Part shown: piece by piece, positions 1-64,000 of the stretch
Layout of the letters: every line of letters starts with the position of its first letter
Position numbering within the stretch: position 1 is the stretch's first letter
Assembly (NCBI GenBank): GCA_022750115.1
Contig: JAKIWI010000001.1
Span: 222,419-286,418 of the forward strand
Source: Thermoplasmata archaeon
Lineage (GTDB): Archaea; Thermoplasmatota; Thermoplasmata; Lutacidiplasmatales; UBA184
Direction of reading: 5' to 3'
Length of the DNA: 64,000 nucleotides
The notes under the pieces: generated by a model
What the model was told of the DNA's origin: nothing
Database searches by the model: none
Seen by the model: the letters and a program-made list of their open reading frames with translations, nothing else
Position numbers and translations under genes: made by a program

Positions 1-369
1 TGTTCCGCCGGACGTCATGACGACCCGCGAGGCCCCCTGGCGGCGGGCGGCGTCGTACGCGGCCAGGGTCTCCCAGGTGTTCCCCGAATAGCTCGTCAGG
101 ACGACGAGGCTCTCCTTGCCCACGCCGCGCGGGAGCGTGGGGCTGCGTCCGACGGTGAGGAGGAGTGGGGTCTCGATGTCGGTGATCCCACGGACCAGGT
201 CTGCCGCGATCGCCGACCCGCCCATCCCGGCCACGACGGCAATCCGCGCGTTCGCCGGCAGCCGGGCATCGGCGTCGCGGCCGAGTCGGAACCCTTCGCG
301 CAGCTGGTTCGGAAGCTCGACGGCGAGGCCGCGCATGCGGACGGCGCTCACAGACGGCTTCGTCGCCAT
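1..369 (-). CDS. Bifunctional phosphoglucose/phosphomannose isomerase (SIS domain), N-terminal part; runs off the window edge
   Basis: Manual translation from ATG at 369: ...VVAGMGGSAIAADL...LTSYSGNTWET..., the SIS/PGI-PMI signature motifs. Not in the ORF track because it is truncated. Confidence 0.85.
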   Translation of the reverse strand, partial: MATKPSVSAVRMRGLAVELPNQLREGFRLGRDADARLPANARIAVVAGMGGSAIAADLVRGITDIETPLLLTVGRSPTLPRGVGKESLVVLTSYSGNTWETLAAYDAARRQGASRVVMTSGGT

Positions 370-515
370 GGTCCGTGCCGAGACGGCCGGTTATTTGGGC
401 TCACGGGTCGCCCGGTCGTCGTAGCACGTCTCGCTCGCGGAAGGGATTATCTGGCAGGCCCCACCATTCGACGAGTGCTCGTGCACCGGCCGGACCGGAC
501 CGGCGGGCGAAGGGA

Positions 516-2945
516 GTGCTCGGTACGCCCGGCTCGGAAACCCCGCCGGCCCCTCCCGAGCCTCGGCTGTCGACCGGGAATCCGAAGGTCGACCGCATTC
601 TGAACGGCGGGCTGATGCCCCACCGGCCGTACCTGATCGTCGGGCCGGCGGGCACGGGAAAGACCAAGCTCGCGCTCCAGTTCCTGTGCGACGGGGCGCT
701 CCGCGGCGAGAACTGCCTCCTCGTCACGCTCGAGGAACCGCCGAACGAGATCCGCCAGAACCACAAGGGTCTCGCCCCGGGCCTCGACAAAGTGTGGGTC
801 TTCGACGCGATCCCCGACGTGATGCGCTACGAGCGCGCTCCGTTCAAGGACATCGCGGCGGTCCGACACTCGGTACGATTTTCCGATGTGCCGATGGAGA
901 TCCGCAAGACCCCGGAGTTGTCGAGCGTCGAGGTGACGTTCACCGCGCTCGAGCAGACGCTGAAGATGGAGGTCGCGCGGCGGTCCTACTCGCGCCTCGT
1001 GGTCGACAGCCTGACCGCGCTGCAGTACTTCTGCATGAAGGGCGTCGACGAAACGCTCGGCGCCCAGACGTTCCTCCGTTTCCTGTCCGACCTGCGGCTG
1101 ACGACGCTCCTCACCGTCGAGGCGGCGGTCGAGGATGTGGAGACGCCCGAGCGGCTGCTGGCGCGCGGCGAGATCCGGCTGTTCCGCTGGGAGCTCGAAG
1201 GACTCAGCGTACGCGCGATCGGCGTCGAGAAGTACCGCGGAAGTTCGCACGACAATCGCCTCCACCCCTACAAGATCACCTCCCAGGGACTCGAGGTCAA
1301 CCTCGACGCCACGATCAACCGCGACACGCGTCGGGTCGTCGAGCCCGAGGAGATCACCGTCCGGGTTGCCGCACCGACCCCTGCGCCGCCGCCCACGGAT
1401 CTCCTGGAGGGATTGGATGCCGACCTGCGCGACCTCGCCGCCGTCGGGCTGGACCCGGCACCCGCCCGAGTCGAGCTCGCGGCCGCCGGGGTGGCGAAGG
1501 CCGCGGGCGACGCGGACGAGCTCGCGCGTCGGGCCGCCGCGGCGCGGGGCATCGTCGCGCGGATCGCGCAGAATCTTCCGCCCGCCGCGCTGTTGAGCGG
1601 GGACCTCAACGTTCGACGCTCGGCGCACCATGTTCATCAGCTCGGGACGACGCCGCCCGAGCCGCCGCCTCCTCCCTCGCCCACGATGGCAACCGCCCCC
1701 TCCGCGTCGCCGGCTCCCAACGCCGCCCTCTCCGCTCCGGGGATGGAGACGCACGTTGCGACCGGGGGCGCACCCGCCGCGATTCCCCCGAACGAACCGC
1801 CGCCCCTCGCTCCGCCGGTCATCGTGGCGCGGGACGCACCTCCCGGGAGCGGCGCGCCGCCTGTCCCGACTCCGACGCCCGCGGCATCGTCCCCCCCCGC
1901 GGCACCCCCGCCGTCCCCGAGGGTCGACGCACCGGCGCCGGAGTCGCCGGCCGGTGGGGCCGCCCGGCCACCCATCCCCTCCTCGCCTCCGGTGCGCGGA
2001 GGTCAGTCCGGTCGCGGGGAAGGGGGCCGAAGTCAGCCCCCTCCGCCGCCTCCACCACCACCTCCTCCTCCCCCGCCCCCCGGAGCTTCGACCTCCGCCC
2101 CTCCGATGGACACAGTAACCGGGTCCGGCGGGCCGTCGACTCGTGGAGGTCGAACCCCGCCGCCGTTGCCCACGCGTCGGATCACGCCTGAGGCACCAGC
2201 TCCGGCCCAGGCGCCGCCTCCCGCCACTCCCCTCCTCGCCCCGGAGGCCGTCGCACCCGCGCCACCGCCCCCGCCGGCGCCCCCAGTCGAACGCACGATC
2301 CAGCCCCCCGCCCCCCGCGCTCCTCCCCGCGCCTCGTCCGAGCGAACCGCCCCACCCGCGACCCCCGTCCTCCCTCCGCCCCTTTCGGCCCCGGCTCCCG
2401 CGCCGAATCCCCCGACGCCGGCCCCGAGTTTCGCATCGACCGGAGTCCCGGCGGCCGATGCCGCGTCTCCCGCGGGACCTCCGGCCGTCGAGGCCCCCCA
2501 ACCCTCCGGGACGGCCGATGCGAGCGCGCCAGCGGCCAAGCCGAAACGCAAGCGCGCCCCGTCGAAGAAGCGGACCCCCAGCAGCGCGGGCCCGGAGGCG
2601 CCGGCGGCTGCCAGTGGACCCGTCGGGGCATCGGAACTACCCGTGGCAGCTGGCGGGGCCGTCGCGGGCGAGACCGCCGTCGCAACCACTCCCGCGGCCA
2701 CCGTGGAGACTGTCCCGGTTCCTACGCCCGGTCCGACGGAACCGACGCCGGCTCCGGCGCCCCTGGAACCGGTCGCCGCTCCGAAACCGAAGCGCCGTGC
2801 CCCTCGCCGTCGGAAAGCGTCCCCCGTCACCTCGGCCGAGGCCGGCTCCCCTCCGGACCAACCAACCGCCGTAACCGCGTCGGCGTCGAACGCCACGCCC
2901 GAGGAACCGACCCAGGCCCCCAAGTCCGAAGCGAAGGAGGGCTAA
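516..2945 (+). CDS. KaiC/RAD55-like RecA-superfamily ATPase with a very long Pro/Ala-rich disordered C-terminal tail
   Basis: LSTGNPKVDRILNGGL, Walker A GPAGTGKT, TLEE, Walker B VVDSLT, EKYRGS. GTG start at 516 chosen after an AGGGA purine run (ORF open from 375), so the start is uncertain. Confidence 0.85.
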   Translation: MLGTPGSETPPAPPEPRLSTGNPKVDRILNGGLMPHRPYLIVGPAGTGKTKLALQFLCDGALRGENCLLVTLEEPPNEIRQNHKGLAPGLDKVWVFDAIPDVMRYERAPFKDIAAVRHSVRFSDVPMEIRKTPELSSVEVTFTALEQTLKMEVARRSYSRLVVDSLTALQYFCMKGVDETLGAQTFLRFLSDLRLTTLLTVEAAVEDVETPERLLARGEIRLFRWELEGLSVRAIGVEKYRGSSHDNRLHPYKITSQGLEVNLDATINRDTRRVVEPEEITVRVAAPTPAPPPTDLLEGLDADLRDLAAVGLDPAPARVELAAAGVAKAAGDADELARRAAAARGIVARIAQNLPPAALLSGDLNVRRSAHHVHQLGTTPPEPPPPPSPTMATAPSASPAPNAALSAPGMETHVATGGAPAAIPPNEPPPLAPPVIVARDAPPGSGAPPVPTPTPAASSPPAAPPPSPRVDAPAPESPAGGAARPPIPSSPPVRGGQSGRGEGGRSQPPPPPPPPPPPPPPPGASTSAPPMDTVTGSGGPSTRGGRTPPPLPTRRITPEAPAPAQAPPPATPLLAPEAVAPAPPPPPAPPVERTIQPPAPRAPPRASSERTAPPATPVLPPPLSAPAPAPNPPTPAPSFASTGVPAADAASPAGPPAVEAPQPSGTADASAPAAKPKRKRAPSKKRTPSSAGPEAPAAASGPVGASELPVAAGGAVAGETAVATTPAATVETVPVPTPGPTEPTPAPAPLEPVAAPKPKRRAPRRRKASPVTSAEAGSPPDQPTAVTASASNATPEEPTQAPKSEAKEG
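2037..2081 (+). repeat. Poly-proline coding tract (15 consecutive CCN codons)
   Basis: ccc cct ccg ccg cct cca cca cca cct cct cct ccc ccg ccc ccc, in frame with the KaiC-like ORF. Confidence 0.9.
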
Positions 2946-2951
2946 GCCCGC

Positions 2952-3722
2952 ATGGTCGCCGAAGGCCGAATTTCGACGGGAATTCCGGGACTCGACCGGA
3001 TGCTCGGCGGTGGTCTCATGTCCGGCCGGCCGTACTTGGTCACCGGAGGGACGGGGAGCGGCAAGTCCCTCCTCGCGCTCTCGTTCCTTCTCGAGGGGCT
3101 CCGCGAGGGGGAAGAGGTCCTGTTGGTCGCCGTGGACGAGCCGCCCAACGAGATCCTCGAGAACGTCCGCGCCTTCGGATGGGACCTCTCCTCGATCCGG
3201 ACGCTCGACGCGAACCCGGGAACCCGCGCGATCAAGCGGATGTCGGACGTCCAGGAGATCCGGGCGCTTTCGGACCTCAAGACGATGCGGGACATCTCGA
3301 GCGAAACCCGCCGGACCGGCGACTCCGACGACATCTCGATCCAGTCGATCCACCTGAAGCTGCGTCAGCAGATGGGCGGGATTCACTTCAAGCGCGTCGT
3401 CGTCGACTCGCTCACTTCGATCCGCCGCTTCGCGATGAAGGCGTCCGAGCGAGGGGACATCCAGCCGGAGCGGACCGAGATCCAATCGCTCCTCCGCTTC
3501 CTGAGCGAATCCGAGGTGACGACCCTCATCACCGGGACCCCCGCCGACCCGATGGTGCTCTCCCCGGAGGAGATTCTGACGCGGGGGGAGATCTTGGTCA
3601 CCCGCAAGTGGGTTGGGGACCGGTCCATCCGGCAGATCAAGATCGTGCGGATGCGCGGCTCGGCCCACGACCCCGAGCGGCGACCGTTCGCGATCACCCC
3701 GCAGGGGTTCGTCGTCGGCTGA
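2952..3722 (+). CDS. KaiC/RAD55-like ATPase, single domain (paralogue of the upstream gene)
   Basis: [43 protein letters not shown] Shine-Dalgarno (SD) sequence upstream. Confidence 0.9.
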
Positions 3723-3808
3723 TCCATCCCGCCGGCGCGCGAGCCGAGTTGGCATCGCGAACGACGGAATAGGTGGGCCATGGCGGAATACGGCCGCCGT
3801 GTATCGGC

Positions 3809-3828
3809 CCGGGGTTTATAACCCCCGG
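3809..3828 (+). promoter_or_regulatory. TATA box (TTTATAA, 3815-3821) inside an imperfect inverted repeat
   Basis: CCGGGGTT-TAT-AACCCCCGG, about 25 nt upstream of the GTG at 3846, which fits a leaderless transcript. Confidence 0.6.
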
Positions 3829-3845
3829 AATCAGAACGCCCGTTC

Positions 3846-6800
3846 GTGGCGTCCCCCCTCCCGGCCTACGCACGACGACTCGATCGAACGCTCGCCCGTG
3901 CCGAATCGGGCCGCTGGGGCCGGCACACTCCTTCGCCGATGGTCGCGGTTCTCTCGGTCTTGACGATCCTCGGTATGTCCTCTCTTCTGGGTGGTGCGAT
4001 GGCGCCGAGCAATTCGAGCGCGACGCATGCTTCGCCCGGGCGGGTTGCTCCAACTGCAACGGCTGCGCCACTGTCGGCCGCCTCCGCGTCCCTGGGCGCG
4101 ATCGGGGGCCCACTCCCGCACGTCCCGTGGACTTGCCCCGCTTCGGCTGCGAGCACTCTCCACTGCTCGGCACCCGCCGCCCCGGCCCGACCTGCGGCGA
4201 ACGTGACCGGCGGCTGGATCGCGGGCCCCACTCCTCCCGCCCGCGGACTGCTGGTCTACGACGCGAAAGACGGCTATGACCTCTTGATGGCCGAGGCGCC
4301 GTCCTCGAATCCGCTCGCGTACTACGGCGGCGTCGCGTCGTACTTCTCGTACTCGAACGGGACGTGGTCGACGTTGACCCTGGTGGGCGGGCCGGCGTTC
4401 TGCGGGGCCGGCGCACTCGCCTACGACTCGTCGGATCAGGTCGTCGTGTTCTGGGGCAACGCGCTCTGCCGCAGCGCGGGGGACACCTGGACCTACCAGG
4501 GGGGCGCTTGGACGAACGTCACGGGCGCCTCCGCTCCCCCGGTGGCGATCGGTGCCAACGTCGCGAACGACCCGTCCGTGCTCGGCCTGCTCTACTTCGG
4601 CGGCTGCTGCGCGAACGGGACGGGAGGCTGGACGTGGAGCTACTCGGCCCGGACCTGGACCAACCGGTCCTCCTCGGTGAGCGCGGAGCCCACGGCGGAC
4701 TCGTACGGAGCGATGTCGTACGACTCGACGGACCGCGGTGTGGTCCTTGTCGAGGGTCCGACGGCCTCCTCGTTCTCCACGAGCTACCATACCTGGTTCT
4801 TCAACGGCTCGTGGTCCGCCGAACCGACCGCACCGGTCCCGAGCACCAACGGACGGATCGCGCCGGGTCTGGCGGACGACCCCACGGACCACTACGTCGT
4901 GCTCGTTCCATCTTGGAACGGGACGGTGAACCGGACCGGTCCCTCGTTCCACTACGCGAACGGCACGTGGTCGAAAGGCCCGCTTCAGACCGGCCTCTCG
5001 GAGTCCCTCTACCCCGCGCTCGACTACGACCCGAGCGCGAAGGTGGCGGGGGACCTGCTCCTGGAACCCACGGTCGGTGGCGCGATCCAAGGCGCGACCA
5101 CGACCTGGCTCTACCACGGGGGGAACTGGACGAACCTGACGGGGGCGACGAACGGCCCCGGAGCGCGGGCCGAGATCGCGATGACCTACGATGCCGCCGA
5201 CGGCTACGTCCTCGCCTTTGGAGGGTGCGCCTGCCAGCCGAATGTCAACGTCTCGGGCGCGAAATCGGACACCTGGAAGTTCTCCAAGGGGAATTGGACC
5301 CAACTCCCCACGAACGCGAGCCCCTCGGCGCGAACTCTGGCGGGGCTCGTGTACGATGCGGCGGACGGCTACGTCCTGTTGTTCGGGGGGCTCGGCCCCT
5401 CCGGTTCGCTCAACGACACCTGGGAGTTCAACGCCGCCCAGGGCAACTGGACGCCGATCACACCGGTTACGGCGCCGCCGTGGTACCAAGGCGAGACGAT
5501 GGCGTACGACGGCTCCGATAGCTACGTCGTCCTTCTCACGGGCGGGATCCCCGCGTCCACCTGGACGTACCACGCCGGCGTCTGGACCAACCTCACCGCG
5601 CTCGGCGACCGGTCGATCGATGGTGCGCCCGCGAACCCGATCGTCTTCAACGGCCCGCTCGCGCACGTTGTCCTGTTCGGTACCGCGCACGCGCAATCGG
5701 GCTATTCGCCGTACCTCCTGGCGGACACGTGGTGGTTCCACGGCGGGAACTGGACGAACCTCACCGCGACCGCCAAATCACCGCCGCCCGCGCGCTCCGG
5801 CGCATCGATGGCGGACTTCGCGTCCGGCGGCGCCTTCGTGTTGCTCTACGGCGGTTCGCAATCGTTCGACGGTCTCTCGGCGCCGCTCAACGACACGTGG
5901 GAGTTCAACGGGAGTTGGACGAAGCTCTCCCCAGCGGTCTCCCCGGGCAACCGCTCGGACATGTCCGGCACGTTCGACGCCGCCGACCAGCTCGACGTGT
6001 TCTACGGCGGCTGGTACGGCCAGTTCTCCCCGGCCCCGCTCGCGTGCTCCGTGAACGGGCCGTGCGGGGATACCTGGTACTGGTCCGGAGGCTCGTCGAG
6101 CACGCCGCTCGTCCAGGCGTTCACCGCGTCGCCGTCCCCAGTGGACCTCGGCTCGACCACCCACCTCGCCGTGTCGGTGATCGGCGGAACGCCCCCGTTC
6201 TCGTACAACTACACCAATCTCCCGACGGGTTGCGCGAGCGCGAACAACGGGAAATTGAACTGCACCGCGACCGTCACCGGGTCCTGGACCGTTTCCGTGG
6301 TCGCCACCGACTCGGGTGGCCACGCCGCGTCGGCACGCGTGCTGGTGGTGGTCAACGCCGCGCTCGCGCTCTCGGGGTTCACCGCGACCCCCTCCCCGGC
6401 GATTGTCTCGGTCCGGTCGCTCCTGACCGTTCAGCTGTCCCACGGGACGGCGCCGTTCTCGTACGCCTACTCGGGGCTCCCGACCGGGTGTGCGACCCAA
6501 GATGTCCCGACGTTGCCCTGCACTCCGAGCGGCGTCGGCAACTTCTCGGTGGGCGTCTCCGTTCAGGACGGAGGCGGCGGCGCCGTGACGGGCTCGTTGA
6601 ACCTCTCGGTCGCCGATGCCGGATTGATCTACGGGCTCGGGTTCTCCAGCTACTCGATCTCGCCGTCCACGGTGGTCCTCGGAAACGCGAGCACGATCTC
6701 GATCAACGCCAGCTCGCCGAACGGACCGATCACCTACGCCTACGGGAACCTTCCACCGGGGTGCAGCTCCTCGAACGCGTCCAGCATCTCTTGCCTGGCG

Positions 6801-7670
6801 ACGAAGGCGGGGACGTACGACGTGACGATCTCCCTGCGGGACACCGCCGGGGGCTTCCTGCAGGTCTCCGGGAACCTCACGGTCAATCCCGTCGGGGGGA
6901 GCGGGGGAACCGGTCTCGTCATCTCCGGGTTCGGCGCCGCCTCGGGTCCGGCCACCGTCGGTTCGACCGTCGTCCTTTCGGTTCTCGCCAGCGGAGGGAG
7001 CGGCCCGCTCACCTACCGATACACGTCCCTGCCGACGGGCTGTGCCTCGGCCAACACCTCGGCCCTTCCGTGCGACCCGTCGTCGCCCGGACTCTACCCC
7101 CTGCGCGTCGTCGTGTCGGACGCGGCCTCGCACGTCGAGGGCGCCGTCGGCATGCTCCTCGTGATCGACGCGAGCGGACCGGCGCCCGCCGTCTCGGCGT
7201 TTTTCGCGACGTCCCCGACGGTCACGGTCCCCAACTCGACGGTGTTCATCGTCGAAGTCCGGGGCGTGCTTCCGCTGTCGTTCGTGTACGCGGGCCTCCC
7301 GGCGAGTTGCGAAAGCGCCAACGTGAGCGTACTCAATTGCACGCCGATCGCGACCGGGATGTTCACCGTCACCGTCCACGTAACGGACCATATCGGTCGG
7401 ACGACCTCGGCCTCGACGTCGCTCGTCGTGCAGAGTCCGAACGTCATCTTGCCGATTGGAGGGGTGCACGTCAAGCCAGCGGCTTCGCTCTGGAGCGAGA
7501 TTCCCTTGTACGGGTACGCAGCGTTCGCGGGAGCGATCGTCCTGACGGCCCTGCTGGGCGCGCTTTACCGGGCCGAGCGGAGGACCCGGGCGGAGGGCGA
7601 GGCGATCGTCCGGGAGCTGAATCGACGAGCGGACGAGGTTCCGCCGAGCGAGGAATCGAGAAAGCCGTGA
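3846..7670 (+). CDS. Large surface protein: signal peptide, kelch-like beta-propeller repeats, about 5 Cys-containing Ig/PKD-like repeats, C-terminal TM anchor and cytoplasmic tail
   Basis: Repeated (M)xYDAADGYVLLFGG...DTWxF units, repeated GGxxPxxYxYxxLPxGCxxxNxxxLxC units, and TM YGYAAFAGAIVLTALLGALY. Confidence 0.85.
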   Translation: MASPLPAYARRLDRTLARAESGRWGRHTPSPMVAVLSVLTILGMSSLLGGAMAPSNSSATHASPGRVAPTATAAPLSAASASLGAIGGPLPHVPWTCPASAASTLHCSAPAAPARPAANVTGGWIAGPTPPARGLLVYDAKDGYDLLMAEAPSSNPLAYYGGVASYFSYSNGTWSTLTLVGGPAFCGAGALAYDSSDQVVVFWGNALCRSAGDTWTYQGGAWTNVTGASAPPVAIGANVANDPSVLGLLYFGGCCANGTGGWTWSYSARTWTNRSSSVSAEPTADSYGAMSYDSTDRGVVLVEGPTASSFSTSYHTWFFNGSWSAEPTAPVPSTNGRIAPGLADDPTDHYVVLVPSWNGTVNRTGPSFHYANGTWSKGPLQTGLSESLYPALDYDPSAKVAGDLLLEPTVGGAIQGATTTWLYHGGNWTNLTGATNGPGARAEIAMTYDAADGYVLAFGGCACQPNVNVSGAKSDTWKFSKGNWTQLPTNASPSARTLAGLVYDAADGYVLLFGGLGPSGSLNDTWEFNAAQGNWTPITPVTAPPWYQGETMAYDGSDSYVVLLTGGIPASTWTYHAGVWTNLTALGDRSIDGAPANPIVFNGPLAHVVLFGTAHAQSGYSPYLLADTWWFHGGNWTNLTATAKSPPPARSGASMADFASGGAFVLLYGGSQSFDGLSAPLNDTWEFNGSWTKLSPAVSPGNRSDMSGTFDAADQLDVFYGGWYGQFSPAPLACSVNGPCGDTWYWSGGSSSTPLVQAFTASPSPVDLGSTTHLAVSVIGGTPPFSYNYTNLPTGCASANNGKLNCTATVTGSWTVSVVATDSGGHAASARVLVVVNAALALSGFTATPSPAIVSVRSLLTVQLSHGTAPFSYAYSGLPTGCATQDVPTLPCTPSGVGNFSVGVSVQDGGGGAVTGSLNLSVADAGLIYGLGFSSYSISPSTVVLGNASTISINASSPNGPITYAYGNLPPGCSSSNASSISCLATKAGTYDVTISLRDTAGGFLQVSGNLTVNPVGGSGGTGLVISGFGAASGPATVGSTVVLSVLASGGSGPLTYRYTSLPTGCASANTSALPCDPSSPGLYPLRVVVSDAASHVEGAVGMLLVIDASGPAPAVSAFFATSPTVTVPNSTVFIVEVRGVLPLSFVYAGLPASCESANVSVLNCTPIATGMFTVTVHVTDHIGRTTSASTSLVVQSPNVILPIGGVHVKPAASLWSEIPLYGYAAFAGAIVLTALLGALYRAERRTRAEGEAIVRELNRRADEVPPSEESRKP

Positions 7671-7713
7671 GCCGCCTCCCTCAGGCCGCATTTGGGTAGG
7701 GGAGTGGGTCGCG

Positions 7714-8283
7714 CTGATCCTCTGGGAGTTCGTGGCCGGCGTGGCCGTCGGAGCCGCGGCCGTGGCCGGCCTTTGGCTGATCGTCCGACACCTTCGGCCG
7801 GCGCCCCGCCCGACCCCCGCCCTCGAGCCGGAGGACCCCAGCGCTGCGCGAACCGAGGATGCGGTGCCCCGCGTGGAGGTCGTCCGGCCCCCCGTGCCCT
7901 CGGCGCGGGAGCCGACCGGGGGGTCCGATGACGCGCCGCCCGAGGAGCGGCTCCGTACGTCGCAGCGGGTGATCCTGCAGGTGATGGCGCAGGGGCGACT
8001 CGCGCCGGGCGAAGTCGCGCCGTTCGGGCTCTCGCAGGCCGGAATGGGCGAGGCGCTGCACCTCACGCAGAGTTCTCTTGCGAAGACGCTCGGGCGACTC
8101 GTCGCGGCCGGCGTTCTCACGGTCGGCCGTCGCCACGTGGAGCACCAGGACCGCCGTTTGAAGGTCTACGAGTTGACCCCGCTCGGCGAATCGTTGGCCC
8201 GTGACCTTCGCCACCGGTCCGTCCGCGCGTCGTTGGCTCCCCCGGACCGTCGGCCGCCTCGGCCGATGGAGTTCGGTCGCTGA
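7714..8283 (+). CDS. Membrane-anchored winged-helix (MarR-like) DNA-binding protein
   Basis: N-terminal hydrophobic helix (LILWEFVAGVAVGAAAVAGLWLIV), Pro-rich linker, then wHTH SQRVILQ..LSQAGMGEALHLTQSSLAKTLGRLVAAGVL..RRLKVYELTPLG. Start is either CTG 7714 (after GGGGAG) or GTG 7732. Confidence 0.8.
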   Translation: MILWEFVAGVAVGAAAVAGLWLIVRHLRPAPRPTPALEPEDPSAARTEDAVPRVEVVRPPVPSAREPTGGSDDAPPEERLRTSQRVILQVMAQGRLAPGEVAPFGLSQAGMGEALHLTQSSLAKTLGRLVAAGVLTVGRRHVEHQDRRLKVYELTPLGESLARDLRHRSVRASLAPPDRRPPRPMEFGR

Positions 8284-8397
8284 TCCGCCCGAACCGCGCG
8301 AACGGGGGCCCGCCCACGCTCGATCCTACCTCGGAGTTTCGCCGGCGGTGCGCCACCCGTCTCGGTAGGTCTATCTAGCACGAACGAGTCACCGAAA

Positions 8398-8988
8398 ATG
8401 GAGTCCGTCCGTATGAGAATGGGTATCGTGGTAGTGGGGATCGTCTTGCTGGTGATCGGGGCCGTCCTGCTGTTCGTCCCTCTCGTGCCGCAGCCCGATC
8501 AAACGGTCAAGTCGAACTCGTCGCTCCCCTTCGACCTCTTCAGCGTGTCCGGGTTCTCGGTGACGGGCAGCATCCCCGTCGCCGTCTCCTGGACTTCCAA
8601 CGGAACGGTCACTGTCGTCGCGGCGGCTGGCTCGAGCGAGGCCCAGTACACGGGCGCCTCCGGCGGCGTGTCCGGGCTCGTCACACAGACCGGGACGAGC
8701 GGCTCGTTCTCGCTGAATCAACCCGATGGCGGCGAAGTTGTGTTGGGCGTGCTCAGCGGAAGCGCGTTCGGTGGCTCCAGCTCCAATGCCACCGTCGCGT
8801 TCCACGTGACCGTCGCCCAGACTACGGTCGGATCGCTCCTCCTGATCGTGGGGATCGTGATCCTCATCGTCGGCATCGTGCTCAAGTCGAAGTCGGCGAA
8901 GATGGCGGCCCCGGCCGCAAACCAGTGGACGCCACCCCCGTCCCCACCCGCGTCGGGTGACATGCCCCCGACGCCTCCGTCCTCGTAG
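8398..8988 (+). CDS. Hypothetical membrane protein (TM, small beta-rich ectodomain, TM, Pro-rich tail)
   Basis: Two strongly hydrophobic segments flank a Ser/Gly-rich beta region. Confidence 0.75.
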   Translation: MESVRMRMGIVVVGIVLLVIGAVLLFVPLVPQPDQTVKSNSSLPFDLFSVSGFSVTGSIPVAVSWTSNGTVTVVAAAGSSEAQYTGASGGVSGLVTQTGTSGSFSLNQPDGGEVVLGVLSGSAFGGSSSNATVAFHVTVAQTTVGSLLLIVGIVILIVGIVLKSKSAKMAAPAANQWTPPPSPPASGDMPPTPPSS

Positions 8989-9049
8989 GCCGGAACCCCC
9001 GCCGCACGGCCCCCTTGGGCCGTGCGGCCCCCTCTGCCTTCGACCGGAG

Positions 9050-10087
9050 CTACCGCTCGGCCGCGCCGGGAAACGCCCCTCGGTACATCGCGAGGTGCGA
9101 CTCGACGACGGCGGGCCATCCGAACCGCTGTTCGGCGGAGGCCCGGGCGGCGAGCGCCATCGGCTGACGCACCGACGGATCGCTCAGCTCGCGCAATCGG
9201 GCGGCCAGGAATCGGCGGATCGCCTCGTCGTCGGCCGTTCCCGCCGCGGCCCACCCGGTGACGCCGGACTCGACGAGTCCCGCGATGGGCTCGGCCCCCA
9301 GCACGGGCAGCGACGCCGAAAGGCCCTGCAGGACCGCGCCGGCCAGCACCTCGACGCGGCTCGGATGCAGCAGCACGTCGGCGCGCGCGTACTCGCGGCG
9401 GAGTTCGTCGTCCGTGAGCTCGCCGAGGACTTCGACTTCGGGGTTGGCCGCCCGCACCCGTTCGAGGTAGCGCGCGTCGGGAGTGGGTCCCACCAATCGG
9501 AACGACCACCCCGCGTCGCGCGCCGCCGCCGCGGCGAGCTCCCAGCGCTTGAGGGGGGCAACGACCCCGACCCCCAGGGCGCCCCGCCCGCTGCGAGCGG
9601 CGGGGTCCGACCGAAACCGGTCGGTGTCCACTCCGATCGGGATCACACGCAACCGCGACTCCACGGGCGGTACCGAGCGGGCGATCTCCGCCCGGAGTCG
9701 TTCGGTCAGGGCGACCGTCGCCCGAGCCCGGGCGACCGCGCGGCGCTCCAGCCAGAAGCCGAATCGCTGCCGAGCCCCGACGCGCTCGAACCAGTGCCGC
9801 GAATGGGAGGTGAAGACGAACGGTATCCCCGCCATCGCGAGACGGTTCGCGACCGCAGGCGTACTCGCGTGGACCGCCTCGGCCCCGACGGCCCGGACGA
9901 GAGCCGGGAGGGTGAGCGCGAATAGGTACTCATCGACCGAGCGGCCGTGCCGCACCCGGTTGATCACGACCGGATCGTGGCCCGCGGCCCGGAGGGCGCT
10001 TGCGAACTCGGCGATCGTCCGCTCGACACCGCCGTAGCCGACAGGGGGGATCGCCTGGACGCCCGTTCCGACGAGGGCGATGCGCAC
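9050..10087 (-). CDS. Glycosyltransferase family 4 (GT-B)
   Basis: MRIAL..PPVGYGGVER, IPIGVDTDRF, ADVLLHPSRVE. TTTATC box about 23 nt upstream on the minus strand. Confidence 0.9.
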   Translation of the reverse strand: MRIALVGTGVQAIPPVGYGGVERTIAEFASALRAAGHDPVVINRVRHGRSVDEYLFALTLPALVRAVGAEAVHASTPAVANRLAMAGIPFVFTSHSRHWFERVGARQRFGFWLERRAVARARATVALTERLRAEIARSVPPVESRLRVIPIGVDTDRFRSDPAARSGRGALGVGVVAPLKRWELAAAAARDAGWSFRLVGPTPDARYLERVRAANPEVEVLGELTDDELRREYARADVLLHPSRVEVLAGAVLQGLSASLPVLGAEPIAGLVESGVTGWAAAGTADDEAIRRFLAARLRELSDPSVRQPMALAARASAEQRFGWPAVVESHLAMYRGAFPGAAER

Positions 10088-10163
10088 GAGCGGGTCATCG
10101 CGGGCCGGAGATAAACTCCACGATGGGGAGAAGCGTCATACCCATGCCCGAACGTCGGAGGGC

Positions 10164-10649
10164 ATGGCCCGCTGGCTCGTCAAAGAGGAGCCGACCCACT
10201 ACTCGTTCGCCGACCTCCGCCGGGACGGGAGCGCCGAGTGGGACGGCGTGCACAACGCACTGGCGTTGCGGCACCTGAAGGCGATGCGCCGCGGCGACGA
10301 GGTCTTGTACTACCACTCCGGCGGCGAGCGCTCCGTGGTCGGGATCGCGCGCGTCGCGGGCGCGCCGTACGCGAACCCTTCGGACGACCGGGGTTCGTGG
10401 TCGGTACGCCTCGCGCCCGTGCGAACGCTTGCGACCGCGGTCCCCCTCTCGACCCTCAAGGCCGATGCGGCCCTCACCTCGTTCGACCTGGTTCGCATCG
10501 GGAGGCTTTCGGTGATGCCGGTCTCGGACGAGCAGTGGGCCCGCGTGCTATCGTTCGAGTCCAAGTCGAACGTCGTTCGTCAGAGCAGATCGGCCGCGCG
10601 TCGACCGAAGCGCCGAGCCGCCGCCGCCCGGAAGCGTTCGTCGACGTAG
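10164..10649 (+). CDS. EVE domain protein
   Basis: WLVKEEPTHYSF..WDGVHNALA..MRRGDEVLYYHS..GRLSVMPV. ATG 10164 follows GGAGG. Confidence 0.9.
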   Translation: MARWLVKEEPTHYSFADLRRDGSAEWDGVHNALALRHLKAMRRGDEVLYYHSGGERSVVGIARVAGAPYANPSDDRGSWSVRLAPVRTLATAVPLSTLKADAALTSFDLVRIGRLSVMPVSDEQWARVLSFESKSNVVRQSRSAARRPKRRAAAARKRSST

Positions 10650-11845
10650 ACGGCCGCGACCCAGACGCTCCGCGGCCGGAGCGCCAGCGCCCGCCAAACG
10701 CTCGGCGCCCGGAACGGGTGGACGATCTTCCCGTCCTCCTCGACGCCGACCTCGTTCCAGTCGGCGCCCGGCGCCTCCCGGCGGTCGAGCCCCGACAGGT
10801 CGAACAGCACCGCGCCCGGCGGGGCCCGGATCTGCTCCGCGAGTTCGTCCTCCCGCGCCCTTCGCTCCGCCGGGTCCCGCGCGAGCCGAACGAGCCCGCG
10901 GCGCTCGGCGGCTCCGAGCGACTTCCAGCCGACGAGCCGTTTCGGAAGTCGGCGCTCGAGGATGCCGCGCACGAGCTCGGCCGGGCGACCGCCTTCCTGC
11001 TGCAGCGCGACCAACAGGTCGGCGTCCGTTCCCGCCAGCAGAGGGCGAGCGGACTCCGGGTAGCCCCGGATCCGTTCGACCGCGCCCTGCGTCAGGACCT
11101 CGGCGGCGCGGACCGTCTTGTGGTAGTAGACGGACGAGTACATCAGTGCCCGACCGACGAGGAAGCCCTCGACGGCCTGGCGGCCTTTCTCGGCAAAGAC
11201 GAGGCGCGAGCGGCTCGCTCGGACCGTGTCGAGCAGTCGGACGGCATCGATCGCGCCGTGCCCCACGCCGGTGTAATGGGCATCCCGCTGGAGGTAGTCG
11301 ATGCGGTCGGCGTCGATCGCGCCGTGGAGCATCGCCCGCAGGAGCGGCGGGGGAGACGCTCCCGACGGGTCGACGAGGGCTGCGACCGATGGCGGTCGGA
11401 TTCCGTGGGACTCGAGGATCTCCGCGATCGTGGGTCCGGGTCCGCGGCCGAGCGCGTCGGGTCCCTCCGAGAGGATGGTGGCCCGGCTTCGGCCCTCGTG
11501 CCCGATCCCGACGACCTCCCGCAGCGTCGGTTCGAGAGTGTGCGAAAACGGCGTGTGACCCAGGTCATGGAGGAGTCCCCCCGCCGCGACCCGGGCCGTC
11601 GCCTCCTCGTCGAGGCCCAACCGCTCGGCCATCGTTCGCACGACCGCGTGGACGCCGAGCGAGTGCTCGAGCCGCGTGTGGTTGGCCCCCGGGAACACGA
11701 GGTGAGCCAATCCGGTCTGACGGATCCCCCAGAGGCGTTGGAACGCGCGGTGGCCGACGAGCTGGAGGAAGACGCCCTCCAGCGTGATCCCGCCGTGGAC
11801 CGGGTCGAAGATCGTCTTGCGAGCGACCCCGCGTTCGGCGGCCAT
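10580..11845 (-). CDS. HD-superfamily phosphohydrolase (dNTP triphosphohydrolase/SAMHD1-like, YwfO-like family)
   Basis: DPVHG, FQRL..IRQTG, HTRLEHSLG, LLHDLGH.PFSH, DADRIDYLQRD, MYSSVYYHK. Confidence 0.92.
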   Translation of the reverse strand: MAAERGVARKTIFDPVHGGITLEGVFLQLVGHRAFQRLWGIRQTGLAHLVFPGANHTRLEHSLGVHAVVRTMAERLGLDEEATARVAAGGLLHDLGHTPFSHTLEPTLREVVGIGHEGRSRATILSEGPDALGRGPGPTIAEILESHGIRPPSVAALVDPSGASPPPLLRAMLHGAIDADRIDYLQRDAHYTGVGHGAIDAVRLLDTVRASRSRLVFAEKGRQAVEGFLVGRALMYSSVYYHKTVRAAEVLTQGAVERIRGYPESARPLLAGTDADLLVALQQEGGRPAELVRGILERRLPKRLVGWKSLGAAERRGLVRLARDPAERRAREDELAEQIRAPPGAVLFDLSGLDRREAPGADWNEVGVEEDGKIVHPFRAPSVWRALALRPRSVWVAAVYVDERFRAAAARRFGRRAADLL

Positions 11846-11954
11846 CCGGCGCTCCGGAGCCCCGACGCGCGATAAAGCCGGGTCCTGCGCTCCGGCGGGG
11901 CTTCCCCGTTCGACGTACGTATTTATCGTCGAGCCCGGGTTCTCCTGATGCCCG

Positions 11955-14900
11955 ATGCCGGCCGCTTCCGAACCGGCGCGCCGCGAAGCCGTGGCTTCCC
12001 CACTCGAGGAGGCCCGGCGGCTCTACGCGGCGGCGCAGGACAATTCCATCCGCGACGACCGCGGCCGCCAGTCCGAGCGGCTGAAGGCGTTCCTCGCCTA
12101 CGTCGACGCCCACCAGGGCGATCTCGGGCGCGAGGGCGGGGAACTCTCGAAGAACCTCGACGACACCGCGGTCGCCTTCTACCGCTCGAACCAGCCGGAC
12201 CTGGCGCTCCGCGCCGCGGAGGTTGGCCTGGGGCTCGTCCCCGGTTCCTCCGCGCTCCTCCACCACAAGGCGCTCGTCCTGATCTCCCAGAACCGGGAAG
12301 TCGAAGGCGCCGTCGTTCTGCTCGACCGTGCGCTCGAGGCGAACCCGCACGACAAGTCGATCTGGGCGACCAAGGGCGATGCGCTGAAGCTCCAGGGAAG
12401 GGGCACCGAGGCCGCCGACGCCTACCTACGCGCCCAACAGCTCGACGTCGCCTCGATGCAGTACGTCGAGAAGGCCCTGAAGGCCGCGCCCGCCCATCCG
12501 GCAGCGCTCAAGGCGAAGCTCGAGCTCGCGCGCTCGCACGGTGGCAATCGCCCGGCGCTGGAAGCGGCCGAGGCGCTCCTCGTGGAGAACCCCGAGGACG
12601 AAGAGCTGCTGCTCGCGCGGGCCGAACTGCTCGCCGCCGTCGGGGATCTCGACCGGGCGCTCGTCGCCGTGGGTCCCCTCCGGACGAAGCGTCCCGCGGA
12701 TCCGCGCATTCTGATGCTGGAGGGCCGGCTCGACTTCGCGCTCGGGAAGCCCGCGGAAGCCGTGGTGGCGTTCCGCGCCGCGGTGGCCGGCCCGTCGCCG
12801 CTCGAATCGCCCCAGCTCGCCGAGATCGCCGAACGGCTGGAGGCGGCGGGGGCCGATGCCGCGCTCGCCATCGAGGTCCGGCAAAAGCTGCGGGCGTCCG
12901 ACCCGAAGAACGTCGCGAACCTCCAGGCGCTCCAAGAGCTCGCGCGCCGGACCGAGGACCCGACGCTCGGGATGGCCACCGCCCAGCAGATGCTCGAGTC
13001 GTCGCCCGACAACCTCGACGGGTTGCGATCGCTCGCAGAGTTCCAGCTGGCCGCCCACCACCCCGACGACGCGTTCGCAACGTACGCCCGGATCCAGAAG
13101 GCCCACCCGAACGCGACCGCGGAGCTTCGCAAGGCGATGGAGGCCGCGCGCGCCGTGGGCCGCGCCGACCTGATGGTCGGGTTCGCCCGCGCTCTCGTCG
13201 AGGAGGACCCGTCCGACCTCGCGGCGAAGGCCGAGCTCGCGAAGGCGCTCGAGGCGGCCGGAGACCGAGAAGGCGCGCTCGGACTCTACCGCGACCTTCT
13301 GAACCGCCAGCCCGAGACGTCCGAGTGGGTCCACGAGACCGCCCGCCTCCTGCGCGACCTGGGACGCACCGACGAGCTCCCGGCCGTCTACGACGTCCTG
13401 TTCCGCCTCGACCCGACCCGCTCCGACCTCGCCCTCGAGCGGGGGAACCTGATGCTCGGCATCGCGCTCGCGAAGGCGGAAGGGTCGGCCGAGCGTTCGG
13501 AGGCGGCCCGGTCCGCGCTCGTCTCCTACGAACGGGCCTCTGTCGACCCGAACCTCGCCGAACCGAGCCTGCTCGGCCTCGCCCGGGCCTCGCGCGTCGT
13601 GGGCGACCACGACCGCGCGATCCTCGCGTATCGGCAGTTCCTGCAACTCGGCACGAACGCGGGTCGGGGGGACGTCAAGAAAGAGCTCGGCCACGCGCTC
13701 CGCGAGACCGGCCAGCTCGCCGCCGCCGAGACGACGTACCAGGAGGCGCTCGACCTCGGCGTCGAGGACCCGGACCTTCTCTGGGGCGCCGTCGAGGTCC
13801 TGAGCCAACAGAACGAGGAGGAGAAGGCGCTCCGATTCGTCGAGGCGCTGCTACGGCGCGAGCCCCAGAACCCGTTGTTCCTTCGCCGGCGCGGTCAACT
13901 GCTCCTCAAGGCCGGCCGCCGGACCGAGGGCCTCCAGGCGCTCCGCACCGCGGTCGAGGCGGCCGGCGCGGACCCGCACGTCCGATTCGAAGTCGCCGAG
14001 GCGCTCCGCGCCGGCGGCGCCTACGCCGACGCGGTCCAACAGTACCGACAGGCGCTCCAGCTCGACCCGAAGAGCCGGCCGGGCCGGCTCGCGCTCGCGG
14101 AGACACTGACCGTCGCCGGGCGATACAACGAGGCGATCCCGATCATCGATGAGCTCCTGACCGAGGACCCGAACGACATCGGGGCCTGGCAGTCGCGGGC
14201 CAACGCCTACCGGGCGCTCGGCCGGACCGCCGACCTGCAGTACTCCCTGAAGGCGATCCTGCTCCTCGATCCGAACCACGCCCCGGCGCTTCTCGAGAAG
14301 TTCCGGATGCACCAGGCGGCCGGGGAATCGGGGGACGCCTACGACGCGCTCCACCAGCTGCTCGCCTCGGAGGCGGCCGACGCCGCCGACCCCGCACTGT
14401 TCCTGCAAGCCGGCGACCTCGCCGCCGAGCTCGGCCGCGGCGAAGAGGCGAACCGCGCCTACGAGCGCGCCGCCCAGCTGGAGCCGGGCCTGATCGGGGA
14501 GATCGCGAACCGCCGCGCCCGGCTCCGGCTCGCGGCCGGCCGCCCCGACCTCGCGCTCGAAGTACTCGATCAGACGCTCGCCCAGGGTCCGCCCGGCGAG
14601 GGACCGATCGGCACTCTGCTGCTCCGCGCCGAGATCCTGATGGCGCTCGAGCGACAGCCCGAGGCCGTCGCGGTCTTCGAGCTGGTCCGGCAGAAGGAGC
14701 CCCGCGCCCCCGCGGCGCTCGCCGGCATCGGCCGCGCGCTCCTCGACCAGGGAAAGCACGGCGAGGCGAAGACGTTCCTCTCGCAGGCCATCCCCCAAGT
14801 TCCCCCCAACGCGACGATGTTCCTCCTTCTCGCGGAGGCCGAGAGCGGCCTCGGGGAGATTCCCGCGGCGGTGGAGGCGGTCCGGAGAGGGACGGAGGTT

Positions 14901-16433
14901 CTCCCGAAATCGACCGAGCTCTGGATCCGTCTCGGGGAGCTCTACATCGCTCGCGAGGCGTGGTCCGACGCGGCCGGCGCCTACGCTCACGGGATCGCGC
15001 TCGACGGCGCGAACCCGGAGTACCTGCTCCGCGCCGGATTCGTGGCCGGCCGGCTCGCCCACCCTCACGAGGCGCTGGCTCTCTACGAGCGCGCCACCCA
15101 GGTCGCACCGGCGAACAAGTACGCCTGGTGCAGCCGGGGGCTCGCGCTGCTCGAGACGGGACGGCCCGAGGACGCGCGCGAGAGCTTCGACCGCTCCCTC
15201 GCCCTCGACTCCGATTTCGTCGCGGCCAAGGAGGGCCGGGCGTCCGCGCTCCAAAAGACGCGCGAGGCCCAGGTCGAGCACTTCGGGCGGGAGGCGCTGC
15301 TCCTCGAGGCGCGCACACGGCGTGCCGTGAACCGCAACGACCTGTTCGTCACCCTCCACGTCCCGTTCGACCTGCTCGACCCGGTCTTGCAGGCGCTCTC
15401 GCGCAACGTGAAGGTCGACGTCGACCGCCTCGATGAGGAGGAGATGAAGGAGCTCGAGGGGGCCTCCTACCGTCTCGTTGCGGCCGCGCTCGAGCACCGG
15501 CCCGAGGGGCTCGACCGCCGCGGGTTCTCGCTCGCCGACGTGGCGGTGCTCTGTCCCCCGGGAACCTCCCTCGCCCAGATCCAGCGGCTGTTCGGCTACG
15601 TGCGATCCGTCCTGGAGCGGGACGTCCGTCCCGAGAACTTGCAGCTCACTCCCGACGTCGAAGAGCTCGCCCGCCGCGCTCTGCTCCTTCCCGAGAACCA
15701 GCGGACCCTGTTTCAGCTGGTCCGCACGCTGAAGGTCGGTCTGTTCAAAGCGCGCCTCATCAAGGCCGTCGAGTCCGCGGGGTCTGCCGTCCACGCCCCG
15801 CTGCCGTCCTTGGACCTCGGCCAGTACACGCCCGAGTTCCGGTCGGCCGAGGGCGTCGAACCGGACGATGCGGACTTCTTCCCGCCCACCTCGGGCGGAG
15901 GGCCGGCCGGGCCGTCGGGCCCCTCGGCGCAGCCTTCGCCGGCGGGTACCGTCGGGCGCTCGAGCGCCGTCGGCGTTGCCGCACCTCGGTCGGCCCCCCA
16001 CGGCGCCCGATGTGCGGGCTGTGGCGGCGTGGCGTCCATCGTCCACGGATGTGGCGCTCCGGTCTGCATGCACTGCATCGCGGAGTTCCACACCTGCCCG
16101 AAGTGTGGGCAGGCGGTGAGGCTCCCCTCGGCCCCCTCGCCGAGCTCGGACCCACGCGCCGGGGCGGGACCGACCCATCCTGCGAGTGGATCGAGGCCCC
16201 CGCGTCCCGCGAAAGAGCCCGGGGCCTCGCACTCTCCCTCCGAACCCGCGGCGCACGCGGCCCGAGCGGCGCACGAGAAGTCCTCCTCGGAAGCGGCATC
16301 GAAGCCCGCCGCGACTCGGCCGGCGGCGCCCCCGCATCCGCCCGCGACTTCGCCGAACCCCCCGCCAACCGCGGCCGACGTGAAGCCGCCCCGTCCTCCG
16401 CGCGAACGGACCGACGAAGAACCCCGTCTCTGA
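11955..16433 (+). CDS. Giant TPR-repeat protein (1492 aa) with a C-terminal helical domain, a Cys-rich RING-like finger and a Pro-rich tail
   Basis: Many ~34-aa TPR units (A..L..G...EA...Y..AL.LDP), and CAGC..HGCG..VCMHC..CPKC near the C-terminus. TTTATC box upstream. Confidence 0.85.
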   Translation: MPAASEPARREAVASPLEEARRLYAAAQDNSIRDDRGRQSERLKAFLAYVDAHQGDLGREGGELSKNLDDTAVAFYRSNQPDLALRAAEVGLGLVPGSSALLHHKALVLISQNREVEGAVVLLDRALEANPHDKSIWATKGDALKLQGRGTEAADAYLRAQQLDVASMQYVEKALKAAPAHPAALKAKLELARSHGGNRPALEAAEALLVENPEDEELLLARAELLAAVGDLDRALVAVGPLRTKRPADPRILMLEGRLDFALGKPAEAVVAFRAAVAGPSPLESPQLAEIAERLEAAGADAALAIEVRQKLRASDPKNVANLQALQELARRTEDPTLGMATAQQMLESSPDNLDGLRSLAEFQLAAHHPDDAFATYARIQKAHPNATAELRKAMEAARAVGRADLMVGFARALVEEDPSDLAAKAELAKALEAAGDREGALGLYRDLLNRQPETSEWVHETARLLRDLGRTDELPAVYDVLFRLDPTRSDLALERGNLMLGIALAKAEGSAERSEAARSALVSYERASVDPNLAEPSLLGLARASRVVGDHDRAILAYRQFLQLGTNAGRGDVKKELGHALRETGQLAAAETTYQEALDLGVEDPDLLWGAVEVLSQQNEEEKALRFVEALLRREPQNPLFLRRRGQLLLKAGRRTEGLQALRTAVEAAGADPHVRFEVAEALRAGGAYADAVQQYRQALQLDPKSRPGRLALAETLTVAGRYNEAIPIIDELLTEDPNDIGAWQSRANAYRALGRTADLQYSLKAILLLDPNHAPALLEKFRMHQAAGESGDAYDALHQLLASEAADAADPALFLQAGDLAAELGRGEEANRAYERAAQLEPGLIGEIANRRARLRLAAGRPDLALEVLDQTLAQGPPGEGPIGTLLLRAEILMALERQPEAVAVFELVRQKEPRAPAALAGIGRALLDQGKHGEAKTFLSQAIPQVPPNATMFLLLAEAESGLGEIPAAVEAVRRGTEVLPKSTELWIRLGELYIAREAWSDAAGAYAHGIALDGANPEYLLRAGFVAGRLAHPHEALALYERATQVAPANKYAWCSRGLALLETGRPEDARESFDRSLALDSDFVAAKEGRASALQKTREAQVEHFGREALLLEARTRRAVNRNDLFVTLHVPFDLLDPVLQALSRNVKVDVDRLDEEEMKELEGASYRLVAAALEHRPEGLDRRGFSLADVAVLCPPGTSLAQIQRLFGYVRSVLERDVRPENLQLTPDVEELARRALLLPENQRTLFQLVRTLKVGLFKARLIKAVESAGSAVHAPLPSLDLGQYTPEFRSAEGVEPDDADFFPPTSGGGPAGPSGPSAQPSPAGTVGRSSAVGVAAPRSAPHGARCAGCGGVASIVHGCGAPVCMHCIAEFHTCPKCGQAVRLPSAPSPSSDPRAGAGPTHPASGSRPPRPAKEPGASHSPSEPAAHAARAAHEKSSSEAASKPAATRPAAPPHPPATSPNPPPTAADVKPPRPPRERTDEEPRL

Positions 16434-16509
16434 CACGCTAAGTCACGGCGCGGCGTTCGAGAGGAATCATATACCACCCCCCACCTCGTTTTCCGTCGGG
16501 ACCCCGACG

Positions 16510-17034
16510 ATGAAGACCGAAATCGCTCCGCCACCCTCCCCCGTCTTGGGGGCCGCCATCGTCGTCGGCTTCGCGCTGGTCGCCGGGCTGGTGTTCGCGG
16601 CGATCCTCCTCGCCGTTCCCCAGAACAACCACTTCTTCAGCCTCCTCGCGGTGGGAATCCTCTGTCTGGTGTTCTCCCTCGGAGCGTACCTCGCGCAGGC
16701 CGCGGTGCCGAGCCCAGGCGCCATCCGTGCCCTGTCGTGGGGATTCGGCGGGGCCGGATTCACCGTCCTGTTCGGCACGATCCTGTTCGACTCGGCGGGG
16801 ATCCTGTTCTTCCTCGAGCAACTCGTCGCGGTCATCATCGTCGCCCTGTTCCTCCTCGTCGCCCTCGGCGGCGCGTACTGGCGCCACCGCGCGCTCGCGC
16901 TCACCGCGGTTCGGATGGAGCGGCGCGCCGACTGGCAGTCGCAAGCACCCCGCTCGGCCCTGGACTATCCCGCGGCCCAGCACGACCGGGAGGTCACGTC
17001 CAGTAGCTCGTCCGCCACCAAAGGTCCTCCATGA
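16510..17034 (+). CDS. Four-TM hypothetical membrane protein
   Basis: Four hydrophobic segments; ATGA overlap with the next gene. Confidence 0.75.
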   Translation: MKTEIAPPPSPVLGAAIVVGFALVAGLVFAAILLAVPQNNHFFSLLAVGILCLVFSLGAYLAQAAVPSPGAIRALSWGFGGAGFTVLFGTILFDSAGILFFLEQLVAVIIVALFLLVALGGAYWRHRALALTAVRMERRADWQSQAPRSALDYPAAQHDREVTSSSSSATKGPP

Positions 17035-17729
17035 GCACCCCCGCGGGACTCCCGCCCCCTCCGCCTCCGGCCCCCGCGCCGGTTGGCGGATCGCAAACGT
17101 GCCCGAAATGCCAGGCGACGAACGCGCCCGACGGCCGATTCTGCTCGCGCTGCGGAGCTCCGCTTTCGGGCGGGGCCCCGTCCGCCGCTCCGGCCTCCGG
17201 CCCGCCCGTCGACATCCGGAACCGGGTCGACCAGGACCGCGGGTTCCTGAAGAAGGTCCAGCTGCTCCTCCCCGGATTCCGTGGCTATCGACAGGGCGAA
17301 GACGACCGGCAGGCCGACAGCATCCTGCGACTCCAGGTCGCCGACCGCGTCCATCGCGCCGGGACGATCGTGACGACGGCGCGGGCGAGTCTCGCGAACT
17401 CCGGCGACTTTGTCCACCTGAACGACCTCGCCCAGATCGCGTCCGAGCTCAATGTCCTCGAAGGCCAGATCCGCCACGCCGAGCAGGGCTACACCGGCAT
17501 CAGCCCCGCGACGCGGATCAACACGACGGCGCTCGACCGCCTCTACGAGTACGACTACGGGTTCGTCGCGGCGGCGGACTCGCTGACCCAGGCGCTGGCG
17601 CCGCTGAACGTTCCCTCCCCCTCTCCGTCCGCCGCCGACGCCGGCATCCAGGCGGCTCGCGACATGATCCGTCAGCTGCAAGCCGCGTTCCAGGCTCGGA
17701 CGAAAGCGGTTCAAGGAATCCAGGTTTAG
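17031..17729 (+). CDS. Zinc ribbon plus helical domain protein (uncharacterised SPFH-operon partner)
   Basis: CPKC..NAPDGRFCSRCG ribbon followed by an amphipathic helical domain (LKKVQLLLPGFRGY..E..R.AD..LR). Confidence 0.8.
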   Translation: MSTPAGLPPPPPPAPAPVGGSQTCPKCQATNAPDGRFCSRCGAPLSGGAPSAAPASGPPVDIRNRVDQDRGFLKKVQLLLPGFRGYRQGEDDRQADSILRLQVADRVHRAGTIVTTARASLANSGDFVHLNDLAQIASELNVLEGQIRHAEQGYTGISPATRINTTALDRLYEYDYGFVAAADSLTQALAPLNVPSPSPSAADAGIQAARDMIRQLQAAFQARTKAVQGIQV

Positions 17730-17741
17730 GTACGGTCCACC

Positions 17742-18926
17742 ATGGTCACGAACAATCCGGTGCCCCCGAAGGGCGGCAGTCTGCTCGGCGCGACGACCGT
17801 CGTCTGGGAAGACGCCTACAAGGGTCCGAACGTGATGTGGCGGGTCCCCCGCAACATCCGATACGGCGACAACGTCGTCGTTCGCGAGGATGAGACGGCC
17901 GTCTTTTTCCGCGACGGCAAGGTTCTCGCCTACCTGGACCGCCCCGACCGCTACGCCCTCACGAGCCTCAATGCGGGCATCGTCGGCAACCTGATCCAGT
18001 CGATCAGCGGCGTCCGCCAGGAGGCCGAGGTCTACTACCTACAGAAGCGGCCGTTCGACGGGAAGTTCGGGAGTCAGGAGCCCTACATCTTCAAGGACCC
18101 CGACTTCGGCCTCGTCAGCCTCCGGGTCTTCGGCGACTACCGCTGGAAGGTCGGAGGGCCCGACCTGTTCATCAGCCAGTTCGTCGGCACGTTCGGCGCG
18201 GCCACGACGTCCGACGTCGAGACGCGTCTGCGCGACCAGATGGTGCTGCTCGTCTACAACACCCTCGGGAAGCTGAAGGACCAGGGCATGCACGTCACGG
18301 ATCTCGCGAGCCAGCTCTCCACGATCGAGCAGGCGGTGCTCGGCTTCGCGCCGCAACACTTCCAGACGCTCGGCGTCGAGCTCGTCCAACTCCAGGGCCT
18401 GTCCGTGAACCTCCCCGACGAGGTCCAGAAGGCCGTCAACACGCGCTCGACGATGAGCGTCCTCGGCGTGAACTACATGCAATACCAGGCCGGCCAGGCC
18501 CTGACGACCGCGGCCGCGAATCAGTCCGGCGGCGCCGGCCAGTTCGCGGGCGCCGGCGTGGGCCTCGGCGCCGGGCTCGGCATGGGCTACGGAATGGCGG
18601 GCACGATGCAGGGCGCCTACCAGGGTGGCGGTATGGCCGGTGGTGGGCCTGGTGGCTCGACCCCTTGCCCGAAGTGCTCCGCGCTTGTCCCCGCCGGATC
18701 CAAGTTCTGCCCGTCGTGCGGGACGACCTTCGGAGCCCCGCCCCCGGCGGCGAACGGTCCACCTTGCCCCAAGTGCGGCACGGTCAGCGCGGCGGGTCTG
18801 AAGTTCTGTCCGAACTGCGGAACGTCGCTCGCTCCCGCGCCCCCGCGCACGTGCCCGAAATGCCAGGCGAGCGTCGCCGGCGCCGGCAAGTTCTGCCCGA
18901 ACTGCGGTAGCGAGCTTCCGCCGTAG
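17742..18926 (+). CDS. SPFH/Band-7 domain protein with three C-terminal zinc ribbons (YdjI-like)
   Basis: VVVREDETAVFFRDGK, KFGSQEP..FKDPDFG.V.LR.FG.Y, Gly-rich GAGVGLGAGLGMG, and three CPxC..KFCPxCG units. Confidence 0.88.
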   Translation: MVTNNPVPPKGGSLLGATTVVWEDAYKGPNVMWRVPRNIRYGDNVVVREDETAVFFRDGKVLAYLDRPDRYALTSLNAGIVGNLIQSISGVRQEAEVYYLQKRPFDGKFGSQEPYIFKDPDFGLVSLRVFGDYRWKVGGPDLFISQFVGTFGAATTSDVETRLRDQMVLLVYNTLGKLKDQGMHVTDLASQLSTIEQAVLGFAPQHFQTLGVELVQLQGLSVNLPDEVQKAVNTRSTMSVLGVNYMQYQAGQALTTAAANQSGGAGQFAGAGVGLGAGLGMGYGMAGTMQGAYQGGGMAGGGPGGSTPCPKCSALVPAGSKFCPSCGTTFGAPPPAANGPPCPKCGTVSAAGLKFCPNCGTSLAPAPPRTCPKCQASVAGAGKFCPNCGSELPP

Positions 18927-18953
18927 GCCGAGAGCGCGAGGGAGGGAACGGCC

Positions 18954-19955
18954 CTGTACTGCGTCGTCTGCCGCGCCGAGCTCCCGCCGAACGCCCGGTT
19001 CTGCTTCGCGTGCGGCTCGCCCGTTTCGGGCGCGCCCGGAGCTCCACCGTCGGCCGGCGGCGGTCTTCCGCCACCGCCTCCCCCGGCTCCCAGCGCCAAG
19101 GTCGTCGCGGCCGCCGGGACGGAGTCCCTGAACTGCCCGTCCTGCGGAGCCCCCGTGCACCCGACGTTGGGCGACATGGTCCTGACGTGCGACTACTGCG
19201 GTGCCTCGGTCAGCCTGGGCGGGGCGGGCTGGACGGCGGTCGGGAAACACACGCTCCTGACCCCCCAGGTGAACGGGTCCGACCCGGCGCTCGCGATCGT
19301 CCGCCAGTACCTCGACCAGGGGTTCCTGCATCGCAAGATGTTCGAGGAGTCGAAGATCGTCGAGTCGAAGCTCTCCTTCGTTCCGTTCTGGATCGTGCCG
19401 ACGAGCGCGACGACGAACTACACGTACACCGACGTCGCGGTCGGCGTTGGCTCGACGGTCGGGTCGATCGCGGCGGCCGAGGTCCTCGGCGCCGCCCTGG
19501 GCGGCCGCCGCGGCGGCGGGGGGTTCATCCCGATCCCGGTCATGATGGGCTCGCCGGTGAACGCGACCCGCCAGGACGCGATCGTCGGGCAGTACGACTT
19601 CCCCGTCGTCGCGGTCAAAGGCATGAGCGCCTACCAGCCGAAGAACTACAGCTTCGCGCTCGCCGAGCGCGTGATCTTCGACAAGAAGCTGATCCCGAGC
19701 GGTGCGACGATCCTCAACGGCGACCTCGGGGAGGACGCGGCGCAGCACTCGGCCCGCGCCTACGTCATGCAACTGCAGACCGAGGCGGCGCACAAACGCC
19801 ACTACATGGTGAGCGGGCTCAACTGCAACGTCGAGGTGTCGGACGCGGAGCTTCTCCACGTCCCGATCTGGTACTTCAAGCTCGACCACAAGGGCGAGGC
19901 CGCGATGGTACTGATCGACTCCCACTCCTCGCGCGTCATGCAAACGGTCACGTAG
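18954..19955 (+). CDS. Zinc-ribbon protein (YdjG-like), probable CTG start
   Basis: In frame upstream of the GTG at 19155 lies LYCVVC..NARFCFACG..LNCPSCGAP. GGAGG lies 8 nt before CTG 18954. Later motifs are CDYCG, FVPFW and HVPIW. Confidence 0.75.
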   Translation: MYCVVCRAELPPNARFCFACGSPVSGAPGAPPSAGGGLPPPPPPAPSAKVVAAAGTESLNCPSCGAPVHPTLGDMVLTCDYCGASVSLGGAGWTAVGKHTLLTPQVNGSDPALAIVRQYLDQGFLHRKMFEESKIVESKLSFVPFWIVPTSATTNYTYTDVAVGVGSTVGSIAAAEVLGAALGGRRGGGGFIPIPVMMGSPVNATRQDAIVGQYDFPVVAVKGMSAYQPKNYSFALAERVIFDKKLIPSGATILNGDLGEDAAQHSARAYVMQLQTEAAHKRHYMVSGLNCNVEVSDAELLHVPIWYFKLDHKGEAAMVLIDSHSSRVMQTVT

Positions 19956-19991
19956 GCCCACCGAAAGATCGGCGTCGACCGTCGGTTCCCA

Positions 19992-20474
19992 TTAGGGAGC
20001 CGCGAGTTCCGCCGTCGGGGCCCGGGACGCTCGGGCCACGCGCTGCACGGTGTAGCGCACCGGCACGCGTCGGAGCCGATGCATCCAGTATCCGCACCGC
20101 GGGCACCGACGCCCGAGCGCCACCGCGCCGCCCTCGAGGGTCCGGTTGCGGATCTCGTGCAACGGTCCCGAGCAGACCGGACACTCGGACGGGACGGCCC
20201 CCCGGGTGACCTCCGCGTACCGGACTCCGAGCCGGACCCCCGGGAGCTCGACGAGAAGCGAGCGAAGCCGCGGACCGGCGATGCGCGCCCGGGGGTCCTC
20301 GGCGCGCAGCGCCGGGCGGAACGCGCGCAGAAAGGCGGCCTGCGAGGAGTAGCGCCCGACCCCGAACGACAGAAGCCGGTCGACGGCGGCGCGGACGGTG
20401 TCGGCGTCGGCCCGGTGGAACCGGGTCGACCGTTTCCGACTAGGAGACGGAACCGCGTCGGCCTTCGCGGGCAC
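19992..20474 (-). CDS. Hypothetical basic protein with a C-terminal Zn ribbon (CPVC...CPRCGYW)
   Basis: GTG 20474 preceded by GAGGAGG; overlaps the end of the upstream ATPase gene. Confidence 0.7.
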   Translation of the reverse strand: MPAKADAVPSPSRKRSTRFHRADADTVRAAVDRLLSFGVGRYSSQAAFLRAFRPALRAEDPRARIAGPRLRSLLVELPGVRLGVRYAEVTRGAVPSECPVCSGPLHEIRNRTLEGGAVALGRRCPRCGYWMHRLRRVPVRYTVQRVARASRAPTAELAAP

Positions 20475-21915
20475 CGATCTCCTCCTCGTAGAACTGGCGC
20501 GCGAAGGCGCTCTCCTCGGCCCCGATCGGGATCGGGCCGTCGCCGGGACGCGCGAAGTAGGCGACGATCGACGAGGCCGCCGCGAGCCGAACGGCGCGCT
20601 GCTTGAGCCGCGGCGAGAACTTCGGGTGGGGCGTGCGAGCGAGCGCACGCTCGCTGACCGCCCGCAGGACCGTGTAGAGCGAGGGGTCGAGGCGCACGGG
20701 ACGGGCGCGGAACCGGCCGGAGACGAGCGGGTGGTGGGTCTGGATCGCGTGGACGAGCGTGAGGTGATCCCGGATCCGCTCGGCGAGCGGGAACTCGATC
20801 GCGCCGAGCTCGAGGCGCTCCGCGCTGGTCTCGACCGCCCGGAACCGCTCGCGCGTCATCGGGTGGAACCGCAGCAGCATCCGGTCCTCGAGCGCGGCGA
20901 AGTTCGGGTCGGCGATCGTGGTCCAGTAGTCCGACGCGCCCATCGTGCGGACGTTGTAGTTGACGGTGAAGAACGAGCGGAAGGTGTACGGACCGACGGT
21001 GCCGAGCGTGGTCTCCCACTTCACCTCGCGCTGCTCCATGACGAGCTTGAGCGGTTCGACCATCCCCTTGTACTTGAACCAGTCATTGAACTCGGGAACG
21101 ATGAAATTGAACGTGCGCCCCGTGTACGACGCACCGACGCGCAGGAACTGGACCGGCGTGATGCCGCCGCAGTAGCGATTGCGGCCGGGGAGACCGTGCG
21201 GCGGCACGCCCGTCCGCGGATTGCCCCGGATCATGTCGTCGATCGCGAACGTCTTGCCGGTCCCGGGAGGTCCGAACAGCGCGAGATGGAATCCGGTCGT
21301 TCCGGTCGTCCGCCCGGTGGGGGCCATCAGTGGAACGTCGGCGAGCGCGTACTGCTGGAGGAGCGAGATCAGCGAGTCGACGTAGAGCGCCTCACCGAAC
21401 AACTCGCGAAGATAGCCCGCGAGCACGTCGACGGTGAACGTCCGTCCGAAGGCGAGCGTCGCCTCGAGGCGGTGGTGCAGAACTTCGCGGAGGACGTCGA
21501 CGAACTCGCTGTCCATGGAACGGATCTCGACTCCCTCATCGGGGACCGGCTGAAACCCGGCGGGCTCCGGCGCTTGGAGCCGGGCGACCTCGCCGAGCAG
21601 GATCCGGCGGAGTTCGTCGGGAAACGGGACGTGGTACCACCGGTCCGACTTGCCCTCCGGGAGCTCTTCGACGAGCCCGCGACGCTTGAGGCGCAGGAGG
21701 AGGCGGGAGGGGTCCTCGAACACCCGTTCCTTCAGAAGTCGGGCCCGCAGCTCGGTCAACCGGAACCGGGCGCGCGTCGTCGCAACGCCCCGAACGACCC
21801 GTCGGCGGTCGGAATCCGCCACGACATCCGCGAGGACGCGGGCCGTCGCCTCCTCTTCTTCGGCGATACCAAGGTCCGGGGCGGCCGCCACGAGGTCTCT
21901 CCGATTCTCCACCAA
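20440..21915 (-). CDS. N-terminal wHTH plus divergent MCM-like AAA+ ATPase
   Basis: Walker A HLALFGPPGTGKT, Walker B-like IVPEF, LKLVMEQREV (cf. MCM xHEAMEQ), ALEDR arginine finger, SPRLKQRAVRLA sensor 2. Exact start uncertain. Confidence 0.7.
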   Translation of the reverse strand: MVENRRDLVAAAPDLGIAEEEEATARVLADVVADSDRRRVVRGVATTRARFRLTELRARLLKERVFEDPSRLLLRLKRRGLVEELPEGKSDRWYHVPFPDELRRILLGEVARLQAPEPAGFQPVPDEGVEIRSMDSEFVDVLREVLHHRLEATLAFGRTFTVDVLAGYLRELFGEALYVDSLISLLQQYALADVPLMAPTGRTTGTTGFHLALFGPPGTGKTFAIDDMIRGNPRTGVPPHGLPGRNRYCGGITPVQFLRVGASYTGRTFNFIVPEFNDWFKYKGMVEPLKLVMEQREVKWETTLGTVGPYTFRSFFTVNYNVRTMGASDYWTTIADPNFAALEDRMLLRFHPMTRERFRAVETSAERLELGAIEFPLAERIRDHLTLVHAIQTHHPLVSGRFRARPVRLDPSLYTVLRAVSERALARTPHPKFSPRLKQRAVRLAAASSIVAYFARPGDGPIPIGAEESAFARQFYEEEIGAREGRRGSVS

Positions 21916-21946
21916 GTATAAGGGAGCGAGAATCGGAATCCGCCCC

Positions 21947-22501
21947 GTGGGGGGCAGCGCCTCGGCCTACGAGCGGGAGCTGAAGGAGCTCCTGCAGGCC
22001 AACCCCGACGCGTTGCTCCGCTACGCCCGCTCGCTGCCACCGGCCGACCGACCGACGCTCGACGCAGTGCGGCGCGCGCCCTTCCTCGTGGTCCGCGCGG
22101 CGGGCTCGCTCGGCTTCGACCTGGTGGCGATGCGCTCCGAGTTCGCCTTCCCGTTGGAGGTGAAGGCCTCGGCCTCCGACACGATCCGCTTCAGCGCGGC
22201 GAGCGGTCGCGCGTCGGCGCAGCTCGAGGCCCACCGGCGCGCGGTCCAGCGGGTCGGCCTCGTGATCCTCTACGCTTACCGACGGGTCGGTCGGGGGCAC
22301 GGCGAGCCATGGCGAGTGTACGCCGGCGGAGTCGGTCCGTCCACCGGTCGCTACCGGGTCCTCAATCGATGGCTGCCTCCGGTCGAGGCGACGAAGGAGG
22401 GAAACGGGGTGCTGCGTTGGGCGGCCGGAATGCCGCTCAGCCGATTCATGTCGATCGTGGCCGAGTTGACCGAGCCCGGCGTCGGCGCACCCCCGCCATG
22501 A
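21947..22501 (+). CDS. hjc: Archaeal Holliday junction resolvase (Hjc family)
   Basis: YERELKELL, FLVVRAAGSLG.DLVA, PLEVKAS (PD-(D/E)xK). TATAAG about 27 nt upstream of GTG 21947. Confidence 0.8.
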   Translation: MGGSASAYERELKELLQANPDALLRYARSLPPADRPTLDAVRRAPFLVVRAAGSLGFDLVAMRSEFAFPLEVKASASDTIRFSAASGRASAQLEAHRRAVQRVGLVILYAYRRVGRGHGEPWRVYAGGVGPSTGRYRVLNRWLPPVEATKEGNGVLRWAAGMPLSRFMSIVAELTEPGVGAPPP

Positions 22502-23640
22502 GGGTCGCCGTCACCGCGGCCGGCGTCGGCCGGTTCGGGAAGCGCAGCGAGACCTTGATCGATCTGCTGTGCGAAGCCGGGCGGGAGGCGCTCGACGGAA
22601 TCGGACGAAAGCCCGTTGACCTGCTGGTCGTCGCCCACATGGCCGGCGGTACGTTCGCGGGGGTCGAGAACACGGCGGCCAAGGTCGCCGACCAGCTCGG
22701 GCTCGACACCAGCGCGGGCTTCCGAGTGGAAGCCGCGAGCGCCAGCGGCGCCGCCGCGTTCCACGCCGCCGTCCCGCTCGTCGCGGCGGGGGGCTACGAT
22801 CGGGCCCTCGTCATCGCCGGCGAAAAGATGACCGACCTCCCGAGCGCGGAGGTCGCGAGGGTGCTCGCCCGCTCGCTCGCGCCGATGGAGATCGCGCACG
22901 GCGCGACCATGCCCGGTCTGGCGGCGCTCGTTGCGAGCCGCTACCTCACCCGGTACGGCGTGGGCGAGGACGCCCTCGACGCGGTCACCGTCGCCGCGCG
23001 GGCGGCCGCCGCTCGGAACCCGAACGCCCAGTTCCCCACGGCCGTCACCTCCGCGCAGGTGCGCGAGAGCCGGCCGATCGCTCTGCCGCTCCGTCTCCTC
23101 CACTGTTCGGCGGTGTCCGACGGAGCGGCCGCCCTCGTCCTCGAGCGCACCGCCGGCCCCGCGGGGGTACTCGGCCTCGGCCAGGCGACCGACCACATCG
23201 AACTCGTCGAGCGACCGGACCTGACGAGCTTCCGCGCGACGCAGGTCGCCGCGAAGCGCGCGTACGAGGCCGCCCGACAGACGCGCAAGGAGGTCGACTT
23301 TGCCGAGCTCCACGATGCGTTCGCCCCGTTCGCCCTCCTCGATCTGGAGGACATCGGTATCACCGGGCCGGGCGAGGGAGCCGCCTGGTTCCTGAACGGG
23401 TCGACCGCTTCGGATGGCCGGTTCCCGGTCAACCCCTCGGGCGGCATCCTGGGACGGGGCCACCCCGTCGGCGCCTCGGGGCTCGTCCAGATCGCCGAGG
23501 TCGCTCGTCAGCTCCGCGGTGAGTCCGGCCCGATGGCGATCGCCCGGCGGCCGAAGCGCGGCCTCGCCCAGTCGATCGGCGGCCTCGGCTCGCACAACTT
23601 CGTGACGCTCCTCGGGGACACGGGGGGAGGCGGTCGGTGA
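22498..23640 (+). CDS. Thiolase-family protein (archaeal/SCP2-type) with Ser at the usual catalytic Cys position
   Basis: RVEAASASG, GEKMTD, CSAVSDGAAA, ELHDAF, VNPSGG..GRGHPVGASG. ATGA overlap with hjc. Confidence 0.88.
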   Translation: MRVAVTAAGVGRFGKRSETLIDLLCEAGREALDGIGRKPVDLLVVAHMAGGTFAGVENTAAKVADQLGLDTSAGFRVEAASASGAAAFHAAVPLVAAGGYDRALVIAGEKMTDLPSAEVARVLARSLAPMEIAHGATMPGLAALVASRYLTRYGVGEDALDAVTVAARAAAARNPNAQFPTAVTSAQVRESRPIALPLRLLHCSAVSDGAAALVLERTAGPAGVLGLGQATDHIELVERPDLTSFRATQVAAKRAYEAARQTRKEVDFAELHDAFAPFALLDLEDIGITGPGEGAAWFLNGSTASDGRFPVNPSGGILGRGHPVGASGLVQIAEVARQLRGESGPMAIARRPKRGLAQSIGGLGSHNFVTLLGDTGGGGR

Positions 23641-23960
23641 GCGAAGTTCCCCCCCTCGCGATCGTTCGGTGCGACCACTGCCAGGCCCGGTTCCTCCCGC
23701 ATCCGGGCCTCTGCCCCCGCTGCGGCTCCGACGAGCTGGTCCGGACCGAGATCCCCGCGCACGCGACGGTCCTCGCCGCGACGGAGCTGCTCGCCCCCGC
23801 CGCCGGTTGGCCGAGCCCGCATCGACTCGCGATTCTCGAAGCCACCGAGTCGGTCCGGATCCTCGCCATCGTCCGGGGTCCGCTCCCGACCCTGGGAAGC
23901 GTGGTCGCCGTCCGTCGGACGAACGACCTCTACGAGGTCGTCCTGCCTTCGCCCGGTTGA
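23637..23960 (+). CDS. DUF35-like Zn-ribbon/OB-fold thiolase partner
   Basis: RCDHC..FLP...CPRCGS followed by a short OB-like region. GTGA overlap with the thiolase gene. Confidence 0.8.
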   Translation: MSEVPPLAIVRCDHCQARFLPHPGLCPRCGSDELVRTEIPAHATVLAATELLAPAAGWPSPHRLAILEATESVRILAIVRGPLPTLGSVVAVRRTNDLYEVVLPSPG

Positions 23961-23990
23961 ACGACCCGGGCGGACATATACCGCTCCCCA

Positions 23991-25790
23991 TTGGAGGGGC
24001 TGTTGGCCGTGCGCGCGCCCTCTCATCGCCTCGTGCCCTTGGCCCTCGTCATCGCCGTCGGGATCGTTCTCTCCACGTCTTTCGTGGTGGGACCCACGAC
24101 GCCCCGTTCTCCGCTGCCGATGCGGACCGCCGCCGCGCCGGCCGCCGTCGCGCACGCGGCGGTCGCCCGTCCGTATGCGGCGGATGTGGGATGGACCAAC
24201 ATGGAAGCCGCGGGCTCCGTGCCGGGACTGTTCTACCCGAGCCTTGCCTACGATGCGTTGGACGGCTACCTCGTACTCTTCGGTGGGTGCGGCGGGGTCT
24301 CGTGCAGCAACCCGTCGAACTCGACGTGGGTACTGCAGGACGGCGCTTGGACCCAGCTCCACCCGGCCGTCTCTCCGGCCGGGCGTCAGGAGGCGCAGAT
24401 GGCGTACGATGCGGCCGATGGCTATGTCCTGCTATTCGGGGGCGACGGCGCGGCCGGCGGACTCCACGACACCTGGTCGTTCGCGAACGGCATCTGGACC
24501 GAGCTCACCCCCGGCACGAACCCCGGGGCGAGGGTGGATGCCAATCTCGTCTACGACGCGGTGGACGGGTACTCGGTCCTGTTCGGCGGGTACGCCTGCG
24601 TCGGGACCTGCGGCACCTGGATCTACTCCCACTCGAACTGGACTCAACTGAACCTCTCGGTCTCGCCGTCGGACCGATACGCCGCGAGCATGGTCTACAG
24701 CCCGGCGATCGACAAGGTCGTGCTGTTCGGCGGCGCGGGGGCAAGCGGAGGTGTCCTGGCGGACACCTGGGAGTTCTCGGCCGGGACGTGGACCCAGTTC
24801 GGGGGCGCCGGGCCCGCGCTCCGGTCGGACGCCGAAGCCGGGTACGATGCGACCCTGGGAGCGGTCGTCCTGTTCGGCGGGTGGTACATCACGCTCAGCA
24901 ATTTCCCCGGGGTCGACTACGACGACACCTGGGAGTTCGGGAGCGCCGGATGGAGCCAGGCGCTCGCCGGAGCCTCCCCACCTCCCCTCACCGAGGGGGG
25001 AATGGCGTTCGACGGCGCCTCGGGCTCCGTCGTGGAGGTCGGAGGCTGCGCGTCCGTCGCCTGTCCTTCGTCCACGACGTGGGTGTTCGGGGCGACCGCG
25101 ACGGTGACGCTCGTCGCCGTGCCGCCGACCTGCGGCGCCGGGTCGATCGGCGGCAGCGCCCACGGGGCGACGACGATCACCGTGACCGAGGAGGTCTATC
25201 CGTTCTCTCCGTCCCCGTGCGCGCACTACTCGTTCCAGGGGTCCTCGGCGTCGGGCGACGTGAGCACGGGGGGCACTCCGCCATGGGTGAACGTCTCCGG
25301 GAACGGGACCCTGACCGCCGACTATCTGCCCCAGACCTACGAGGTACGGGTCCTCACCTCTCCGGCGAGCTGCGGGTCGGTGGAGATCGGCAACGTGAGC
25401 TACGCGAGCGGGCATTTCGTGAACCTGTCGTACGGGAGCTACAACCTGAGCGCCTCGGCCTGCGGCGGCGAGGTGTTCGACGAGTGGACTACGAACGGCT
25501 CCGAGCTCTCCGTCCCGGATTCGCTCGTGACGCCAGCCAACCTGAGCCTCGGCAGCAACGGCACGCTCACCGCGGTCTTCGCCCCCGTCGCCTCCCTGAC
25601 GAGCTCCACGCTCCTCGGGGTTCCCCTCCTCGGATGGATCGCGGTGGTCGGAGCGGTCCTCGCCGCGGTCGCAGTGGGCGCCTACCTCCGGATGAAACGA
25701 CCTCCCCCTGGGCCACCGCCGTCCGAGAGCCCGGTGCCGCCGGCAGATTGGGCCGGAGCCCCCCCGCCGCCGGGCGGACCCACGACCTGA
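23991..25790 (+). CDS. Kelch-repeat surface protein with two Cys-containing beta-sandwich repeats and a C-terminal TM
   Basis: Six MAYDAADGYVLLFGG..DTW-type units, signal peptide, TM WIAVVGAVLAAVAVGAYL, Pro-rich tail. Start may be GTG 24009. Confidence 0.85.
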   Translation: MEGLLAVRAPSHRLVPLALVIAVGIVLSTSFVVGPTTPRSPLPMRTAAAPAAVAHAAVARPYAADVGWTNMEAAGSVPGLFYPSLAYDALDGYLVLFGGCGGVSCSNPSNSTWVLQDGAWTQLHPAVSPAGRQEAQMAYDAADGYVLLFGGDGAAGGLHDTWSFANGIWTELTPGTNPGARVDANLVYDAVDGYSVLFGGYACVGTCGTWIYSHSNWTQLNLSVSPSDRYAASMVYSPAIDKVVLFGGAGASGGVLADTWEFSAGTWTQFGGAGPALRSDAEAGYDATLGAVVLFGGWYITLSNFPGVDYDDTWEFGSAGWSQALAGASPPPLTEGGMAFDGASGSVVEVGGCASVACPSSTTWVFGATATVTLVAVPPTCGAGSIGGSAHGATTITVTEEVYPFSPSPCAHYSFQGSSASGDVSTGGTPPWVNVSGNGTLTADYLPQTYEVRVLTSPASCGSVEIGNVSYASGHFVNLSYGSYNLSASACGGEVFDEWTTNGSELSVPDSLVTPANLSLGSNGTLTAVFAPVASLTSSTLLGVPLLGWIAVVGAVLAAVAVGAYLRMKRPPPGPPPSESPVPPADWAGAPPPPGGPTT

Positions 25791-25838
25791 CGTCCCACCA
25801 CCGTCCCCGGCAGGAAGCGGCCCGCCCGAGGCCTAGGA

Positions 25839-25953
25839 CGCGGGGAGGGGGAATTTCCGGCCGCCGGTCGGTCCCGACGCCCGTTTGAACCCCCGAGGTG
25901 AAATCACCACAGGATTAGCAATCCTGCGCCTTACCGGGCTGGGCCATCCCCGC
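25839..25953 (-). tRNA. tRNA-Ser(GCT) with a 31-nt intron in the T-loop (59/60; intron 25853-25883)
   Basis: Minus strand: acceptor GCGGGGA/TCCCCGC plus discriminator G, anticodon arm CAGGA-TTGCTAA-TCCTG, variable arm GGTG-ATTT-CACC, T arm GGGGG-TTCAAA[intron]T-CCCCC. Mature length 84 nt, no encoded CCA. Confidence 0.9.
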
Positions 25954-25978
25954 GCAGCGCGGCCGACGTCGGTGCGTC

Positions 25979-25986
25979 CTTTAAAG
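25979..25986 (-). promoter_or_regulatory. TATA box for tRNA-Ser (palindromic CTTTAAAG)
   Basis: About 26 nt upstream of the tRNA 5' end, in an otherwise very GC-rich context. Confidence 0.65.
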
Positions 25987-26053
25987 GTTCGGCCGTCGAG
26001 CGCCGCTGCCCCGTTATGTACCGAGGTCGCGCTCGGCGACCGGGGGAGACGCA

Positions 26054-27019
26054 TTGCGGGTCGCGAAGGCCGGAGTCGTCGGAGCGGGAACGATGGGGGC
26101 CGCGGTCGCGGAGCTCCTCGCGTTCAATGGGATCCCCGTCGTCCTGACGGACGTCGACCAGGCGGCCGTCGACGGCGGCCTCACCAGGGTTCGAGGGGTC
26201 GTCGACGAGCTCGTCCGATTTCACGCGACGCGGGCGGATCGCGAGCTCGCGAGGATCGCCGAGCTCGGTGTGGCGCTGAGCGCGGAGCAGTCCGAGGGCC
26301 TCCGAGCTCGGCTCGCCCCGAAGGTCGGGGTGCAGCGGGGCCATGAGGTCGTCGAGCGCGTCCGTGGGACGGTGGACTGGGCCGACTTCGGCGACGTCGA
26401 CTTCGTCGTGGAGGCCGTCTTCGAGCGCTACGAGGTGAAGCGGCCGGTCCTCGAACGACTCGACCGAGCGCTCCCCGAACACGCCGTGATCGGCTCCAAC
26501 ACGTCCTCGCTTTCGATCACGCGCCTCGCCCGCGGGCTCGCCCACGTTCGCTCGACGCTCGTGACCCATTTCTTCAACCCGCCCAGCACGCTCCCGCTCG
26601 TCGAGGTTTCCGGGGGCGTCGACACGCGCGAGGAGATCGTCCATGAGACCGTCGATTTCCTCCAGGGACTCCGGAACCACCGGTACCCGCTGCTCCCCGT
26701 GCGGGTGAAGGAGTCGCCCGCCTTCGTCGTGAACCGCCTGCTGCTCCCCGTCGTCAACGAAGCGTGCTTCGCCCTCGAGGAGGGACTTGCCTCCTCCCGG
26801 GACATCGACGCGGCGATGAAGGCGGGGGCCGGCCTTCCGATGGGCCCGTTCGAGCTCGCGGACCTGATCGGTCTCGACGTGATCCTCGAGGTCGCGGAGA
26901 CTCTCGTCCGCGACACGGGCGACCCGAAGTACCGGCCCTCGCCCGCCCTCCGCCGCCTCGTCGACGCCGGCCACCTTGGCCGCAAGACCGGGCGCGGGTT
27001 CTACGACTACACCACGTGA
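26054..27019 (+). CDS. hbd: 3-hydroxyacyl-CoA (3-hydroxybutyryl-CoA) dehydrogenase
   Basis: GVVGAGTMG, VVEAVFE, SNTSSLSI, HFFNP, FVVNRLL, PMGPFELADLIGLDV, LGRKTGRGFYDY. Confidence 0.9.
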   Translation: MRVAKAGVVGAGTMGAAVAELLAFNGIPVVLTDVDQAAVDGGLTRVRGVVDELVRFHATRADRELARIAELGVALSAEQSEGLRARLAPKVGVQRGHEVVERVRGTVDWADFGDVDFVVEAVFERYEVKRPVLERLDRALPEHAVIGSNTSSLSITRLARGLAHVRSTLVTHFFNPPSTLPLVEVSGGVDTREEIVHETVDFLQGLRNHRYPLLPVRVKESPAFVVNRLLLPVVNEACFALEEGLASSRDIDAAMKAGAGLPMGPFELADLIGLDVILEVAETLVRDTGDPKYRPSPALRRLVDAGHLGRKTGRGFYDYTT

Positions 27020-27174
27020 GTGCGCCGGAGCGAGAGCCGGTTCGATCGCGATTCGGCTGAGATCGGCACCCCGCGTTGCCTCCGCGCGGTGCCGGGGGCG
27101 ACCGACACGTGCGGCGGGCCGGCCATCGTGCGGCGGGGCCCGAGGCTTATCCGCACCGAGGCTCCGCGACTCCG

Positions 27175-27576
27175 ATGGCCCGATTCCCCTCGGCCGAATG
27201 GGCGAAGTTGCTCCAGATCGCGGTGAACGCGAACGCCGAGTACGCCGAAGCGGCGAAGGCGTGGGAGGGCGACGTCCTGCTCCGGGTGATCCCGGCGGAA
27301 CCTTCGGCCCTGGCCCAGGGCATTCACCTCGACCTGGCCCACGGGCGGTGTCGATCGGCGACGTTCGTTCCCGACACTCGCGAGACGGCCAGCGAGTTCG
27401 TGTTCGAGGCGCCGAACTCCGTCTGGGCGCTCCTGTTCCGTCAGGAGCTCGACCCGGTCCGCGCGATCCTCTCTCACGAGGTACGGCTTCGCGGCAACCT
27501 CGCGAAAGCGATGCGTTTCACGCGGGCCTCCGGCCTGCTCGTCGCCACCGCCGGGACGGTCCCAACCGAATTCTAG
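27175..27576 (+). CDS. SCP2 sterol/lipid-binding domain protein
   Basis: FPSAEW..VNANAEY..AAKAWEGD..W..LF..ELDPV.AIL...LRGNL pattern. Confidence 0.8.
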   Translation: MARFPSAEWAKLLQIAVNANAEYAEAAKAWEGDVLLRVIPAEPSALAQGIHLDLAHGRCRSATFVPDTRETASEFVFEAPNSVWALLFRQELDPVRAILSHEVRLRGNLAKAMRFTRASGLLVATAGTVPTEF

Positions 27577-28616
27577 GCCGCCGACGGTGTGGCGGGCGGG
27601 GAGGTGGGGACGGCGGACGGTGGAGCCGCGGCCGGCGTCGCGACCTTGGGCGGGACCGACGGCGCGGTCGTTGTGACCGGCTTTGTGGGGGGCGTGGGAG
27701 GCTTCGGCGGCGGCGGCATCAGCTGGCGCCGCAGGAAGGCGATGAGGTGGGCCCAGCCCATCTCGGCTCGATTCTGGTCGTAGGCGCGCAGATCGCGCGA
27801 GAGGAAGTTCGTGCCCACACCGGAAGCGAGGTCGAATTCGACCTGACCCGCGGGAAGTCGTCCGAACTGTCGCCGGCTCGCGGCGGCGCTGCGGTCCTTC
27901 GACCCCGAGAGGAAGAACACCCGGGCGGTCACGAGGTCGAGGGACTCGGGCGGGGTGACCGGGGCCGGGTACGCGAGCGCGAGCGCCGTGAGCTTCTGAT
28001 CCAGTCCCGCGACGCCGATGGCGATCGAGCCCCCCACGGAGAGCCCGAAGACCGCCGAGCGTTCGGGATCGACCATGTCGCGGGTGCGTAGGTACGCGAG
28101 CGCATCGGCGTAGTAGCGCGCCAACTTGCCCACGCGCGGCGAGGTGATCGGGATCGCGCCCTTCGTCCGCAGGGCGAAACGCGTCGCCAAGTGGTCCCCC
28201 GGGCCGAACAGGTTCGTCTTCCCCAGGTCGGGGAGGAGCACTTCGAACCCGGCGCGGGCGAAATGGATGCCCGCGTCGAGCAGGGAGGTCGTGAGGCCGT
28301 ACACCTCCGCGGTGACGAGAATGCAGGGCCGTCGGACTTGCTTCGTCGGGGAGAGGGCGACTGCCGAGGCGTCGCCCGAGGGGATGGTGTCCGTGGGGAA
28401 GCGCACCCGTTCGCTGCGGTACGGGGGGAGCGGAACGCCGGGCTTCGCCTTGGAGGCGGCCCAGGTCTTGTTGAGGAAATCGATCACGCAGAGCTTGTAG
28501 CGCTCCTTCGTGAGCACGATGACCGCCTGGCGGACCCCGCAGACGTCGCACGGGCCGACGATGCCGCTCCCGAACTCGAGTCCGGGCGTGCTGAGCAACC
28601 GGTCGTCGTCGCGCAT
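27573..28616 (-). CDS. Dienelactone hydrolase-fold protein with an N-terminal Cys finger; catalytic His apparently absent
   Basis: EVYGL, GFEVLLPDL, FGLSVGG nucleophile elbow, GSKD, and GVGTNF where GxxHGF is expected. N-terminal CDVC-x16-C. Confidence 0.75.
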   Translation of the reverse strand: MRDDDRLLSTPGLEFGSGIVGPCDVCGVRQAVIVLTKERYKLCVIDFLNKTWAASKAKPGVPLPPYRSERVRFPTDTIPSGDASAVALSPTKQVRRPCILVTAEVYGLTTSLLDAGIHFARAGFEVLLPDLGKTNLFGPGDHLATRFALRTKGAIPITSPRVGKLARYYADALAYLRTRDMVDPERSAVFGLSVGGSIAIGVAGLDQKLTALALAYPAPVTPPESLDLVTARVFFLSGSKDRSAAASRRQFGRLPAGQVEFDLASGVGTNFLSRDLRAYDQNRAEMGWAHLIAFLRRQLMPPPPKPPTPPTKPVTTTAPSVPPKVATPAAAPPSAVPTSPPATPSAA

Positions 28617-28619
28617 CGG

Positions 28620-29060
28620 TCAGTCCCCTCGGTGAGGACGTCGGACGACCGGCGGTCGGGTTTTAACCGTTGCCCGGAGCAGCGGTTTCGTCGACGGAGG
28701 CCGGAGCTCGAGCCGCGCGCGGTCCCGCGGGCGGAGCACCGCGAGGCCGGCCGAGCGGGCCCGCTCCAACAGCTTCTCGTCGGACGATGCTACGACGGCG
28801 TGGAGCGCCACGGCGCTGGCGAGCACGGCCGCGTCCCCCACGCCGCGGGACGGCACCCGGGCCCATCGACCGGCGAGCGCGCGAGCGGCGCGGGCGTTCG
28901 GGACCTCGCGCGCCACGAGCCGATCGAGCTCTGCGGCGACGGAGCGCGGAACGCCGAGCCGGGCCGTTCCCGAGAACAGGCGCTCGAGCTCCTCCTCGAG
29001 GCGGATCCCGTGCGTGAACGGCCAGAACAACGCGTTGGTGTCGAGGACGACCCAAACGAC
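28620..29060 (-). CDS. PIN-domain protein (Fcf1/Utp24-like archaeal family); start codon unclear
   Basis: WVVLDTNAL (upstream of the ORF-track TTG), VAAEL, GDAAVL, VASSDEKL..RAR..GL.VL. Confidence 0.75.
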   Translation of the reverse strand, partial: VVWVVLDTNALFWPFTHGIRLEEELERLFSGTARLGVPRSVAAELDRLVAREVPNARAARALAGRWARVPSRGVGDAAVLASAVALHAVVASSDEKLLERARSAGLAVLRPRDRARLELRPPSTKPLLRATVKTRPPVVRRPHRGD

Positions 29061-29073
29061 GGCGGAGGAGTCG

Positions 29074-30666
29074 CTACGGGCGTCGGAGCGCGATGCCGAG
29101 CGCCTCGCGGTCGTACTGCTCGCCTCCCGTTCGCTGGCGGAGCACGTAGCGCTGCGCCTTTTGATTCGCGGTCTTCGGGATCTCCTTCACGAACTCGAGG
29201 TAGCGGGGTACCATGAAGAACGGGAGGTGCTCGACGCAGAACTCGAACAGCTCAATGGGCGTCGCGACGCCATCGGGTTTTAGCTGCACAAACGCCTTCA
29301 CGTCCTCCTCCCCCAGTGGGGACGGCACGCCGACGACCACGCACTCGAACACCGCCGGGTGGGTGGTAAGGACGCTCTCGACATCGTACGGGGCGAGGTT
29401 TTCGCCCCGCCGCCGGATGACGTCCTTCTTCCGGTCGACGAAGAAGTAGTAGCCGTCGGCATCACGGGTCACGAAGTCGCCGGTGTGGAACCAGAGGTTC
29501 CGCCACGCCTCGACCGTCGTTTCGGGCTTGTTCAGATACCCCAGGAACATCGTGAACGGCGCGCGCGGCCGGACCACCAGCTCACCGCGGGCGCCGACGG
29601 GCACGGGCTGGTCGGAGTCGTCGACGACGTCGGCCTCGACGAAACCGAGCGGAATGCCCACCGATCCGACACGGACCGCGTCGGGCGGGTTCATCAAGGT
29701 CGTGCAGCCGCACTCCGTCATGCCGTAGAGTTCGAGGATGCTCAGCCCGAACCGCTTCTCGAACGACGGCCAGATGTCGCGCGTCGCGCCGGCGGTGAGC
29801 GCCGTGCGGACGTTGTGCGTCCGGTCGCTCGGGCGCTCGGGCTGTTTGTAGAGCACCGTGACCATCGAGATCAGCAGCGAGACGTGGGTCGCGCCGAACG
29901 CCGCGGCCGTCTCCCAGAACGTCGTGGCGTGGAACCGCTCGTCGAACGCGCAGGTGAGGTCGTTCAGGAGCGCGGTGAGGGTCGTCATCTCTTGTGCGTT
30001 GCAGTGGAACAACGGCAGCGCCGTGAACAGCACCGAGCGCTCTTCGAGTCGGCTCCGCGCTCCGATCTCCCTCGGCGTGCGCAGGTACTTCTCGTGCGGG
30101 ATGATCGCGCCCTTCGGCGGCCCGGTCGTGCCGCTCGTGTAGAGGATCGCGGCCGGGTCCTCGCCCCGGAGCACGGGTAGGGTCGGGGCGGGACGGGACC
30201 GATCGAGGTCGGAGAACGGGAGAGTCCCGGTTGGGTCGGTCCCTGGTTCGGATGCGGCGGGCACGACCCACTCCATCGGGATCCCCAATCCCTCCCGGAA
30301 CGGGGCGTACGCGGTCCACAGTCTTCGGTCGACCGCGATGGCCTTCGGCGCGGAGTCCGCGAGCTCGTAGCGAAGGATTTCGCCCTTCAGGCCGGTATTG
30401 AGAGGCACCAGGAGGGCGCCGAGCCGCGCGGCCCCGAACCACAACTGGAGGAACTCGGGCCCGTTCAGCAGGAGGGCCGCGACCCGATCCCCCTGCCCGA
30501 TCCCGGCCGCTGAGAGGCCGGCCGCGACTCGGTCGGTCGCCGCATCGAGCTCGGAGTACGACATCGACCGGCCGGCGAATCGGGCGGCGATGCGGTCGCC
30601 GTTCTTGCGCGCCTTCGCTCGCACGAGGCCGCCGAGGTCGTGGAAGACCTCCTCGGGTGCGAGCAT
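29074..30666 (-). CDS. ATP-dependent acyl-CoA ligase (CaiC-like AMP-binding enzyme)
   Basis: ILYTSGTTGPPKG, LPLFHCNA, YGMTE, WFHTGD, DRKKDVIRRRGEN, PKTANQK. Alternative start at ATG 30693. Confidence 0.9.
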   Translation of the reverse strand: MLAPEEVFHDLGGLVRAKARKNGDRIAARFAGRSMSYSELDAATDRVAAGLSAAGIGQGDRVAALLLNGPEFLQLWFGAARLGALLVPLNTGLKGEILRYELADSAPKAIAVDRRLWTAYAPFREGLGIPMEWVVPAASEPGTDPTGTLPFSDLDRSRPAPTLPVLRGEDPAAILYTSGTTGPPKGAIIPHEKYLRTPREIGARSRLEERSVLFTALPLFHCNAQEMTTLTALLNDLTCAFDERFHATTFWETAAAFGATHVSLLISMVTVLYKQPERPSDRTHNVRTALTAGATRDIWPSFEKRFGLSILELYGMTECGCTTLMNPPDAVRVGSVGIPLGFVEADVVDDSDQPVPVGARGELVVRPRAPFTMFLGYLNKPETTVEAWRNLWFHTGDFVTRDADGYYFFVDRKKDVIRRRGENLAPYDVESVLTTHPAVFECVVVGVPSPLGEEDVKAFVQLKPDGVATPIELFEFCVEHLPFFMVPRYLEFVKEIPKTANQKAQRYVLRQRTGGEQYDREALGIALRRP

Positions 30667-30760
30667 TCGCGCCGGCGAGCCACCTCGGGCCATAATGGTT
30701 CGGACCTCTCGCGAGGAGTTATCGGGAGGCCGCCGACTGCGGCGCCGGGCCCGAGGGATC

Positions 30761-31222
30761 GTGCGGAGATTGACGGAAGCGTTCCGGACCGACCGGCCGG
30801 CGAGGGCGGAGCTCGCGGCGGGGGCGGCGGTCGTCGACCCCGAGCGCGGGGAGTTGCTGCTCCTCCATCTCACCGCGGAGGACCGCTGGTGCTTCCCGAA
30901 GGGGCACGTCGAGCCGGGGGAGTCCGTGGCGATGGCGGCCGCCCGCGAGGTCGAAGAGGAGACCGGCGTCTCCGGCGTAACCCTCGGTCCCGAGATCGGT
31001 CTCGTGACGTACCGATTCTACAACCCCCGCAAGGACCTGAACGTCGTCAAGACCGTCGTGTACTTCGTCGTCTCCTTCGCGCGCCGACCGATCCAGCCCG
31101 AAGCCGGGTTCGACGAGGGCCGATGGGTGACGTTCGAGGCGGCGGGTCCGATGCTCGAGTTCCCGGCGGACCGGGAAGTGCTCGACCTCGTCGCCCGCTG
31201 GCGCACGGCGGCGCCCTCGTGA
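30761..31222 (+). CDS. NUDIX hydrolase (Ap4A hydrolase-like)
   Basis: AAGAAV, WCFPKGHVEPGES...AAAREVEEETG Nudix box. Confidence 0.88.
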   Translation: MRRLTEAFRTDRPARAELAAGAAVVDPERGELLLLHLTAEDRWCFPKGHVEPGESVAMAAAREVEEETGVSGVTLGPEIGLVTYRFYNPRKDLNVVKTVVYFVVSFARRPIQPEAGFDEGRWVTFEAAGPMLEFPADREVLDLVARWRTAAPS

Positions 31223-31289
31223 TCCCACCACGCGAGTCGGAATGGGTTGGGGGCCGGGAGCGGTCTGCCCCCGGCCAAGCACGTTCTCG

Positions 31290-32711
31290 CTACGCTCCGC
31301 CGCTCGGGGGCATCGGGGGCGTCGGTCCCTGCGGGGGCGGAGGGGGGAGCCCCTGGGAGCCGGCGACCTGCTGGCTGTAGCCGCCGACGAGCTGGCCCTG
31401 GGAGTGTCGGCGTGCCCAAGCGCGGTACTCGACGACCCCGACCGTGCCGACGATCACGACGGCCACGAGGCCCACGACGAGCAACGTCACGATCGAGCTG
31501 GCCGCCCCGGAACTCCCCGAGCACGAGGAGCGGAGGCAGCTCGCGGCGTGCTGCGCCTGGGTGACGGTCTCCGGCTGGCCCTGCACGAGGGCCGTCGAGG
31601 GGGGCGCCGAGCCACCCGGGCCCGCGGCCGTTACTGTCGAGGCGCTCGAGAGGCTCGCGTCCGACCCTGCGTAGGTGGAGGCGGACGCCACGACCTGGAG
31701 CCGGTGGTGCGCGGCGTCGACCGCGACGTCGAGCCGGGAGGTCGTGACCGCCTCGGCGCCGAGCGCGTGGCCGTCCCAGTCGTGGTGGCCGGAGCCGAAC
31801 ACCTCGTAGCCGTGCGGCACGAGGATCACGCCCTCGATGTTGTCGAACGGACCCGAGATCGCGAGCACGATCGCCGGAACGGTCATCCCGTTCGACAGCG
31901 TGATCGGCCCGAGGTCCGCGCCCTGCAGCGCGACCGTGCCGGTGCCCGAGACGTTTCCGCTCGGCGCGCCGCTCCCCGACGAGGTCGTGCCGAGGAGCGA
32001 CGTCACGGCGTAGCTGTAACTCGCGCCCCACGCGCCGCTCGCCGAGTACGAGGCGCTCGAGTTCCACTGGAGTCCCTGCGAGAGGTTCCAGGGAACGAGC
32101 CCGAGCGAGGGGGAGAACGCGACCTGGGTGTTGGCGTGTCCAATGACGCTGAGGCGGCCGGTCGCGGTGTGGCCGCCGAGCGTGAGCGAGTAGGACTCGT
32201 TCAGGTTCGCCGATCCCTGGGACGACGCGTTGTCAAGGCCGACCGCGGGGACCGCCGTGCCGTTCACATAGACCGTCGCGAGGCCGGTCAGGTTCGCGAA
32301 TCCAGCGTCGGATTCGGATCCCTGGATCGAGAGGTTGCCCGCCGTCGACGGGTGCGTGCAGTTCGGCTCGCAGTACGTGGCGAACAGGCTCGCCGCCATC
32401 GTCCGCTGCGCCTCGAGGGCGACCGTTCCGAGCGTCGTGTTCGTCGCGGTGACGATGACCTGCCAGCCGAAGAACGCGTGCGAGGAGTACGACGTGTTCC
32501 CGAGCTGGACGCTCGTGTTCACCCACTTCGCGCCGCCGTAGGCCCACTGTTGACTCGCCGCCGCATTCGCGCCCACCGAATTGGTCGTCAATCCCGCCGA
32601 CCCGGCGGGGGCTCCCTGGGCCGTCGCGGTGATCGCCGGGAGGCCCAAGGCCATCACGGCGACGACTGCGACCACGGCCCAGAATCCGTTCGTTCGTCCG
32701 TTCCGCTGCAT
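31290..32711 (-). CDS. Secreted, C-terminally TM-anchored hypothetical glycoprotein
   Basis: Signal peptide, Ser/Thr/Asn-rich beta region, TM IVTLLVVGLVAVVIVGTVGVV, Pro-rich tail. Confidence 0.75.
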   Translation of the reverse strand: MQRNGRTNGFWAVVAVVAVMALGLPAITATAQGAPAGSAGLTTNSVGANAAASQQWAYGGAKWVNTSVQLGNTSYSSHAFFGWQVIVTATNTTLGTVALEAQRTMAASLFATYCEPNCTHPSTAGNLSIQGSESDAGFANLTGLATVYVNGTAVPAVGLDNASSQGSANLNESYSLTLGGHTATGRLSVIGHANTQVAFSPSLGLVPWNLSQGLQWNSSASYSASGAWGASYSYAVTSLLGTTSSGSGAPSGNVSGTGTVALQGADLGPITLSNGMTVPAIVLAISGPFDNIEGVILVPHGYEVFGSGHHDWDGHALGAEAVTTSRLDVAVDAAHHRLQVVASASTYAGSDASLSSASTVTAAGPGGSAPPSTALVQGQPETVTQAQHAASCLRSSCSGSSGAASSIVTLLVVGLVAVVIVGTVGVVEYRAWARRHSQGQLVGGYSQQVAGSQGLPPPPPQGPTPPMPPSGGA

Positions 32712-32836
32712 TCGTTCCCTTCTGTGGGACGGCGGTTCGCCGTCCTGGCCGGATTCAGCCCGGAAACGCGTGATAAACCCCCGTCTCGGTCGGCCGAGGG
32801 GTCGTTGGACGGTGTGCTAGGCCGTCGCTGCCACCG

Positions 32837-34528
32837 TCAACGACTGGTCCCGTCCCCGCCGGTCTTGCCGGGGATCCGGAACCGCGCTTGCCGAGCAACG
32901 GCGAGCGAGCTCTCGTAGCCCGCATCCGCGTGCCGAGCGACGCCGAGGCCGGGGTCGTTGTGCAGGACCCGGCCGATCCGCCGGTCCGCCTGGGTGGTCC
33001 CGTCGGCGACGATGACGAGGCCGGCATGGATCGAGTTCCCGATGCCGGTCCCCCCCCCGTGGTGGACCGAGACCCACGAGGCTCCGGAGACGGCGTTGAG
33101 GAGAGCGTTCAGGATCGGCCAGTCGGCGATGGCGTCCGAGCCGTCCTTCATCCCCTCCGTCTCGCGGAACGGGCTCGCGACGCTGCCGGTGTCGTGGTGG
33201 TCCCGACCGATGGCGATCGGCGCGGCGAGGGCCCCCCCCCGAACGAGGTCGTTCACGAGGTGGCCGAACCGCTCCCGCTCGCCGTACGCCATGTAGCAGA
33301 TCCGCGCCGGCAGCCCCTGGTATCGGACCCGTTCCGCGGCGAGACGGATCCACCGCACCAGGTCCGGACGCTCCGCGAACTCCGACAGCACCATCCGGTC
33401 GATCCGGGCGATGTCGGCGGGGTCGCCGGAGAGCGCGACCCATCGGAACGGGCCGCTCCCGACGGCGAACAACGGGCGGATGTACGCCGGGACGTAGCCC
33501 GGGATGTCGAACGCCTCCGCGACCCCCGCTTCGCGCGCCTGGGTCCGGAAGTTGTTGCCGTAGTCGAACGCTTTCGACCCGCGCTGGCGCATCTCGAGGA
33601 TCGCTCGCGCTTCGAGCGCGATCGACTGCCGTACCTCGGTGAGGTACTCTTCGAGGTTCGCTTCCCGGGCGCGTCGCGCCGTCTCGGGAGTGCGGCCGAT
33701 GGGGATGTAGCCGACCCGGATGTCGTGGGCGGCCGTCTGGTCGGAGACCACGTCGGGCGTGATCTTCCGTCGCACCAGTTCCGGGTAGACCTCCGCGGCG
33801 TTCGCGCACAACCCGACGGAGAGCGGCCGGCGCTCGGACGCCGCGAACCGAACCCGCGTGAGGGCATCGCCCAGGTCGGCCGCCTCCTCGTCCAGGTAGT
33901 GGTTGCCGAGCCGCCGTCCGAGGGCGCGAGGGTCCACGTCGACGATGAGCGCCGCCCCGCCGAGCATCGTGACCGCGAGCGGCTGGGCCCCGCCCATCTC
34001 GCCGAGTCCGCTCGATAGGACCCACTTGCCGGCGAGGTCGGACTGTCCGAACTCAATCCGCGCGAGCGAGGCGAGCGTCTCGTAGGTGCCCTGGAGGATC
34101 CCCTGGGTCCCGATGTAGATCCAACTGCCCGCCGTCATCTGGCCGTACATGGTGAGGCCCCGGGCCTCGAGCGGCCAGAACTCGGCATCCGTCGCCCACC
34201 GGGGGACGATCATCGCGTTCGAGATCAGGACCCGAGGCGCGTCGGTGTGGGTCGGAAATACCCCGACCGGCTTTCCGGACTGGACGAGGAGAGTCTCCTC
34301 GTTGCCGAGCGTCTTCAGCGTGGCCACGATCTGGTCGTACGCGCCCCAATCTCGGGCCGCCTTTCCCCGTCCTCCGTAGACGATGAGGTGCTCGGGGTCC
34401 CGCGCCACGTCGGGGTCGAGGTTGTTCATCAGGAGGCGAAGCGCCGCCTCTTGACTCCAGCCGCGGCAGGACAACGACGGTCCGTGGGGCGCCCGGATCG
34501 GTTCCCGCCGCGCCTCGGGGACGGCCAC
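32837..34528 (-). CDS. hutU: Urocanate hydratase
   Basis: [77 protein letters not shown]. Start approximate. Confidence 0.95.
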
Positions 34529-34751
34529 GGCACGCGGAGCCCCGGGGGCTTGAAAGGTTGCGCCGGCGGCGGGCTCGACGGGCGCCCGCGCGCGGGGATC
34601 GGGGTCGGGGCGCCCGACCCGGGGTGGCCACCGCACCTGCCGGACTCGGAGGGGACGAGGTACTCAGACGACGTGGAAACGACCGATGGGCGCGTTTTCT
34701 CGTCGTATCTTTGACGGACCCTTATAAGCTCGGAGCGCCCGCATAGCCCGC

Positions 34752-36773
34752 ATGCAGCGCCGCCCGCCGTCCAGCGTGTCTTCCCCCCCGACTCCCTCCA
34801 ACGATGCCGCTCCTCGTCCCATGCGCCGACGTGCGGCCACTTGGTCCGTCGTCCTCGTGGCGTCGTTGCTCGCGCTCGGCCCTGTCGTTGTCTTTGCCGG
34901 TTTCCTCGGTCCTGTCCCGGGATACTCGGCCGCTTCGCACACGGTGGCGCCTGTGGCTCCGTTCGGTCGCACTGGGGCGAATGGCTCGGGTGGAAACGGC
35001 TCCGGTGGGAATTCGTCGGGGGGAATTGGAACGACCGGTAACGCCAGCCAAGGTTCGAACGTCAGCCCGTACCCCCACAACGCAACGCACGCCGCTTGGA
35101 ATGTCTCCGCGTGGAACTACTACCTCCGATTCTCGACGCTCACCATCCTGACCGTCGGACACGGTTCCGCCACCTTGACCATCGTCGGAAACATCCAGAC
35201 CCCGACCACTCCGGCGGTGATGGCGATCCAGTTCGGAAACAGCCACTGGGCGAACCAGACCTACAACTCCACCGCCGGCTACCTCAACGTCACGAACACC
35301 TACTCGGCGGCCGGAAACTACAGCCTGCTCCTCAACCTGAGCGAACCGTTCGCCTCGACGCATGTCCAGACCTCGATCGGGGTCTGCCTGGTGAATTGCT
35401 CGGCCGGGAACACCTCGGGCGGCAACGGTTCCGGGCACCCCTCGTCGGGATCGAACGTGACGATCAGCACGGCGAACGCGTCCTACACGGTGTGGGGAAT
35501 GTCCGCCTGGAACGGAACCTTGACCATCAACGCCACCGCGACCTTGCCGAGCGCGAATTTCGCGCCCAATCTCACCGTGAAGGGGACGGTGGCGTGGCCG
35601 AACTCCCCCGCTCAATTCACCGTACTCTTCGGGGACGGAAACTCCTCGGCCCAGAACTTCGGAGGCATCAACAACTCGACGTCGAACACCGGAGTCTCGA
35701 GCTTTGCGGCGTCGCACCTGTACTCCACCCCGGGCTGGCACTTCCTGAGCCTCCGGTTCACCGACCGCAATGCGACCGCGCAGGTGTCGACCGGGATTTT
35801 CATCGTCATCCCCCATAGCTCCGGCAACGGGTCGAATAACTCCTCTGCCGGTTCGCGCGTCGCGGTGATCCAGCAGAACTCCAGCACGACCGTCCTCCAG
35901 CTGGTGGCCTGGAACGGCTCGCTCGCGATCAATGCGTCCGCGCGTCTCGCCCTCGGCCCGAACAACGCGTCCGCCGTCGTCAACGGGACGGTCCGGGACA
36001 CCCTGTCCCCGACGTTCGTCTCCGTCCTGTTCGGGAACGGCTACGGGACGAACTGGTCGTTCTGGTTGAACAATTCGACCGGCGCCTTCCACGCGTTCGG
36101 ATTCTACGGGACCGCGGGAAACTACTCGCTCTCCATCGGAGCGTACGACGCGAACCAGACCGCATTGGTTTCGACCGTGCTCTCGGTCGTCCTGGTGCCC
36201 GGCAGCAACAACAGCTCCGGACGCTACCCGACCTCAGTCTCGGTGACGGTCGGGGCGTCGCCCGTGACCGGGCCGGCCCCGATGACGACCACGCTATCGG
36301 CCTTCCTCAGCGGCGGTTCGGCCCCCTTCGCGGTGCTCTGGAGCGTGCCGGGAAGCAACTCGAGCGCCAACCTCAGCGGACTGATGGTATCCGTGTCCTA
36401 CCTGCACCCCGGATGGTACCCAGCGACGGCATTCGTCTACAACACGACCTCATCGTTCGGCAGCGTCCTCGTGGGGTTCGGCAGCGTCTGGCTCTACGCC
36501 TCCGGGAACGGGACCAACCACTCGGGCGGAAACGGGTCCGGGAACGGTTCCGGAAACGGCTCCGGCGAGACTCCCATCACCGGCGGTGCGCGGGGATCGA
36601 CGGCGACGACGCTCACCTCGCTCGAAGGAGTGATCGCCCTCTCCGCGGCCCTCGGTGCGATCCTGGGCGGCGTGGTCGGCTTCGCCTCTTCGCGACTCGC
36701 CATCTCGTCGGTCGCACATCGGGCCCCACCCTCCTCGGTCCGGGAGCCCCCCCGCGACCGACGCTCCGGATGA
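34752..36773 (+). CDS. Asn/Ser-rich surface glycoprotein with about 4 PKD-like repeats and a C-terminal TM
   Basis: Signal peptide, three AWN...FG(N/D)..Y...G.Y repeats plus a PKD-like GPAP..W...Y..PG domain, GNGS linkers, TM. CTTATAAG lies 24 nt upstream. Confidence 0.8.
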   Translation: MQRRPPSSVSSPPTPSNDAAPRPMRRRAATWSVVLVASLLALGPVVVFAGFLGPVPGYSAASHTVAPVAPFGRTGANGSGGNGSGGNSSGGIGTTGNASQGSNVSPYPHNATHAAWNVSAWNYYLRFSTLTILTVGHGSATLTIVGNIQTPTTPAVMAIQFGNSHWANQTYNSTAGYLNVTNTYSAAGNYSLLLNLSEPFASTHVQTSIGVCLVNCSAGNTSGGNGSGHPSSGSNVTISTANASYTVWGMSAWNGTLTINATATLPSANFAPNLTVKGTVAWPNSPAQFTVLFGDGNSSAQNFGGINNSTSNTGVSSFAASHLYSTPGWHFLSLRFTDRNATAQVSTGIFIVIPHSSGNGSNNSSAGSRVAVIQQNSSTTVLQLVAWNGSLAINASARLALGPNNASAVVNGTVRDTLSPTFVSVLFGNGYGTNWSFWLNNSTGAFHAFGFYGTAGNYSLSIGAYDANQTALVSTVLSVVLVPGSNNSSGRYPTSVSVTVGASPVTGPAPMTTTLSAFLSGGSAPFAVLWSVPGSNSSANLSGLMVSVSYLHPGWYPATAFVYNTTSSFGSVLVGFGSVWLYASGNGTNHSGGNGSGNGSGNGSGETPITGGARGSTATTLTSLEGVIALSAALGAILGGVVGFASSRLAISSVAHRAPPSSVREPPRDRRSG

Positions 36774-37741
36774 CCGCCGCGAGCCCTTGCATGGGTCACG
36801 GCCGAAAACCCGTGAGGACGGCCGGAAGTCGCCGGGCACGGGCGACCGCGCTGCGGGCCGCGGTCTGGCTCTCGATCGTGCTGACTCTCGGAGCGCTCGG
36901 AAGCCCCGCCTCGAGTCCGACGAATTCGCACCCGGCCGGCCCGGGAGTGGCCGCCGGCGTCGTCGTTGCGAACCAGCCGATTCTAACCTTGGTACCCTCT
37001 CCGGAGTCGGGCAACGCACCCCTGTCGGTCAACGTCACGGTCGCCGTCAGCGGCGGGATCGCGCCCTACAACCTTTCCCTCTGCTTCGGAACGAACGACC
37101 ACACGAGCCCAGCCCCGAATTGCGGGGTGGGAGCGAGCGGGTGGAACGGCACGACGGAGCTGGTGTTTTCGCATGACTACACCACGCCGGGAAACTTCAG
37201 CGTCACCGGCGTCGTCACCGACTCGCGGGGCTCCGGCGTCGGATCGACGGCCTTGATCGTCGTGACCGATCGTTCCGTCCTGGCGGCGACCGCCGACGAG
37301 CGGACGAGCGGCGGGGCCGCCCCCCTGTCGGTGACGTTCAACGAGAGCGTGGCCGGAGGGACGCCCCCCATCACGCTCCAGTGGACGTACGGCGATGGCA
37401 CCTCGGGCTCCGAGCTCCCCGGGGTACCGGTGGTCCACGTCTACGAGACCCCCGGCTCGTTCGAGCCTCTGCTGGCGGTGACCGACGGCGCCGGCCACCG
37501 AACGACCCAGGTCCTGCCTCGGATCACTGTGTCCGCGCCTGGCCACGCGGGTGGCGAGGTCGGTTCCGGCGCGCTGCCCGGCTGGCCCGCGATCGTCGGG
37601 GCGTTCGCGATCGCAGCGTTCACCGCGGGCGCGGTGGCGGTGGTCGTGCAGCATCGTCGTTGGCGCCGGGAGGGGAACGAGCTCGTCGCCCAGCTGGGTT
37701 CGAGGCGTGCGCCCCCAGCCACGACTCGCGCGAAACCGTGA
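36770..37741 (+). CDS. Two-PKD-domain surface protein with TM and an RRWRREGNELVAQL tail
   Basis: SGNAPLSV, HDYTTPGNF, WTYGDG..HVYETPG. ATGA overlap with the previous gene. Confidence 0.85.
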   Translation: MTAASPCMGHGRKPVRTAGSRRARATALRAAVWLSIVLTLGALGSPASSPTNSHPAGPGVAAGVVVANQPILTLVPSPESGNAPLSVNVTVAVSGGIAPYNLSLCFGTNDHTSPAPNCGVGASGWNGTTELVFSHDYTTPGNFSVTGVVTDSRGSGVGSTALIVVTDRSVLAATADERTSGGAAPLSVTFNESVAGGTPPITLQWTYGDGTSGSELPGVPVVHVYETPGSFEPLLAVTDGAGHRTTQVLPRITVSAPGHAGGEVGSGALPGWPAIVGAFAIAAFTAGAVAVVVQHRRWRREGNELVAQLGSRRAPPATTRAKP

Positions 37742-39045
37742 ATCCGCGGCTCTGCGCAGCCCCGCGTCGGGAGCGGACCGGGGCGACCGCCAGGTTCGCC
37801 GTCCGGACCGTGGCCCTCGCTCTGCTCCTCCTCGCCGCGGGCGTCGGCACGTCCTCGGCGCGATCGGCCACGGGGGACTCATGCTCGTTCAGCGTCGGCC
37901 TCACCGCGACCCCCGCCACAGGACCGTCCCCCCTCGTCGTCCAGCTGAATGCCACCGTGACGGCTGGGACTCCGACCCAGTTCGATTGGAGCTTCGGCGA
38001 CGGGAGCTTCTGGAACAGCTCGGGAGCTGCCTCGGGCGCCCCTCTCCACCGCTACGCAACTCCGGGCCAGTTCGTCGCGACGGTCTCCGTTCTCGAAGCG
38101 TCCTGTCGGGCGACGGGCTCGGTCACGGTCGTGACCACGCCGAGCCCGCTCACGGTAAGCCTCTCGGCCAGCTCACACACCGGCGACCCACCGCTGACCG
38201 TTCTGTTCTCCGCGACGATCTCCGGGGGAACCGGGACCTACGCGAGCGCGTTCTGGTCGTTCGGGGACGGTGGGGTGGGGTCGGGCCTCCCCGTGTCATA
38301 CACGTACCAAGCCGCCGGCACCTTCCATGTCGTCGTGAACGTCACCGACTCCGGGGGCCACTGGGCGCTCGCCGATACGGTGGTGACCGTCCGCACGGGC
38401 TCGGCGGCGGGGGCTTCGGAGTGGTTCGGCATCGACGCTTGGATCTTCGAGGTGGGGGCAGCGGCGGCGTTCGCACTCGCGGTGGGCGCCGGCGTCCTCC
38501 GGATCGCCCGCCGCCGACCGGCCCAACGCACCAGCTCCCTCCTCCCCGCCGCGGAAAACTCTGGGGGCCCATCGTCGATGTCCGAACCGACACGACCAGC
38601 CACCCACGAGACCCCCGGGAATGCCGCCGCCGGAGTTATCGTCGAGGGGTCGACGACCGCGTCCGAACTCCTCCCCCAAAGCCGCGCGTCTCGAGCCGGC
38701 GGGGGCGAACGAGTCCAGCTCACCCAACGAGTCATCCTGCACATTGGCGCCCAGGGTCGACAGACGGCGGACGAGGTCGGACCGGTGGCCCTCACCCAGG
38801 CCGGCATGGCCCGGGGGCTCGAGGTCACCCAGAATTCCCTGACGAACGTGCTGCGTCGACTCGTGGCCGCCGGCGTCCTGCAGCAGGATGTCCGGCACGT
38901 CTCCGGCCAACCCCGGCGATTGAGGGTGTATCGATTCACGGATCGCGGAGAGGCCGTGTACCGGGACCTTCGGTCGCGGTCTCGGACGGAGTCGACGGCC
39001 GGGCAAGGTTCGTCGGGGCCGGGCCCTCCGACGCGGAGTGGCTGA
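37738..39045 (+). CDS. Transmembrane regulator: signal peptide, two PKD domains, TM, linker, cytoplasmic wHTH
   Basis: WSFGDG twice, HRYATPG, YTYQAAG, TM FEVGAAAAFALAVGAGVL, and wHTH TQRVILH..LTQAGMARGLEVTQNSLTNVLRRLVAAGVL..RRLRVYRFTDRG. GTGA overlap with the previous gene. Confidence 0.85.
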   Translation: MNPRLCAAPRRERTGATARFAVRTVALALLLLAAGVGTSSARSATGDSCSFSVGLTATPATGPSPLVVQLNATVTAGTPTQFDWSFGDGSFWNSSGAASGAPLHRYATPGQFVATVSVLEASCRATGSVTVVTTPSPLTVSLSASSHTGDPPLTVLFSATISGGTGTYASAFWSFGDGGVGSGLPVSYTYQAAGTFHVVVNVTDSGGHWALADTVVTVRTGSAAGASEWFGIDAWIFEVGAAAAFALAVGAGVLRIARRRPAQRTSSLLPAAENSGGPSSMSEPTRPATHETPGNAAAGVIVEGSTTASELLPQSRASRAGGGERVQLTQRVILHIGAQGRQTADEVGPVALTQAGMARGLEVTQNSLTNVLRRLVAAGVLQQDVRHVSGQPRRLRVYRFTDRGEAVYRDLRSRSRTESTAGQGSSGPGPPTRSG

Positions 39046-39116
39046 CCCAGAACCCGCTCTGGCCCCGCGGAGGGACGAGGGGGAACTCTCCCCCATCGGA
39101 TGGGTCGGGGCGCTGC

Positions 39117-39145
39117 GTTCGTCGGGACTAATATTCCCAACGAAC
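39117..39145. promoter_or_regulatory. Inverted repeat (11-bp arms) around an AT-rich TATA-like core; operator or hairpin
   Basis: GTTCGTCGGGA-CTAATAT-TCCCAACGAAC (one mismatch), ending 10 nt before ATG 39156. Confidence 0.55.
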
Positions 39146-39155
39146 TCCACCATCC

Positions 39156-40127
39156 ATGTCCCGCGACATCGTCCTAGATTGGCTGCTGGAACCGGACCAG
39201 CCGTCGGTCCGGTATCTTGTCCTGACCCAGCTGGTCGGCCGAAAGGAATCCGACCCCGACGTCCGGGCGGCGAGGGCGCTCATTCCGACCGTCGGTTGGG
39301 TGGCGGATATCCTGAGCCGCCGCGACGCGGCCGGATGGTGGGTCCGAGATCGCGGGTGGTTGGAACCCCGATTCACGGGGACCCACTGGAACATGTTGGC
39401 TCTCGCCGACCTCGGGGCGACGCGCTCCATCTCCGCGGTGGCAGCCTCGGCCGAATATTGGATGGCCAAATCCCCCCTTCTGGGAGGTGGCGTCGGCGGA
39501 TTCGGGAAGGGGAAGGGACACCACTGCTACACGGCGAACATGGCCCGGGGGCTCATTCGACTCGGCTACGCCGATGATCCCCGGGTCCGAAAAACGCTCG
39601 ACTGGCTGGTCCAAACCGCTCACCCGAAGGGAGGCTGGTCGTGCCGGTTCGTGAAGGACGGACCCGCACCGAGCCGATCGCTCGACGCCTGGGAGGGGTT
39701 GGCGGCGTTCGCGGCGTACCCTCGCTCGAAGTGGACCCCCTCCATGACCGGCTGCGTCGAGCGGGCCGCCGAATACTACCTCGAGCACGAGCTGCATGTT
39801 CAGGGCGACCGGTACGAACCCTGGTACCGATTTCACTGGCCAGTCCACTACTACTACGACTTGCTCGTCGGGTTGACTGCCCTCACCTCCTTGGGTTACG
39901 GAGACGACCCGCGCCTCGGTTTCGCGCTCAACCTGTTGCGAAGCAAGAGGCGCTCGGACGGCCGCTGGAACCTCGATGCGAACCAGCTCGACCCGGACCC
40001 GGAAACCGCAGCGTTCTTCGCGCAGCACCCCCAGAAGCGTCCCATCCCGCTCACGTTCGAGACCGCAGGGCAACCGAGCAAGATGGTGACCCTCCGGGCG
40101 CGCACCGTTCTGTCGCGCGTGGAGTAG
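39156..40127 (+). CDS. Prenyltransferase/squalene-cyclase-like alpha-alpha toroid protein, function unknown
   Basis: LDWLLEPDQPSVRY, QW-like motifs (AAGWW, KGGWSC, SDGRW), WPVHYYYDLL, GQPSKMVT. Confidence 0.7.
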   Translation: MSRDIVLDWLLEPDQPSVRYLVLTQLVGRKESDPDVRAARALIPTVGWVADILSRRDAAGWWVRDRGWLEPRFTGTHWNMLALADLGATRSISAVAASAEYWMAKSPLLGGGVGGFGKGKGHHCYTANMARGLIRLGYADDPRVRKTLDWLVQTAHPKGGWSCRFVKDGPAPSRSLDAWEGLAAFAAYPRSKWTPSMTGCVERAAEYYLEHELHVQGDRYEPWYRFHWPVHYYYDLLVGLTALTSLGYGDDPRLGFALNLLRSKRRSDGRWNLDANQLDPDPETAAFFAQHPQKRPIPLTFETAGQPSKMVTLRARTVLSRVE

Positions 40128-40202
40128 AGCCCGCCCGCGCTCTGGACCGCGAGCGATGTTCCGCCGGGGTCTCCGAGAGAGGGGACCGAGCGGAGCTTGC
40201 CC

Positions 40203-40652
40203 TCAGCTCACCGCTCGTTTCAGGAGCGCGACGATCCGCGCCTCATCCGTGGCCGTCAGCGCCGTGAGCGCGAAATCGGTCGGCCACATGTGGCCCTCAT
40301 CCAGCTTCGCTTCGTCGCTGAATCCGATCGTGGCGTATCGTGTCCCGAACTTCTCCGCCGGTCGGAAGAAGCAGAGGACCTCGTCGTCCTTCGTGTAGGC
40401 GGGCATACCGTACCAGGTCTTCGCGGACAGGGCCGGTGCGTGGGTCCGGACGAGCGCGTGGAGCCGCTCTGCGATGGCACGATCCGACGGTCCCATTTCC
40501 GCGATCTTGGCGCGCACTTGGCTTTCCCCGTCGGCCTTGACCGCGCTCGCCCGCAACTCCTTGGCTCGCTCGCGGACCGCGGCTCGCTCCTCTTTCGAGA
40601 ATGTGTTCGCGGGCTTCTGCGCACCCTTCTTCATGGGGTTCCGATCCGCCAT
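40203..40652 (-). CDS. DUF1801 (YdhG-like) protein
   Basis: FSKEERAAVRERAKEL, KTWYGMPAY, KFGTRYATIGFSD, MWPT.FAL. Confidence 0.85.
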   Translation of the reverse strand: MADRNPMKKGAQKPANTFSKEERAAVRERAKELRASAVKADGESQVRAKIAEMGPSDRAIAERLHALVRTHAPALSAKTWYGMPAYTKDDEVLCFFRPAEKFGTRYATIGFSDEAKLDEGHMWPTDFALTALTATDEARIVALLKRAVS

Positions 40653-40797
40653 GGTCGCTGGACTTTCTTGGTTTTCTTAACGTACCAGCACGGCCACGGA
40701 CCGCGCGAGCTACACGAGGCGCTGCGGGGTGGGCTCTGGGACCGCGCCGAGATGGGGTGCGGGATTTATCGTGCCTCGGGCACTTTCTCTGACGTGT

Positions 40798-40870
40798 GCC
40801 GCCATAGCTCAGTCGGGAGAGCGGCTGATTTGTAATCAGCAGGTCGGGAGTTCAATCCTCCCTGGCGGCT
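40798..40870 (+). tRNA. tRNA-Thr(TGT)
   Basis: Acceptor GCCGCCA/TGGCGGC, anticodon arm GCTGA-TTTGTAA-TCAGC, T arm GGGAG-TTCAATC-CTCCC, discriminator T, no CCA. TTTATC about 28 nt upstream. Confidence 0.96.
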
Positions 40871-40955
40871 CGTCGACGCCCCAACGGCCGGTGAAGCGCA
40901 CGTTGGGAACGTTTATCGCTCGCTCTGGCTAGCCCGCGTCGGATACGCGTCGACG

Positions 40956-43700
40956 ATGCCTCGCACGACCTCACATCAAGCCGTCCTTCTGGCCGTCGCC
41001 GTCGCCCTCAGCGTGGCTCTCCCGGTCCTGTTCACCTCCGGGTTCGCGCTGGCGCCGGTGGGTTTTTCGAGGGTGCCCAGCCATCTGCAGGGACCCGACC
41101 CCCAATCGACGGTCGCGGCGCACGAGCGGTCGGTTCTCGCCCCGAACGCTCCCGGCGGCGCCGTTCCGGCGGCGGCCCGACCGGGAGTCGCCAACCTTGG
41201 GCGCATCGGCGAGACGTACGATTTCCAGAATCACACGTTGATTCCGGGCAATTTTACGAATATCTCCGACGTCGTCAGCCCCACGACCGGCGCGGTGGAT
41301 CCCACGAATGGTCGGATCTACGCCGGGGGGTTCGCTGGCTTCGTTGGGGTGGTCGACGCCGTGAACTCCTCACTCGCCGGGTCCATGCCGGCGGTTGCCG
41401 GCGCGAGCGCTCTCGCCATCGGCGCGACGAGCGCCACAGTCTACGTGGCCGACCTGTTCGACTCGAAGGTCACGGTGCTGGACACGCGAACGATGTCCGC
41501 GGTGGGCTCCTTCACCGTGGGTCCCAGCCCAAACGCCCTCCAGTACGACTCTCAAAACAACGAACTGTACGTGGCGGTCGGTGGCGCGAACAACGTCAGC
41601 GTGGTCAACCCGAACTCCGACGCGGTGATCCGGACCATTCCGACCGGGAGCGTCCCGTCGGCCTTTGCCTTCGATGCCACGCTCCACCGCCTCTTCGTGG
41701 CGAACTACAACTCCGCGAATGTGACCGTGATCAACACCTCGGACGACCAGGTTCTCGCCTCCGTTGGCGTCGGACCTTCGCCTCTTTCCTTGGCCTTCTC
41801 CCCTCAGTCCGGTGAGGTGTTCGTCGCCGACTCGGGCTCCAACAATCTCACGGTACTGAATGCGAGCTCCAACCTCGTCGTGACGACCGTGACGTTGGCG
41901 TTCTCCCCGAATGCGCTGACCATCGATCCGGCGGTGGGCTTCGTGTATGCCGCCGCGGCGAATGCCAACCTGATCGAGGTCGTCAACGTACGGACCGATG
42001 CCGTGGTCGGCTCCATCTCCGCGATCGCGATTCCAAGCGCCTTGCTCTACGACGCCGTCACGGGCGATGTCTACGCGGTCGAGTACGGGACGGACAACCT
42101 CACGGTGATCAACCCCGGCAGCAACGGAATCCTGGGCTCGATTCGACTCGGGATCGAACCCGATGCCGTGGCCTACGACCTGAAGACCGGCGCGATCGGG
42201 ACGACGATGTTCGACGCCGGCATCCTGGCGCTCATTAACGGGACGACGGGCGCACCGATCGCGACGTTCGGGGTCGGCCTGCACCCCACGGCAGTTCAGT
42301 ACGACTCGGTGAACGAGTGCTTCTACGTGGCCGGTACGGACTCGAATGTGGTCACGGTCGTGAACGGCACGACCCTCCGAATCGTCTCCACGATTCCCGT
42401 CACGCAACCGATCAACTTCGCGTTCGTGCAACCGTACGATTACGTCTACGTGTTGTCCGGCGCCGGGTCCTTCATCGGAAGCGTACCCACGACCGTGACG
42501 GTCATCAACGGGGCCAGCAACCAGGTCGTCGGGACGATCCACGTCACCGGCGTCAATGGGATCGGTGGGCTCGCCTTCGACCCGATCAATGGGGACCTGT
42601 ACATCGGCACCGGCGACAACGTGACCGTTGTGGCGGCATTGACCCACACGGTGGTCGCGACGATCCCCCTCACGGGCTCCTCCTACTCCATCGCCGTGGA
42701 CCCGGTCACCGGAGCGGTCTACGCCGGGTGCCTCTACGGTCTGTTCGGCAACAGCCCCGACACACAACTCACCGTGATCAACGGGTCCTCGAACGGCATC
42801 ACGACGGTCCTCAACATGTCGGACCCGACCGTCGCCATGGATTATGATGCGGCGAACGGCCTCCTCTACATCGCGCAGAACGGGATCCACGGAAACATCA
42901 CTGCGCTCGACCCGAAGACGAACTCCGTCGTAGGGACCGTGGGGAATTTCCTCTACTCGTTCGGACTCGCCGATACTGGGCCGACGGGTCAGGTTCTCGC
43001 GGCGAACCAATTCACCGCGTCCTTGACGATTGTGACGCTCGCCGGACTCGGACAGTACGCGGTGAACTTCACCGAGCGTGGTCTCGCCGCGGGCCAGTCC
43101 TGGTCGGTGGTCGCCAATGGGGGGACGTACACGTCTTCGACCCCGTCGATCGTCGTGGCCCAGCCGGACGGTTCGGTGACGTTCACGGTCCCACCGGTCC
43201 TCGGCTACACGGCGGCCCCGAACGCGTCCTCCGTACCGGTCGATGGGTCGGTCGTCGCGGTGGCCATCGTGTTCACGCCGCTGCCTCCCACGTTCGGAGT
43301 GAACTTTGTCCAGTCGGGCCTCCCCTCCGGATTGAACTGGTCCGTGACGCTCGCGGGCGTCGCGCAGAACTCGACGCAGACGGCCATCACCTTCCACGTC
43401 ACCAACGGCTCGTGGCAGTTCGCGGTCACGGCGATCGGCGGGTACCTCCGGACCCCGACCGCCGGGACGGTGCACGTGCTCGGAAAGGACGTCCTTCTCA
43501 ACGTGAGCTTCACCCCGGTGTCGAAGGGGACAACGACTCCGGGCGGGAACGCGCCCTCCGGGTTGACGGGTCTTCTCGGCTACGGCGCGGCGGCGGCGGG
43601 GGCGGCCGTCGGGGGAGCGATCGGCGCGGGGGTCGCCTTAGCGCGCCGGGGACGGACCGACGTGGCGACGCCGCCCGAGAATCCGCCGTCCTCCGAATAG
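40956..43700 (+). CDS. YVTN/YncE beta-propeller surface protein with thermopsin-type C-terminal repeats and a TM anchor
   Basis: About 14 P..xA.D....LYVA....N.VTVIN repeats, two F.E/QSGL..G..WSV repeats, and a C-terminal hydrophobic helix. Confidence 0.88.
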   Translation: MPRTTSHQAVLLAVAVALSVALPVLFTSGFALAPVGFSRVPSHLQGPDPQSTVAAHERSVLAPNAPGGAVPAAARPGVANLGRIGETYDFQNHTLIPGNFTNISDVVSPTTGAVDPTNGRIYAGGFAGFVGVVDAVNSSLAGSMPAVAGASALAIGATSATVYVADLFDSKVTVLDTRTMSAVGSFTVGPSPNALQYDSQNNELYVAVGGANNVSVVNPNSDAVIRTIPTGSVPSAFAFDATLHRLFVANYNSANVTVINTSDDQVLASVGVGPSPLSLAFSPQSGEVFVADSGSNNLTVLNASSNLVVTTVTLAFSPNALTIDPAVGFVYAAAANANLIEVVNVRTDAVVGSISAIAIPSALLYDAVTGDVYAVEYGTDNLTVINPGSNGILGSIRLGIEPDAVAYDLKTGAIGTTMFDAGILALINGTTGAPIATFGVGLHPTAVQYDSVNECFYVAGTDSNVVTVVNGTTLRIVSTIPVTQPINFAFVQPYDYVYVLSGAGSFIGSVPTTVTVINGASNQVVGTIHVTGVNGIGGLAFDPINGDLYIGTGDNVTVVAALTHTVVATIPLTGSSYSIAVDPVTGAVYAGCLYGLFGNSPDTQLTVINGSSNGITTVLNMSDPTVAMDYDAANGLLYIAQNGIHGNITALDPKTNSVVGTVGNFLYSFGLADTGPTGQVLAANQFTASLTIVTLAGLGQYAVNFTERGLAAGQSWSVVANGGTYTSSTPSIVVAQPDGSVTFTVPPVLGYTAAPNASSVPVDGSVVAVAIVFTPLPPTFGVNFVQSGLPSGLNWSVTLAGVAQNSTQTAITFHVTNGSWQFAVTAIGGYLRTPTAGTVHVLGKDVLLNVSFTPVSKGTTTPGGNAPSGLTGLLGYGAAAAGAAVGGAIGAGVALARRGRTDVATPPENPPSSE

Positions 43701-43781
43701 ACAGCTCGCTCGCCCTGGATTCGAGCGCGAGAGACCCCGCGCCGACCGTGCTCGCGAGAGTGTCGGTGGACCGGGATCGCC

Positions 43782-45047
43782 TCAGCGCCGACGGTGCCGA
43801 GGAGACGACGAAGCCCGCCCGCCCGGGCCTTTGCTCGTCGCCTTCGACGGGGACGTGCCGCCTCGGTCGACCCAGGTACCCGCGATGACCCATGGCGGTT
43901 CGGGCGAGATCGGCTCCATGACGTCGGAGCGGAACCGCTCGACCGCGCGTTCATCGACCTCGACCCCGAGCCCGGGCCCCGTCGGGATCCGGAACCCGCC
44001 GTTCTCGATCGTGTAGCCGCGCACGAGGGAACGCTTCCATTCGGGCCAGCTCGCCTCGAAACTCTCCTGGACGAAGAACGTCGGGAGAGTGGCATCGATC
44101 TGGAGCGTGGCGGCGGTCTGGATGGGGCCGAACGCGTTGTGGTAGGCGACCGGCGCGCCGAACGCCGCCGCGACACCGGAGATCTCCCGCCCCGAGGTGA
44201 ATCCGCCCGAATTGGTGATGTCCGGCTGGAGAATGTCCACCAGGCCTCGGGAGAGGAAGCTCAGGAAGTCCGACGGCGTCAGGAGTCGTTCGCCCAGGGC
44301 GACGGGAGTCGATACGCGCCGGCGGAAGTCGACCAACGCATCGCACAGCTCCGGGCGCACCGGCTCCTCGGCAAATCGCGGATGATACTGCTCGAGCTCA
44401 CGCCCGGCGCGAATCGCCGCTTCGGGGAAGAACCGCCCGTGGTACTCGATGAGCAGGTCGACGTCCTCTCCCACGGCTTCCCGGACGGCGCCGACTCGGG
44501 CGGAGGCGAGGCGGAGCCCCGCCGGCGACAGTTGACCGAACTGGTCTCCGAATGGGTCGAACTTGAGAGCGCCGAAACCCGAGTCCGTCATCGCCTTCGC
44601 CTTGGCGGCGAACTCCGCCGGGTCGCGGCAGTCGGAGTACCATCCGTTGGAGTAAGCCCGCACGTGGTTCCGGAGCCGGCCCCCGAGCAGGTCGGACACG
44701 GGGCACCCGAGCTCGTGGCCCACGAGGTCGTGGCAGGCGATGTCGACGGCCGACAGCGCGCTCGTCGCTTCCATCGACCGGGAGCGGTAGAACGAGTAGC
44801 GCTCGTACTCCGCGAACGCCGCTCGGTGCTCCGCGAGCGACCTCCCGCGGTAGAACCGCGCGACCTCGGCCACGCTCTCGAACACCGGACGCGTCATCAG
44901 CGTGGTCGGCGCCTCGCCCCAACCGACGGCGCCCGATGTGGTCGTCACCTTCACGAGCACGACCGTGGAGCTCCATGGCGACGATGCTTCGCCCGCCGGG
45001 GCGGCGACCTCGATCGGCTCGACCTCGCGGATGATCTGCTTCCCCAT
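43782..45047 (-). CDS. Mandelate racemase/enolase-superfamily acid-sugar dehydratase (probable gluconate/galactonate dehydratase)
   Basis: PWSST, GWGEAPTT, AYSNGWY, LKFDPF, IEYHGRF, EEP, GERL, QPDITN, HNAFGP. Confidence 0.85.
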   Translation of the reverse strand: MGKQIIREVEPIEVAAPAGEASSPWSSTVVLVKVTTTSGAVGWGEAPTTLMTRPVFESVAEVARFYRGRSLAEHRAAFAEYERYSFYRSRSMEATSALSAVDIACHDLVGHELGCPVSDLLGGRLRNHVRAYSNGWYSDCRDPAEFAAKAKAMTDSGFGALKFDPFGDQFGQLSPAGLRLASARVGAVREAVGEDVDLLIEYHGRFFPEAAIRAGRELEQYHPRFAEEPVRPELCDALVDFRRRVSTPVALGERLLTPSDFLSFLSRGLVDILQPDITNSGGFTSGREISGVAAAFGAPVAYHNAFGPIQTAATLQIDATLPTFFVQESFEASWPEWKRSLVRGYTIENGGFRIPTGPGLGVEVDERAVERFRSDVMEPISPEPPWVIAGTWVDRGGTSPSKATSKGPGGRASSSPRHRRR

Positions 45048-45156
45048 CGACGATTGCCCGACGGCCAACGCCCTGCTGAGAGCGAGCCGTCCGTTCGGCG
45101 GAGCGCGGCCCCCCATACAGCCTTTCCCGAACGGCGAACCCTTACGGCCCGGCGCG

Positions 45157-45990
45157 ATGGCGACCCGCGTGACCGCCGAACTCCGGGTCGGTTGCTCGTC
45201 GTGGACGAGCGAGGCGTGGAACGGGCGCCTGTATCCGCCGGGACTTCCGCCGGGCCAGCGACTCCCGTACTACGCGCGGTTCTTCGACACCGTCGAGGTC
45301 GACGCGACGTACTACGCGATCCCGGCGCGCGCCATGGTGCGCGGCTGGGCGCAGCGCACCCCCGACTCGTTCCAGTTCGCCCTCAAGCTCTCCCGGGAGC
45401 TCATGGAGCCGGGCAAGCCGCTCGACGACGGGAAGGTGGAGGCGTTCCTGGCCGCCGCGGCGGCGCTCGGTCCGAAGCTTACCGGGGTCGTCGCGCAATT
45501 TCCCCCGTCGTTCCGCCCGCCCAAGGACGGGAACGAGGGGGCGGCCGGGCAGCTCGAACGACTCGTCACCCGCCTCGCGCCCCATGTGCCGCTGGCGATC
45601 GAGCTCCGCGACAAGGGGTGGTTCCAGGGCGCGCGCGCGAAATGGCTCGCCGCGCATTTCGCCGAGCACGACGCCGCCCTTGCCTGGTCGTCCCTGACGT
45701 TTCTCGATGTGCCGGACCTGCTCACCACGAACCGGATCTATCTACGATTCATCGGGGACCATACGACGATTCCCGAGTCGTCGCTCGGTGAAACCCGGGT
45801 CGACCGAACGGCCGAGCTGCAGAAATGGGCCGACTCCGTCCAGCGGCGCCTCGATGAGGTCGACCGGGCGCTCGTGTTCTTCAACAATCACTTCATGGGC
45901 TACGCGCCGGCGTCCGCGGATTCGTTCCTTCGCATGATGGGCCGGTCCGGCGTCCCGAATCTCGGGCGAGCCCTCGACACGCCGTACTAG
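45157..45990 (+). CDS. DUF72 (YecE-like) protein
   Basis: VGCSSW...W...YP, YARFFDTVEVDATYY, QFPPSF, IELRD..W, FFNNH. Confidence 0.9.
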   Translation: MATRVTAELRVGCSSWTSEAWNGRLYPPGLPPGQRLPYYARFFDTVEVDATYYAIPARAMVRGWAQRTPDSFQFALKLSRELMEPGKPLDDGKVEAFLAAAAALGPKLTGVVAQFPPSFRPPKDGNEGAAGQLERLVTRLAPHVPLAIELRDKGWFQGARAKWLAAHFAEHDAALAWSSLTFLDVPDLLTTNRIYLRFIGDHTTIPESSLGETRVDRTAELQKWADSVQRRLDEVDRALVFFNNHFMGYAPASADSFLRMMGRSGVPNLGRALDTPY

Positions 45991-46275
45991 GCGGGGAACG
46001 TCCTTCGTAGGTGAGACGGCGGCCCAGCGCGCGTGGGACGCGTCGGACGGCGGTTGGAACGCCGTCGGTTGGCCCAGGCTCGAGCCCACCGACCAGAATC
46101 GAGAGGAGCCCGGCGATTGCACCACGTGGCCGCTCCGACGAGGGAGCAGCGCGTCCTGCCGTTCGAACAGCGCGCGACGCCAAGTATATATCAATCGGGC
46201 AGCACCCTTCGATGCTCGACGTCTGACGGCCCCCGAGGCTGCCGGCCCGGGCGTTAGGAGCATAGGAACGAGCAC

Positions 46276-46443
46276 GTGCCGCGACCCAGGAAATCGGCCG
46301 AAACTCGCCGAGTGCCCCTCGCGGTGTACGCCCCTCCGGCCGTACTCCGCCGCCTTCGCGCCGTCGCAGCGAAGGACCGCCGCTCCCTCTCGACCCAGGC
46401 ACTGATCCTCATCGAGGACGGGCTGAAGTCCCGAAAATCGTAG
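46276..46443 (+). CDS. Small ribbon-helix-helix (Arc/CopG-like) DNA-binding protein, 55 aa; absent from the ORF track
   Basis: MPRPRKSAETRRVPLAVYAPPAVLRRLRAVAAKDRRSLSTQALILIEDGLKSRKS. Strong TATATA box at about 46185-46190. Confidence 0.7.
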   Translation: MPRPRKSAETRRVPLAVYAPPAVLRRLRAVAAKDRRSLSTQALILIEDGLKSRKS

Positions 46444-46619
46444 CGGTCGCTCCCCGGGGCGCTGTCTCCCCGAGACGGCGGTTCCGTTCGGACTCCCACG
46501 GTCGCCGACGGTGGGCGACGCGGCAGAGCCCCCCGCGGAGCTGACCTCGTCACCGCGACCTGCGATGGCCGGGTCGCTCCCGGCCGTATTATCGGCCCTT
46601 TGCTTTGCTCCGTTCAGCG

Positions 46620-47549
46620 ATGAAGGGAGGCCGAGGGGATCCCAGCCACTTTGACGTTCGCCGAGTCGGCCCGGGCGCCTGGGCGGCCATCGCCCGCGAT
46701 GGCGGATACGCGCTGTGCAACTCGGGGATCTTCGACCTCGGCCGGATGACCGTCGTCTTCGATACGATGCTCACGCCCGTCGCGGGGGCGAAGCTCGCAC
46801 TTGCCGCACGGCGACTGACCGGACGGCCGCCCGACGTCGTCGTCAACAGTCATTGGCACGGGGATCACATCCGCGGGAACGTCGCATTCCGGCCGGCCCC
46901 CATCGCCTCGACCCAGCGAACGCGGGAATTGATCCTCACTCGGGGCCGGGAACAGTGGACCTCGGACCTTCGAGAGATGCCCGGGGCCTTACGGGAGCTC
47001 GACGCGGCCGACCAGATTCTCCCGGCGGCCGATCGGACCGTGTTCCGAGGCTGGTTTCAGGGCACGCTTGCGGTTCGCCGACCATTCCGCCCGATCGCGC
47101 CCGACCTGACGTTCGACCGGAAGCTGACGATCTTCGGGGAGCGGCGCGAGCTCCGGCTTGTCAGCTACGGCGGGGGACACTCGCCGAGCGACGTTTTCGC
47201 GTTCGAGCCCGACGGAAAGATCGCCTGTCTCGGCGACCTGCTCTCGATTGGATACCACCCGTCGGCCGGGGACGGCAATCCCCGCTCGTGGGCGGCCATG
47301 CTGGCCCGGATCCGCCGACTCCGGACGGAGACGGCGATTCCCGGCCACGGTGCCGTGGGAGGCGCGGCCGACCTCGCGAAGATGGAGCGCTACCTGCGCG
47401 GCCTCGTGCGGACCGCCCGCTCTGCCCGTCGGTCGAGACGCTCCCGGGCAGAGATGATGCGGACTCCTCCGCCCGAGGAGTTCCACGATTGGACCTTCGC
47501 GGGCTTCTATTCTGAGAACCTCGCCCGTGCCTTCGCGCAGTCGAAGTAA
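46620..47549 (+). CDS. Metallo-beta-lactamase fold hydrolase
   Basis: NSG, VFDT, NSHWHGDHIRGN, GHSPSD, GDL, IPGHG. Confidence 0.9.
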   Translation: MKGGRGDPSHFDVRRVGPGAWAAIARDGGYALCNSGIFDLGRMTVVFDTMLTPVAGAKLALAARRLTGRPPDVVVNSHWHGDHIRGNVAFRPAPIASTQRTRELILTRGREQWTSDLREMPGALRELDAADQILPAADRTVFRGWFQGTLAVRRPFRPIAPDLTFDRKLTIFGERRELRLVSYGGGHSPSDVFAFEPDGKIACLGDLLSIGYHPSAGDGNPRSWAAMLARIRRLRTETAIPGHGAVGGAADLAKMERYLRGLVRTARSARRSRRSRAEMMRTPPPEEFHDWTFAGFYSENLARAFAQSK

Positions 47550-47618
47550 TCCGATTCGACGCTCGCCCCCCCCGCTCGTCGGCTCGTTTCAGGTCCAGCG
47601 CAGTGTTCTTCTGGGTCG

Positions 47619-47912
47619 ATGGGCGCTCCGTCGAACATGTCGCGGGCGGGGGGCCTTCTCTCGACCGACCCCGAACGGGAGCTCGCCCGCCTCCTCCCGA
47701 AGGACCATCGCGTCCGGATGGCCGCCGCGGAGTTTCGCCTGAACCTCGAGCAGCTCGACCTCGACCTCGCGAAGTTCCGCGACGCTTGGTTCGCGGATCC
47801 GCCGCGATTCGACGAGGGCCGGGACGCGATCACGGACCTCCTCGCCTCCGCGCATCGGGTCGAACGGGTCGTCCGCGAGCTCGAGGCGATCTGCCGGCCC
47901 CTGGAACCGTAG
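47619..47912 (+). CDS. Small helical hypothetical protein
   Basis: Amphipathic helical pattern; fills the gap before fdh. Start may be ATG 47637. Confidence 0.55.
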   Translation: MGAPSNMSRAGGLLSTDPERELARLLPKDHRVRMAAAEFRLNLEQLDLDLAKFRDAWFADPPRFDEGRDAITDLLASAHRVERVVRELEAICRPLEP

Positions 47913-47987
47913 GACGGGAATCCGGGCGCCGTCGCGGCGCGGCCAACTCCCTTTTTCTGCCCGGGCGGTTGCCGGGAGCGAACCACC

Positions 47988-49046
47988 ATGAAGTTCGTCG
48001 CGATCCTGTATCCGGGCGGCGAGTCGGCGAAGTCGAACCCCGAGCTGTGGAACTGCGCCGAATTGGCGCTGGGCCTCCGCCCGATCCTCGCGTCGCGGGG
48101 GCACACGCTCGTCTCGACCTCCGAAACCGGTCCGGCGCTCGACTCGGAGCTCGTGGATGCGGACGTCGTCATCGCGACGCCGTTCTGGCCGGCCTACATC
48201 ACGAAGGAGCGGATCGAACGGGCGGCGAAGCTGAAGTTGCTCCTCACCGCGGGCGTCGGCTCCGACCACTTCGACCTCGCCGCCGCGGCGGCGCGCAACG
48301 TCACCGTGGCGGAGATCACCGGCAGCAACGTCGTCAGCGTGGCCGAGCACGTCGTGATGCAGGTCCTCGCCCTCGTCCGCAACTACATCCCGTCCTACCA
48401 GCAGGTCGTCGCGGGCGGCTGGGACATCGCCGCGCTCGCGACGCGGGCGCACGACCTCGAGGACAAGACCGTCGGGATCGTCGGAATGGGACGCATCGGC
48501 CAGCGGGTTGCGGCCCGACTCAAGCCGTTCGACGTCCGGATGTTCTACTACGACAACCGGCGTCTCACGACGGCGGAGGAGCAGGTCCTCGGCGCCCGGT
48601 ACGCCCCGCTGGACGCCCTGGTCGCGGCGTGCGATGTCATCAGCATCAACGCCCCCCTCACGCCGGGCACCGACCGACTGTTCGACCGCGAGCGACTCGC
48701 GAGGATGAAGAAGGGAGCCTACCTGGTCAATACGGCTCGCGGCCGCATCGTCGACACCGAGGCGCTAGTCGAGGTGCTGAAGAGCGGGCATCTCGCCGGA
48801 TACGCGGGCGACGTGTGGTACCCCCAGCCCGCCCCGCGCGACCACCCGTGGCGCACGATGCCGAACCACGCCATGACCCCGCACATCTCGGGCACGACGC
48901 TCGAGGCGCAGCGCCGCATCGCCGAGGGGATCCAGGACTGCGTGACGCGATTCCTCGACGGTCGGCCGCTCGAGCGGGAGTACCTGATCGTGGACGGCGG
49001 AAAGGTCGTGAGCCCGAGCTACAGCTACGCCTACTCCAAGGCCTGA
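47988..49046 (+). CDS. fdh: NAD-dependent (metal-independent) formate dehydrogenase
   Basis: ATPFWPAY, TAGVGSDH.DL, EITGSNVVSVAEH, GMGRIG, NTARG, GDVWYPQPAP.DHPWR.MP.HAMTPHISGTT. Confidence 0.92.
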   Translation: MKFVAILYPGGESAKSNPELWNCAELALGLRPILASRGHTLVSTSETGPALDSELVDADVVIATPFWPAYITKERIERAAKLKLLLTAGVGSDHFDLAAAAARNVTVAEITGSNVVSVAEHVVMQVLALVRNYIPSYQQVVAGGWDIAALATRAHDLEDKTVGIVGMGRIGQRVAARLKPFDVRMFYYDNRRLTTAEEQVLGARYAPLDALVAACDVISINAPLTPGTDRLFDRERLARMKKGAYLVNTARGRIVDTEALVEVLKSGHLAGYAGDVWYPQPAPRDHPWRTMPNHAMTPHISGTTLEAQRRIAEGIQDCVTRFLDGRPLEREYLIVDGGKVVSPSYSYAYSKA

Positions 49047-49146
49047 GGGACCAGACGAGGACCGGCGGGGCGTCCGATTCGGCGACGACTCTCTCTCCCA
49101 CGCGTCGCAATATGGGCGCAATTCTGGCCCGGGGGGCGAGATTGAA

Positions 49147-49353
49147 ATGGGGGCGATGCCTCCTGAACTCGTGACCGGTCGCCGCCTTTCTCAGGCCACG
49201 ATCGAGTGGCTCGGCCCGGTGGCGCGCCCGGGCGAATCGCCCGATGAGACGATCGTCCGCCTCGTCCACGAGGTCGAACGGGACGACACGATCCGGAGCG
49301 AGGTCGACCTCCTGGCCCGAAGGGACGCACTTCTCCACCTCGACGACCTGTAA
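49147..49353 (+). CDS. Small RHH/antitoxin-like protein
   Basis: LSQAT..WL....PGESPDETIVRLV resembles the archaeal GES..E.I.RL antitoxin-like pattern; acidic tail. Confidence 0.5.
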   Translation: MGAMPPELVTGRRLSQATIEWLGPVARPGESPDETIVRLVHEVERDDTIRSEVDLLARRDALLHLDDL

Positions 49354-49439
49354 CGCGGGACCTGCGAGGTACGACCCGCGCGCGGACCTCGGGACCATCC
49401 CGGTGGTCGAGCTCCCTCGAACCGAACGGAACGACCCCG

Positions 49440-50513
49440 CTAGGCGGGCGTGGCCTGGACATGGGCGGGGACGTCTCGTCTCGGCGCGTCGTACCGTCGC
49501 CAGAGGAACAGGAAGAACCAGATCGCCAGCACATCCCCGACGAGGACCACCGGAACGCCGAGGCCGACGACGGCGCCGGCGAACATGATCGGCGCCACGA
49601 GCCCCATCGTCAAGGCGAGGAGACAACGCTCGTTGGCCACGCGGCCGATCCCGGCACTGACCACGAGTAGGAACGCGAGGAGCGCGCCCAGCAACGCGAG
49701 CACGGTCACCGCGGGCGGCATGCCCGCGACACCGAACAGGGCATCGATCAGGAGCAACCCGGGCCAGAACGCCGTGCCGAGGATCGCGAACACCCAGGGT
49801 GGTCGAGTCGGGCCAGCATGCCAGGGGCGAACCAGGTCGCGAGGGACCGTCCGAGCGGCCCAGACGAGCGCAGCGATCGCGATCAAGCTCCCGAGGACGA
49901 TCGGGACGCCCGCAAAGAAGTGGAACAACCCCCACGTGACGAGCAAGAGGGAGCTGGTCGTGAGGGCGAGGACGCCCAGTGCCGCCGCGATTCCCCGGCG
50001 GGCCAGGAACGGCACTCCCCGCGACGTCGGGAGAGCGAGGTCGAGAAGGAGGATCGGGAGCCCGATGGAGAACACCACGTGCACCGCAACGACCCCGACG
50101 AGCCAAACCCAACTGACTCCAAGGAAGTGACCATAGAACCCGAGCGCGCCGACGACGCTCGCCTGGGGATTGAACAGGGTCGACAGCGCCAGTCCCTCTT
50201 CGACGATGGCGTAGGCGCAGCCGAGGAGGATCACGGTCGTCCAGCCTCCGCGCCAGCGGATCCGCGCTTCCCGGATCAGGAGGACGCCCGGAACGTACAG
50301 TCCGAGATTGAAGCACAGCAGGAGGGCGAAGAGCGGTGGCGCGACGACGATCCCGCCCAGTTTGCTCGAGCCGCTCAGGTACTCGACAATGCCGGGGCTC
50401 AGGAGCGCGACGAGGAGGATTGGGTGCCGCCCGACCCAGGCTCGGAATCGGGCTCCCCGGGGTCCGACCGAGGACGATGACGGAGGAACGGGTGGGAGTT
50501 CTGGGGCACTCAT
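49440..50513 (-). CDS. Multi-pass hypothetical membrane protein
   Basis: About 9-10 hydrophobic segments with LSPGIVEYLSGS and YAIVEEGL motifs. Confidence 0.8.
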   Translation of the reverse strand: MSAPELPPVPPSSSSVGPRGARFRAWVGRHPILLVALLSPGIVEYLSGSSKLGGIVVAPPLFALLLCFNLGLYVPGVLLIREARIRWRGGWTTVILLGCAYAIVEEGLALSTLFNPQASVVGALGFYGHFLGVSWVWLVGVVAVHVVFSIGLPILLLDLALPTSRGVPFLARRGIAAALGVLALTTSSLLLVTWGLFHFFAGVPIVLGSLIAIAALVWAARTVPRDLVRPWHAGPTRPPWVFAILGTAFWPGLLLIDALFGVAGMPPAVTVLALLGALLAFLLVVSAGIGRVANERCLLALTMGLVAPIMFAGAVVGLGVPVVLVGDVLAIWFFLFLWRRYDAPRRDVPAHVQATPA

Positions 50514-50671
50514 CGCCCCGGAATTCTGCGAATCGTCCTACTTGAAACCCAAAGAATCAATTCGACGGAGCCCGACGACGGGGCGGGTCGGGACTGGGAA
50601 CCCACCGGCGGACCGGCCGACCCCCTCCGGGGCTGGTCCGGTCCGCCAAGGGGCGGTCGACGATGGCGGAC

Positions 50672-51124
50672 CTAGCGGCGGACGATGATCTCGACGGAGG
50701 TGTTCTTCCAGGCGGACTTGTCGGTCCACGGGTCCCCGCGATACACCTCGCGCGACGATCCGACGGACTTGACTTCCTTGTCCTTCTTGCGCCACCGGAG
50801 CCAGTCGCTCAGACCGTGGTAGACGATGCGCGGCGATACCAGGTCGGGGTCGAACGTTACGCGCGCGACGGCGGTCGCGGGGAGGGTCCTCCACCGGATG
50901 CCGCCCGTCGACCTCGCGTTCCCCTTCGCCTCGAGTCCGACCTCGAGGGTCTCGTCCGGGCGCCATCGGAAGATGACCTTCCCGGTCTTCAGCTTGTTCT
51001 CGCTCGCCCAGGTCCGAAGCTTCTGCAGCTCGGCCCGGCCGATGTTCTCGCTCCACTTTCCCTTCGCGACGAGCGTGGCGATCCGGTAACTCGGCGCCTT
51101 CCCTAGCTCAAAGTCTACGGCCAT
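50672..51124 (-). CDS. GyrI-like small-molecule binding protein
   Basis: L..WA.EN.L...G, TLPAT.VA, Y..L.DWL, SREVY..DP. AGGTGA SD before ATG 51124. Confidence 0.75.
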   Translation of the reverse strand: MAVDFELGKAPSYRIATLVAKGKWSENIGRAELQKLRTWASENKLKTGKVIFRWRPDETLEVGLEAKGNARSTGGIRWRTLPATAVARVTFDPDLVSPRIVYHGLSDWLRWRKKDKEVKSVGSSREVYRGDPWTDKSAWKNTSVEIIVRR

Positions 51125-51151
51125 CGTTTTCACCTGTGATCCTTCGGAGGT

Positions 51152-51619
51152 TTACGCGTGCACCGCGCGGTACTCGGAGTCGAGGTCGGCCTTCAGCCGG
51201 TCGAACGAGGTCCGCATGTCGCGGCGCATCTTGCCCGACCCCATCATGAACATCAAACGGGCCACGAACCCGTCCGGGTGCAGATAGAACTCGGCGTGGT
51301 GCGTCGTGCCCGCACCGTCGGCGCGGAGGGTCTCGACGATCTTCGTGTGGGCGACCTGACGGCCGGAGTTGGAGAAGAAGCCGCCCTCCGCCCACCAATG
51401 GTCCGGAGGGGCGAGGGTGACGGTCATCTTCGTCGTGCCCTGGCGCATGGCGCCCTCGAGCTGAACGGTCGTCCCGTTGCGCGTGACCTTGCCGGGGTTC
51501 GTCATCCCGAAGTAGCGCGTGCCGTCGTCGTCGTGAAAATCGGTGAGCCAACTGTACGCGAATTCGGGGGGCGCGTCGTAGTGATTGTCGAGGGTGAGCC
51601 CTGGCTTCTCATCGGTCAT
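51152..51619 (-). CDS. SRPBCC/START-like ligand-binding protein
   Basis: YDAPPEFAYSWLTDF N-terminus, beta-rich core, long C-terminal helix. Confidence 0.65.
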   Translation of the reverse strand: MTDEKPGLTLDNHYDAPPEFAYSWLTDFHDDDGTRYFGMTNPGKVTRNGTTVQLEGAMRQGTTKMTVTLAPPDHWWAEGGFFSNSGRQVAHTKIVETLRADGAGTTHHAEFYLHPDGFVARLMFMMGSGKMRRDMRTSFDRLKADLDSEYRAVHA

Positions 51620-51639
51620 CGACGTTCGACCCCCGCCTG

Positions 51640-52257
51640 CTACTTGAAAGGTTCCCCTCCGCTCGATGGTGGAGCCCCTCTGGCGCCGATTCCCCCCGGG
51701 GCCGGCCCTTTTGGCTCGTGCGTGAACCCTTGGTACGTCCCCGCCTTCTCCTCCTCGGAGCGGTGGGCCATGTGGAGGCGCGCTTCCACCGCGAGCCACT
51801 CGAAGTTGCGGTAGGTCTTGACGTCGAGGTCGTACCTCGACGCGATGAAGGCGGCGTGCGGCTCGAACACCTGCCAATCCCGCACGACGATGAACTGCAG
51901 GGAGTCGAGGACCGTCTCGAGGTCGACGATCTCCGAGCGGGCCATCTGGCCCAGCAGCTCGTAGAAGTAGGCGAAATTGCGGACCTCGAAGTCCTCCGGC
52001 GTCTCGAAGACGTCTTTCCAGCCCGTCTCCCGGAACTTCTGCAACAGCACGAACATCCGGGCCCGCCGCCGCGGGAACGACTCGTCCGTGATCCGCTCGA
52101 GGAACGTGAGGGAGAACGTCGCCTGCTGCTGGCGGAGCGTGGCGCGCAGCAGTCGCCCGTTCTGGCGGAGCTGGATGAGCACGAAGATCGCGCTCATCAC
52201 GACGGCGCCGGAGCTCGCCGCCCCCAGGATGGTATAGATCGTCGTCAGGTCGGCCAT
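51640..52257 (-). CDS. DUF4760-like protein with an N-terminal TM helix
   Basis: TM followed by QLRQN, NFAYFYELLG, and YRNFEWLA. Confidence 0.65.
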   Translation of the reverse strand: MADLTTIYTILGAASSGAVVMSAIFVLIQLRQNGRLLRATLRQQQATFSLTFLERITDESFPRRRARMFVLLQKFRETGWKDVFETPEDFEVRNFAYFYELLGQMARSEIVDLETVLDSLQFIVVRDWQVFEPHAAFIASRYDLDVKTYRNFEWLAVEARLHMAHRSEEEKAGTYQGFTHEPKGPAPGGIGARGAPPSSGGEPFK

Positions 52258-52385
52258 CGGGTCGGGCGGGGCACCGAGCCCCGGGTCATGAACGTGACCG
52301 TTCTCAGGACGGCCGGCGCGGCTCCGCAGGGAGCGGCCTCGCCACCCTGGGTCGGACTCATGTAGCGACCCCGACTCGGTTCCCC

Positions 52386-53480
52386 ATGTCGCGCCTCGAA
52401 ACCCAGCTCGCCCGGACGATCTTGGCCCGGAACCTGAAGGTCCGGCCCGGCGAATCCGTCGTCATCGAGAGCTGGTCGCACTCCCTGCCGTACGTCGGCG
52501 CCTTCGTCGAGGAGACGCGGCGGCTCGGCGCGGACGCGATGGTCCTCTACGAAGACGAGCGCGCCTGGTGGTCGGGGATCGACTCTCGGAAGACGAAGCC
52601 GTTGGGACGCATGTCGCGCTCGGAGCGGGCCGCGCTCGCCGCTGCGAACGTCTACATCTACTTCTGGGGTCCCGAGGACCGCCCTCGGGCCGACGCGCTC
52701 CCCGAACGCGTCGGGGGGTCCGCCATGGCGTTCAACGAGGAGTGGTACCGCATTGGTCGCAAGGGGAAGCTTCGAGGCTGCCGGATGTCGGTCGCCTACG
52801 CCACGGACCCCCTGGCAACGAAGATCGGCGTCGACGGAACTCGGTGGAGGCGTCAGATCGCCACTGCCGGACTTGCCGACTCGGGACGGATGTACGCCAC
52901 TGGTCGGGAGATTGCCCGTCGACTTCAATCGGGCAAAGAGCTCCGGATCCATCACAAGAACGGCACGGACCTGACGCTCGGCCTCGCGGGCTACCAGCCC
53001 CGCGTCGAATCTGGGCTCATAGACAAGGACGCGATGGCCCGGCCGTACGGATTCCTCGCAAACTCTCCAGCGGGCACGGTCATCGTCGGTCTCGACGAAC
53101 GCCGCGGTGACGGTACCGTGGTCGCCAACACTCCCTACATCATGCCGACCCAGAAGGTCGGCACCGGACGCTGGGAGCTCTCGGGCGGACGGCTCGTCTC
53201 GTTCTCGTTCGACGACGACGGCACCGAGGTGGAGTCAGGCTACCGCGCCGCGGGCTCCGGGAAGGACCGACCGGCGCTCCTCAGCATCGGACTGAACCCG
53301 AAGGCCCGCGGCGTCCCGCAGTACGAAGAGATCGAGTCCGGCACGGTGCTCCTCGGAACCGGCGGCAACGCCTTTCTAGGCGGAAAGACGGCCCTCCCCT
53401 ACCAGCTCTACTCCATGCTCCGGGGCGCCGACGTCGAGGTCGACGGAACCCCGATCGTGCACGGCGGTCGGGTCGGCTAG
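52386..53480 (+). CDS. Peptidase M29 (thermophilic aminopeptidase) homologue, apparently lacking metal ligands
   Basis: LKVRPGESVVI, NGTDLTL, NSPAG, IGLNP, G.N.FLGG, VEVDG...V.GG. Confidence 0.75.
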   Translation: MSRLETQLARTILARNLKVRPGESVVIESWSHSLPYVGAFVEETRRLGADAMVLYEDERAWWSGIDSRKTKPLGRMSRSERAALAAANVYIYFWGPEDRPRADALPERVGGSAMAFNEEWYRIGRKGKLRGCRMSVAYATDPLATKIGVDGTRWRRQIATAGLADSGRMYATGREIARRLQSGKELRIHHKNGTDLTLGLAGYQPRVESGLIDKDAMARPYGFLANSPAGTVIVGLDERRGDGTVVANTPYIMPTQKVGTGRWELSGGRLVSFSFDDDGTEVESGYRAAGSGKDRPALLSIGLNPKARGVPQYEEIESGTVLLGTGGNAFLGGKTALPYQLYSMLRGADVEVDGTPIVHGGRVG

Positions 53481-53608
53481 GGCCGCCCCGCTCGGGAGCC
53501 GAGGGCGACGCCCTCCGAGGCCCCGCGACGCGGGGCGATGGGATATGAGCAGGAACGAGTCCTAGGTCTCGACAATCGGGGTTCGTGGCCCGTCCCCCCG
53601 TGCGATCG

Positions 53609-54412
53609 ATGTCGGAATCTCTCCCGCACTCGGCGAACCCCGGGGCGCCGACGCTGAGCCTCGAACAGGTCTCGAAGCGGTACGCCAACGTCGAAGCGCT
53701 GCGAAATGTCGACCTCGCGGTCGGAGCGGGCGAGGTCGTCGGACTCCTCGGGCCGAACGGCGCGGGAAAGTCGACCGCGATGAAGATCTCGATCGGCCTG
53801 GTCCGGCCCGATTCGGGGCGGGTCCGAGTCCTTGGGGAGGAGATCGGTCCCGACGCTCTCGCCCTGAAGCGCCAGCTCGGGTATGTTCCCGAGAACCCGT
53901 CGCTCTACGAGTTCCTCACCGGCGCGGAGTACCTCGACTTCGTGGCGGACATGTACGAGCTTCCGGCCGCCGGACGCGCCGAGCGAGTCGGCTCCTACCT
54001 TACGGCGCTCGAGCTCACGGGCCACGAAAACGCGATGATCAGCGGCTACTCGCAGGGCATGAAGCAGAAGGTGGCGCTGATCGCGGCGCTGCTCCACCGC
54101 CCCCGGCTCCTCGTCCTCGACGAGCCGCTCAATGGTCTCGACCCGCGATCGGCGCGCATCGTGAAAGAGCTCCTGACGAGCCTCGCGCACCGCGACGGTG
54201 TGGGGATCGTCTTCAGCACCCACGTCCTCGAGATCGCGCAGGCGATCTGCGACCGGCTCGTCATCGTGCACCATGGCGCGGTCCTCGCCACGGGCACGGT
54301 GGACAGCCTGCGCCATCTGGCGGGCCTCGAAGGGTCGGGACTCGAGGAGGTGTTCCTGGCGCTGACGGGCACGCAGGGCATCGGCGATATTGTGACGGCA
54401 CTCAGCCGCTAG
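53609..54412 (+). CDS. ABC transporter ATP-binding protein
   Basis: GPNGAGKST, YSQGMKQK, LVLDEP, STH. Confidence 0.95.
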   Translation: MSESLPHSANPGAPTLSLEQVSKRYANVEALRNVDLAVGAGEVVGLLGPNGAGKSTAMKISIGLVRPDSGRVRVLGEEIGPDALALKRQLGYVPENPSLYEFLTGAEYLDFVADMYELPAAGRAERVGSYLTALELTGHENAMISGYSQGMKQKVALIAALLHRPRLLVLDEPLNGLDPRSARIVKELLTSLAHRDGVGIVFSTHVLEIAQAICDRLVIVHHGAVLATGTVDSLRHLAGLEGSGLEEVFLALTGTQGIGDIVTALSR

Positions 54413-54423
54413 GGCGGTCCCGG

Positions 54424-56040
54424 ATGAACCTTCGGAAGGTCCTCCGGCTCGCCGAGGTCCTGCTCGCCTCCCAGCTCCGCGCCGGCCGCGCGGCCTCGAA
54501 CCCGCGCAGCTTCTTCGGCCGACCGGTCGTGATCGCCGCGGCCGATGCCGCAGCGTTCGCCGTCGTCTTCCTCCTGAGCTCGCTCGCCGCAGTGGCGTTC
54601 GAGAGTACAGGTCCCGGTGCTCTCAGCGCCCTCCTCGCCGCGGTGCTGCCGTTCGTCCCATTGCTGAGCGTCGGCGCCGTCCTGGTGGGCGGACTCATGT
54701 TCGAGCTCGCCTCCACGGCGAAGTTCGCGGCGAGCGACGCCGCGAACTGGCTCCCGCTCACCAGCGCGGAGTACGTTGTGGCGTCGGCGCTGTCGCTGAC
54801 GGCCCTCTACTCGCTGTCCATCGCCGTTCTGGGGGGTGTCGCGCTCGGACTCGGCCTCGTGGGCCACGCACTCCCGGCGGCCGCCTTTGCGGTCGCGTTG
54901 GGCGCGGTCGGACTGCTCGAGGGCTCGCTGCTCATCGAGATCCTGCGCGCCGTCACCCAGCGGGCGGGCTCCCTCGGTCGCCGGCGCGGGTCGACGGCTC
55001 TCGTGGTCCGGGCGGTCGCCTTCCTCCTCGTGGTCGTGGCGTTCGAGCTCTTGTTCAATCCCGTGATCCTACTCGCGGCCGTCGCCGCGTTCTCCGGTCT
55101 AGGTCCGGTCGGTCTCGCGATTCCGTTCCTGTGGTCCGCGGACGCGGTCAGCGCCCTCCTCGCTGGCAACGGCCTGGGAGCCGGCGTTGCCGTGCTCGGG
55201 CAGGCGGCTCTGCTCGCGGTCATCGGCTACGCCGCGGCCCGCGCCCGCGCGCGGTTCTGGGTCCCCTCCGGCGGCGAGATCGAGTTCGAGCCCCACCGGT
55301 ACGGCTCCGCTCCCTCGGCCCTCGGCGCCCTCGGATTCAGCCGGCCCGAGCTGGCCCTCGCGGCGAAGGACCTGCGGAGTCTCCTCCGACGACGCGAGCT
55401 ACTCCCTCTCCTGCTACTGCCCCTGATCGTCTCGATTGTGCTCCTCGTCGAGCGGGGGGCCGGCGCGACGCCCTCCGGGGACTCGCTCACGCTCGGGTTG
55501 ATGGCGTGGTTCGGGGGCTTGTCGGCGCTGCTCCTCTCCGCGTCGTCGTTCGGCCAGGAGCGAAAAGCTGTCGCCCACCTCTACTTCCTCCCCATCCGCC
55601 CCCGCGCGGTGCTGCGAGCGAAGGCGAGCGTGAGCCTGCTGGTTTCGTTCGCCATCACGACGGGAATCCTCGCGGTCGCCTGCGTCGTGCTCCGACCGCC
55701 CGTCCTTACCTTGCCCGGTCTCGCCCTGACCGCCGCCCTGGCGATCGCCGAAGGGACGGTCATCGGGCTGCTCGCGGCGACGCGCTACTCCGACTTCCAG
55801 GACCGGCCGCGTCCCCAGTTCGTCCGCCCGCTTCCGATGCTCGCTACGGTCGGGCTCTACGCCGTGTTGGGCGGTGTCACCGTGACCCTCGCGCGGAGCC
55901 TGAGTTTCGGCGCCCTGTCCCCCCTGCTCCCTCTCCCGGTGGCGATCGGGGCGGTCGGAGTCCTCGTCGCGGTGTTGGCGGGACTCGCGGTCCTCGTCGA
56001 CGGTGGCGCCCGTCGGCTGTTGCGCGAGCTTCCGACCTGA
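54424..56040 (+). CDS. ABC-2 type exporter permease (duplicated, about 12-14 TM)
   Basis: Highly hydrophobic with an internal duplication (WLPLT / FLPIR), directly after the ABC ATPase gene. Confidence 0.8.
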   Translation: MNLRKVLRLAEVLLASQLRAGRAASNPRSFFGRPVVIAAADAAAFAVVFLLSSLAAVAFESTGPGALSALLAAVLPFVPLLSVGAVLVGGLMFELASTAKFAASDAANWLPLTSAEYVVASALSLTALYSLSIAVLGGVALGLGLVGHALPAAAFAVALGAVGLLEGSLLIEILRAVTQRAGSLGRRRGSTALVVRAVAFLLVVVAFELLFNPVILLAAVAAFSGLGPVGLAIPFLWSADAVSALLAGNGLGAGVAVLGQAALLAVIGYAAARARARFWVPSGGEIEFEPHRYGSAPSALGALGFSRPELALAAKDLRSLLRRRELLPLLLLPLIVSIVLLVERGAGATPSGDSLTLGLMAWFGGLSALLLSASSFGQERKAVAHLYFLPIRPRAVLRAKASVSLLVSFAITTGILAVACVVLRPPVLTLPGLALTAALAIAEGTVIGLLAATRYSDFQDRPRPQFVRPLPMLATVGLYAVLGGVTVTLARSLSFGALSPLLPLPVAIGAVGVLVAVLAGLAVLVDGGARRLLRELPT

Positions 56041-56112
56041 ACGGCTCGGTGGGCGAGCCGGTGGACGGCTCGTCCGGGGGTAGAATGGGTTGGCGTGGCG
56101 ACGCCGCCCCGC

Positions 56113-58170
56113 TCAGGCAAACGTTCCCGTGATCGTACCAGCCCCGTTGATGGTCGCGTAGGTGGACGCGGCCGTCGTCGAGGTGAGCGTGAGCGTGCCC
56201 GTGCTGGCCACCTGGCTCCATCCGGTGAACGAGACGCTCGTTCCGTTGGACGCCATGAGTGGTACCTCAATCCCCGCGTAGTACCACGCGAGACCCGAGG
56301 GGTTCGTCGAACCACCGACGGTGCCGCCGGCCACGAAGTTCACCTGGAACTGCTCCGCATACACGACGGCCTGGTAGTTCTGCAACGGCATCGTGATCGA
56401 CCCCCCTGAGACAAGGGTGTTCCACTGGATCCCTGCGCCACCGGTCATCGCGGTGGACGCGCCCCAGCTGGTGTAGCCGTCCGGAACGCCCGTGATGTTG
56501 ATGTACGGAGTGTTCGACCAGTAGCTCTGCGACCCGATCGTCGCGCCCCACGTGGTCCCACCGGGGAGACCGTACTCGAAGAAGTGCATCGTGTGCACCA
56601 TCGGCGCGAAGTTCGCGGTCAGGGTCGCCGGGCCGTTGACCGTGAATGCGGTGGACGCCTTCACGGCCGAGGTCAGGCTGAGGTTGGCGCCCGCCGACCA
56701 CGACGAGAACTTGGTCGCCTGGACCGTCTCCGCGGTGATCGCGTTCTGGGAGCCGGCGGGGAACCAAGCGGTCGAGATCGAGGTGGTGCCCCCCCCGTAG
56801 GTGGGGTTCGTCAGGATCGTCACGAGGTACTCCTTCTGGTAGACGATGGTGTACGAGGAGGTCTGACCGAGGTACCAGTAGGTTCCCGTGTTCGGCGCGA
56901 CCGGATAGTACTGCACCCCGAACTGGCTCGAGCCGATCCCCGAGAACGGAGCCCAGCTCTGGGCCGCCGTCTGTCCCGTGATCGTGAGGGACGTCGCCGT
57001 CGTGGAGTGGATCACGCCGCCGAAGGTGATGCCCCAGCCGGTGCCGGTCGGAAGGCCGAGCTGCGTGAACGTCACGGAGCACGTCGTGCACGGCGTTCCC
57101 GCGACGAACTTGGCCGTGAGGGTTCCGGACCCGCTGACGGTGGTGTTCGTGCCCGCGACCGTCTTGCTCCCGACCCCGAAGGCCGAGGACGGGGCGGTGA
57201 TCCAGGTCGAGAACACCCAGCTCGCGGTGTTCAGGGCCGTGATCGGGAGGTTCGTCCCGTTCGTGACCCAAACGCTCCCGACGCCGGGGCTCGTGGTGCC
57301 GGAGGAGGACGGGTTGGTGCCGAACGCGACGCTGAACTGCTTGACGAATACGATGTCCTGCGTGAGCTGGGTGGGGACGGACATCGACAGCGGCCCGGCC
57401 GGCATCGGCGTGTACTGCACGCCGGACCCGACCGAGACGGGCGCGACCGTCCAGGAGTAGCCGCCCGGAGCTTGGTTGCCGGTCGAGATCGTCGCCGTCG
57501 TGCCGAGATGCGAGGTTCCGCCGAACACGACCGACCACGGCTTCGCCGCGGGCAGCCCGACCTCGGTGAAGCTCGTCGCGAACTTCGTGGCAGTGAAGTG
57601 GGAGGTGACCGTGCCCGTCGCCGTGATCGTCATGGCGGTCGAGTCGAACAGCGTGTTCGTGAACGTGAGCGCCGCGGCGGGCGTCGCCCCCCAGTTGTGG
57701 AAGGTGTAGCCGAACGTCGCCGACGCTTGGATGGGGATGGTGGAGCCGGCGTTGTACCAGCCGGTTCCCGGGGAGTTGGTCCCCGAGCTGACGGGCGTAA
57801 CGCCGAAGTTGACCATGTACTGCTTCGTGTAGGCGACCGTCACATGCAACTGGTTCGGCACCGTGAGGTAGCCGTAGGCGATGTAGGGGACGTAGCGGGT
57901 CGTCGAGGCGGTCCCGCTGACGGGGTTCGCGATCGAGTAGCTGTAGGAGTTCGCCGAGACTCCGGTGAAGGTCAGCGTGCTCGTCGTCCCCGTGTTCAGG
58001 ACGCTGTTGAACGTCGTGCTCCACGAAGTGCCCGCGGGAAGTCCGGTCTCGGAGAAGGCGACGGAGTACGTCGTCGCCGACGACCCGATCCCCGTCCCGA
58101 GGTTCCCGATCATGACCGCGCAAATCGCCAAGGCCCCAAAGGCCGCCCACGTCCGCCAGCTTCGTGTCAT
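56113..58170 (-). CDS. Secreted repeat protein (alternating thermopsin-C-like and InlB/Flg_new-like beta-grasp repeats), no TM anchor
   Basis: Four F.E.GLP.G..W and four G.T..G..WY..G..I.I.A....F..W units; signal peptide. Confidence 0.8.
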   Translation of the reverse strand: MTRSWRTWAAFGALAICAVMIGNLGTGIGSSATTYSVAFSETGLPAGTSWSTTFNSVLNTGTTSTLTFTGVSANSYSYSIANPVSGTASTTRYVPYIAYGYLTVPNQLHVTVAYTKQYMVNFGVTPVSSGTNSPGTGWYNAGSTIPIQASATFGYTFHNWGATPAAALTFTNTLFDSTAMTITATGTVTSHFTATKFATSFTEVGLPAAKPWSVVFGGTSHLGTTATISTGNQAPGGYSWTVAPVSVGSGVQYTPMPAGPLSMSVPTQLTQDIVFVKQFSVAFGTNPSSSGTTSPGVGSVWVTNGTNLPITALNTASWVFSTWITAPSSAFGVGSKTVAGTNTTVSGSGTLTAKFVAGTPCTTCSVTFTQLGLPTGTGWGITFGGVIHSTTATSLTITGQTAAQSWAPFSGIGSSQFGVQYYPVAPNTGTYWYLGQTSSYTIVYQKEYLVTILTNPTYGGGTTSISTAWFPAGSQNAITAETVQATKFSSWSAGANLSLTSAVKASTAFTVNGPATLTANFAPMVHTMHFFEYGLPGGTTWGATIGSQSYWSNTPYINITGVPDGYTSWGASTAMTGGAGIQWNTLVSGGSITMPLQNYQAVVYAEQFQVNFVAGGTVGGSTNPSGLAWYYAGIEVPLMASNGTSVSFTGWSQVASTGTLTLTSTTAASTYATINGAGTITGTFA

Positions 58171-58311
58171 CGTAGTTCCCAACGCCCCCCGGTGCCGACC
58201 GAGCGAGCAACGCCGTGTGGGGTCGCGCCTACTTCAAGGGCATGAGCCGGCCGCGTGACTATTATGAGGCGGTCCCAGCATTCGTCGCCGCTCCGACGAA
58301 GGAACGAACGA

Positions 58312-59244
58312 ATGAATCCACCCATCGGGCCAGTCGGGATCGCCGCGTCGGTTCGACTGCTCCTCGAGCTCGATCGCTCGCTGTCCCCCTCGGACCGCAA
58401 GCTCCTCGAGGTGCTGATGCTGCGGCCGGGGCCCACGAGCGCTCGCGAGCTCAGTCGGCGGGCGGGCACGAACCTGCAAGCCCTCTACGGGGCCCTCGAC
58501 CGGATGGAAGCCCGCGGGTTCGTCGTTCGCCAGCGGGCCGGCTCGTCAACCTCGTTCCGGTCGTCCCACCCGTCGGTGATCCTGCACGCGCTCGTCGAGC
58601 CAGGCCGAAAGGCCGCCGCCCTGGCCGGCGAGCTCGAGCAACCGCTCGCCCGACTCTACGCCTCGGGAGGCCTCGAAGAGTCGATCGCCGCTCCCCAACC
58701 GGCGTCGACCACGAGTTCCCCGGCCGCCGCGGCGAGCTGGTTGATGGACCTCGTGGGCGGCGCGGTCCGCGAGATCTGGTTCCTGGGCAACGAGACCCCG
58801 TGGTTCGACCCGGCCCCCGCCCTCGAGGGCGAAATTGCGAAACGGCAAGGCGCCCCCCACGCCGTGAACGTGCGGCTTCTCGTCCCGCCGCCCGAACCGG
58901 ACGGGGATCGCGCCCCCCAGCACGCGCGACTCGAGCGGGCCGGCGCGACGGTTCGGTACTCGGCGCAGTTCGCGGCGCCCACCGTGATCGTGGATCGACG
59001 CTGGCTCATGTTGCGGAGCGGGACCTCGGGTGGCGCGCGCACGGGTTCCCCGGTCTACGTGCGGATCGATTCACCGGACCTCTGCCGTGACCTGTTGAAC
59101 GCAGGGGAGGCGGCTTGGGAGCAATCGAAGAACGGCGGCTCGCCGGCCGGGCTCTCGCTCCGGGCGCCGGAAACGGCGCGACGTCGCCGTGCCGCGCCTC
59201 CCCCCGCCCCCGACCGGCTCAGCGGGCGAACACCCCTTCGCTAG
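58312..59244 (+). CDS. TrmB-family transcriptional regulator
   Basis: GPTSARELSRRAG...LYGALDRMEARGFV wHTH, followed by a PLD-like effector domain (AVREIW, VRLL, IVDRR). Confidence 0.85.
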   Translation: MNPPIGPVGIAASVRLLLELDRSLSPSDRKLLEVLMLRPGPTSARELSRRAGTNLQALYGALDRMEARGFVVRQRAGSSTSFRSSHPSVILHALVEPGRKAAALAGELEQPLARLYASGGLEESIAAPQPASTTSSPAAAASWLMDLVGGAVREIWFLGNETPWFDPAPALEGEIAKRQGAPHAVNVRLLVPPPEPDGDRAPQHARLERAGATVRYSAQFAAPTVIVDRRWLMLRSGTSGGARTGSPVYVRIDSPDLCRDLLNAGEAAWEQSKNGGSPAGLSLRAPETARRRRAAPPPAPDRLSGRTPLR

Positions 59245-59337
59245 GGCATTCGAATCCCCCGAAGGCGGTGCCTCGCCGTCGGCGGCGAGCCGTTGGGACG
59301 CAGGAAACGGTTGGCTCTCTTCCAGAACAGGCCCCGC

Positions 59338-61851
59338 TCAGGAGAAAGTGACCGACACCGCGTTCGGGCCGCCCGCGACCTTCACCGCGCCAATCGTCGG
59401 GGTCGCCGTGAAGCCCGTGACGTGTCCGACCGAGAACGCGTAGAGCCCGTTCGGCTCCCAGAACGTCATCGAGTTCGACGTCGCCGTCTGAGTGTAGCCG
59501 TTGATCGTCACCGACCAGGGCGTCAGGGGCGTGAGCCCCGTCTCGGTGAACACGATGCGGTGCAGGCTGAACGTCAGCAGCGGCTGGTCGTCGCCCCCGA
59601 CGAGGATCCCGCCGGCCTCATTGTATGGCCGAACGCCGTACGGGTTGCTGGCGCTCCCGTAGTCCGCCCACCAGTTGCCCGACTGGAAGCCGAGCCCGAG
59701 GATGCTCCCGGTCAGGCCCCAGCCGTTCACGGTCCGCGTGTTCGTGGCGACCTGCGGCGTGACGTTCCACCGGTCGGTCGGGACCTGCGGAGCGCCGGTG
59801 TAGAGGTTGAACGGCGGCGTGACGGCCGTGACCGGCGTGCCGAATGCATTGTTGTAGATTAGGTCGCCCGAGTTGAACTCCTCGAACCCCTGCGGGGCGG
59901 AGCCGAACTGGATCTCGCCCGGATTCGCCGCCGTCGTCGTCGCGGGGGTGAACGTGTTGCCCCAGACGACGTTGCCGGTGCCGCCGGACAGGATCAGCCC
60001 GAGGCTCTGCACCTGGAACGTGTTCGCGGCGACCAAGCTGTTGCTGGTGTTCCAGAACAAGACGCTCGACATGAACGAGTTGCCCGAGAACGCCCAACCC
60101 GTCAACTGGTGGTTGTTGACCACCGAGATGTGGGTGTCGTCCAGGAACTGGAGCTCGAGGTTGTTCGAGAACGGCGTCCCGAACTGGGAGCTGAACGCCG
60201 CCTCGACGGGGAGCGTGTAGTGGACGTTGAAGTCCGGGAGGCCGCCCGCCGTTACGTAGGCGTTCGAGTTCGCGATGAACACTCCGGGGAACACGGGGTA
60301 GTAGAAGTCGTTGAACTCGCCGAACAGCGAGCTCACCGCTCCCACCGAGTTCGAGTCGAGCACGTACGGGTTCGCGAGCGTCCCGGTCCCGCCCGACGAG
60401 ATTGCCGCGAGCTGCGAGCTGTCCCACGCCCAGAGGGGCGTGTAGACCCCGAGCGCGGTGTTGGCCGGCAGCGTGACCGTCGAGCTCGTCGTCGAGGAGA
60501 CAGTCGTCGTGCTCGGCGAGTGGTCCGCCAGCAGGAACTTGAACGAGTACGTGTGCGGGGAGAGGTCGTAGGTCGCGACCCCGCTCGGGGGCACCGGCGC
60601 CCACGCCGCGGTGTTCTCGTCGAAGCTGCTTCCCTGGTTCGCGAACACGAACGCGTTCGAGGGCGTCAGGGTGAACGTCTCCTTGATGAAGCCGGACGCG
60701 GCGCCGACGAGTCCCCAGAGCGGCTGGAGGAGCGAGGGGCCCGGTCCGAGCATCGCGAGGGGGCTCGAGCCGCCGTTGGTCCACTCGGCGATCCCTTCGG
60801 AGGTTTCGCCCGTGTCGGTCCCGAAGCTCGAGCCCGCAGGGACCGCCGTGAACGTCGCGGAGCCGTTCGCGCGCGTCCAGAGACCCATGCTGCCGTCGAT
60901 CCCGAACAGCGAAGTCGTCGATCCGCCACCGGGCCCGCCGAGCATGATCTCCGCGTCGTTGATCAGGCCGATCGGGTTGGTGCTCTGACCGTCGATCTGG
61001 AACGTCGGCATGGCGGCCGGACGCACCGGGTGCGCCGCCGAGTTGAACTCGACCTGGTCGAAGGAGCCGGAGATAACGGTCCCGTTCGACGTCGTGATCG
61101 AGTAGTTGAAGAAGACCGTGGGGCGGAGGTTCACAACGCTCGCGTTGTTGTAGAGGCGGATCGTGAACGGCGTCGGCATGTGCCAGCTCGGGCCGACGTC
61201 GTAGTAGAAGACGCCCGGGACAACCTGTCCAGCGTAGCTGTGGAGCGTGCTCGTCTGCATCCCCGCGCCCGGCGAGGAGAAGTTCCAGATGTTGTCCTCA
61301 ATGCCGAGGGTTTGGCTCGCGGCGAAGTAGATCGGAACGTTCTGGATCCAGTACTGGCCCGACGTGTTGCCGAGGACCGTCGTGTGGGTGAGCACGGTGT
61401 TCAGTTGAAGGGTGAAGATATCGGGGGACGACGAGGCGAGGTAGAGCGGGTTCACGCTGTTCAGCGTGACCGCGCCCTCGATGCTCGGGAAGTACGTCGT
61501 GGTGCCGACGTTCGCTCCGTGCACCTTTTGGACCCCGAAGTACCCGAGGCCCATCGGCGCCGGTGCGGCGGTATAGAGTGGCGAAACGACTCCGTTCGTT
61601 GCTGGCGGAGCTTGACGAGAGTTCGGGAGGAAGATGTCGGTGGCCGGGATGTGTCGGAGCTTGGCGGCCGCGAGCGCCTTGGCGTCGAGGGCGGCGGTCG
61701 GACTTCCGGCGAAGGAGGCATGTCCCCGAACCGGGGCACCCATCGAAACGAGGTGGGTCGAACTCGCGCCTCCGACGAAGAACGCCGGGACGAGCATCAG
61801 AGCGGCAATCGCGACGACCAACAGTCCGGCACCTTGCAACCAACGCGTCAT
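59338..61851 (-). CDS. Thermopsin (peptidase A5) with a beta-helix region and C-terminal repeat
   Basis: APMGL..FG, LQLN, YWIQN, DNIWNFS, DAE..LGGPGGG, FGTDTGET. TTTATAG about 27 nt upstream. Confidence 0.9.
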   Translation of the reverse strand: MTRWLQGAGLLVVAIAALMLVPAFFVGGASSTHLVSMGAPVRGHASFAGSPTAALDAKALAAAKLRHIPATDIFLPNSRQAPPATNGVVSPLYTAAPAPMGLGYFGVQKVHGANVGTTTYFPSIEGAVTLNSVNPLYLASSSPDIFTLQLNTVLTHTTVLGNTSGQYWIQNVPIYFAASQTLGIEDNIWNFSSPGAGMQTSTLHSYAGQVVPGVFYYDVGPSWHMPTPFTIRLYNNASVVNLRPTVFFNYSITTSNGTVISGSFDQVEFNSAAHPVRPAAMPTFQIDGQSTNPIGLINDAEIMLGGPGGGSTTSLFGIDGSMGLWTRANGSATFTAVPAGSSFGTDTGETSEGIAEWTNGGSSPLAMLGPGPSLLQPLWGLVGAASGFIKETFTLTPSNAFVFANQGSSFDENTAAWAPVPPSGVATYDLSPHTYSFKFLLADHSPSTTTVSSTTSSTVTLPANTALGVYTPLWAWDSSQLAAISSGGTGTLANPYVLDSNSVGAVSSLFGEFNDFYYPVFPGVFIANSNAYVTAGGLPDFNVHYTLPVEAAFSSQFGTPFSNNLELQFLDDTHISVVNNHQLTGWAFSGNSFMSSVLFWNTSNSLVAANTFQVQSLGLILSGGTGNVVWGNTFTPATTTAANPGEIQFGSAPQGFEEFNSGDLIYNNAFGTPVTAVTPPFNLYTGAPQVPTDRWNVTPQVATNTRTVNGWGLTGSILGLGFQSGNWWADYGSASNPYGVRPYNEAGGILVGGDDQPLLTFSLHRIVFTETGLTPLTPWSVTINGYTQTATSNSMTFWEPNGLYAFSVGHVTGFTATPTIGAVKVAGGPNAVSVTFS

Positions 61852-61996
61852 GGCTTTCGGCGGGACGTATAACCGCGCTATAAACCCTGTTGAATGCGCT
61901 GGGTCGAGAGAACATCGGCGCGGCTTCGTCGTGCGTTTCGACGCCCGGATCGTCGCACCGGTCGCCCGGCACCTCGCCGGAGGTGAGGGCCGGTTC

Positions 61997-62842
61997 TCAC
62001 GCGGTCGCGGATGGATCTTGGATCCAGTTCGCGATGGTCGCCCGCAACTGACCGGCCTCGGGTTCGTGCAGGAGGTCGTGGAAGGCGCCGGGGACGGTGA
62101 CCAGGCGACGGTGAGCCGACCCCACCAATCCGACGAACGATGCACTTCCGGACGGGTCGGTGATTCGGTCGCCGGTTCCGTGGAGGACCAACAGCGGAGA
62201 CGAGAGCCTCGCGGCGTCGGCGAGGATCGTGGGCATCGTACGGAGAAGTTCCGCCGCGGTCCGGGCCGGAACGGGGCGCTGGTCGATGAGGGGATCGTTG
62301 GCCATCGCCTCGAGCACGGCGGGGATCCGGGAGAATCCCGCGATCTCGGGGCGGAACACGCGGGCCCGCGGCGCGATGGCCGAAAGAAACCGAACGATGA
62401 CGGCGGCCGCCTTCGGCGTTGTCGCTGGCTCCCGAAGGGCGGGGGCGCTCAGGACGAGGCCGGCCAGCTCGCCCGAACGGTCGAGGGCGTACCGGGCCGC
62501 GACCGCACCGCCGAGGCTGTGCCCGAACAGGAACACCGGCCGATCCGGGAACCGAAGCCGCACGGCCTCAATCTCCGCGCCCAGGTCGCTTCCATAGTCG
62601 GAGAAACGCCGAACGAACGCCCTCGGGCCGTCGGACCGCCCGTGTCCGCGAAGGTCGAAGGCGGCGACGGCGGTCCCGCCGGTCGTCAGGACCTCGGCGA
62701 GCTCGCCGTAGCGGCCCCCGTGGTCCTTCAGGCCATGCACCAGGACGAACGATCGCTGGACGTCCCCCGGGGGCACCCACAGGCGGCCTCGGAGGGCGAC
62801 CCCGCCCGGGCCGGCCACGGCCCAGTCTTCCGGGTTCGCCAT
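61997..62842 (-). CDS. Alpha/beta hydrolase (lysophospholipase/monoacylglycerol lipase family)
   Basis: VHGL.DH.GRY, DLRGHGRS, GHSLGG, HGTGD, AFHDLLHEP. Confidence 0.92.
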   Translation of the reverse strand: MANPEDWAVAGPGGVALRGRLWVPPGDVQRSFVLVHGLKDHGGRYGELAEVLTTGGTAVAAFDLRGHGRSDGPRAFVRRFSDYGSDLGAEIEAVRLRFPDRPVFLFGHSLGGAVAARYALDRSGELAGLVLSAPALREPATTPKAAAVIVRFLSAIAPRARVFRPEIAGFSRIPAVLEAMANDPLIDQRPVPARTAAELLRTMPTILADAARLSSPLLVLHGTGDRITDPSGSASFVGLVGSAHRRLVTVPGAFHDLLHEPEAGQLRATIANWIQDPSATA

Positions 62843-62961
62843 GCCGCCCCGACCGAAGGGAGGGCTGAAAGCGTACGGCCCTCCGGACCGGCGGCGGCCG
62901 GACCGATCCGACGATCCGGGCGGGGACGTCGATATAGGATGCCGCGCCCTGGCGACTTCGG

Positions 62962-63339
62962 ATGGCAGAAATCGCGTCCCCCGGCTGGCGAAAGCTGACC
63001 CGCGCCGAGGAGGCCGTCATCGTGCACCGTGGAACGGAGCGACCGGGCTCCGGCGAGTACGAGCACAGCACCACGCGCGGGGTCTACCGATGCAAGCGGT
63101 GCAACGCCGAGCTGTACCGCTCCGACACCAAATTCGACTCGGGTTGCGGCTGGCCGAGCTTCGACGACGCCGTCCCGGGCGCGGTCGACCGACTGGCGGA
63201 TCCGGACGGCGAGCGCGTGGAGATCCGCTGCCACGCCTGCGGGGCGCACCTCGGTCACGTTTTCGAGGGCGAGCGCATGACGCCGAAGAACGTCCGCCAC
63301 TGCGTCAACTCGATCTCGCTGACACTCGAGCCGAAGTAA
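62962..63339 (+). CDS. msrB: Methionine-R-sulfoxide reductase
   Basis: GTERP, CKRC, KFDSGCGWPSF, CHACGAHLGHVF, RHCVNS. Confidence 0.95.
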   Translation: MAEIASPGWRKLTRAEEAVIVHRGTERPGSGEYEHSTTRGVYRCKRCNAELYRSDTKFDSGCGWPSFDDAVPGAVDRLADPDGERVEIRCHACGAHLGHVFEGERMTPKNVRHCVNSISLTLEPK

Positions 63340-63366
63340 TCCGCCCCGGCGGCGCAGGCCGCGGGA

Positions 63367-64000
63367 TCACTCGGCCGGGACGACCGGAGGCGCGGGGTCG
63401 GAGAGGACGTTCTTCGGCATCCGCCCTTGGAGGAACAGCGAGAGCACGAGCGCGACGACCGCGAGAGCGAGCATGACGGTGAACAGGTTCGCGTACGACG
63501 CGGAGAGCTCGCTCAGCACGCTGGTGTGGTAGGACCCCAGGATCGGCACGCAGCTGCCCGGCGGGGGGACGACGGCGCACGCCGCCGGGGGAGCGGCGGG
63601 CGCCGTGAGCTGGTAGCGCCAGTTCTGGTAGGAGGCGAACACCGAAAGTCCGATCGAGGCGCCGAGCGTCCCGAGGAACTGGACGAGCCCGGTCGCCGCC
63701 CCGACGTCCTTCGGCGGTACGCGGTACTGGACCATGAGGGTGGACGGGCCGAGCGAGAGCCCCAGTCCAACGCCGATCGGGATCAGCGGGAGCACGATCC
63801 CACCCGTCGGGAGGAATCCGAACGCGAACTTCCACACGGGGGTCGTCGAAGTGACGGAGGTGAGCCCGAACATCCCGAGCACGATGAGCGCCATTCCCGC
63901 CCCCACGAGGGGGCGGTAGGGCACGCGCGTGACGAGCTGTCCACCGAACACCGAGCCGAGGATCATCGGGATCACGAGGAACCAGAGGACGTCGCGCACC
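63367..64000 (-). CDS. MFS transporter (DHA2-like), C-terminal part; 5' end lies outside the window
   Basis: Hydrophobic helices, G.GLGL.LGP, DVGAATG...F...LGASIG. Confidence 0.8.
   Translation of the reverse strand, partial: VRDVLWFLVIPMILGSVFGGQLVTRVPYRPLVGAGMALIVLGMFGLTSVTSTTPVWKFAFGFLPTGGIVLPLIPIGVGLGLSLGPSTLMVQYRVPPKDVGAATGLVQFLGTLGASIGLSVFASYQNWRYQLTAPAAPPAACAVVPPPGSCVPILGSYHTSVLSELSASYANLFTVMLALAVVALVLSLFLQGRMPKNVLSDPAPPVVPAE

Follow-up and report, generated by a model that had tools for sequence, protein, structure and literature searches.

Two genes for surface proteins in the analysed window, a stretch of 64,000 nucleotides from a Thermoplasmata archaeon, share a C-terminus which consists of a TM helix followed by RRxRREGExLVxEL, and in both cases the next gene on the same strand encodes a wHTH protein. 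We favour, with moderate confidence, the reading that these are two-gene sensor/regulator cassettes in which the tail is the cytoplasmic coupling element that docks on the wHTH and holds or modulates the regulator. The features of the two cassettes are as follows.

3939..7670, + strand: sensor 1, a surface protein with many NxS/T sequons, a kelch propeller, Ig/PKD-like repeats and, at the C-terminus, a single TM and a cytoplasmic tail
7506..7568, + strand: TM helix of sensor 1, from sequence prediction and as part of the modelled continuous helix
7569..7667, + strand: cytoplasmic tail of sensor 1, with a basic juxtamembrane part, the conserved helix with its core RTRAEGEAIVREL at 7581-7619, and a C-terminal end that contains Pro
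7732..8283, + strand: regulator 1, with an N-terminal TM (7732-7785), a Pro-rich linker and a C-terminal MarR/PadR-like wHTH (7936-8229)
36770..37741, + strand: sensor 2, a surface protein with two PKD domains (Pfam), a C-terminal TM and the tail
37589..37648, + strand: TM helix of sensor 2
37649..37738, + strand: cytoplasmic tail of sensor 2, with the core RWRREGNELVAQL at 37658-37696
37738..39045, + strand: regulator 2, with a signal peptide (37807-37860), two PKD domains, a TM (38452-38499), a linker and a wHTH (38683-38997)

The frame of sensor 1 (ORF 3846-7670) is open from a GTG at 3846, and the likely start is the ATG at 3939, which precedes a signal-like hydrophobic stretch; Pfam assigns Kelch and PKD/Ig domains to this protein. 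For sensor 2 (ORF 36413-37741) the likely start is the ATG at 36770, which shares nucleotides with the stop of the surface-protein gene before it (ATGA); the stop of sensor 2 is in turn overlapped by the GTG of regulator 2 (GTGA). An earlier, sequence-only reading of the window had named the tail shared by these two proteins and the wHTH genes behind them, and TM helix and motif could be located in both. It had also described three further surface proteins (23991, 34752 and 40956) as devoid of the tail, and indeed their TM is followed by plain basic or Pro-rich ends and no wHTH gene comes next. The faint resemblance noted for 31290 on the minus strand comes down to 'RRHSQGQLVGG', and here too no wHTH follows. 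An ORF downstream of it (30719-31282, minus strand) was considered as a wHTH and rejected, as it looks like an Arg-rich non-gene.

In the whole 2.12-Mb genome the regular expression proposed with that reading has 19 six-frame matches. Three of the 19 follow a TM near a C-terminus, and all three have a wHTH gene downstream. Profile searches raise the count of tails in this genome to six. Close paralogues of the wHTH number seven. For six of them the gene immediately upstream encodes a surface protein with the tail, and the seventh is part of a full kelch-PKD-TM-wHTH fusion that does not contain the motif (G000:C10, about 33783-36251). Neither a tail nor a wHTH neighbour was found for any of the 56 other C-terminally TM-anchored, NxS/T-rich ORFs of the genome. 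The six tail proteins reach 31-51 bits with the tail profile, compared to a best score of 15.8 and a median of 4.9 among those 56. The pairing of tail and wHTH is not due to chance.

The same holds for the genus. At a threshold of E<=1e-5 the tail profile has 80 matches in 120 genomes, and every one lies directly upstream of a wHTH gene. Thirty of the matches come from genomes which supplied rows of the profile, and all 30 are wHTH-adjacent. The 50 others are from genomes outside the profile; for 45 of them a wHTH match is found 200-1300 nt downstream on the same strand, and the remaining five were confirmed from their DNA. The enrichment expected from a genome-wide motif search was thus borne out, with six of six tails in this genome and all 80 matches in the genus next to a wHTH gene. 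The sequence-only reading had itself named a motif widespread on surface proteins with no link to wHTH genes as evidence against it. This test favours the reading, because the motif was not found on surface proteins that lack a wHTH neighbour.

These data also bear on the alternative that archaeal surface proteins in general use the tail for sorting, for anchoring or as a positive-inside signal. The tail does stand after a C-terminal TM and begins with basic residues, like ordinary anchors. However, the restriction of the tail to wHTH neighbours, with none among the 56 other anchored glycoproteins and no unpaired match in 120 genomes, contradicts this explanation, and we regard it as most improbable. 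In sorting signals of the PGF-CTERM type the signature motif precedes the terminal TM, after which no more than a few basic residues remain. The tails described here extend for 24-45 residues beyond the TM, carry a conserved helix in that part, with a conserved stretch of about 12 residues, and are confined to neighbours of wHTH genes.

With the wHTH alone as the starting point, 19 further loci were found in species-representative genomes. An upstream tail of 23-45 bits is present in 13 of them and a weaker variant in three. For these loci only the last 70 residues of each ORF were scored, as whole-ORF scans missed clear tails (L058, L060, L063) owing to the composition correction. A narrowed wHTH alignment was used to retrieve these loci; regulator 1 alone as query retrieved none. 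Up to nine cassettes occur per genome. The motif is not uniformly strong, and the cassette can exist with a weak motif or with none. Nine variant tails score 4.6-18.8 bits. At L072 the hydrophobic triad is absent, and at L013, which belongs to a different family in the order, the upstream TM protein does not have the motif.

Two variants of the cassette are of particular interest for the role of the tail. In nine pairs the regulator is devoid of a TM in all frames, although the sensor before it still carries the tail or its weaker variant at its end; here the tail is the only cytoplasmic part of the sensor. In the full ectodomain-TM-wHTH fusions L034, L048 and L050, there is no tail protein upstream and no motif after the fusion's own TM. 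The description of the partner as a membrane-tethered wHTH therefore applies to the regulators with a TM and is too narrow for the family, because of the nine without one. The idea of swappable sensors holds only in part, insofar as two ectodomain classes occur (kelch/Ig and PKD). In this genome the two classes go with two regulator architectures, so that there is no free mixing.

The conservation of the tail is seen in the protein. In the conserved columns E, G, V and L the entropy is low at codon positions 1-2 and high at position 3, third positions vary no less there than elsewhere, and more than one synonymous codon is in use (GAG 13/GAA 9; GGC 14/GGG 5/GGA 2/GGT 2). Since synonymous codons vary, we conclude from the aligned sequences that selection acts on the tail at the protein level. 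The 3' end of the sensor gene could have been suspected to harbour a promoter, an operator or an element for translational coupling, as the motif lies 50-120 nt upstream of the regulator start and, in cassette 2, the stop codon of the one gene overlaps the start codon of the other. The codon-position analysis contradicts such conservation in DNA or RNA, and the distance to the next start ranges from overlap to about 300 nt; we consider this explanation highly improbable. A shared operator was also sought upstream of seven sensor genes, where only archaeal TATA-like boxes were seen and the start-codon guesses were wrong in two of the seven.

According to AlphaFold2, TM and tail of sensor 1 form one straight continuous helix (residues 2-41, pLDDT 94.5). 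The tail had been called a short amphipathic helix, of which the helix is reproduced in the model; the amphipathicity is moderate, with only 13 of 28 tails exceeding 95% of their own shuffles. The wHTH was modelled with a pLDDT of 93.6 and the elements H2-17, H32-39, H43-55, E59-66, E72-78 and H80-94. They make up a winged domain of three helices with one further helix at the C-terminus, as is typical of PadR subfamily II. Its best sequence match among solved structures is Rv3488 (E 1.1e-6, profile positions 12-99), which is also among the Foldseek matches. The family cut-offs of Pfam are reached neither for PadR (PF03551, 16.5 bits vs 27) nor for MarR (PF12802, 18.6 bits vs 27), and the scores of the regulator with the NCBIfam PadR and Rv3488 models are far below the cut-offs. 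The likeness of the fold to AdcR and MarR is general only (TM-score 0.55-0.70).

When the profiles of tail and wHTH were compared with hhalign, the sole match was that of the tail helix to the fourth helix of the wHTH (P 0.0084, 16 columns, with a low probability of 4.8%). The consensus sequences are GERLVRELEEE for the tail and GESLARELRRR for the fourth helix, and the mean 10-mer BLOSUM62 score between them is 16.1, with 5.2 for the next best window. No preference of a tail for the fourth helix of its own partner over those of other partners was found in 38 pairs (permutation p 0.41).

This likeness, together with the existence of fused forms, could suggest that the tail is an inherited trait of one group of surface-protein paralogues, for example a vestige of the C-terminal helix of a wHTH left by a split fusion, with no present role for the regulator and with a link to the wHTH that merely reflects duplication of the pair as a unit. 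As sensor and regulator are always adjacent, co-inheritance is indeed to be expected. On the other hand, the motif has persisted in paralogues that share only 16-41% identity in the TM region, and in both ectodomain architectures, and its residues are fixed while synonymous codons vary; a functionless stretch of 12 residues would not last in this way. We therefore judge this origin without function to be improbable.

The association alone is no proof of contact, because adjacent genes are inherited together. Modelling of the tail with the wHTH had been suggested as a check, and the complex prediction for the tail and the wHTH of regulator 1 (residues 66-183) gave a score of 0.57, graded as weak support, against 0.02 for the best of three controls; no contacts were returned. 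Between runs at least 86% of the contacts recur, and the partner pLDDT is 66 or higher. In the calibration 58 of 80 solved complexes passed the mark, as did 2 of 110 mismatched pairs, and scores of 0.60 or less comprise only seven of the 80 solved complexes, yet both of the mismatches that passed; these counts hold only roughly here, because alignments specific to this analysis were fed into the prediction. The proposal that the tail is a docking element for the wHTH thus gains from the tails ahead of soluble wHTH proteins, their absence in fusions, the fourth-helix likeness and the complex score, all of which are indirect. Direct docking is likely, and the tail helix probably lets the surface sensor hold or control the adjacent regulator. 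We infer the contact from these lines together; it would either inhibit or activate the regulator.

A tail that is functional and specific to the cassette may also do without touching the wHTH. Its target might then be some other protein, for instance a protease or a kinase, or it might serve to oligomerise the sensor, and the signal would pass by TM-TM or ectodomain contacts or by proteolytic release. Many regulators have their own TM, and some have PKD ectodomains able to pair with the sensor outside; where a regulator has both, contact could instead be made through the membrane or outside the cell. The weak complex score and the lack of a cognate-specific likeness agree with this as well. 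However, the nine soluble regulators have neither TM nor ectodomain and still follow sensors with a tail or its weaker variant, the motif is absent where sensor and wHTH form one polypeptide, and the flanks read at cassette loci give no hint of a conserved third gene. We consider signalling without such contact rather unlikely, though well worth keeping in mind.

In the cassette the first gene encodes a large glycosylated surface sensor, built from a kelch propeller with Ig/PKD repeats or from PKD repeats alone. The single membrane helix of this sensor is prolonged on the cytoplasmic side by about 20 residues, which comprise a polybasic stretch followed by the conserved helix (R)EGExLVxEL. Downstream in the same orientation, after 30-90 nt or with an overlap, comes the gene for a MarR/PadR-like winged-helix regulator, which is membrane-anchored, membrane-anchored with its own PKD ectodomain, or soluble. 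Docking of the tail helix would keep or modulate the regulator at the membrane until the state of the ectodomain changes. In dimers of PadR subfamily II the C-terminal helix contacts the HTH of the other monomer, according to passages of a recent preprint (bioRxiv 10.1101/2022.04.29.490116). As the tail resembles just this helix of the regulator, the most specific version would be a pseudo-dimerisation in which the tail fills the site of the partner subunit's helix. More tentatively, and with clearly lower confidence, the receptor tail may be a 12-residue copy of the dimerisation helix which captures the regulator as a pseudo-dimer, and releases or pairs regulators on engagement of the ectodomain, as an analogue of anti-sigma signalling made of different parts and the main transmembrane signalling device of these organisms.

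Transmembrane signal transduction is poorly understood in archaea, and these uncultured soil Thermoplasmata have few two-component systems. In this genome four HATPase_c and five receiver matches were found. Against about one histidine kinase in this genome, up to nine cassettes per genome would make pseudo-dimer capture, if true, the main route across the membrane. The tail is a short, sharply defined motif that would mark which surface proteins talk to which regulators, and together with the wHTH it forms a pair that can be tested directly, with a peptide of about 36 and a domain of about 118 residues. Docking would represent a minimal coupling of an extracellular sensor to transcription and a natural case in which a mimic of a dimerisation helix exerts control. 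Split, fused and soluble forms offer a natural series for dissecting the module.

Among known systems, pairs of anti-sigma factors and ECF sigma factors are similar in that a small cytoplasmic part of a single-pass sensor holds a transcription factor from the same operon. The cytoplasmic element of anti-sigma factors is a folded domain of about 80 residues, whereas here it comprises about 12 conserved residues; neither sensor has an anti-sigma domain by Pfam or NCBIfam, and the partner is a wHTH and not a sigma factor. In the Mlc-PtsG system a transporter sequesters a soluble repressor at the membrane, so that a DNA-binding protein is likewise governed by capture at the cytoplasmic face of a membrane protein, but its proteins have no relation to those of the cassette, and capture is by a folded EIIB domain. 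Members of PadR subfamily II (Rv3488, LmrR) share the small wHTH followed by one C-terminal helix; in contrast, the regulators described here carry N-terminal TM segments, linkers or PKD domains, stay below the Pfam thresholds for PadR and MarR, and form only putative dimers. Fused Kelch/PKD-TM-wHTH regulators, with one example in this genome, are built from like domains, with kelch/PKD on the outer and a winged helix on the inner side of the membrane. The cassettes encode sensor and regulator in two genes, and their sensor gained or kept a conserved tail helix that is missing in the fusions.

A limited literature search, which is no proof of absence, found no description of the cassette in work on PadR or membrane-protein anti-repressors or on archaeal membrane-bound HTH transcription factors. 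For the latter it led to work on ArnR and a census of transmembrane transcription regulators (TTRs; PMC10269533), and to no tail-docking system. The TTRs, such as ToxR, TcpP, CadC and the archaeal ArnR/ArnR1, are defined in that census as single proteins that combine a DNA-binding domain with a predicted TM region; the passages covered make no mention of PadR, MarR, PKD or Thermoplasma. Regulators 1 and 2 combine TM and wHTH and come under this definition, and the nine relatives that have no TM fall outside it. As in TTRs, a DNA-binding domain is tethered by a single TM beside the gene of a membrane partner (ToxS and TcpH in the known cases), and the outside is linked directly to transcription. 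The topology is inverted, however, with a C-terminal cytoplasmic MarR/PadR-like wHTH in place of the N-terminal OmpR-type domain of TTRs, and the partner is a giant glycoprotein with a conserved cytoplasmic tail helix instead of a periplasmic domain, while some of the regulators are soluble. The cassette is best read as a new variant of transmembrane transcription-regulator signalling.

Two cassettes lie in the window, each consisting of a sensor gene and a directly following gene for a regulator with a winged-helix DNA-binding (wHTH) domain. The C-terminal transmembrane (TM) segment of both sensors is followed by a short cytoplasmic tail of the type RRxRREGExLVxEL. The genes and features are located as follows.

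3846-7670 (+), likely start ATG 3939: sensor 1, 1,244-1,274 residues, rich in NxS/T sequons, Kelch and PKD/Ig matches (Pfam)
7506-7568 (+): TM segment of sensor 1, near the C-terminus
7581-7619 (+): core of the sensor 1 tail, ...YRAERRTRAEGEAIVRELNRR..., after the TM segment
7650-7667: C-terminal proline region of sensor 1
7732-8283 (+): regulator 1, 183 residues, N-terminal hydrophobic segment, Pro-rich linker, C-terminal wHTH (7936-8229)
36770-37741 (+), most likely extent: sensor 2, two PKD domains
37589-37648 (+): TM segment of sensor 2, near the C-terminus
37658-37696 (+): core of the sensor 2 tail, ...QHRRWRREGNELVAQLGSRR..., after the TM segment
37715-37738: C-terminal proline region of sensor 2
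37738-39045 (+): regulator 2, 435 residues, signal peptide, two PKD domains, TM segment (38452-38499), wHTH (38683-38997)

The sequence-only reading had noted that this tail is shared by the two surface proteins which precede wHTH genes, and this holds exactly as stated: the remaining anchored surface proteins it named in the window have neither the tail nor a wHTH gene after them. The tail of the surface protein at 31290-32711 (-), ...EYRAWARRHSQGQLVGGYSQQ..., faintly recalls the motif, but no wHTH gene lies downstream, so this tail may either have decayed or be unrelated.

Regulator 1 starts 61 bases after sensor 1, and its wHTH is of the same kind as that of regulator 2. The GTG of regulator 2 overlaps the stop codon of sensor 2 (GTGA, 37738-37741), and the start of sensor 2 overlaps the end of a surface-protein gene at 34752-36773 (ATGA, 36770-36773). 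Through these overlaps the three genes form one tightly packed run, a layout suggestive of co-translation. A TATA-like box, GTTTATAACC (3814-3823), is located some 120 nt upstream of the sensor 1 ATG, and two further sensor genes in the genome are preceded by similar boxes (TTTAAGA, TTTATGA). Downstream of regulator 1, 8398-8988 (+) encodes a protein of 196 residues, hydrophobic at both ends and with a Ser/Gly/Thr-rich middle.

The whole genome (G000; 2.12 Mb, 27 contigs, about 69% G+C) encodes seven close wHTH paralogues according to tblastn and profile search. Six of them have a large same-strand surface protein with TM segment and tail directly upstream. In the contig numbering used here, the window corresponds to C5:222419-286418. 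The tail-bearing cassettes outside the window (contig and position) and the seventh locus are:

C5:353569-355791: cassette with tail ...AERKRSADRMVDSLESE...
C10:168685-172209: cassette with tail ...RLRLARQGEQIVADLRGS...
C13:123122-125425: cassette with tail ...RENAEGRRIVEELARRG...
C19:184077-186221: cassette with tail ...RRQAGQLVAELEHG...
C10, about 33783-36251: seventh wHTH (locus L034), C-terminus of a single kelch, three-PKD and TM protein

In the last of these, sensor and regulator are naturally fused, and no tail motif follows the TM segment. Another kelch-PKD-TM gene lies just downstream (C10, 36213-38129). A distant N-terminal wHTH in a protein of 811 residues was placed outside the close family. 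Two-component genes number only four HATPase_c and five receiver-domain matches in this genome, against seven wHTH cassettes, with one clear kinase-receiver pair (C13:22208-22938).

A TM plus tail profile searched against the six-frame translation of the genome matched exactly the six sensors (E<=3.6e-7); the next match (E 0.064) covers the TM segment only. One row of this local profile came from G019, an unpublished genome; the profile A1, which has no G019 row, likewise gives six matches, and none of the conclusions depends on G019. For comparison 56 other ORFs, C-terminally TM-anchored and with at least 10 NxS/T sequons, were collected by a simple rule. None of the 56 has a wHTH gene downstream. 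Scored with A1, their C-terminal 70 residues reach no more than 15.8 bits (median 4.9), and the best of them match only by TM segment and RRR. Fisher's test on 6/6 versus 0/56 gives 1 in 61 million, a figure which overstates the case because the paralogues are not independent.

In 41 related genomes A1 found 31 matches at E<=2e-5 (two in G019), all directly upstream of a wHTH match; weaker matches cover the TM part of the model only. The 120 genomes of the genus yielded 80 matches at E<=1e-5 in 46 genomes (one match in G019). Fifty of the 80 are in genomes that contributed no row to the profile: for 45 the matches listed include a same-strand wHTH that lies 200-1300 nt further downstream, and for the remaining five a wHTH was found after each tail on reading their DNA. 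The sequence-only reading had named surface proteins carrying the motif with no link to wHTH genes as the finding that would speak against it; every A1 match in the 41 related genomes (31/31) and in the genus set of 120 genomes (80/80) adjoins a wHTH. Outside the genus there are three marginal matches (E 0.002-0.005), again to the TM part.

The converse association is weaker. The wHTH profile gives 183 matches in 62 of the 120 genomes, as against 80 tail matches, and the tail is therefore seen at less than half of the wHTH genes at the strict whole-genome threshold; part of this gap arises because composition correction hides clear tails. With G019 left out, we examined 57 different loci of the close wHTH family: 38 from the genomes G000-G026 and 19 from species-representative genomes, found by the wHTH pattern alone after removal of six duplicates. 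An upstream tail of at least 23 bits is present at 41 loci, of which 28 supplied the rows of A1 and so match by construction, and 13 are independent; in one of the latter (L072) the score comes from the TM segment and basic stretch, and the hydrophobic triad is absent. At nine loci the tail is a weaker variant (4.6-18.8 bits) in which R-rich-x-[GAS]-x-x-[WLI]-[VIL]-x-x-[LFMW] remains recognisable. By our rule five have no upstream tail ORF (L034, L048, L050, L071, L073), the first three being full ectodomain-TM-wHTH fusions. One locus (L013; from another family within the same taxonomic order, low G+C) follows a TM protein without the motif, and one is at a contig edge. More distant wHTH relatives (loci L014-L025 and G000:C8:14562-16997(-)) are N-terminal in long proteins of 400-1100 residues, with no tail-bearing sensor gene upstream; by eye these proteins look like NTPase/repeat (STAND-like) regulators.

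In the alignments 7-10 residues, most of them basic, separate the TM segment from E-G-E/x-x-[LIW]-[VIA]-x-[EQD]-[LM]. Past 10-20 variable residues a proline near the C-terminus is 92% conserved; this second conserved feature consists of one or two prolines, often R-x-P-P or K-P (alignment A3, columns 43-44). In the conserved columns codon positions 1 and 2 are fixed and the third varies freely, so the tail is under selection as a peptide rather than as a DNA or RNA element. AlphaFold2 models TM segment and tail as a single uninterrupted helix (residues 2-41 of 42, pLDDT 94.5), so the motif would be carried on a rod that extends some 3 nm into the cytoplasm. The tails are moderately amphipathic: the mean hydrophobic moment is 0.60, and 13 of 28 surpass 95% of their shuffled versions.

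The wHTH domain stays under the cut-off for Pfam HTH_Crp_2, MarR_2 and PadR. Its best solved-structure profile match is the PadR-family protein Rv3488 (E 1.1e-6), and the AlphaFold2 model (pLDDT 93.6), a three-helix wHTH with wing and one C-terminal (fourth) helix, finds AdcR, MarR and Rv3488 as best Foldseek matches. Database relatives are labelled 'winged helix', 'PadR', 'MarR' or 'hypothetical'; the closest named one of regulator 1 (84% identity) is labelled Candidatus Lutacidiplasmatales.

The tail is most likely the link between sensor and regulator, for three reasons. For nine regulators, no reading frame from the sensor stop codon to the wHTH encodes a TM segment; upstream of each is a sensor with the tail or a weaker variant, whose sole cytoplasmic part is this tail. 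In the three full fusions (L034, L048, L050), where sensor and wHTH are one chain, the motif is absent after the TM segment. Finally, the tail resembles the fourth helix: hhalign of tail and wHTH profiles gives a single match, tail 13-28 to that helix (P 0.0084, probability 4.8%), the consensus sequences being GERLVRELEEE and GESLARELRRR, and the mean ungapped score is 16.1, with 5.2 for the next best window.

The tail helix may dock directly on the wHTH domain, a reading we slightly favour. With our own alignments, complex prediction of wHTH domain and cytoplasmic tail reached 0.57 versus 0.02 for the best of three controls, rated 'weak support' on a mark that 58 of 80 solved complexes and 2 of 110 mismatched pairs reach, only seven of the solved complexes but both passing mismatches doing so at <=0.60. 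Contact agreement between runs was at least 86% and partner pLDDT at least 66; the output gave no individual contacts, and with alignments of our own the benchmark counts apply only roughly. Against docking, the tail is no closer to the fourth helix of its own partner than to those of others (p 0.41), and the gene pairs are co-inherited. Moreover, several cassettes have a weak or absent motif, and where a regulator has a TM segment and PKD ectodomain of its own, its contact with the sensor could lie elsewhere. According to a preprint (bioRxiv 10.1101/2022.04.29.490116), a monomer in PadR subfamily II dimers touches the HTH of the other with its C-terminal helix, and a look-alike sensor helix could therefore occupy that site. 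Such a pseudo-dimer, in which the sensor tail would take the place of the other monomer's helix, is a rather unlikely form of docking. The idea of swappable sensors, also put forward from the sequence, holds in part: within G000 kelch/Ig sensors go with plain TM-wHTH regulators and PKD sensors with PKD-PKD-TM-wHTH regulators.

Those regulators of the family that combine a TM segment and a DNA-binding domain are transmembrane transcription regulators (TTRs) as described in the available portion of the survey PMC10269533, in which no mention of PadR, MarR, PKD or Thermoplasma was found. New are the split form, with a conserved, cassette-exclusive tail helix marking the sensor, and the inclusion of soluble regulators in the cassette family; literature searches on membrane-bound regulators turned up no account of such a tail. 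The cassette is a member neither of the anti-sigma families nor of the ToxR-type families, but would work like an anti-sigma/sigma pair or a TTR with its partner protein.

Follow-up and report, generated by a model that had tools for sequence, protein, structure and literature searches.

The minus strand of a 64,000-nt stretch of DNA from a Thermoplasmata archaeon (hereafter the window) carries a serine tRNA cloverleaf with the anticodon GCU whose T-loop is interrupted by 31 nt. This raises the questions of whether such a gene is functional, which enzyme would remove the insert, and whether other tRNA genes of this lineage share the arrangement.

Structure of the interrupted tRNA-Ser(GCU) gene

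The letters of the locus agree with those transcribed in the preliminary description, which had placed a Ser(GCT) gene with an intron between tRNA positions 59 and 60 here (Table 1). When the insert was removed in silico, ARAGORN recognized an 84-nt tRNA-Ser(gct) whose acceptor stem has 7 bp and whose D-stem has 3 bp, with a long variable arm, a 7-nt T-loop (TTCAAAT) and G as the discriminator; the unspliced 115 nt gave no call. The 5′ exon comprises the 5′ strand of the acceptor stem, the D-arm, the anticodon arm (GCT), the long variable arm, the 5′ strand of the T-stem and T-loop positions 54–59 (TTCAAA). The 3′ exon comprises T60, the 3′ strands of the T-stem (CCCCC) and the acceptor stem (TCCCCGC) and the discriminator G, and CCA is not encoded. 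Within the intron, the first base ends the 5′ bulge and is followed by an inner hairpin, by GGAA opposite the T-loop TTCA, and by the AT of the 3′ bulge. With an intron-form covariance model (R1, described below), whose training set includes this sequence, the 115 nt scored 89.5 bits. Judged from its sequence, the locus is a genuine tRNA-Ser gene with a 31-base intron of the archaeal protein-spliced type in the T-loop.

Table 1 Coordinates of the features discussed (window positions unless a sequence identifier is given)
Feature	Location	Strand	Remarks
tRNA-Ser(GCT) gene with intron	25839..25953	-	pre-tRNA 115 nt; mature 84 nt without CCA
5′ exon, 70 nt	25884..25953	-	cloverleaf by ARAGORN after intron deletion
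Intron at 59/60, 31 nt	25853..25883	-	deletion test, fold and parse of relatives
3′ exon, 14 nt	25839..25852	-	7/7 acceptor pairs
TATA-like box TTTAAA	25980-25985	-	at -32 to -27
CGAA just upstream of TATA-like box	25988-25991	-	by-eye reading
tRNA-Thr(TGT)	40798-40871	+	no intron; Rfam 69.3 bits
EndA gene	L001:718-1779
Gln CTG, miscalled	G000:C3:3585-3659
His GTG, miscalled	G000:C5:60013-60103
Glu CTC, miscalled	G000:C10:196844-196915
Lys TTT	G000:C16:960-1096		D-arm insertion and 59/60 intron
Leu TAG	L076:1641-1785 = G000:C3:3725-3869		D-arm insertion and 59/60 intron
Initiator-like Met CAT	G000:C1:95872-95979		D-arm insertion
Arg GCG	G000:C24:36249-36353		D-arm insertion
Gln CTG-Leu TAG pair	G000:C3:3585-3869		33 nt apart
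Gly TCC-Ser TGA pair	G000:C1:143442-143695		67 nt apart
Asn GTT-Met CAT pair	G000:C20:26462-26673		33 nt apart
Ser(GCT) of genome G026	L027:1474-1571		59/60 intron of 13 nt
Ser(GCT) of genome G028	L028:1501-1596		59/60 intron of 11 nt

The junctions have the geometry proposed in the preliminary description, with the T-stem GGGGG/CCCCC as the outer helix, the bulges AA^C and AT^T, a central helix of TTCA (T-loop 54–57) and GGAA (intron) with three pairs and an A.G mismatch, and an inner intron hairpin of -14.8 kcal/mol. In the RNAfold minimum free energy structure of the isolated arm (-29.3 kcal/mol), the outer helix and the hairpin are formed and the central helix is open; the proposed fold comes to -25.3 kcal/mol, and a suboptimal fold with a 3-bp central helix to -26.8 kcal/mol. 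[quoted passage not shown] The upstream TATA box is borne out as well: an A/T box at -33 to -27 is present in all 23 genus orthologues, with the core TTAA in 21 and TTAT in 2, and it is preceded by CGAA in 14 of the 23 (both by eye).

As the preliminary description anticipated, standard annotation misses this gene. Neither ARAGORN nor Rfam at its gathering score reports Ser(GCT), and the only tRNA called in the window is tRNA-Thr(TGT). With the Rfam tRNA model run permissively, 25894-25953, which is the 5′ part of Ser(GCT) only, scores 25.1 bits (cut-off 29). In the window's own genome, which is 90% complete, the Ser(GCT) locus has one match, and no second Ser(GCT) gene was found by ARAGORN without introns or by Rfam, so that there is no intact rival copy among the sequences searched; a second copy could still lie on the missing ~10% of the genome. 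The other 'gct' call made by ARAGORN requires a 399-nt intron and is without an Rfam match. AGC codons are in use in this genome, accounting for 4 of the 17 Ser codons in the gene of the splicing endonuclease EndA and for 4 of the 22 in that of the ligase RtcB.

Conservation of the intron among relatives

The 115-nt locus was searched in 40 related genomes, 24 of which are other genomes of the same genus. End-to-end matches were found in 22 of these 24 at 82–97% identity, and no match in the remaining two, which are 83% and 75% complete; genomes from other families match bases 1–70 only. All 23 genus loci recovered, that of the window included, can be parsed with a 30–35 nt intron at 59/60 and 7/7 acceptor pairs, and TTCA lies opposite GGRR in 22 of them and opposite TGAA in one. 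Beyond the genus, three genomes of two other families (G038 in one, G026 and G028 in the other) have 59/60 introns of 37, 13 and 11 nt, respectively, each with four Watson-Crick central pairs, and four further related genomes have an uninterrupted TTCRAAT T-loop. The introns of G026 and G028, which belong to another family of the same order, are AT-rich; their central helix is the 4-bp TTCA/TGAA, and an inner helix is lacking. Their lengths are close to the 11 nt that a review gives for the shortest archaeal tRNA intron.

The hBHBh′ geometry, with two 3-nt bulges on opposite strands and a helix of four positions between them, is shared by all 26 of the Ser(GCT) loci with an intron. At the fourth central position, 22 of the 23 genus loci have A.G, and the other four of the 26 have a Watson-Crick pair. 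The motif is near-strict, short of textbook-strict; the recurrent A57.G mismatch may leave room for some tolerance on the part of the endonuclease.

Covariation was analyzed in an alignment of 22 rows from published genomes (21 distinct), from which the row of the unpublished genome G019 was left out; its addition gave the same result. Among the 21 distinct rows, the only change in the exon helices is a compensatory one, a U-A/A-U switch in the anticodon stem. Changes on both sides are seen in nine pairs, eight of which belong to the intron hairpin (eight of its nine pairs). Pairing cells amount to 94.9%, compared with 89.4% in shuffled controls (22 rows), and the covariation score of 0.173 (0.077 shuffled) was reached by none of 500 shuffles. 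Pairing with slid partners was at most 59%, a control over which the counted structure is favoured because it was derived from one aligned sequence. The central helix is kept through U-A to U-G changes. Among the genus orthologues, the exons are almost invariant while the intron and the flanks diverge, and it is the structure of the intron, not its sequence, that is conserved among relatives.

Splicing endonuclease and ligase

Searching the genome returned a single EndA gene, with two PF01974 matches in one ORF of 353 aa. Two stretches each of PF02778 and PF01974 make up two tandem N+C repeats, the layout of an α′2 enzyme, and neither a separate β subunit nor a three-unit EndA was found in this genome search. 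Of the enzymes with a solved structure, the fused one of M. kandleri (5X89, E 2.7e-29) and the α′2 one of A. fulgidus (PDB 1R0V, 1RLV, 2GJW; E 8.6e-23) match best. The latter is the same kind of two-repeat single chain, aligned over residues 59–335, though shorter (305 aa). In the alignments, the catalytic regions of both correspond to the C-terminal repeat (KYG...H..YLV...VRKD), with the Tyr, His and Lys positions of A. fulgidus matched. The N-terminal repeat, which was inspected for the catalytic triad by eye, is closest to the β unit of M. kandleri (5X89). RtcB is also present (577.5 bits).

The enzyme type, which the preliminary description had left to be determined, could thus be assigned as α′2, whereas a specificity loop is not present at the site where one would be expected. 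According to PMC3488258, the specificity loop of ARMAN-2 sits at the position of Lys175 in A. fulgidus, and the loop of the crenarchaeal enzymes occupies the equivalent place in the structure; by sequence alignment only, the EndA described here is gapless relative to A. fulgidus around Lys175 (the ASL site), and no extra loop precedes the catalytic His. Relative to A. fulgidus, the catalytic repeat has a 6-residue insertion, GGRAVA (~residues 229–234), after the β-hairpin. In an alignment with 17 relatives (an eighteenth ORF, which encodes a different protein, was disregarded), this segment has a conserved Arg or Lys in 15 of 15 long-form EndAs, including those of families with 1–2 T-loop introns.

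A match to the EndA of the window's genome was found in 40 of 41 relatives. EndA occurs in two forms in the class (relatives L033-L062, L105-L110), one of ~350 aa with a well-kept N-terminal repeat and one of ~290 aa. Two short-form EndAs (292–299 aa) from two families are missing ~20 residues at the insertion region, and the genomes sampled from these families gave no match to a T-loop intron (0 of 12 and 0 of 3), an association that may simply follow phylogeny.

Further T-loop introns in the genome

ARAGORN without introns reports 29 tRNA genes in the 2.12 Mb genome. Intron-bearing genes were sought by brute-force deletions around weak Rfam hits, a scan for the T-loop motif, boundary checks and the covariance model R1, which was trained on 12 intron-bearing genes and one relative. 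Single deletions yielded many alternatives per locus, from which only those that combined the highest BHB score with a mature tRNA of standard length were kept. As a result, 44 tRNA genes were found: 24 without introns, four with canonical introns (Met, Tyr, Leu TAA and Trp, by ARAGORN), two interrupted in the D-arm alone (an initiator-like Met and Arg GCG, by eye) and at least 14 with a 28–38 nt intron at 59/60, namely Gly TCC, Gln CTG, His GTG, Asp GTC, Glu CTC, Asn GTT, Ala GGC, Ser CGA, Ser GCT, Ser GGA, Arg TCG, Arg TCT, Lys TTT and Leu TAG. Introns are therefore carried by 20 of the 44 genes, 16 of them at non-canonical sites. No gene for Ala CGC or Pro TGG turned up in this genome, which is 90% complete.

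The 14 T-loop introns are of one design. Both bulges are present in every one, and the boundary check gave 7/7 acceptor pairs for 12 of the 14 genes. Where position 57 is G (six genes), all four central positions pair; where it is A (eight genes), the fourth is mismatched, as A.G in seven and as A.C in Glu CTC. With R1, the 12 training genes scored 71.5–90.9 bits and Lys TTT, outside the training set, 69.1 bits, compared with at most 59.4 bits for intron-less tRNAs. A strict T-loop-intron scan gave 12 loci in the real genome and one in the reversed genome; one of the 12 is an artefact, the intron-less Ala TGC, and the scan loses Glu CTC and Arg TCG, in which the inner helix does not start from the first position, and Leu TAG, which has a D-arm intron. 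Similarity among the 14 introns is weak (best pair score 11, shuffle maximum 7.0 ± 1.6, reached in 7 of 200 shuffles), and for this reason recent transposition of introns between genes is not claimed.

Standard tools deal with these genes poorly. Rfam lists 11 of the 14 as truncated matches of 18–32 bits, and ARAGORN takes Gln CTG, His GTG (given a length of 91 nt) and Glu CTC for genes without an intron and assigns them incorrect 3′ halves; the real 3′ exons lie 32–34 nt beyond. Genomes of this lineage annotated with ARAGORN or Rfam would consequently appear to lack essential tRNAs. Run with introns on the whole genome, ARAGORN reported numerous implausible genes whose introns would span hundreds to thousands of bases; its short-intron calls for Arg tct (contig C1) and Ser cga (contig C6) look like false positives in coding DNA, and when it was given pre-spliced candidates, it re-assigned them confusingly and revealed no true double-intron genes.

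In four tRNA genes, the D-arm or D-loop contains an extra insertion of ~27–30 nt; Lys TTT and Leu TAG have it besides their 59/60 intron and are thus two-intron genes. A BHB search combined with ARAGORN indicated a clear BHB only for the insertion in Leu TAG (27 nt, 4/4 central pairs, 8-bp inner helix). Intron-bearing tRNA genes also lie in tight pairs (Table 1).

Distribution in the class

The model R1 was run on 150 other genomes of the class at E ≤ 1e-11 (~64 bits); one of the genus genomes (G128) is unpublished. With the window's own genome included, 105 of 151 genomes have a match to this intron-form model. All 15 genomes of the window's family match, with 11–13 matches per genome in the genus and 6–13 in four other genera, and other families mostly have 1–5 matches per genome. 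Four families gave no match at this threshold (0/12, 0/3, 0/2 and 0/2), below which short introns of 11–13 nt would score. When 19 example loci were examined, 18, four of them from the window's family, parsed with a 19–37 nt intron at 59/60, and one was unparsed. The 14 examples from other families are Lys TTT (eight, in three families), Arg TCT (three, in one family) and, with a single locus apiece, Lys CTT, Arg CCT and Ser GCT, Lys(TTT) being the commonest host of a 59/60 intron among them.

These counts suggest a wider scenario, in which 59/60 introns have come to occupy about a third of the tRNA genes (14/44) of one soil Thermoplasmata family under an ordinary α′2 EndA without known loops, an expansion in a single family from a class-wide low-copy state (1–5 per genome). 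We consider the case for this scenario evenly balanced. If it is true, the architecture of EndA would not be what limits the spread of non-canonical introns, and the site with its universal TTCR would be open in any tRNA. Fourteen T-loop introns are more than expected for this archaeal branch, and they offer a natural test of position versus motif strictness as the constraint on α′2 enzymes.

Proposed processing and alternative explanations

The window locus is very probably the working tRNA-Ser(GCU) gene of this genome, spliced from a BHB in the T-arm by the α′2 EndA. Transcription from its own TATA promoter would give a 115-nt precursor, in which the T-stem would serve as the outer helix and UUCA (54–57) would pair with GGAA, the four intron bases before the last two. 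Two 3-nt bulges would flank this helix of four positions, with the remaining intron folded as a hairpin, and the T-arm BHB would then be laid out exactly as the canonical 37/38 BHB is in the anticodon arm. Each bulge would be cut by the homodimeric α′2 EndA behind its second base, the exons would then be ligated by RtcB, and addition of CCA would follow; we infer cleavage, ligation and the exact cut sites from the gene structure, the motif with its conservation and covariation, and the presence of both enzymes. A search of sequencing runs returned one soil run of DNA type (0.05 share of words) and none of RNA. With the universal TTCR of its T-loop, any tRNA would bring one half of the central helix, and this offers a plausible explanation for the repeated colonization of 59/60.

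The preliminary description agreed that the intron is real and had it cut by a broad-specificity EndA evolved in this lineage. Such relaxation could account for the non-Watson-Crick fourth central pair in the eight A57 introns, would suit an intron load far above that given for α2 and α4 lineages in reviews (PMC4090602), and might be sought in the 6-residue insertion of the catalytic repeat, with its basic residue kept in 15 aligned long-form EndAs. However, the one gene has the α′2 layout with neither a β subunit nor a third unit, nothing is inserted at the CSL/ASL site (AFU Lys175) or before the catalytic His, families with no more than 1–2 T-loop introns have this long-form EndA as well, and both bulges are retained in all 14 introns. 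Efficient cutting of relaxed motifs is reported only for (αβ)2 and ε2 enzymes with a specific loop (PMC5829648), and special loops are reportedly needed for relaxed motif forms only (PMC5829648, PMC6379350). A relaxed enzyme thus appears unlikely, and an α′2 EndA without known loops acting on near-strict motifs fits a strict motif at an unusual place.

Two further explanations would deny splicing altogether. That the 31 nt mark a pseudogene or an integration scar might be suspected from the failure of standard tools to call Ser(GCT), but a dead gene would hardly keep its exons almost invariant while intron and flanks diverge, nor a covarying BHB and hairpin and a conserved promoter box; moreover, it is the only Ser(GCT) copy found, AGC codons are used, and the same design occurs in 13 other essential tRNAs, making a non-functional gene extremely improbable. 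Equally improbable is an insert that is never removed, leaving a tRNA with a giant T-loop or a hairpin with a role in the mature RNA. Nothing specific supports such retention, intron length varies from 11 to 37 nt between families, and the constraint on the 3′ end of the intron to pair with TTCA, together with 3-nt bulges kept in 26 sequences, fits recognition by an endonuclease. The tRNA elbow is formed by contact between the T-loop and the D-loop, and a T-loop interrupted in this way could not make that usual contact. Splicing of a functional gene by the α′2 EndA is the explanation carried forward here.

Comparison with known tRNA introns

On the sequence evidence, the intron in the window is of the ordinary archaeal BHB kind, at a site that is rare but has been documented before, and the notable part is the scale on which such introns occur in an α′2 lineage. 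In the literature searched, with subscription journals and PDF supplements outside its reach, no description of T-loop introns in Thermoplasmata or Thermoplasmatota was found. The paper on Lutacidiplasmatales (PMC9287336) reports ~69% GC and ~2.1 Mb for the type genus, figures that this genome matches, and introns are not discussed in its four mentions of tRNA. According to PMC4090602, Euryarchaeota with α4 or α2 enzymes have introns in fewer than 10% of their tRNA genes, one each and all at the canonical 37/38, and reviews link abundant or non-canonical tRNA introns to (αβ)2 or ε2 endonucleases.

Within the same broad class, the tRNA-Lys(TTT) of Ca. Methanomassiliicoccus intestinalis (139 nt) is listed as 'novel' in the tRNAscan-SE 2.0 comparison (PMC8450103). 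Compared by this listing, not by sequence, it is likewise a long, intron-bearing gene missed by older software, although it is a single gene per genome as against 14 here; the listing implies that low-copy cases in the class are at least implicit in databases.

One documented case of introns at this position is ARMAN-2 (Ca. Micrarchaeum acidiphilum), where PMC3239211 places them at 59/60 in pre-tRNA-Cys(GCA) and at 53/54 and 59/60 in pre-tRNA-Pro(GGG). The introns described here resemble those of ARMAN-2 in being of the protein-spliced type at 59/60 with the T-stem as the outer helix. They differ in that the ARMAN-2 Cys intron has the relaxed hBH form and is served by an ε2 EndA with a specificity loop, whereas both bulges are present here and the enzyme is an α′2 EndA without the loop. 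In Thermoproteales, multiple and non-canonical introns are known and intron transposition has been proposed (Sugahara 2008, Fujishima 2010, as summarized in PMC4090602). As there, a large share of the tRNA genes is interrupted, some genes (Lys TTT and Leu TAG here) have two introns, and BHB motifs lie at non-canonical sites. Unlike in Thermoproteales, where an (αβ)2 EndA with the Crenarchaea-specific loop is associated with introns at many positions, 14 of the 18 non-canonical introns here, the other four of which were placed by eye, lie at the single site 59/60.
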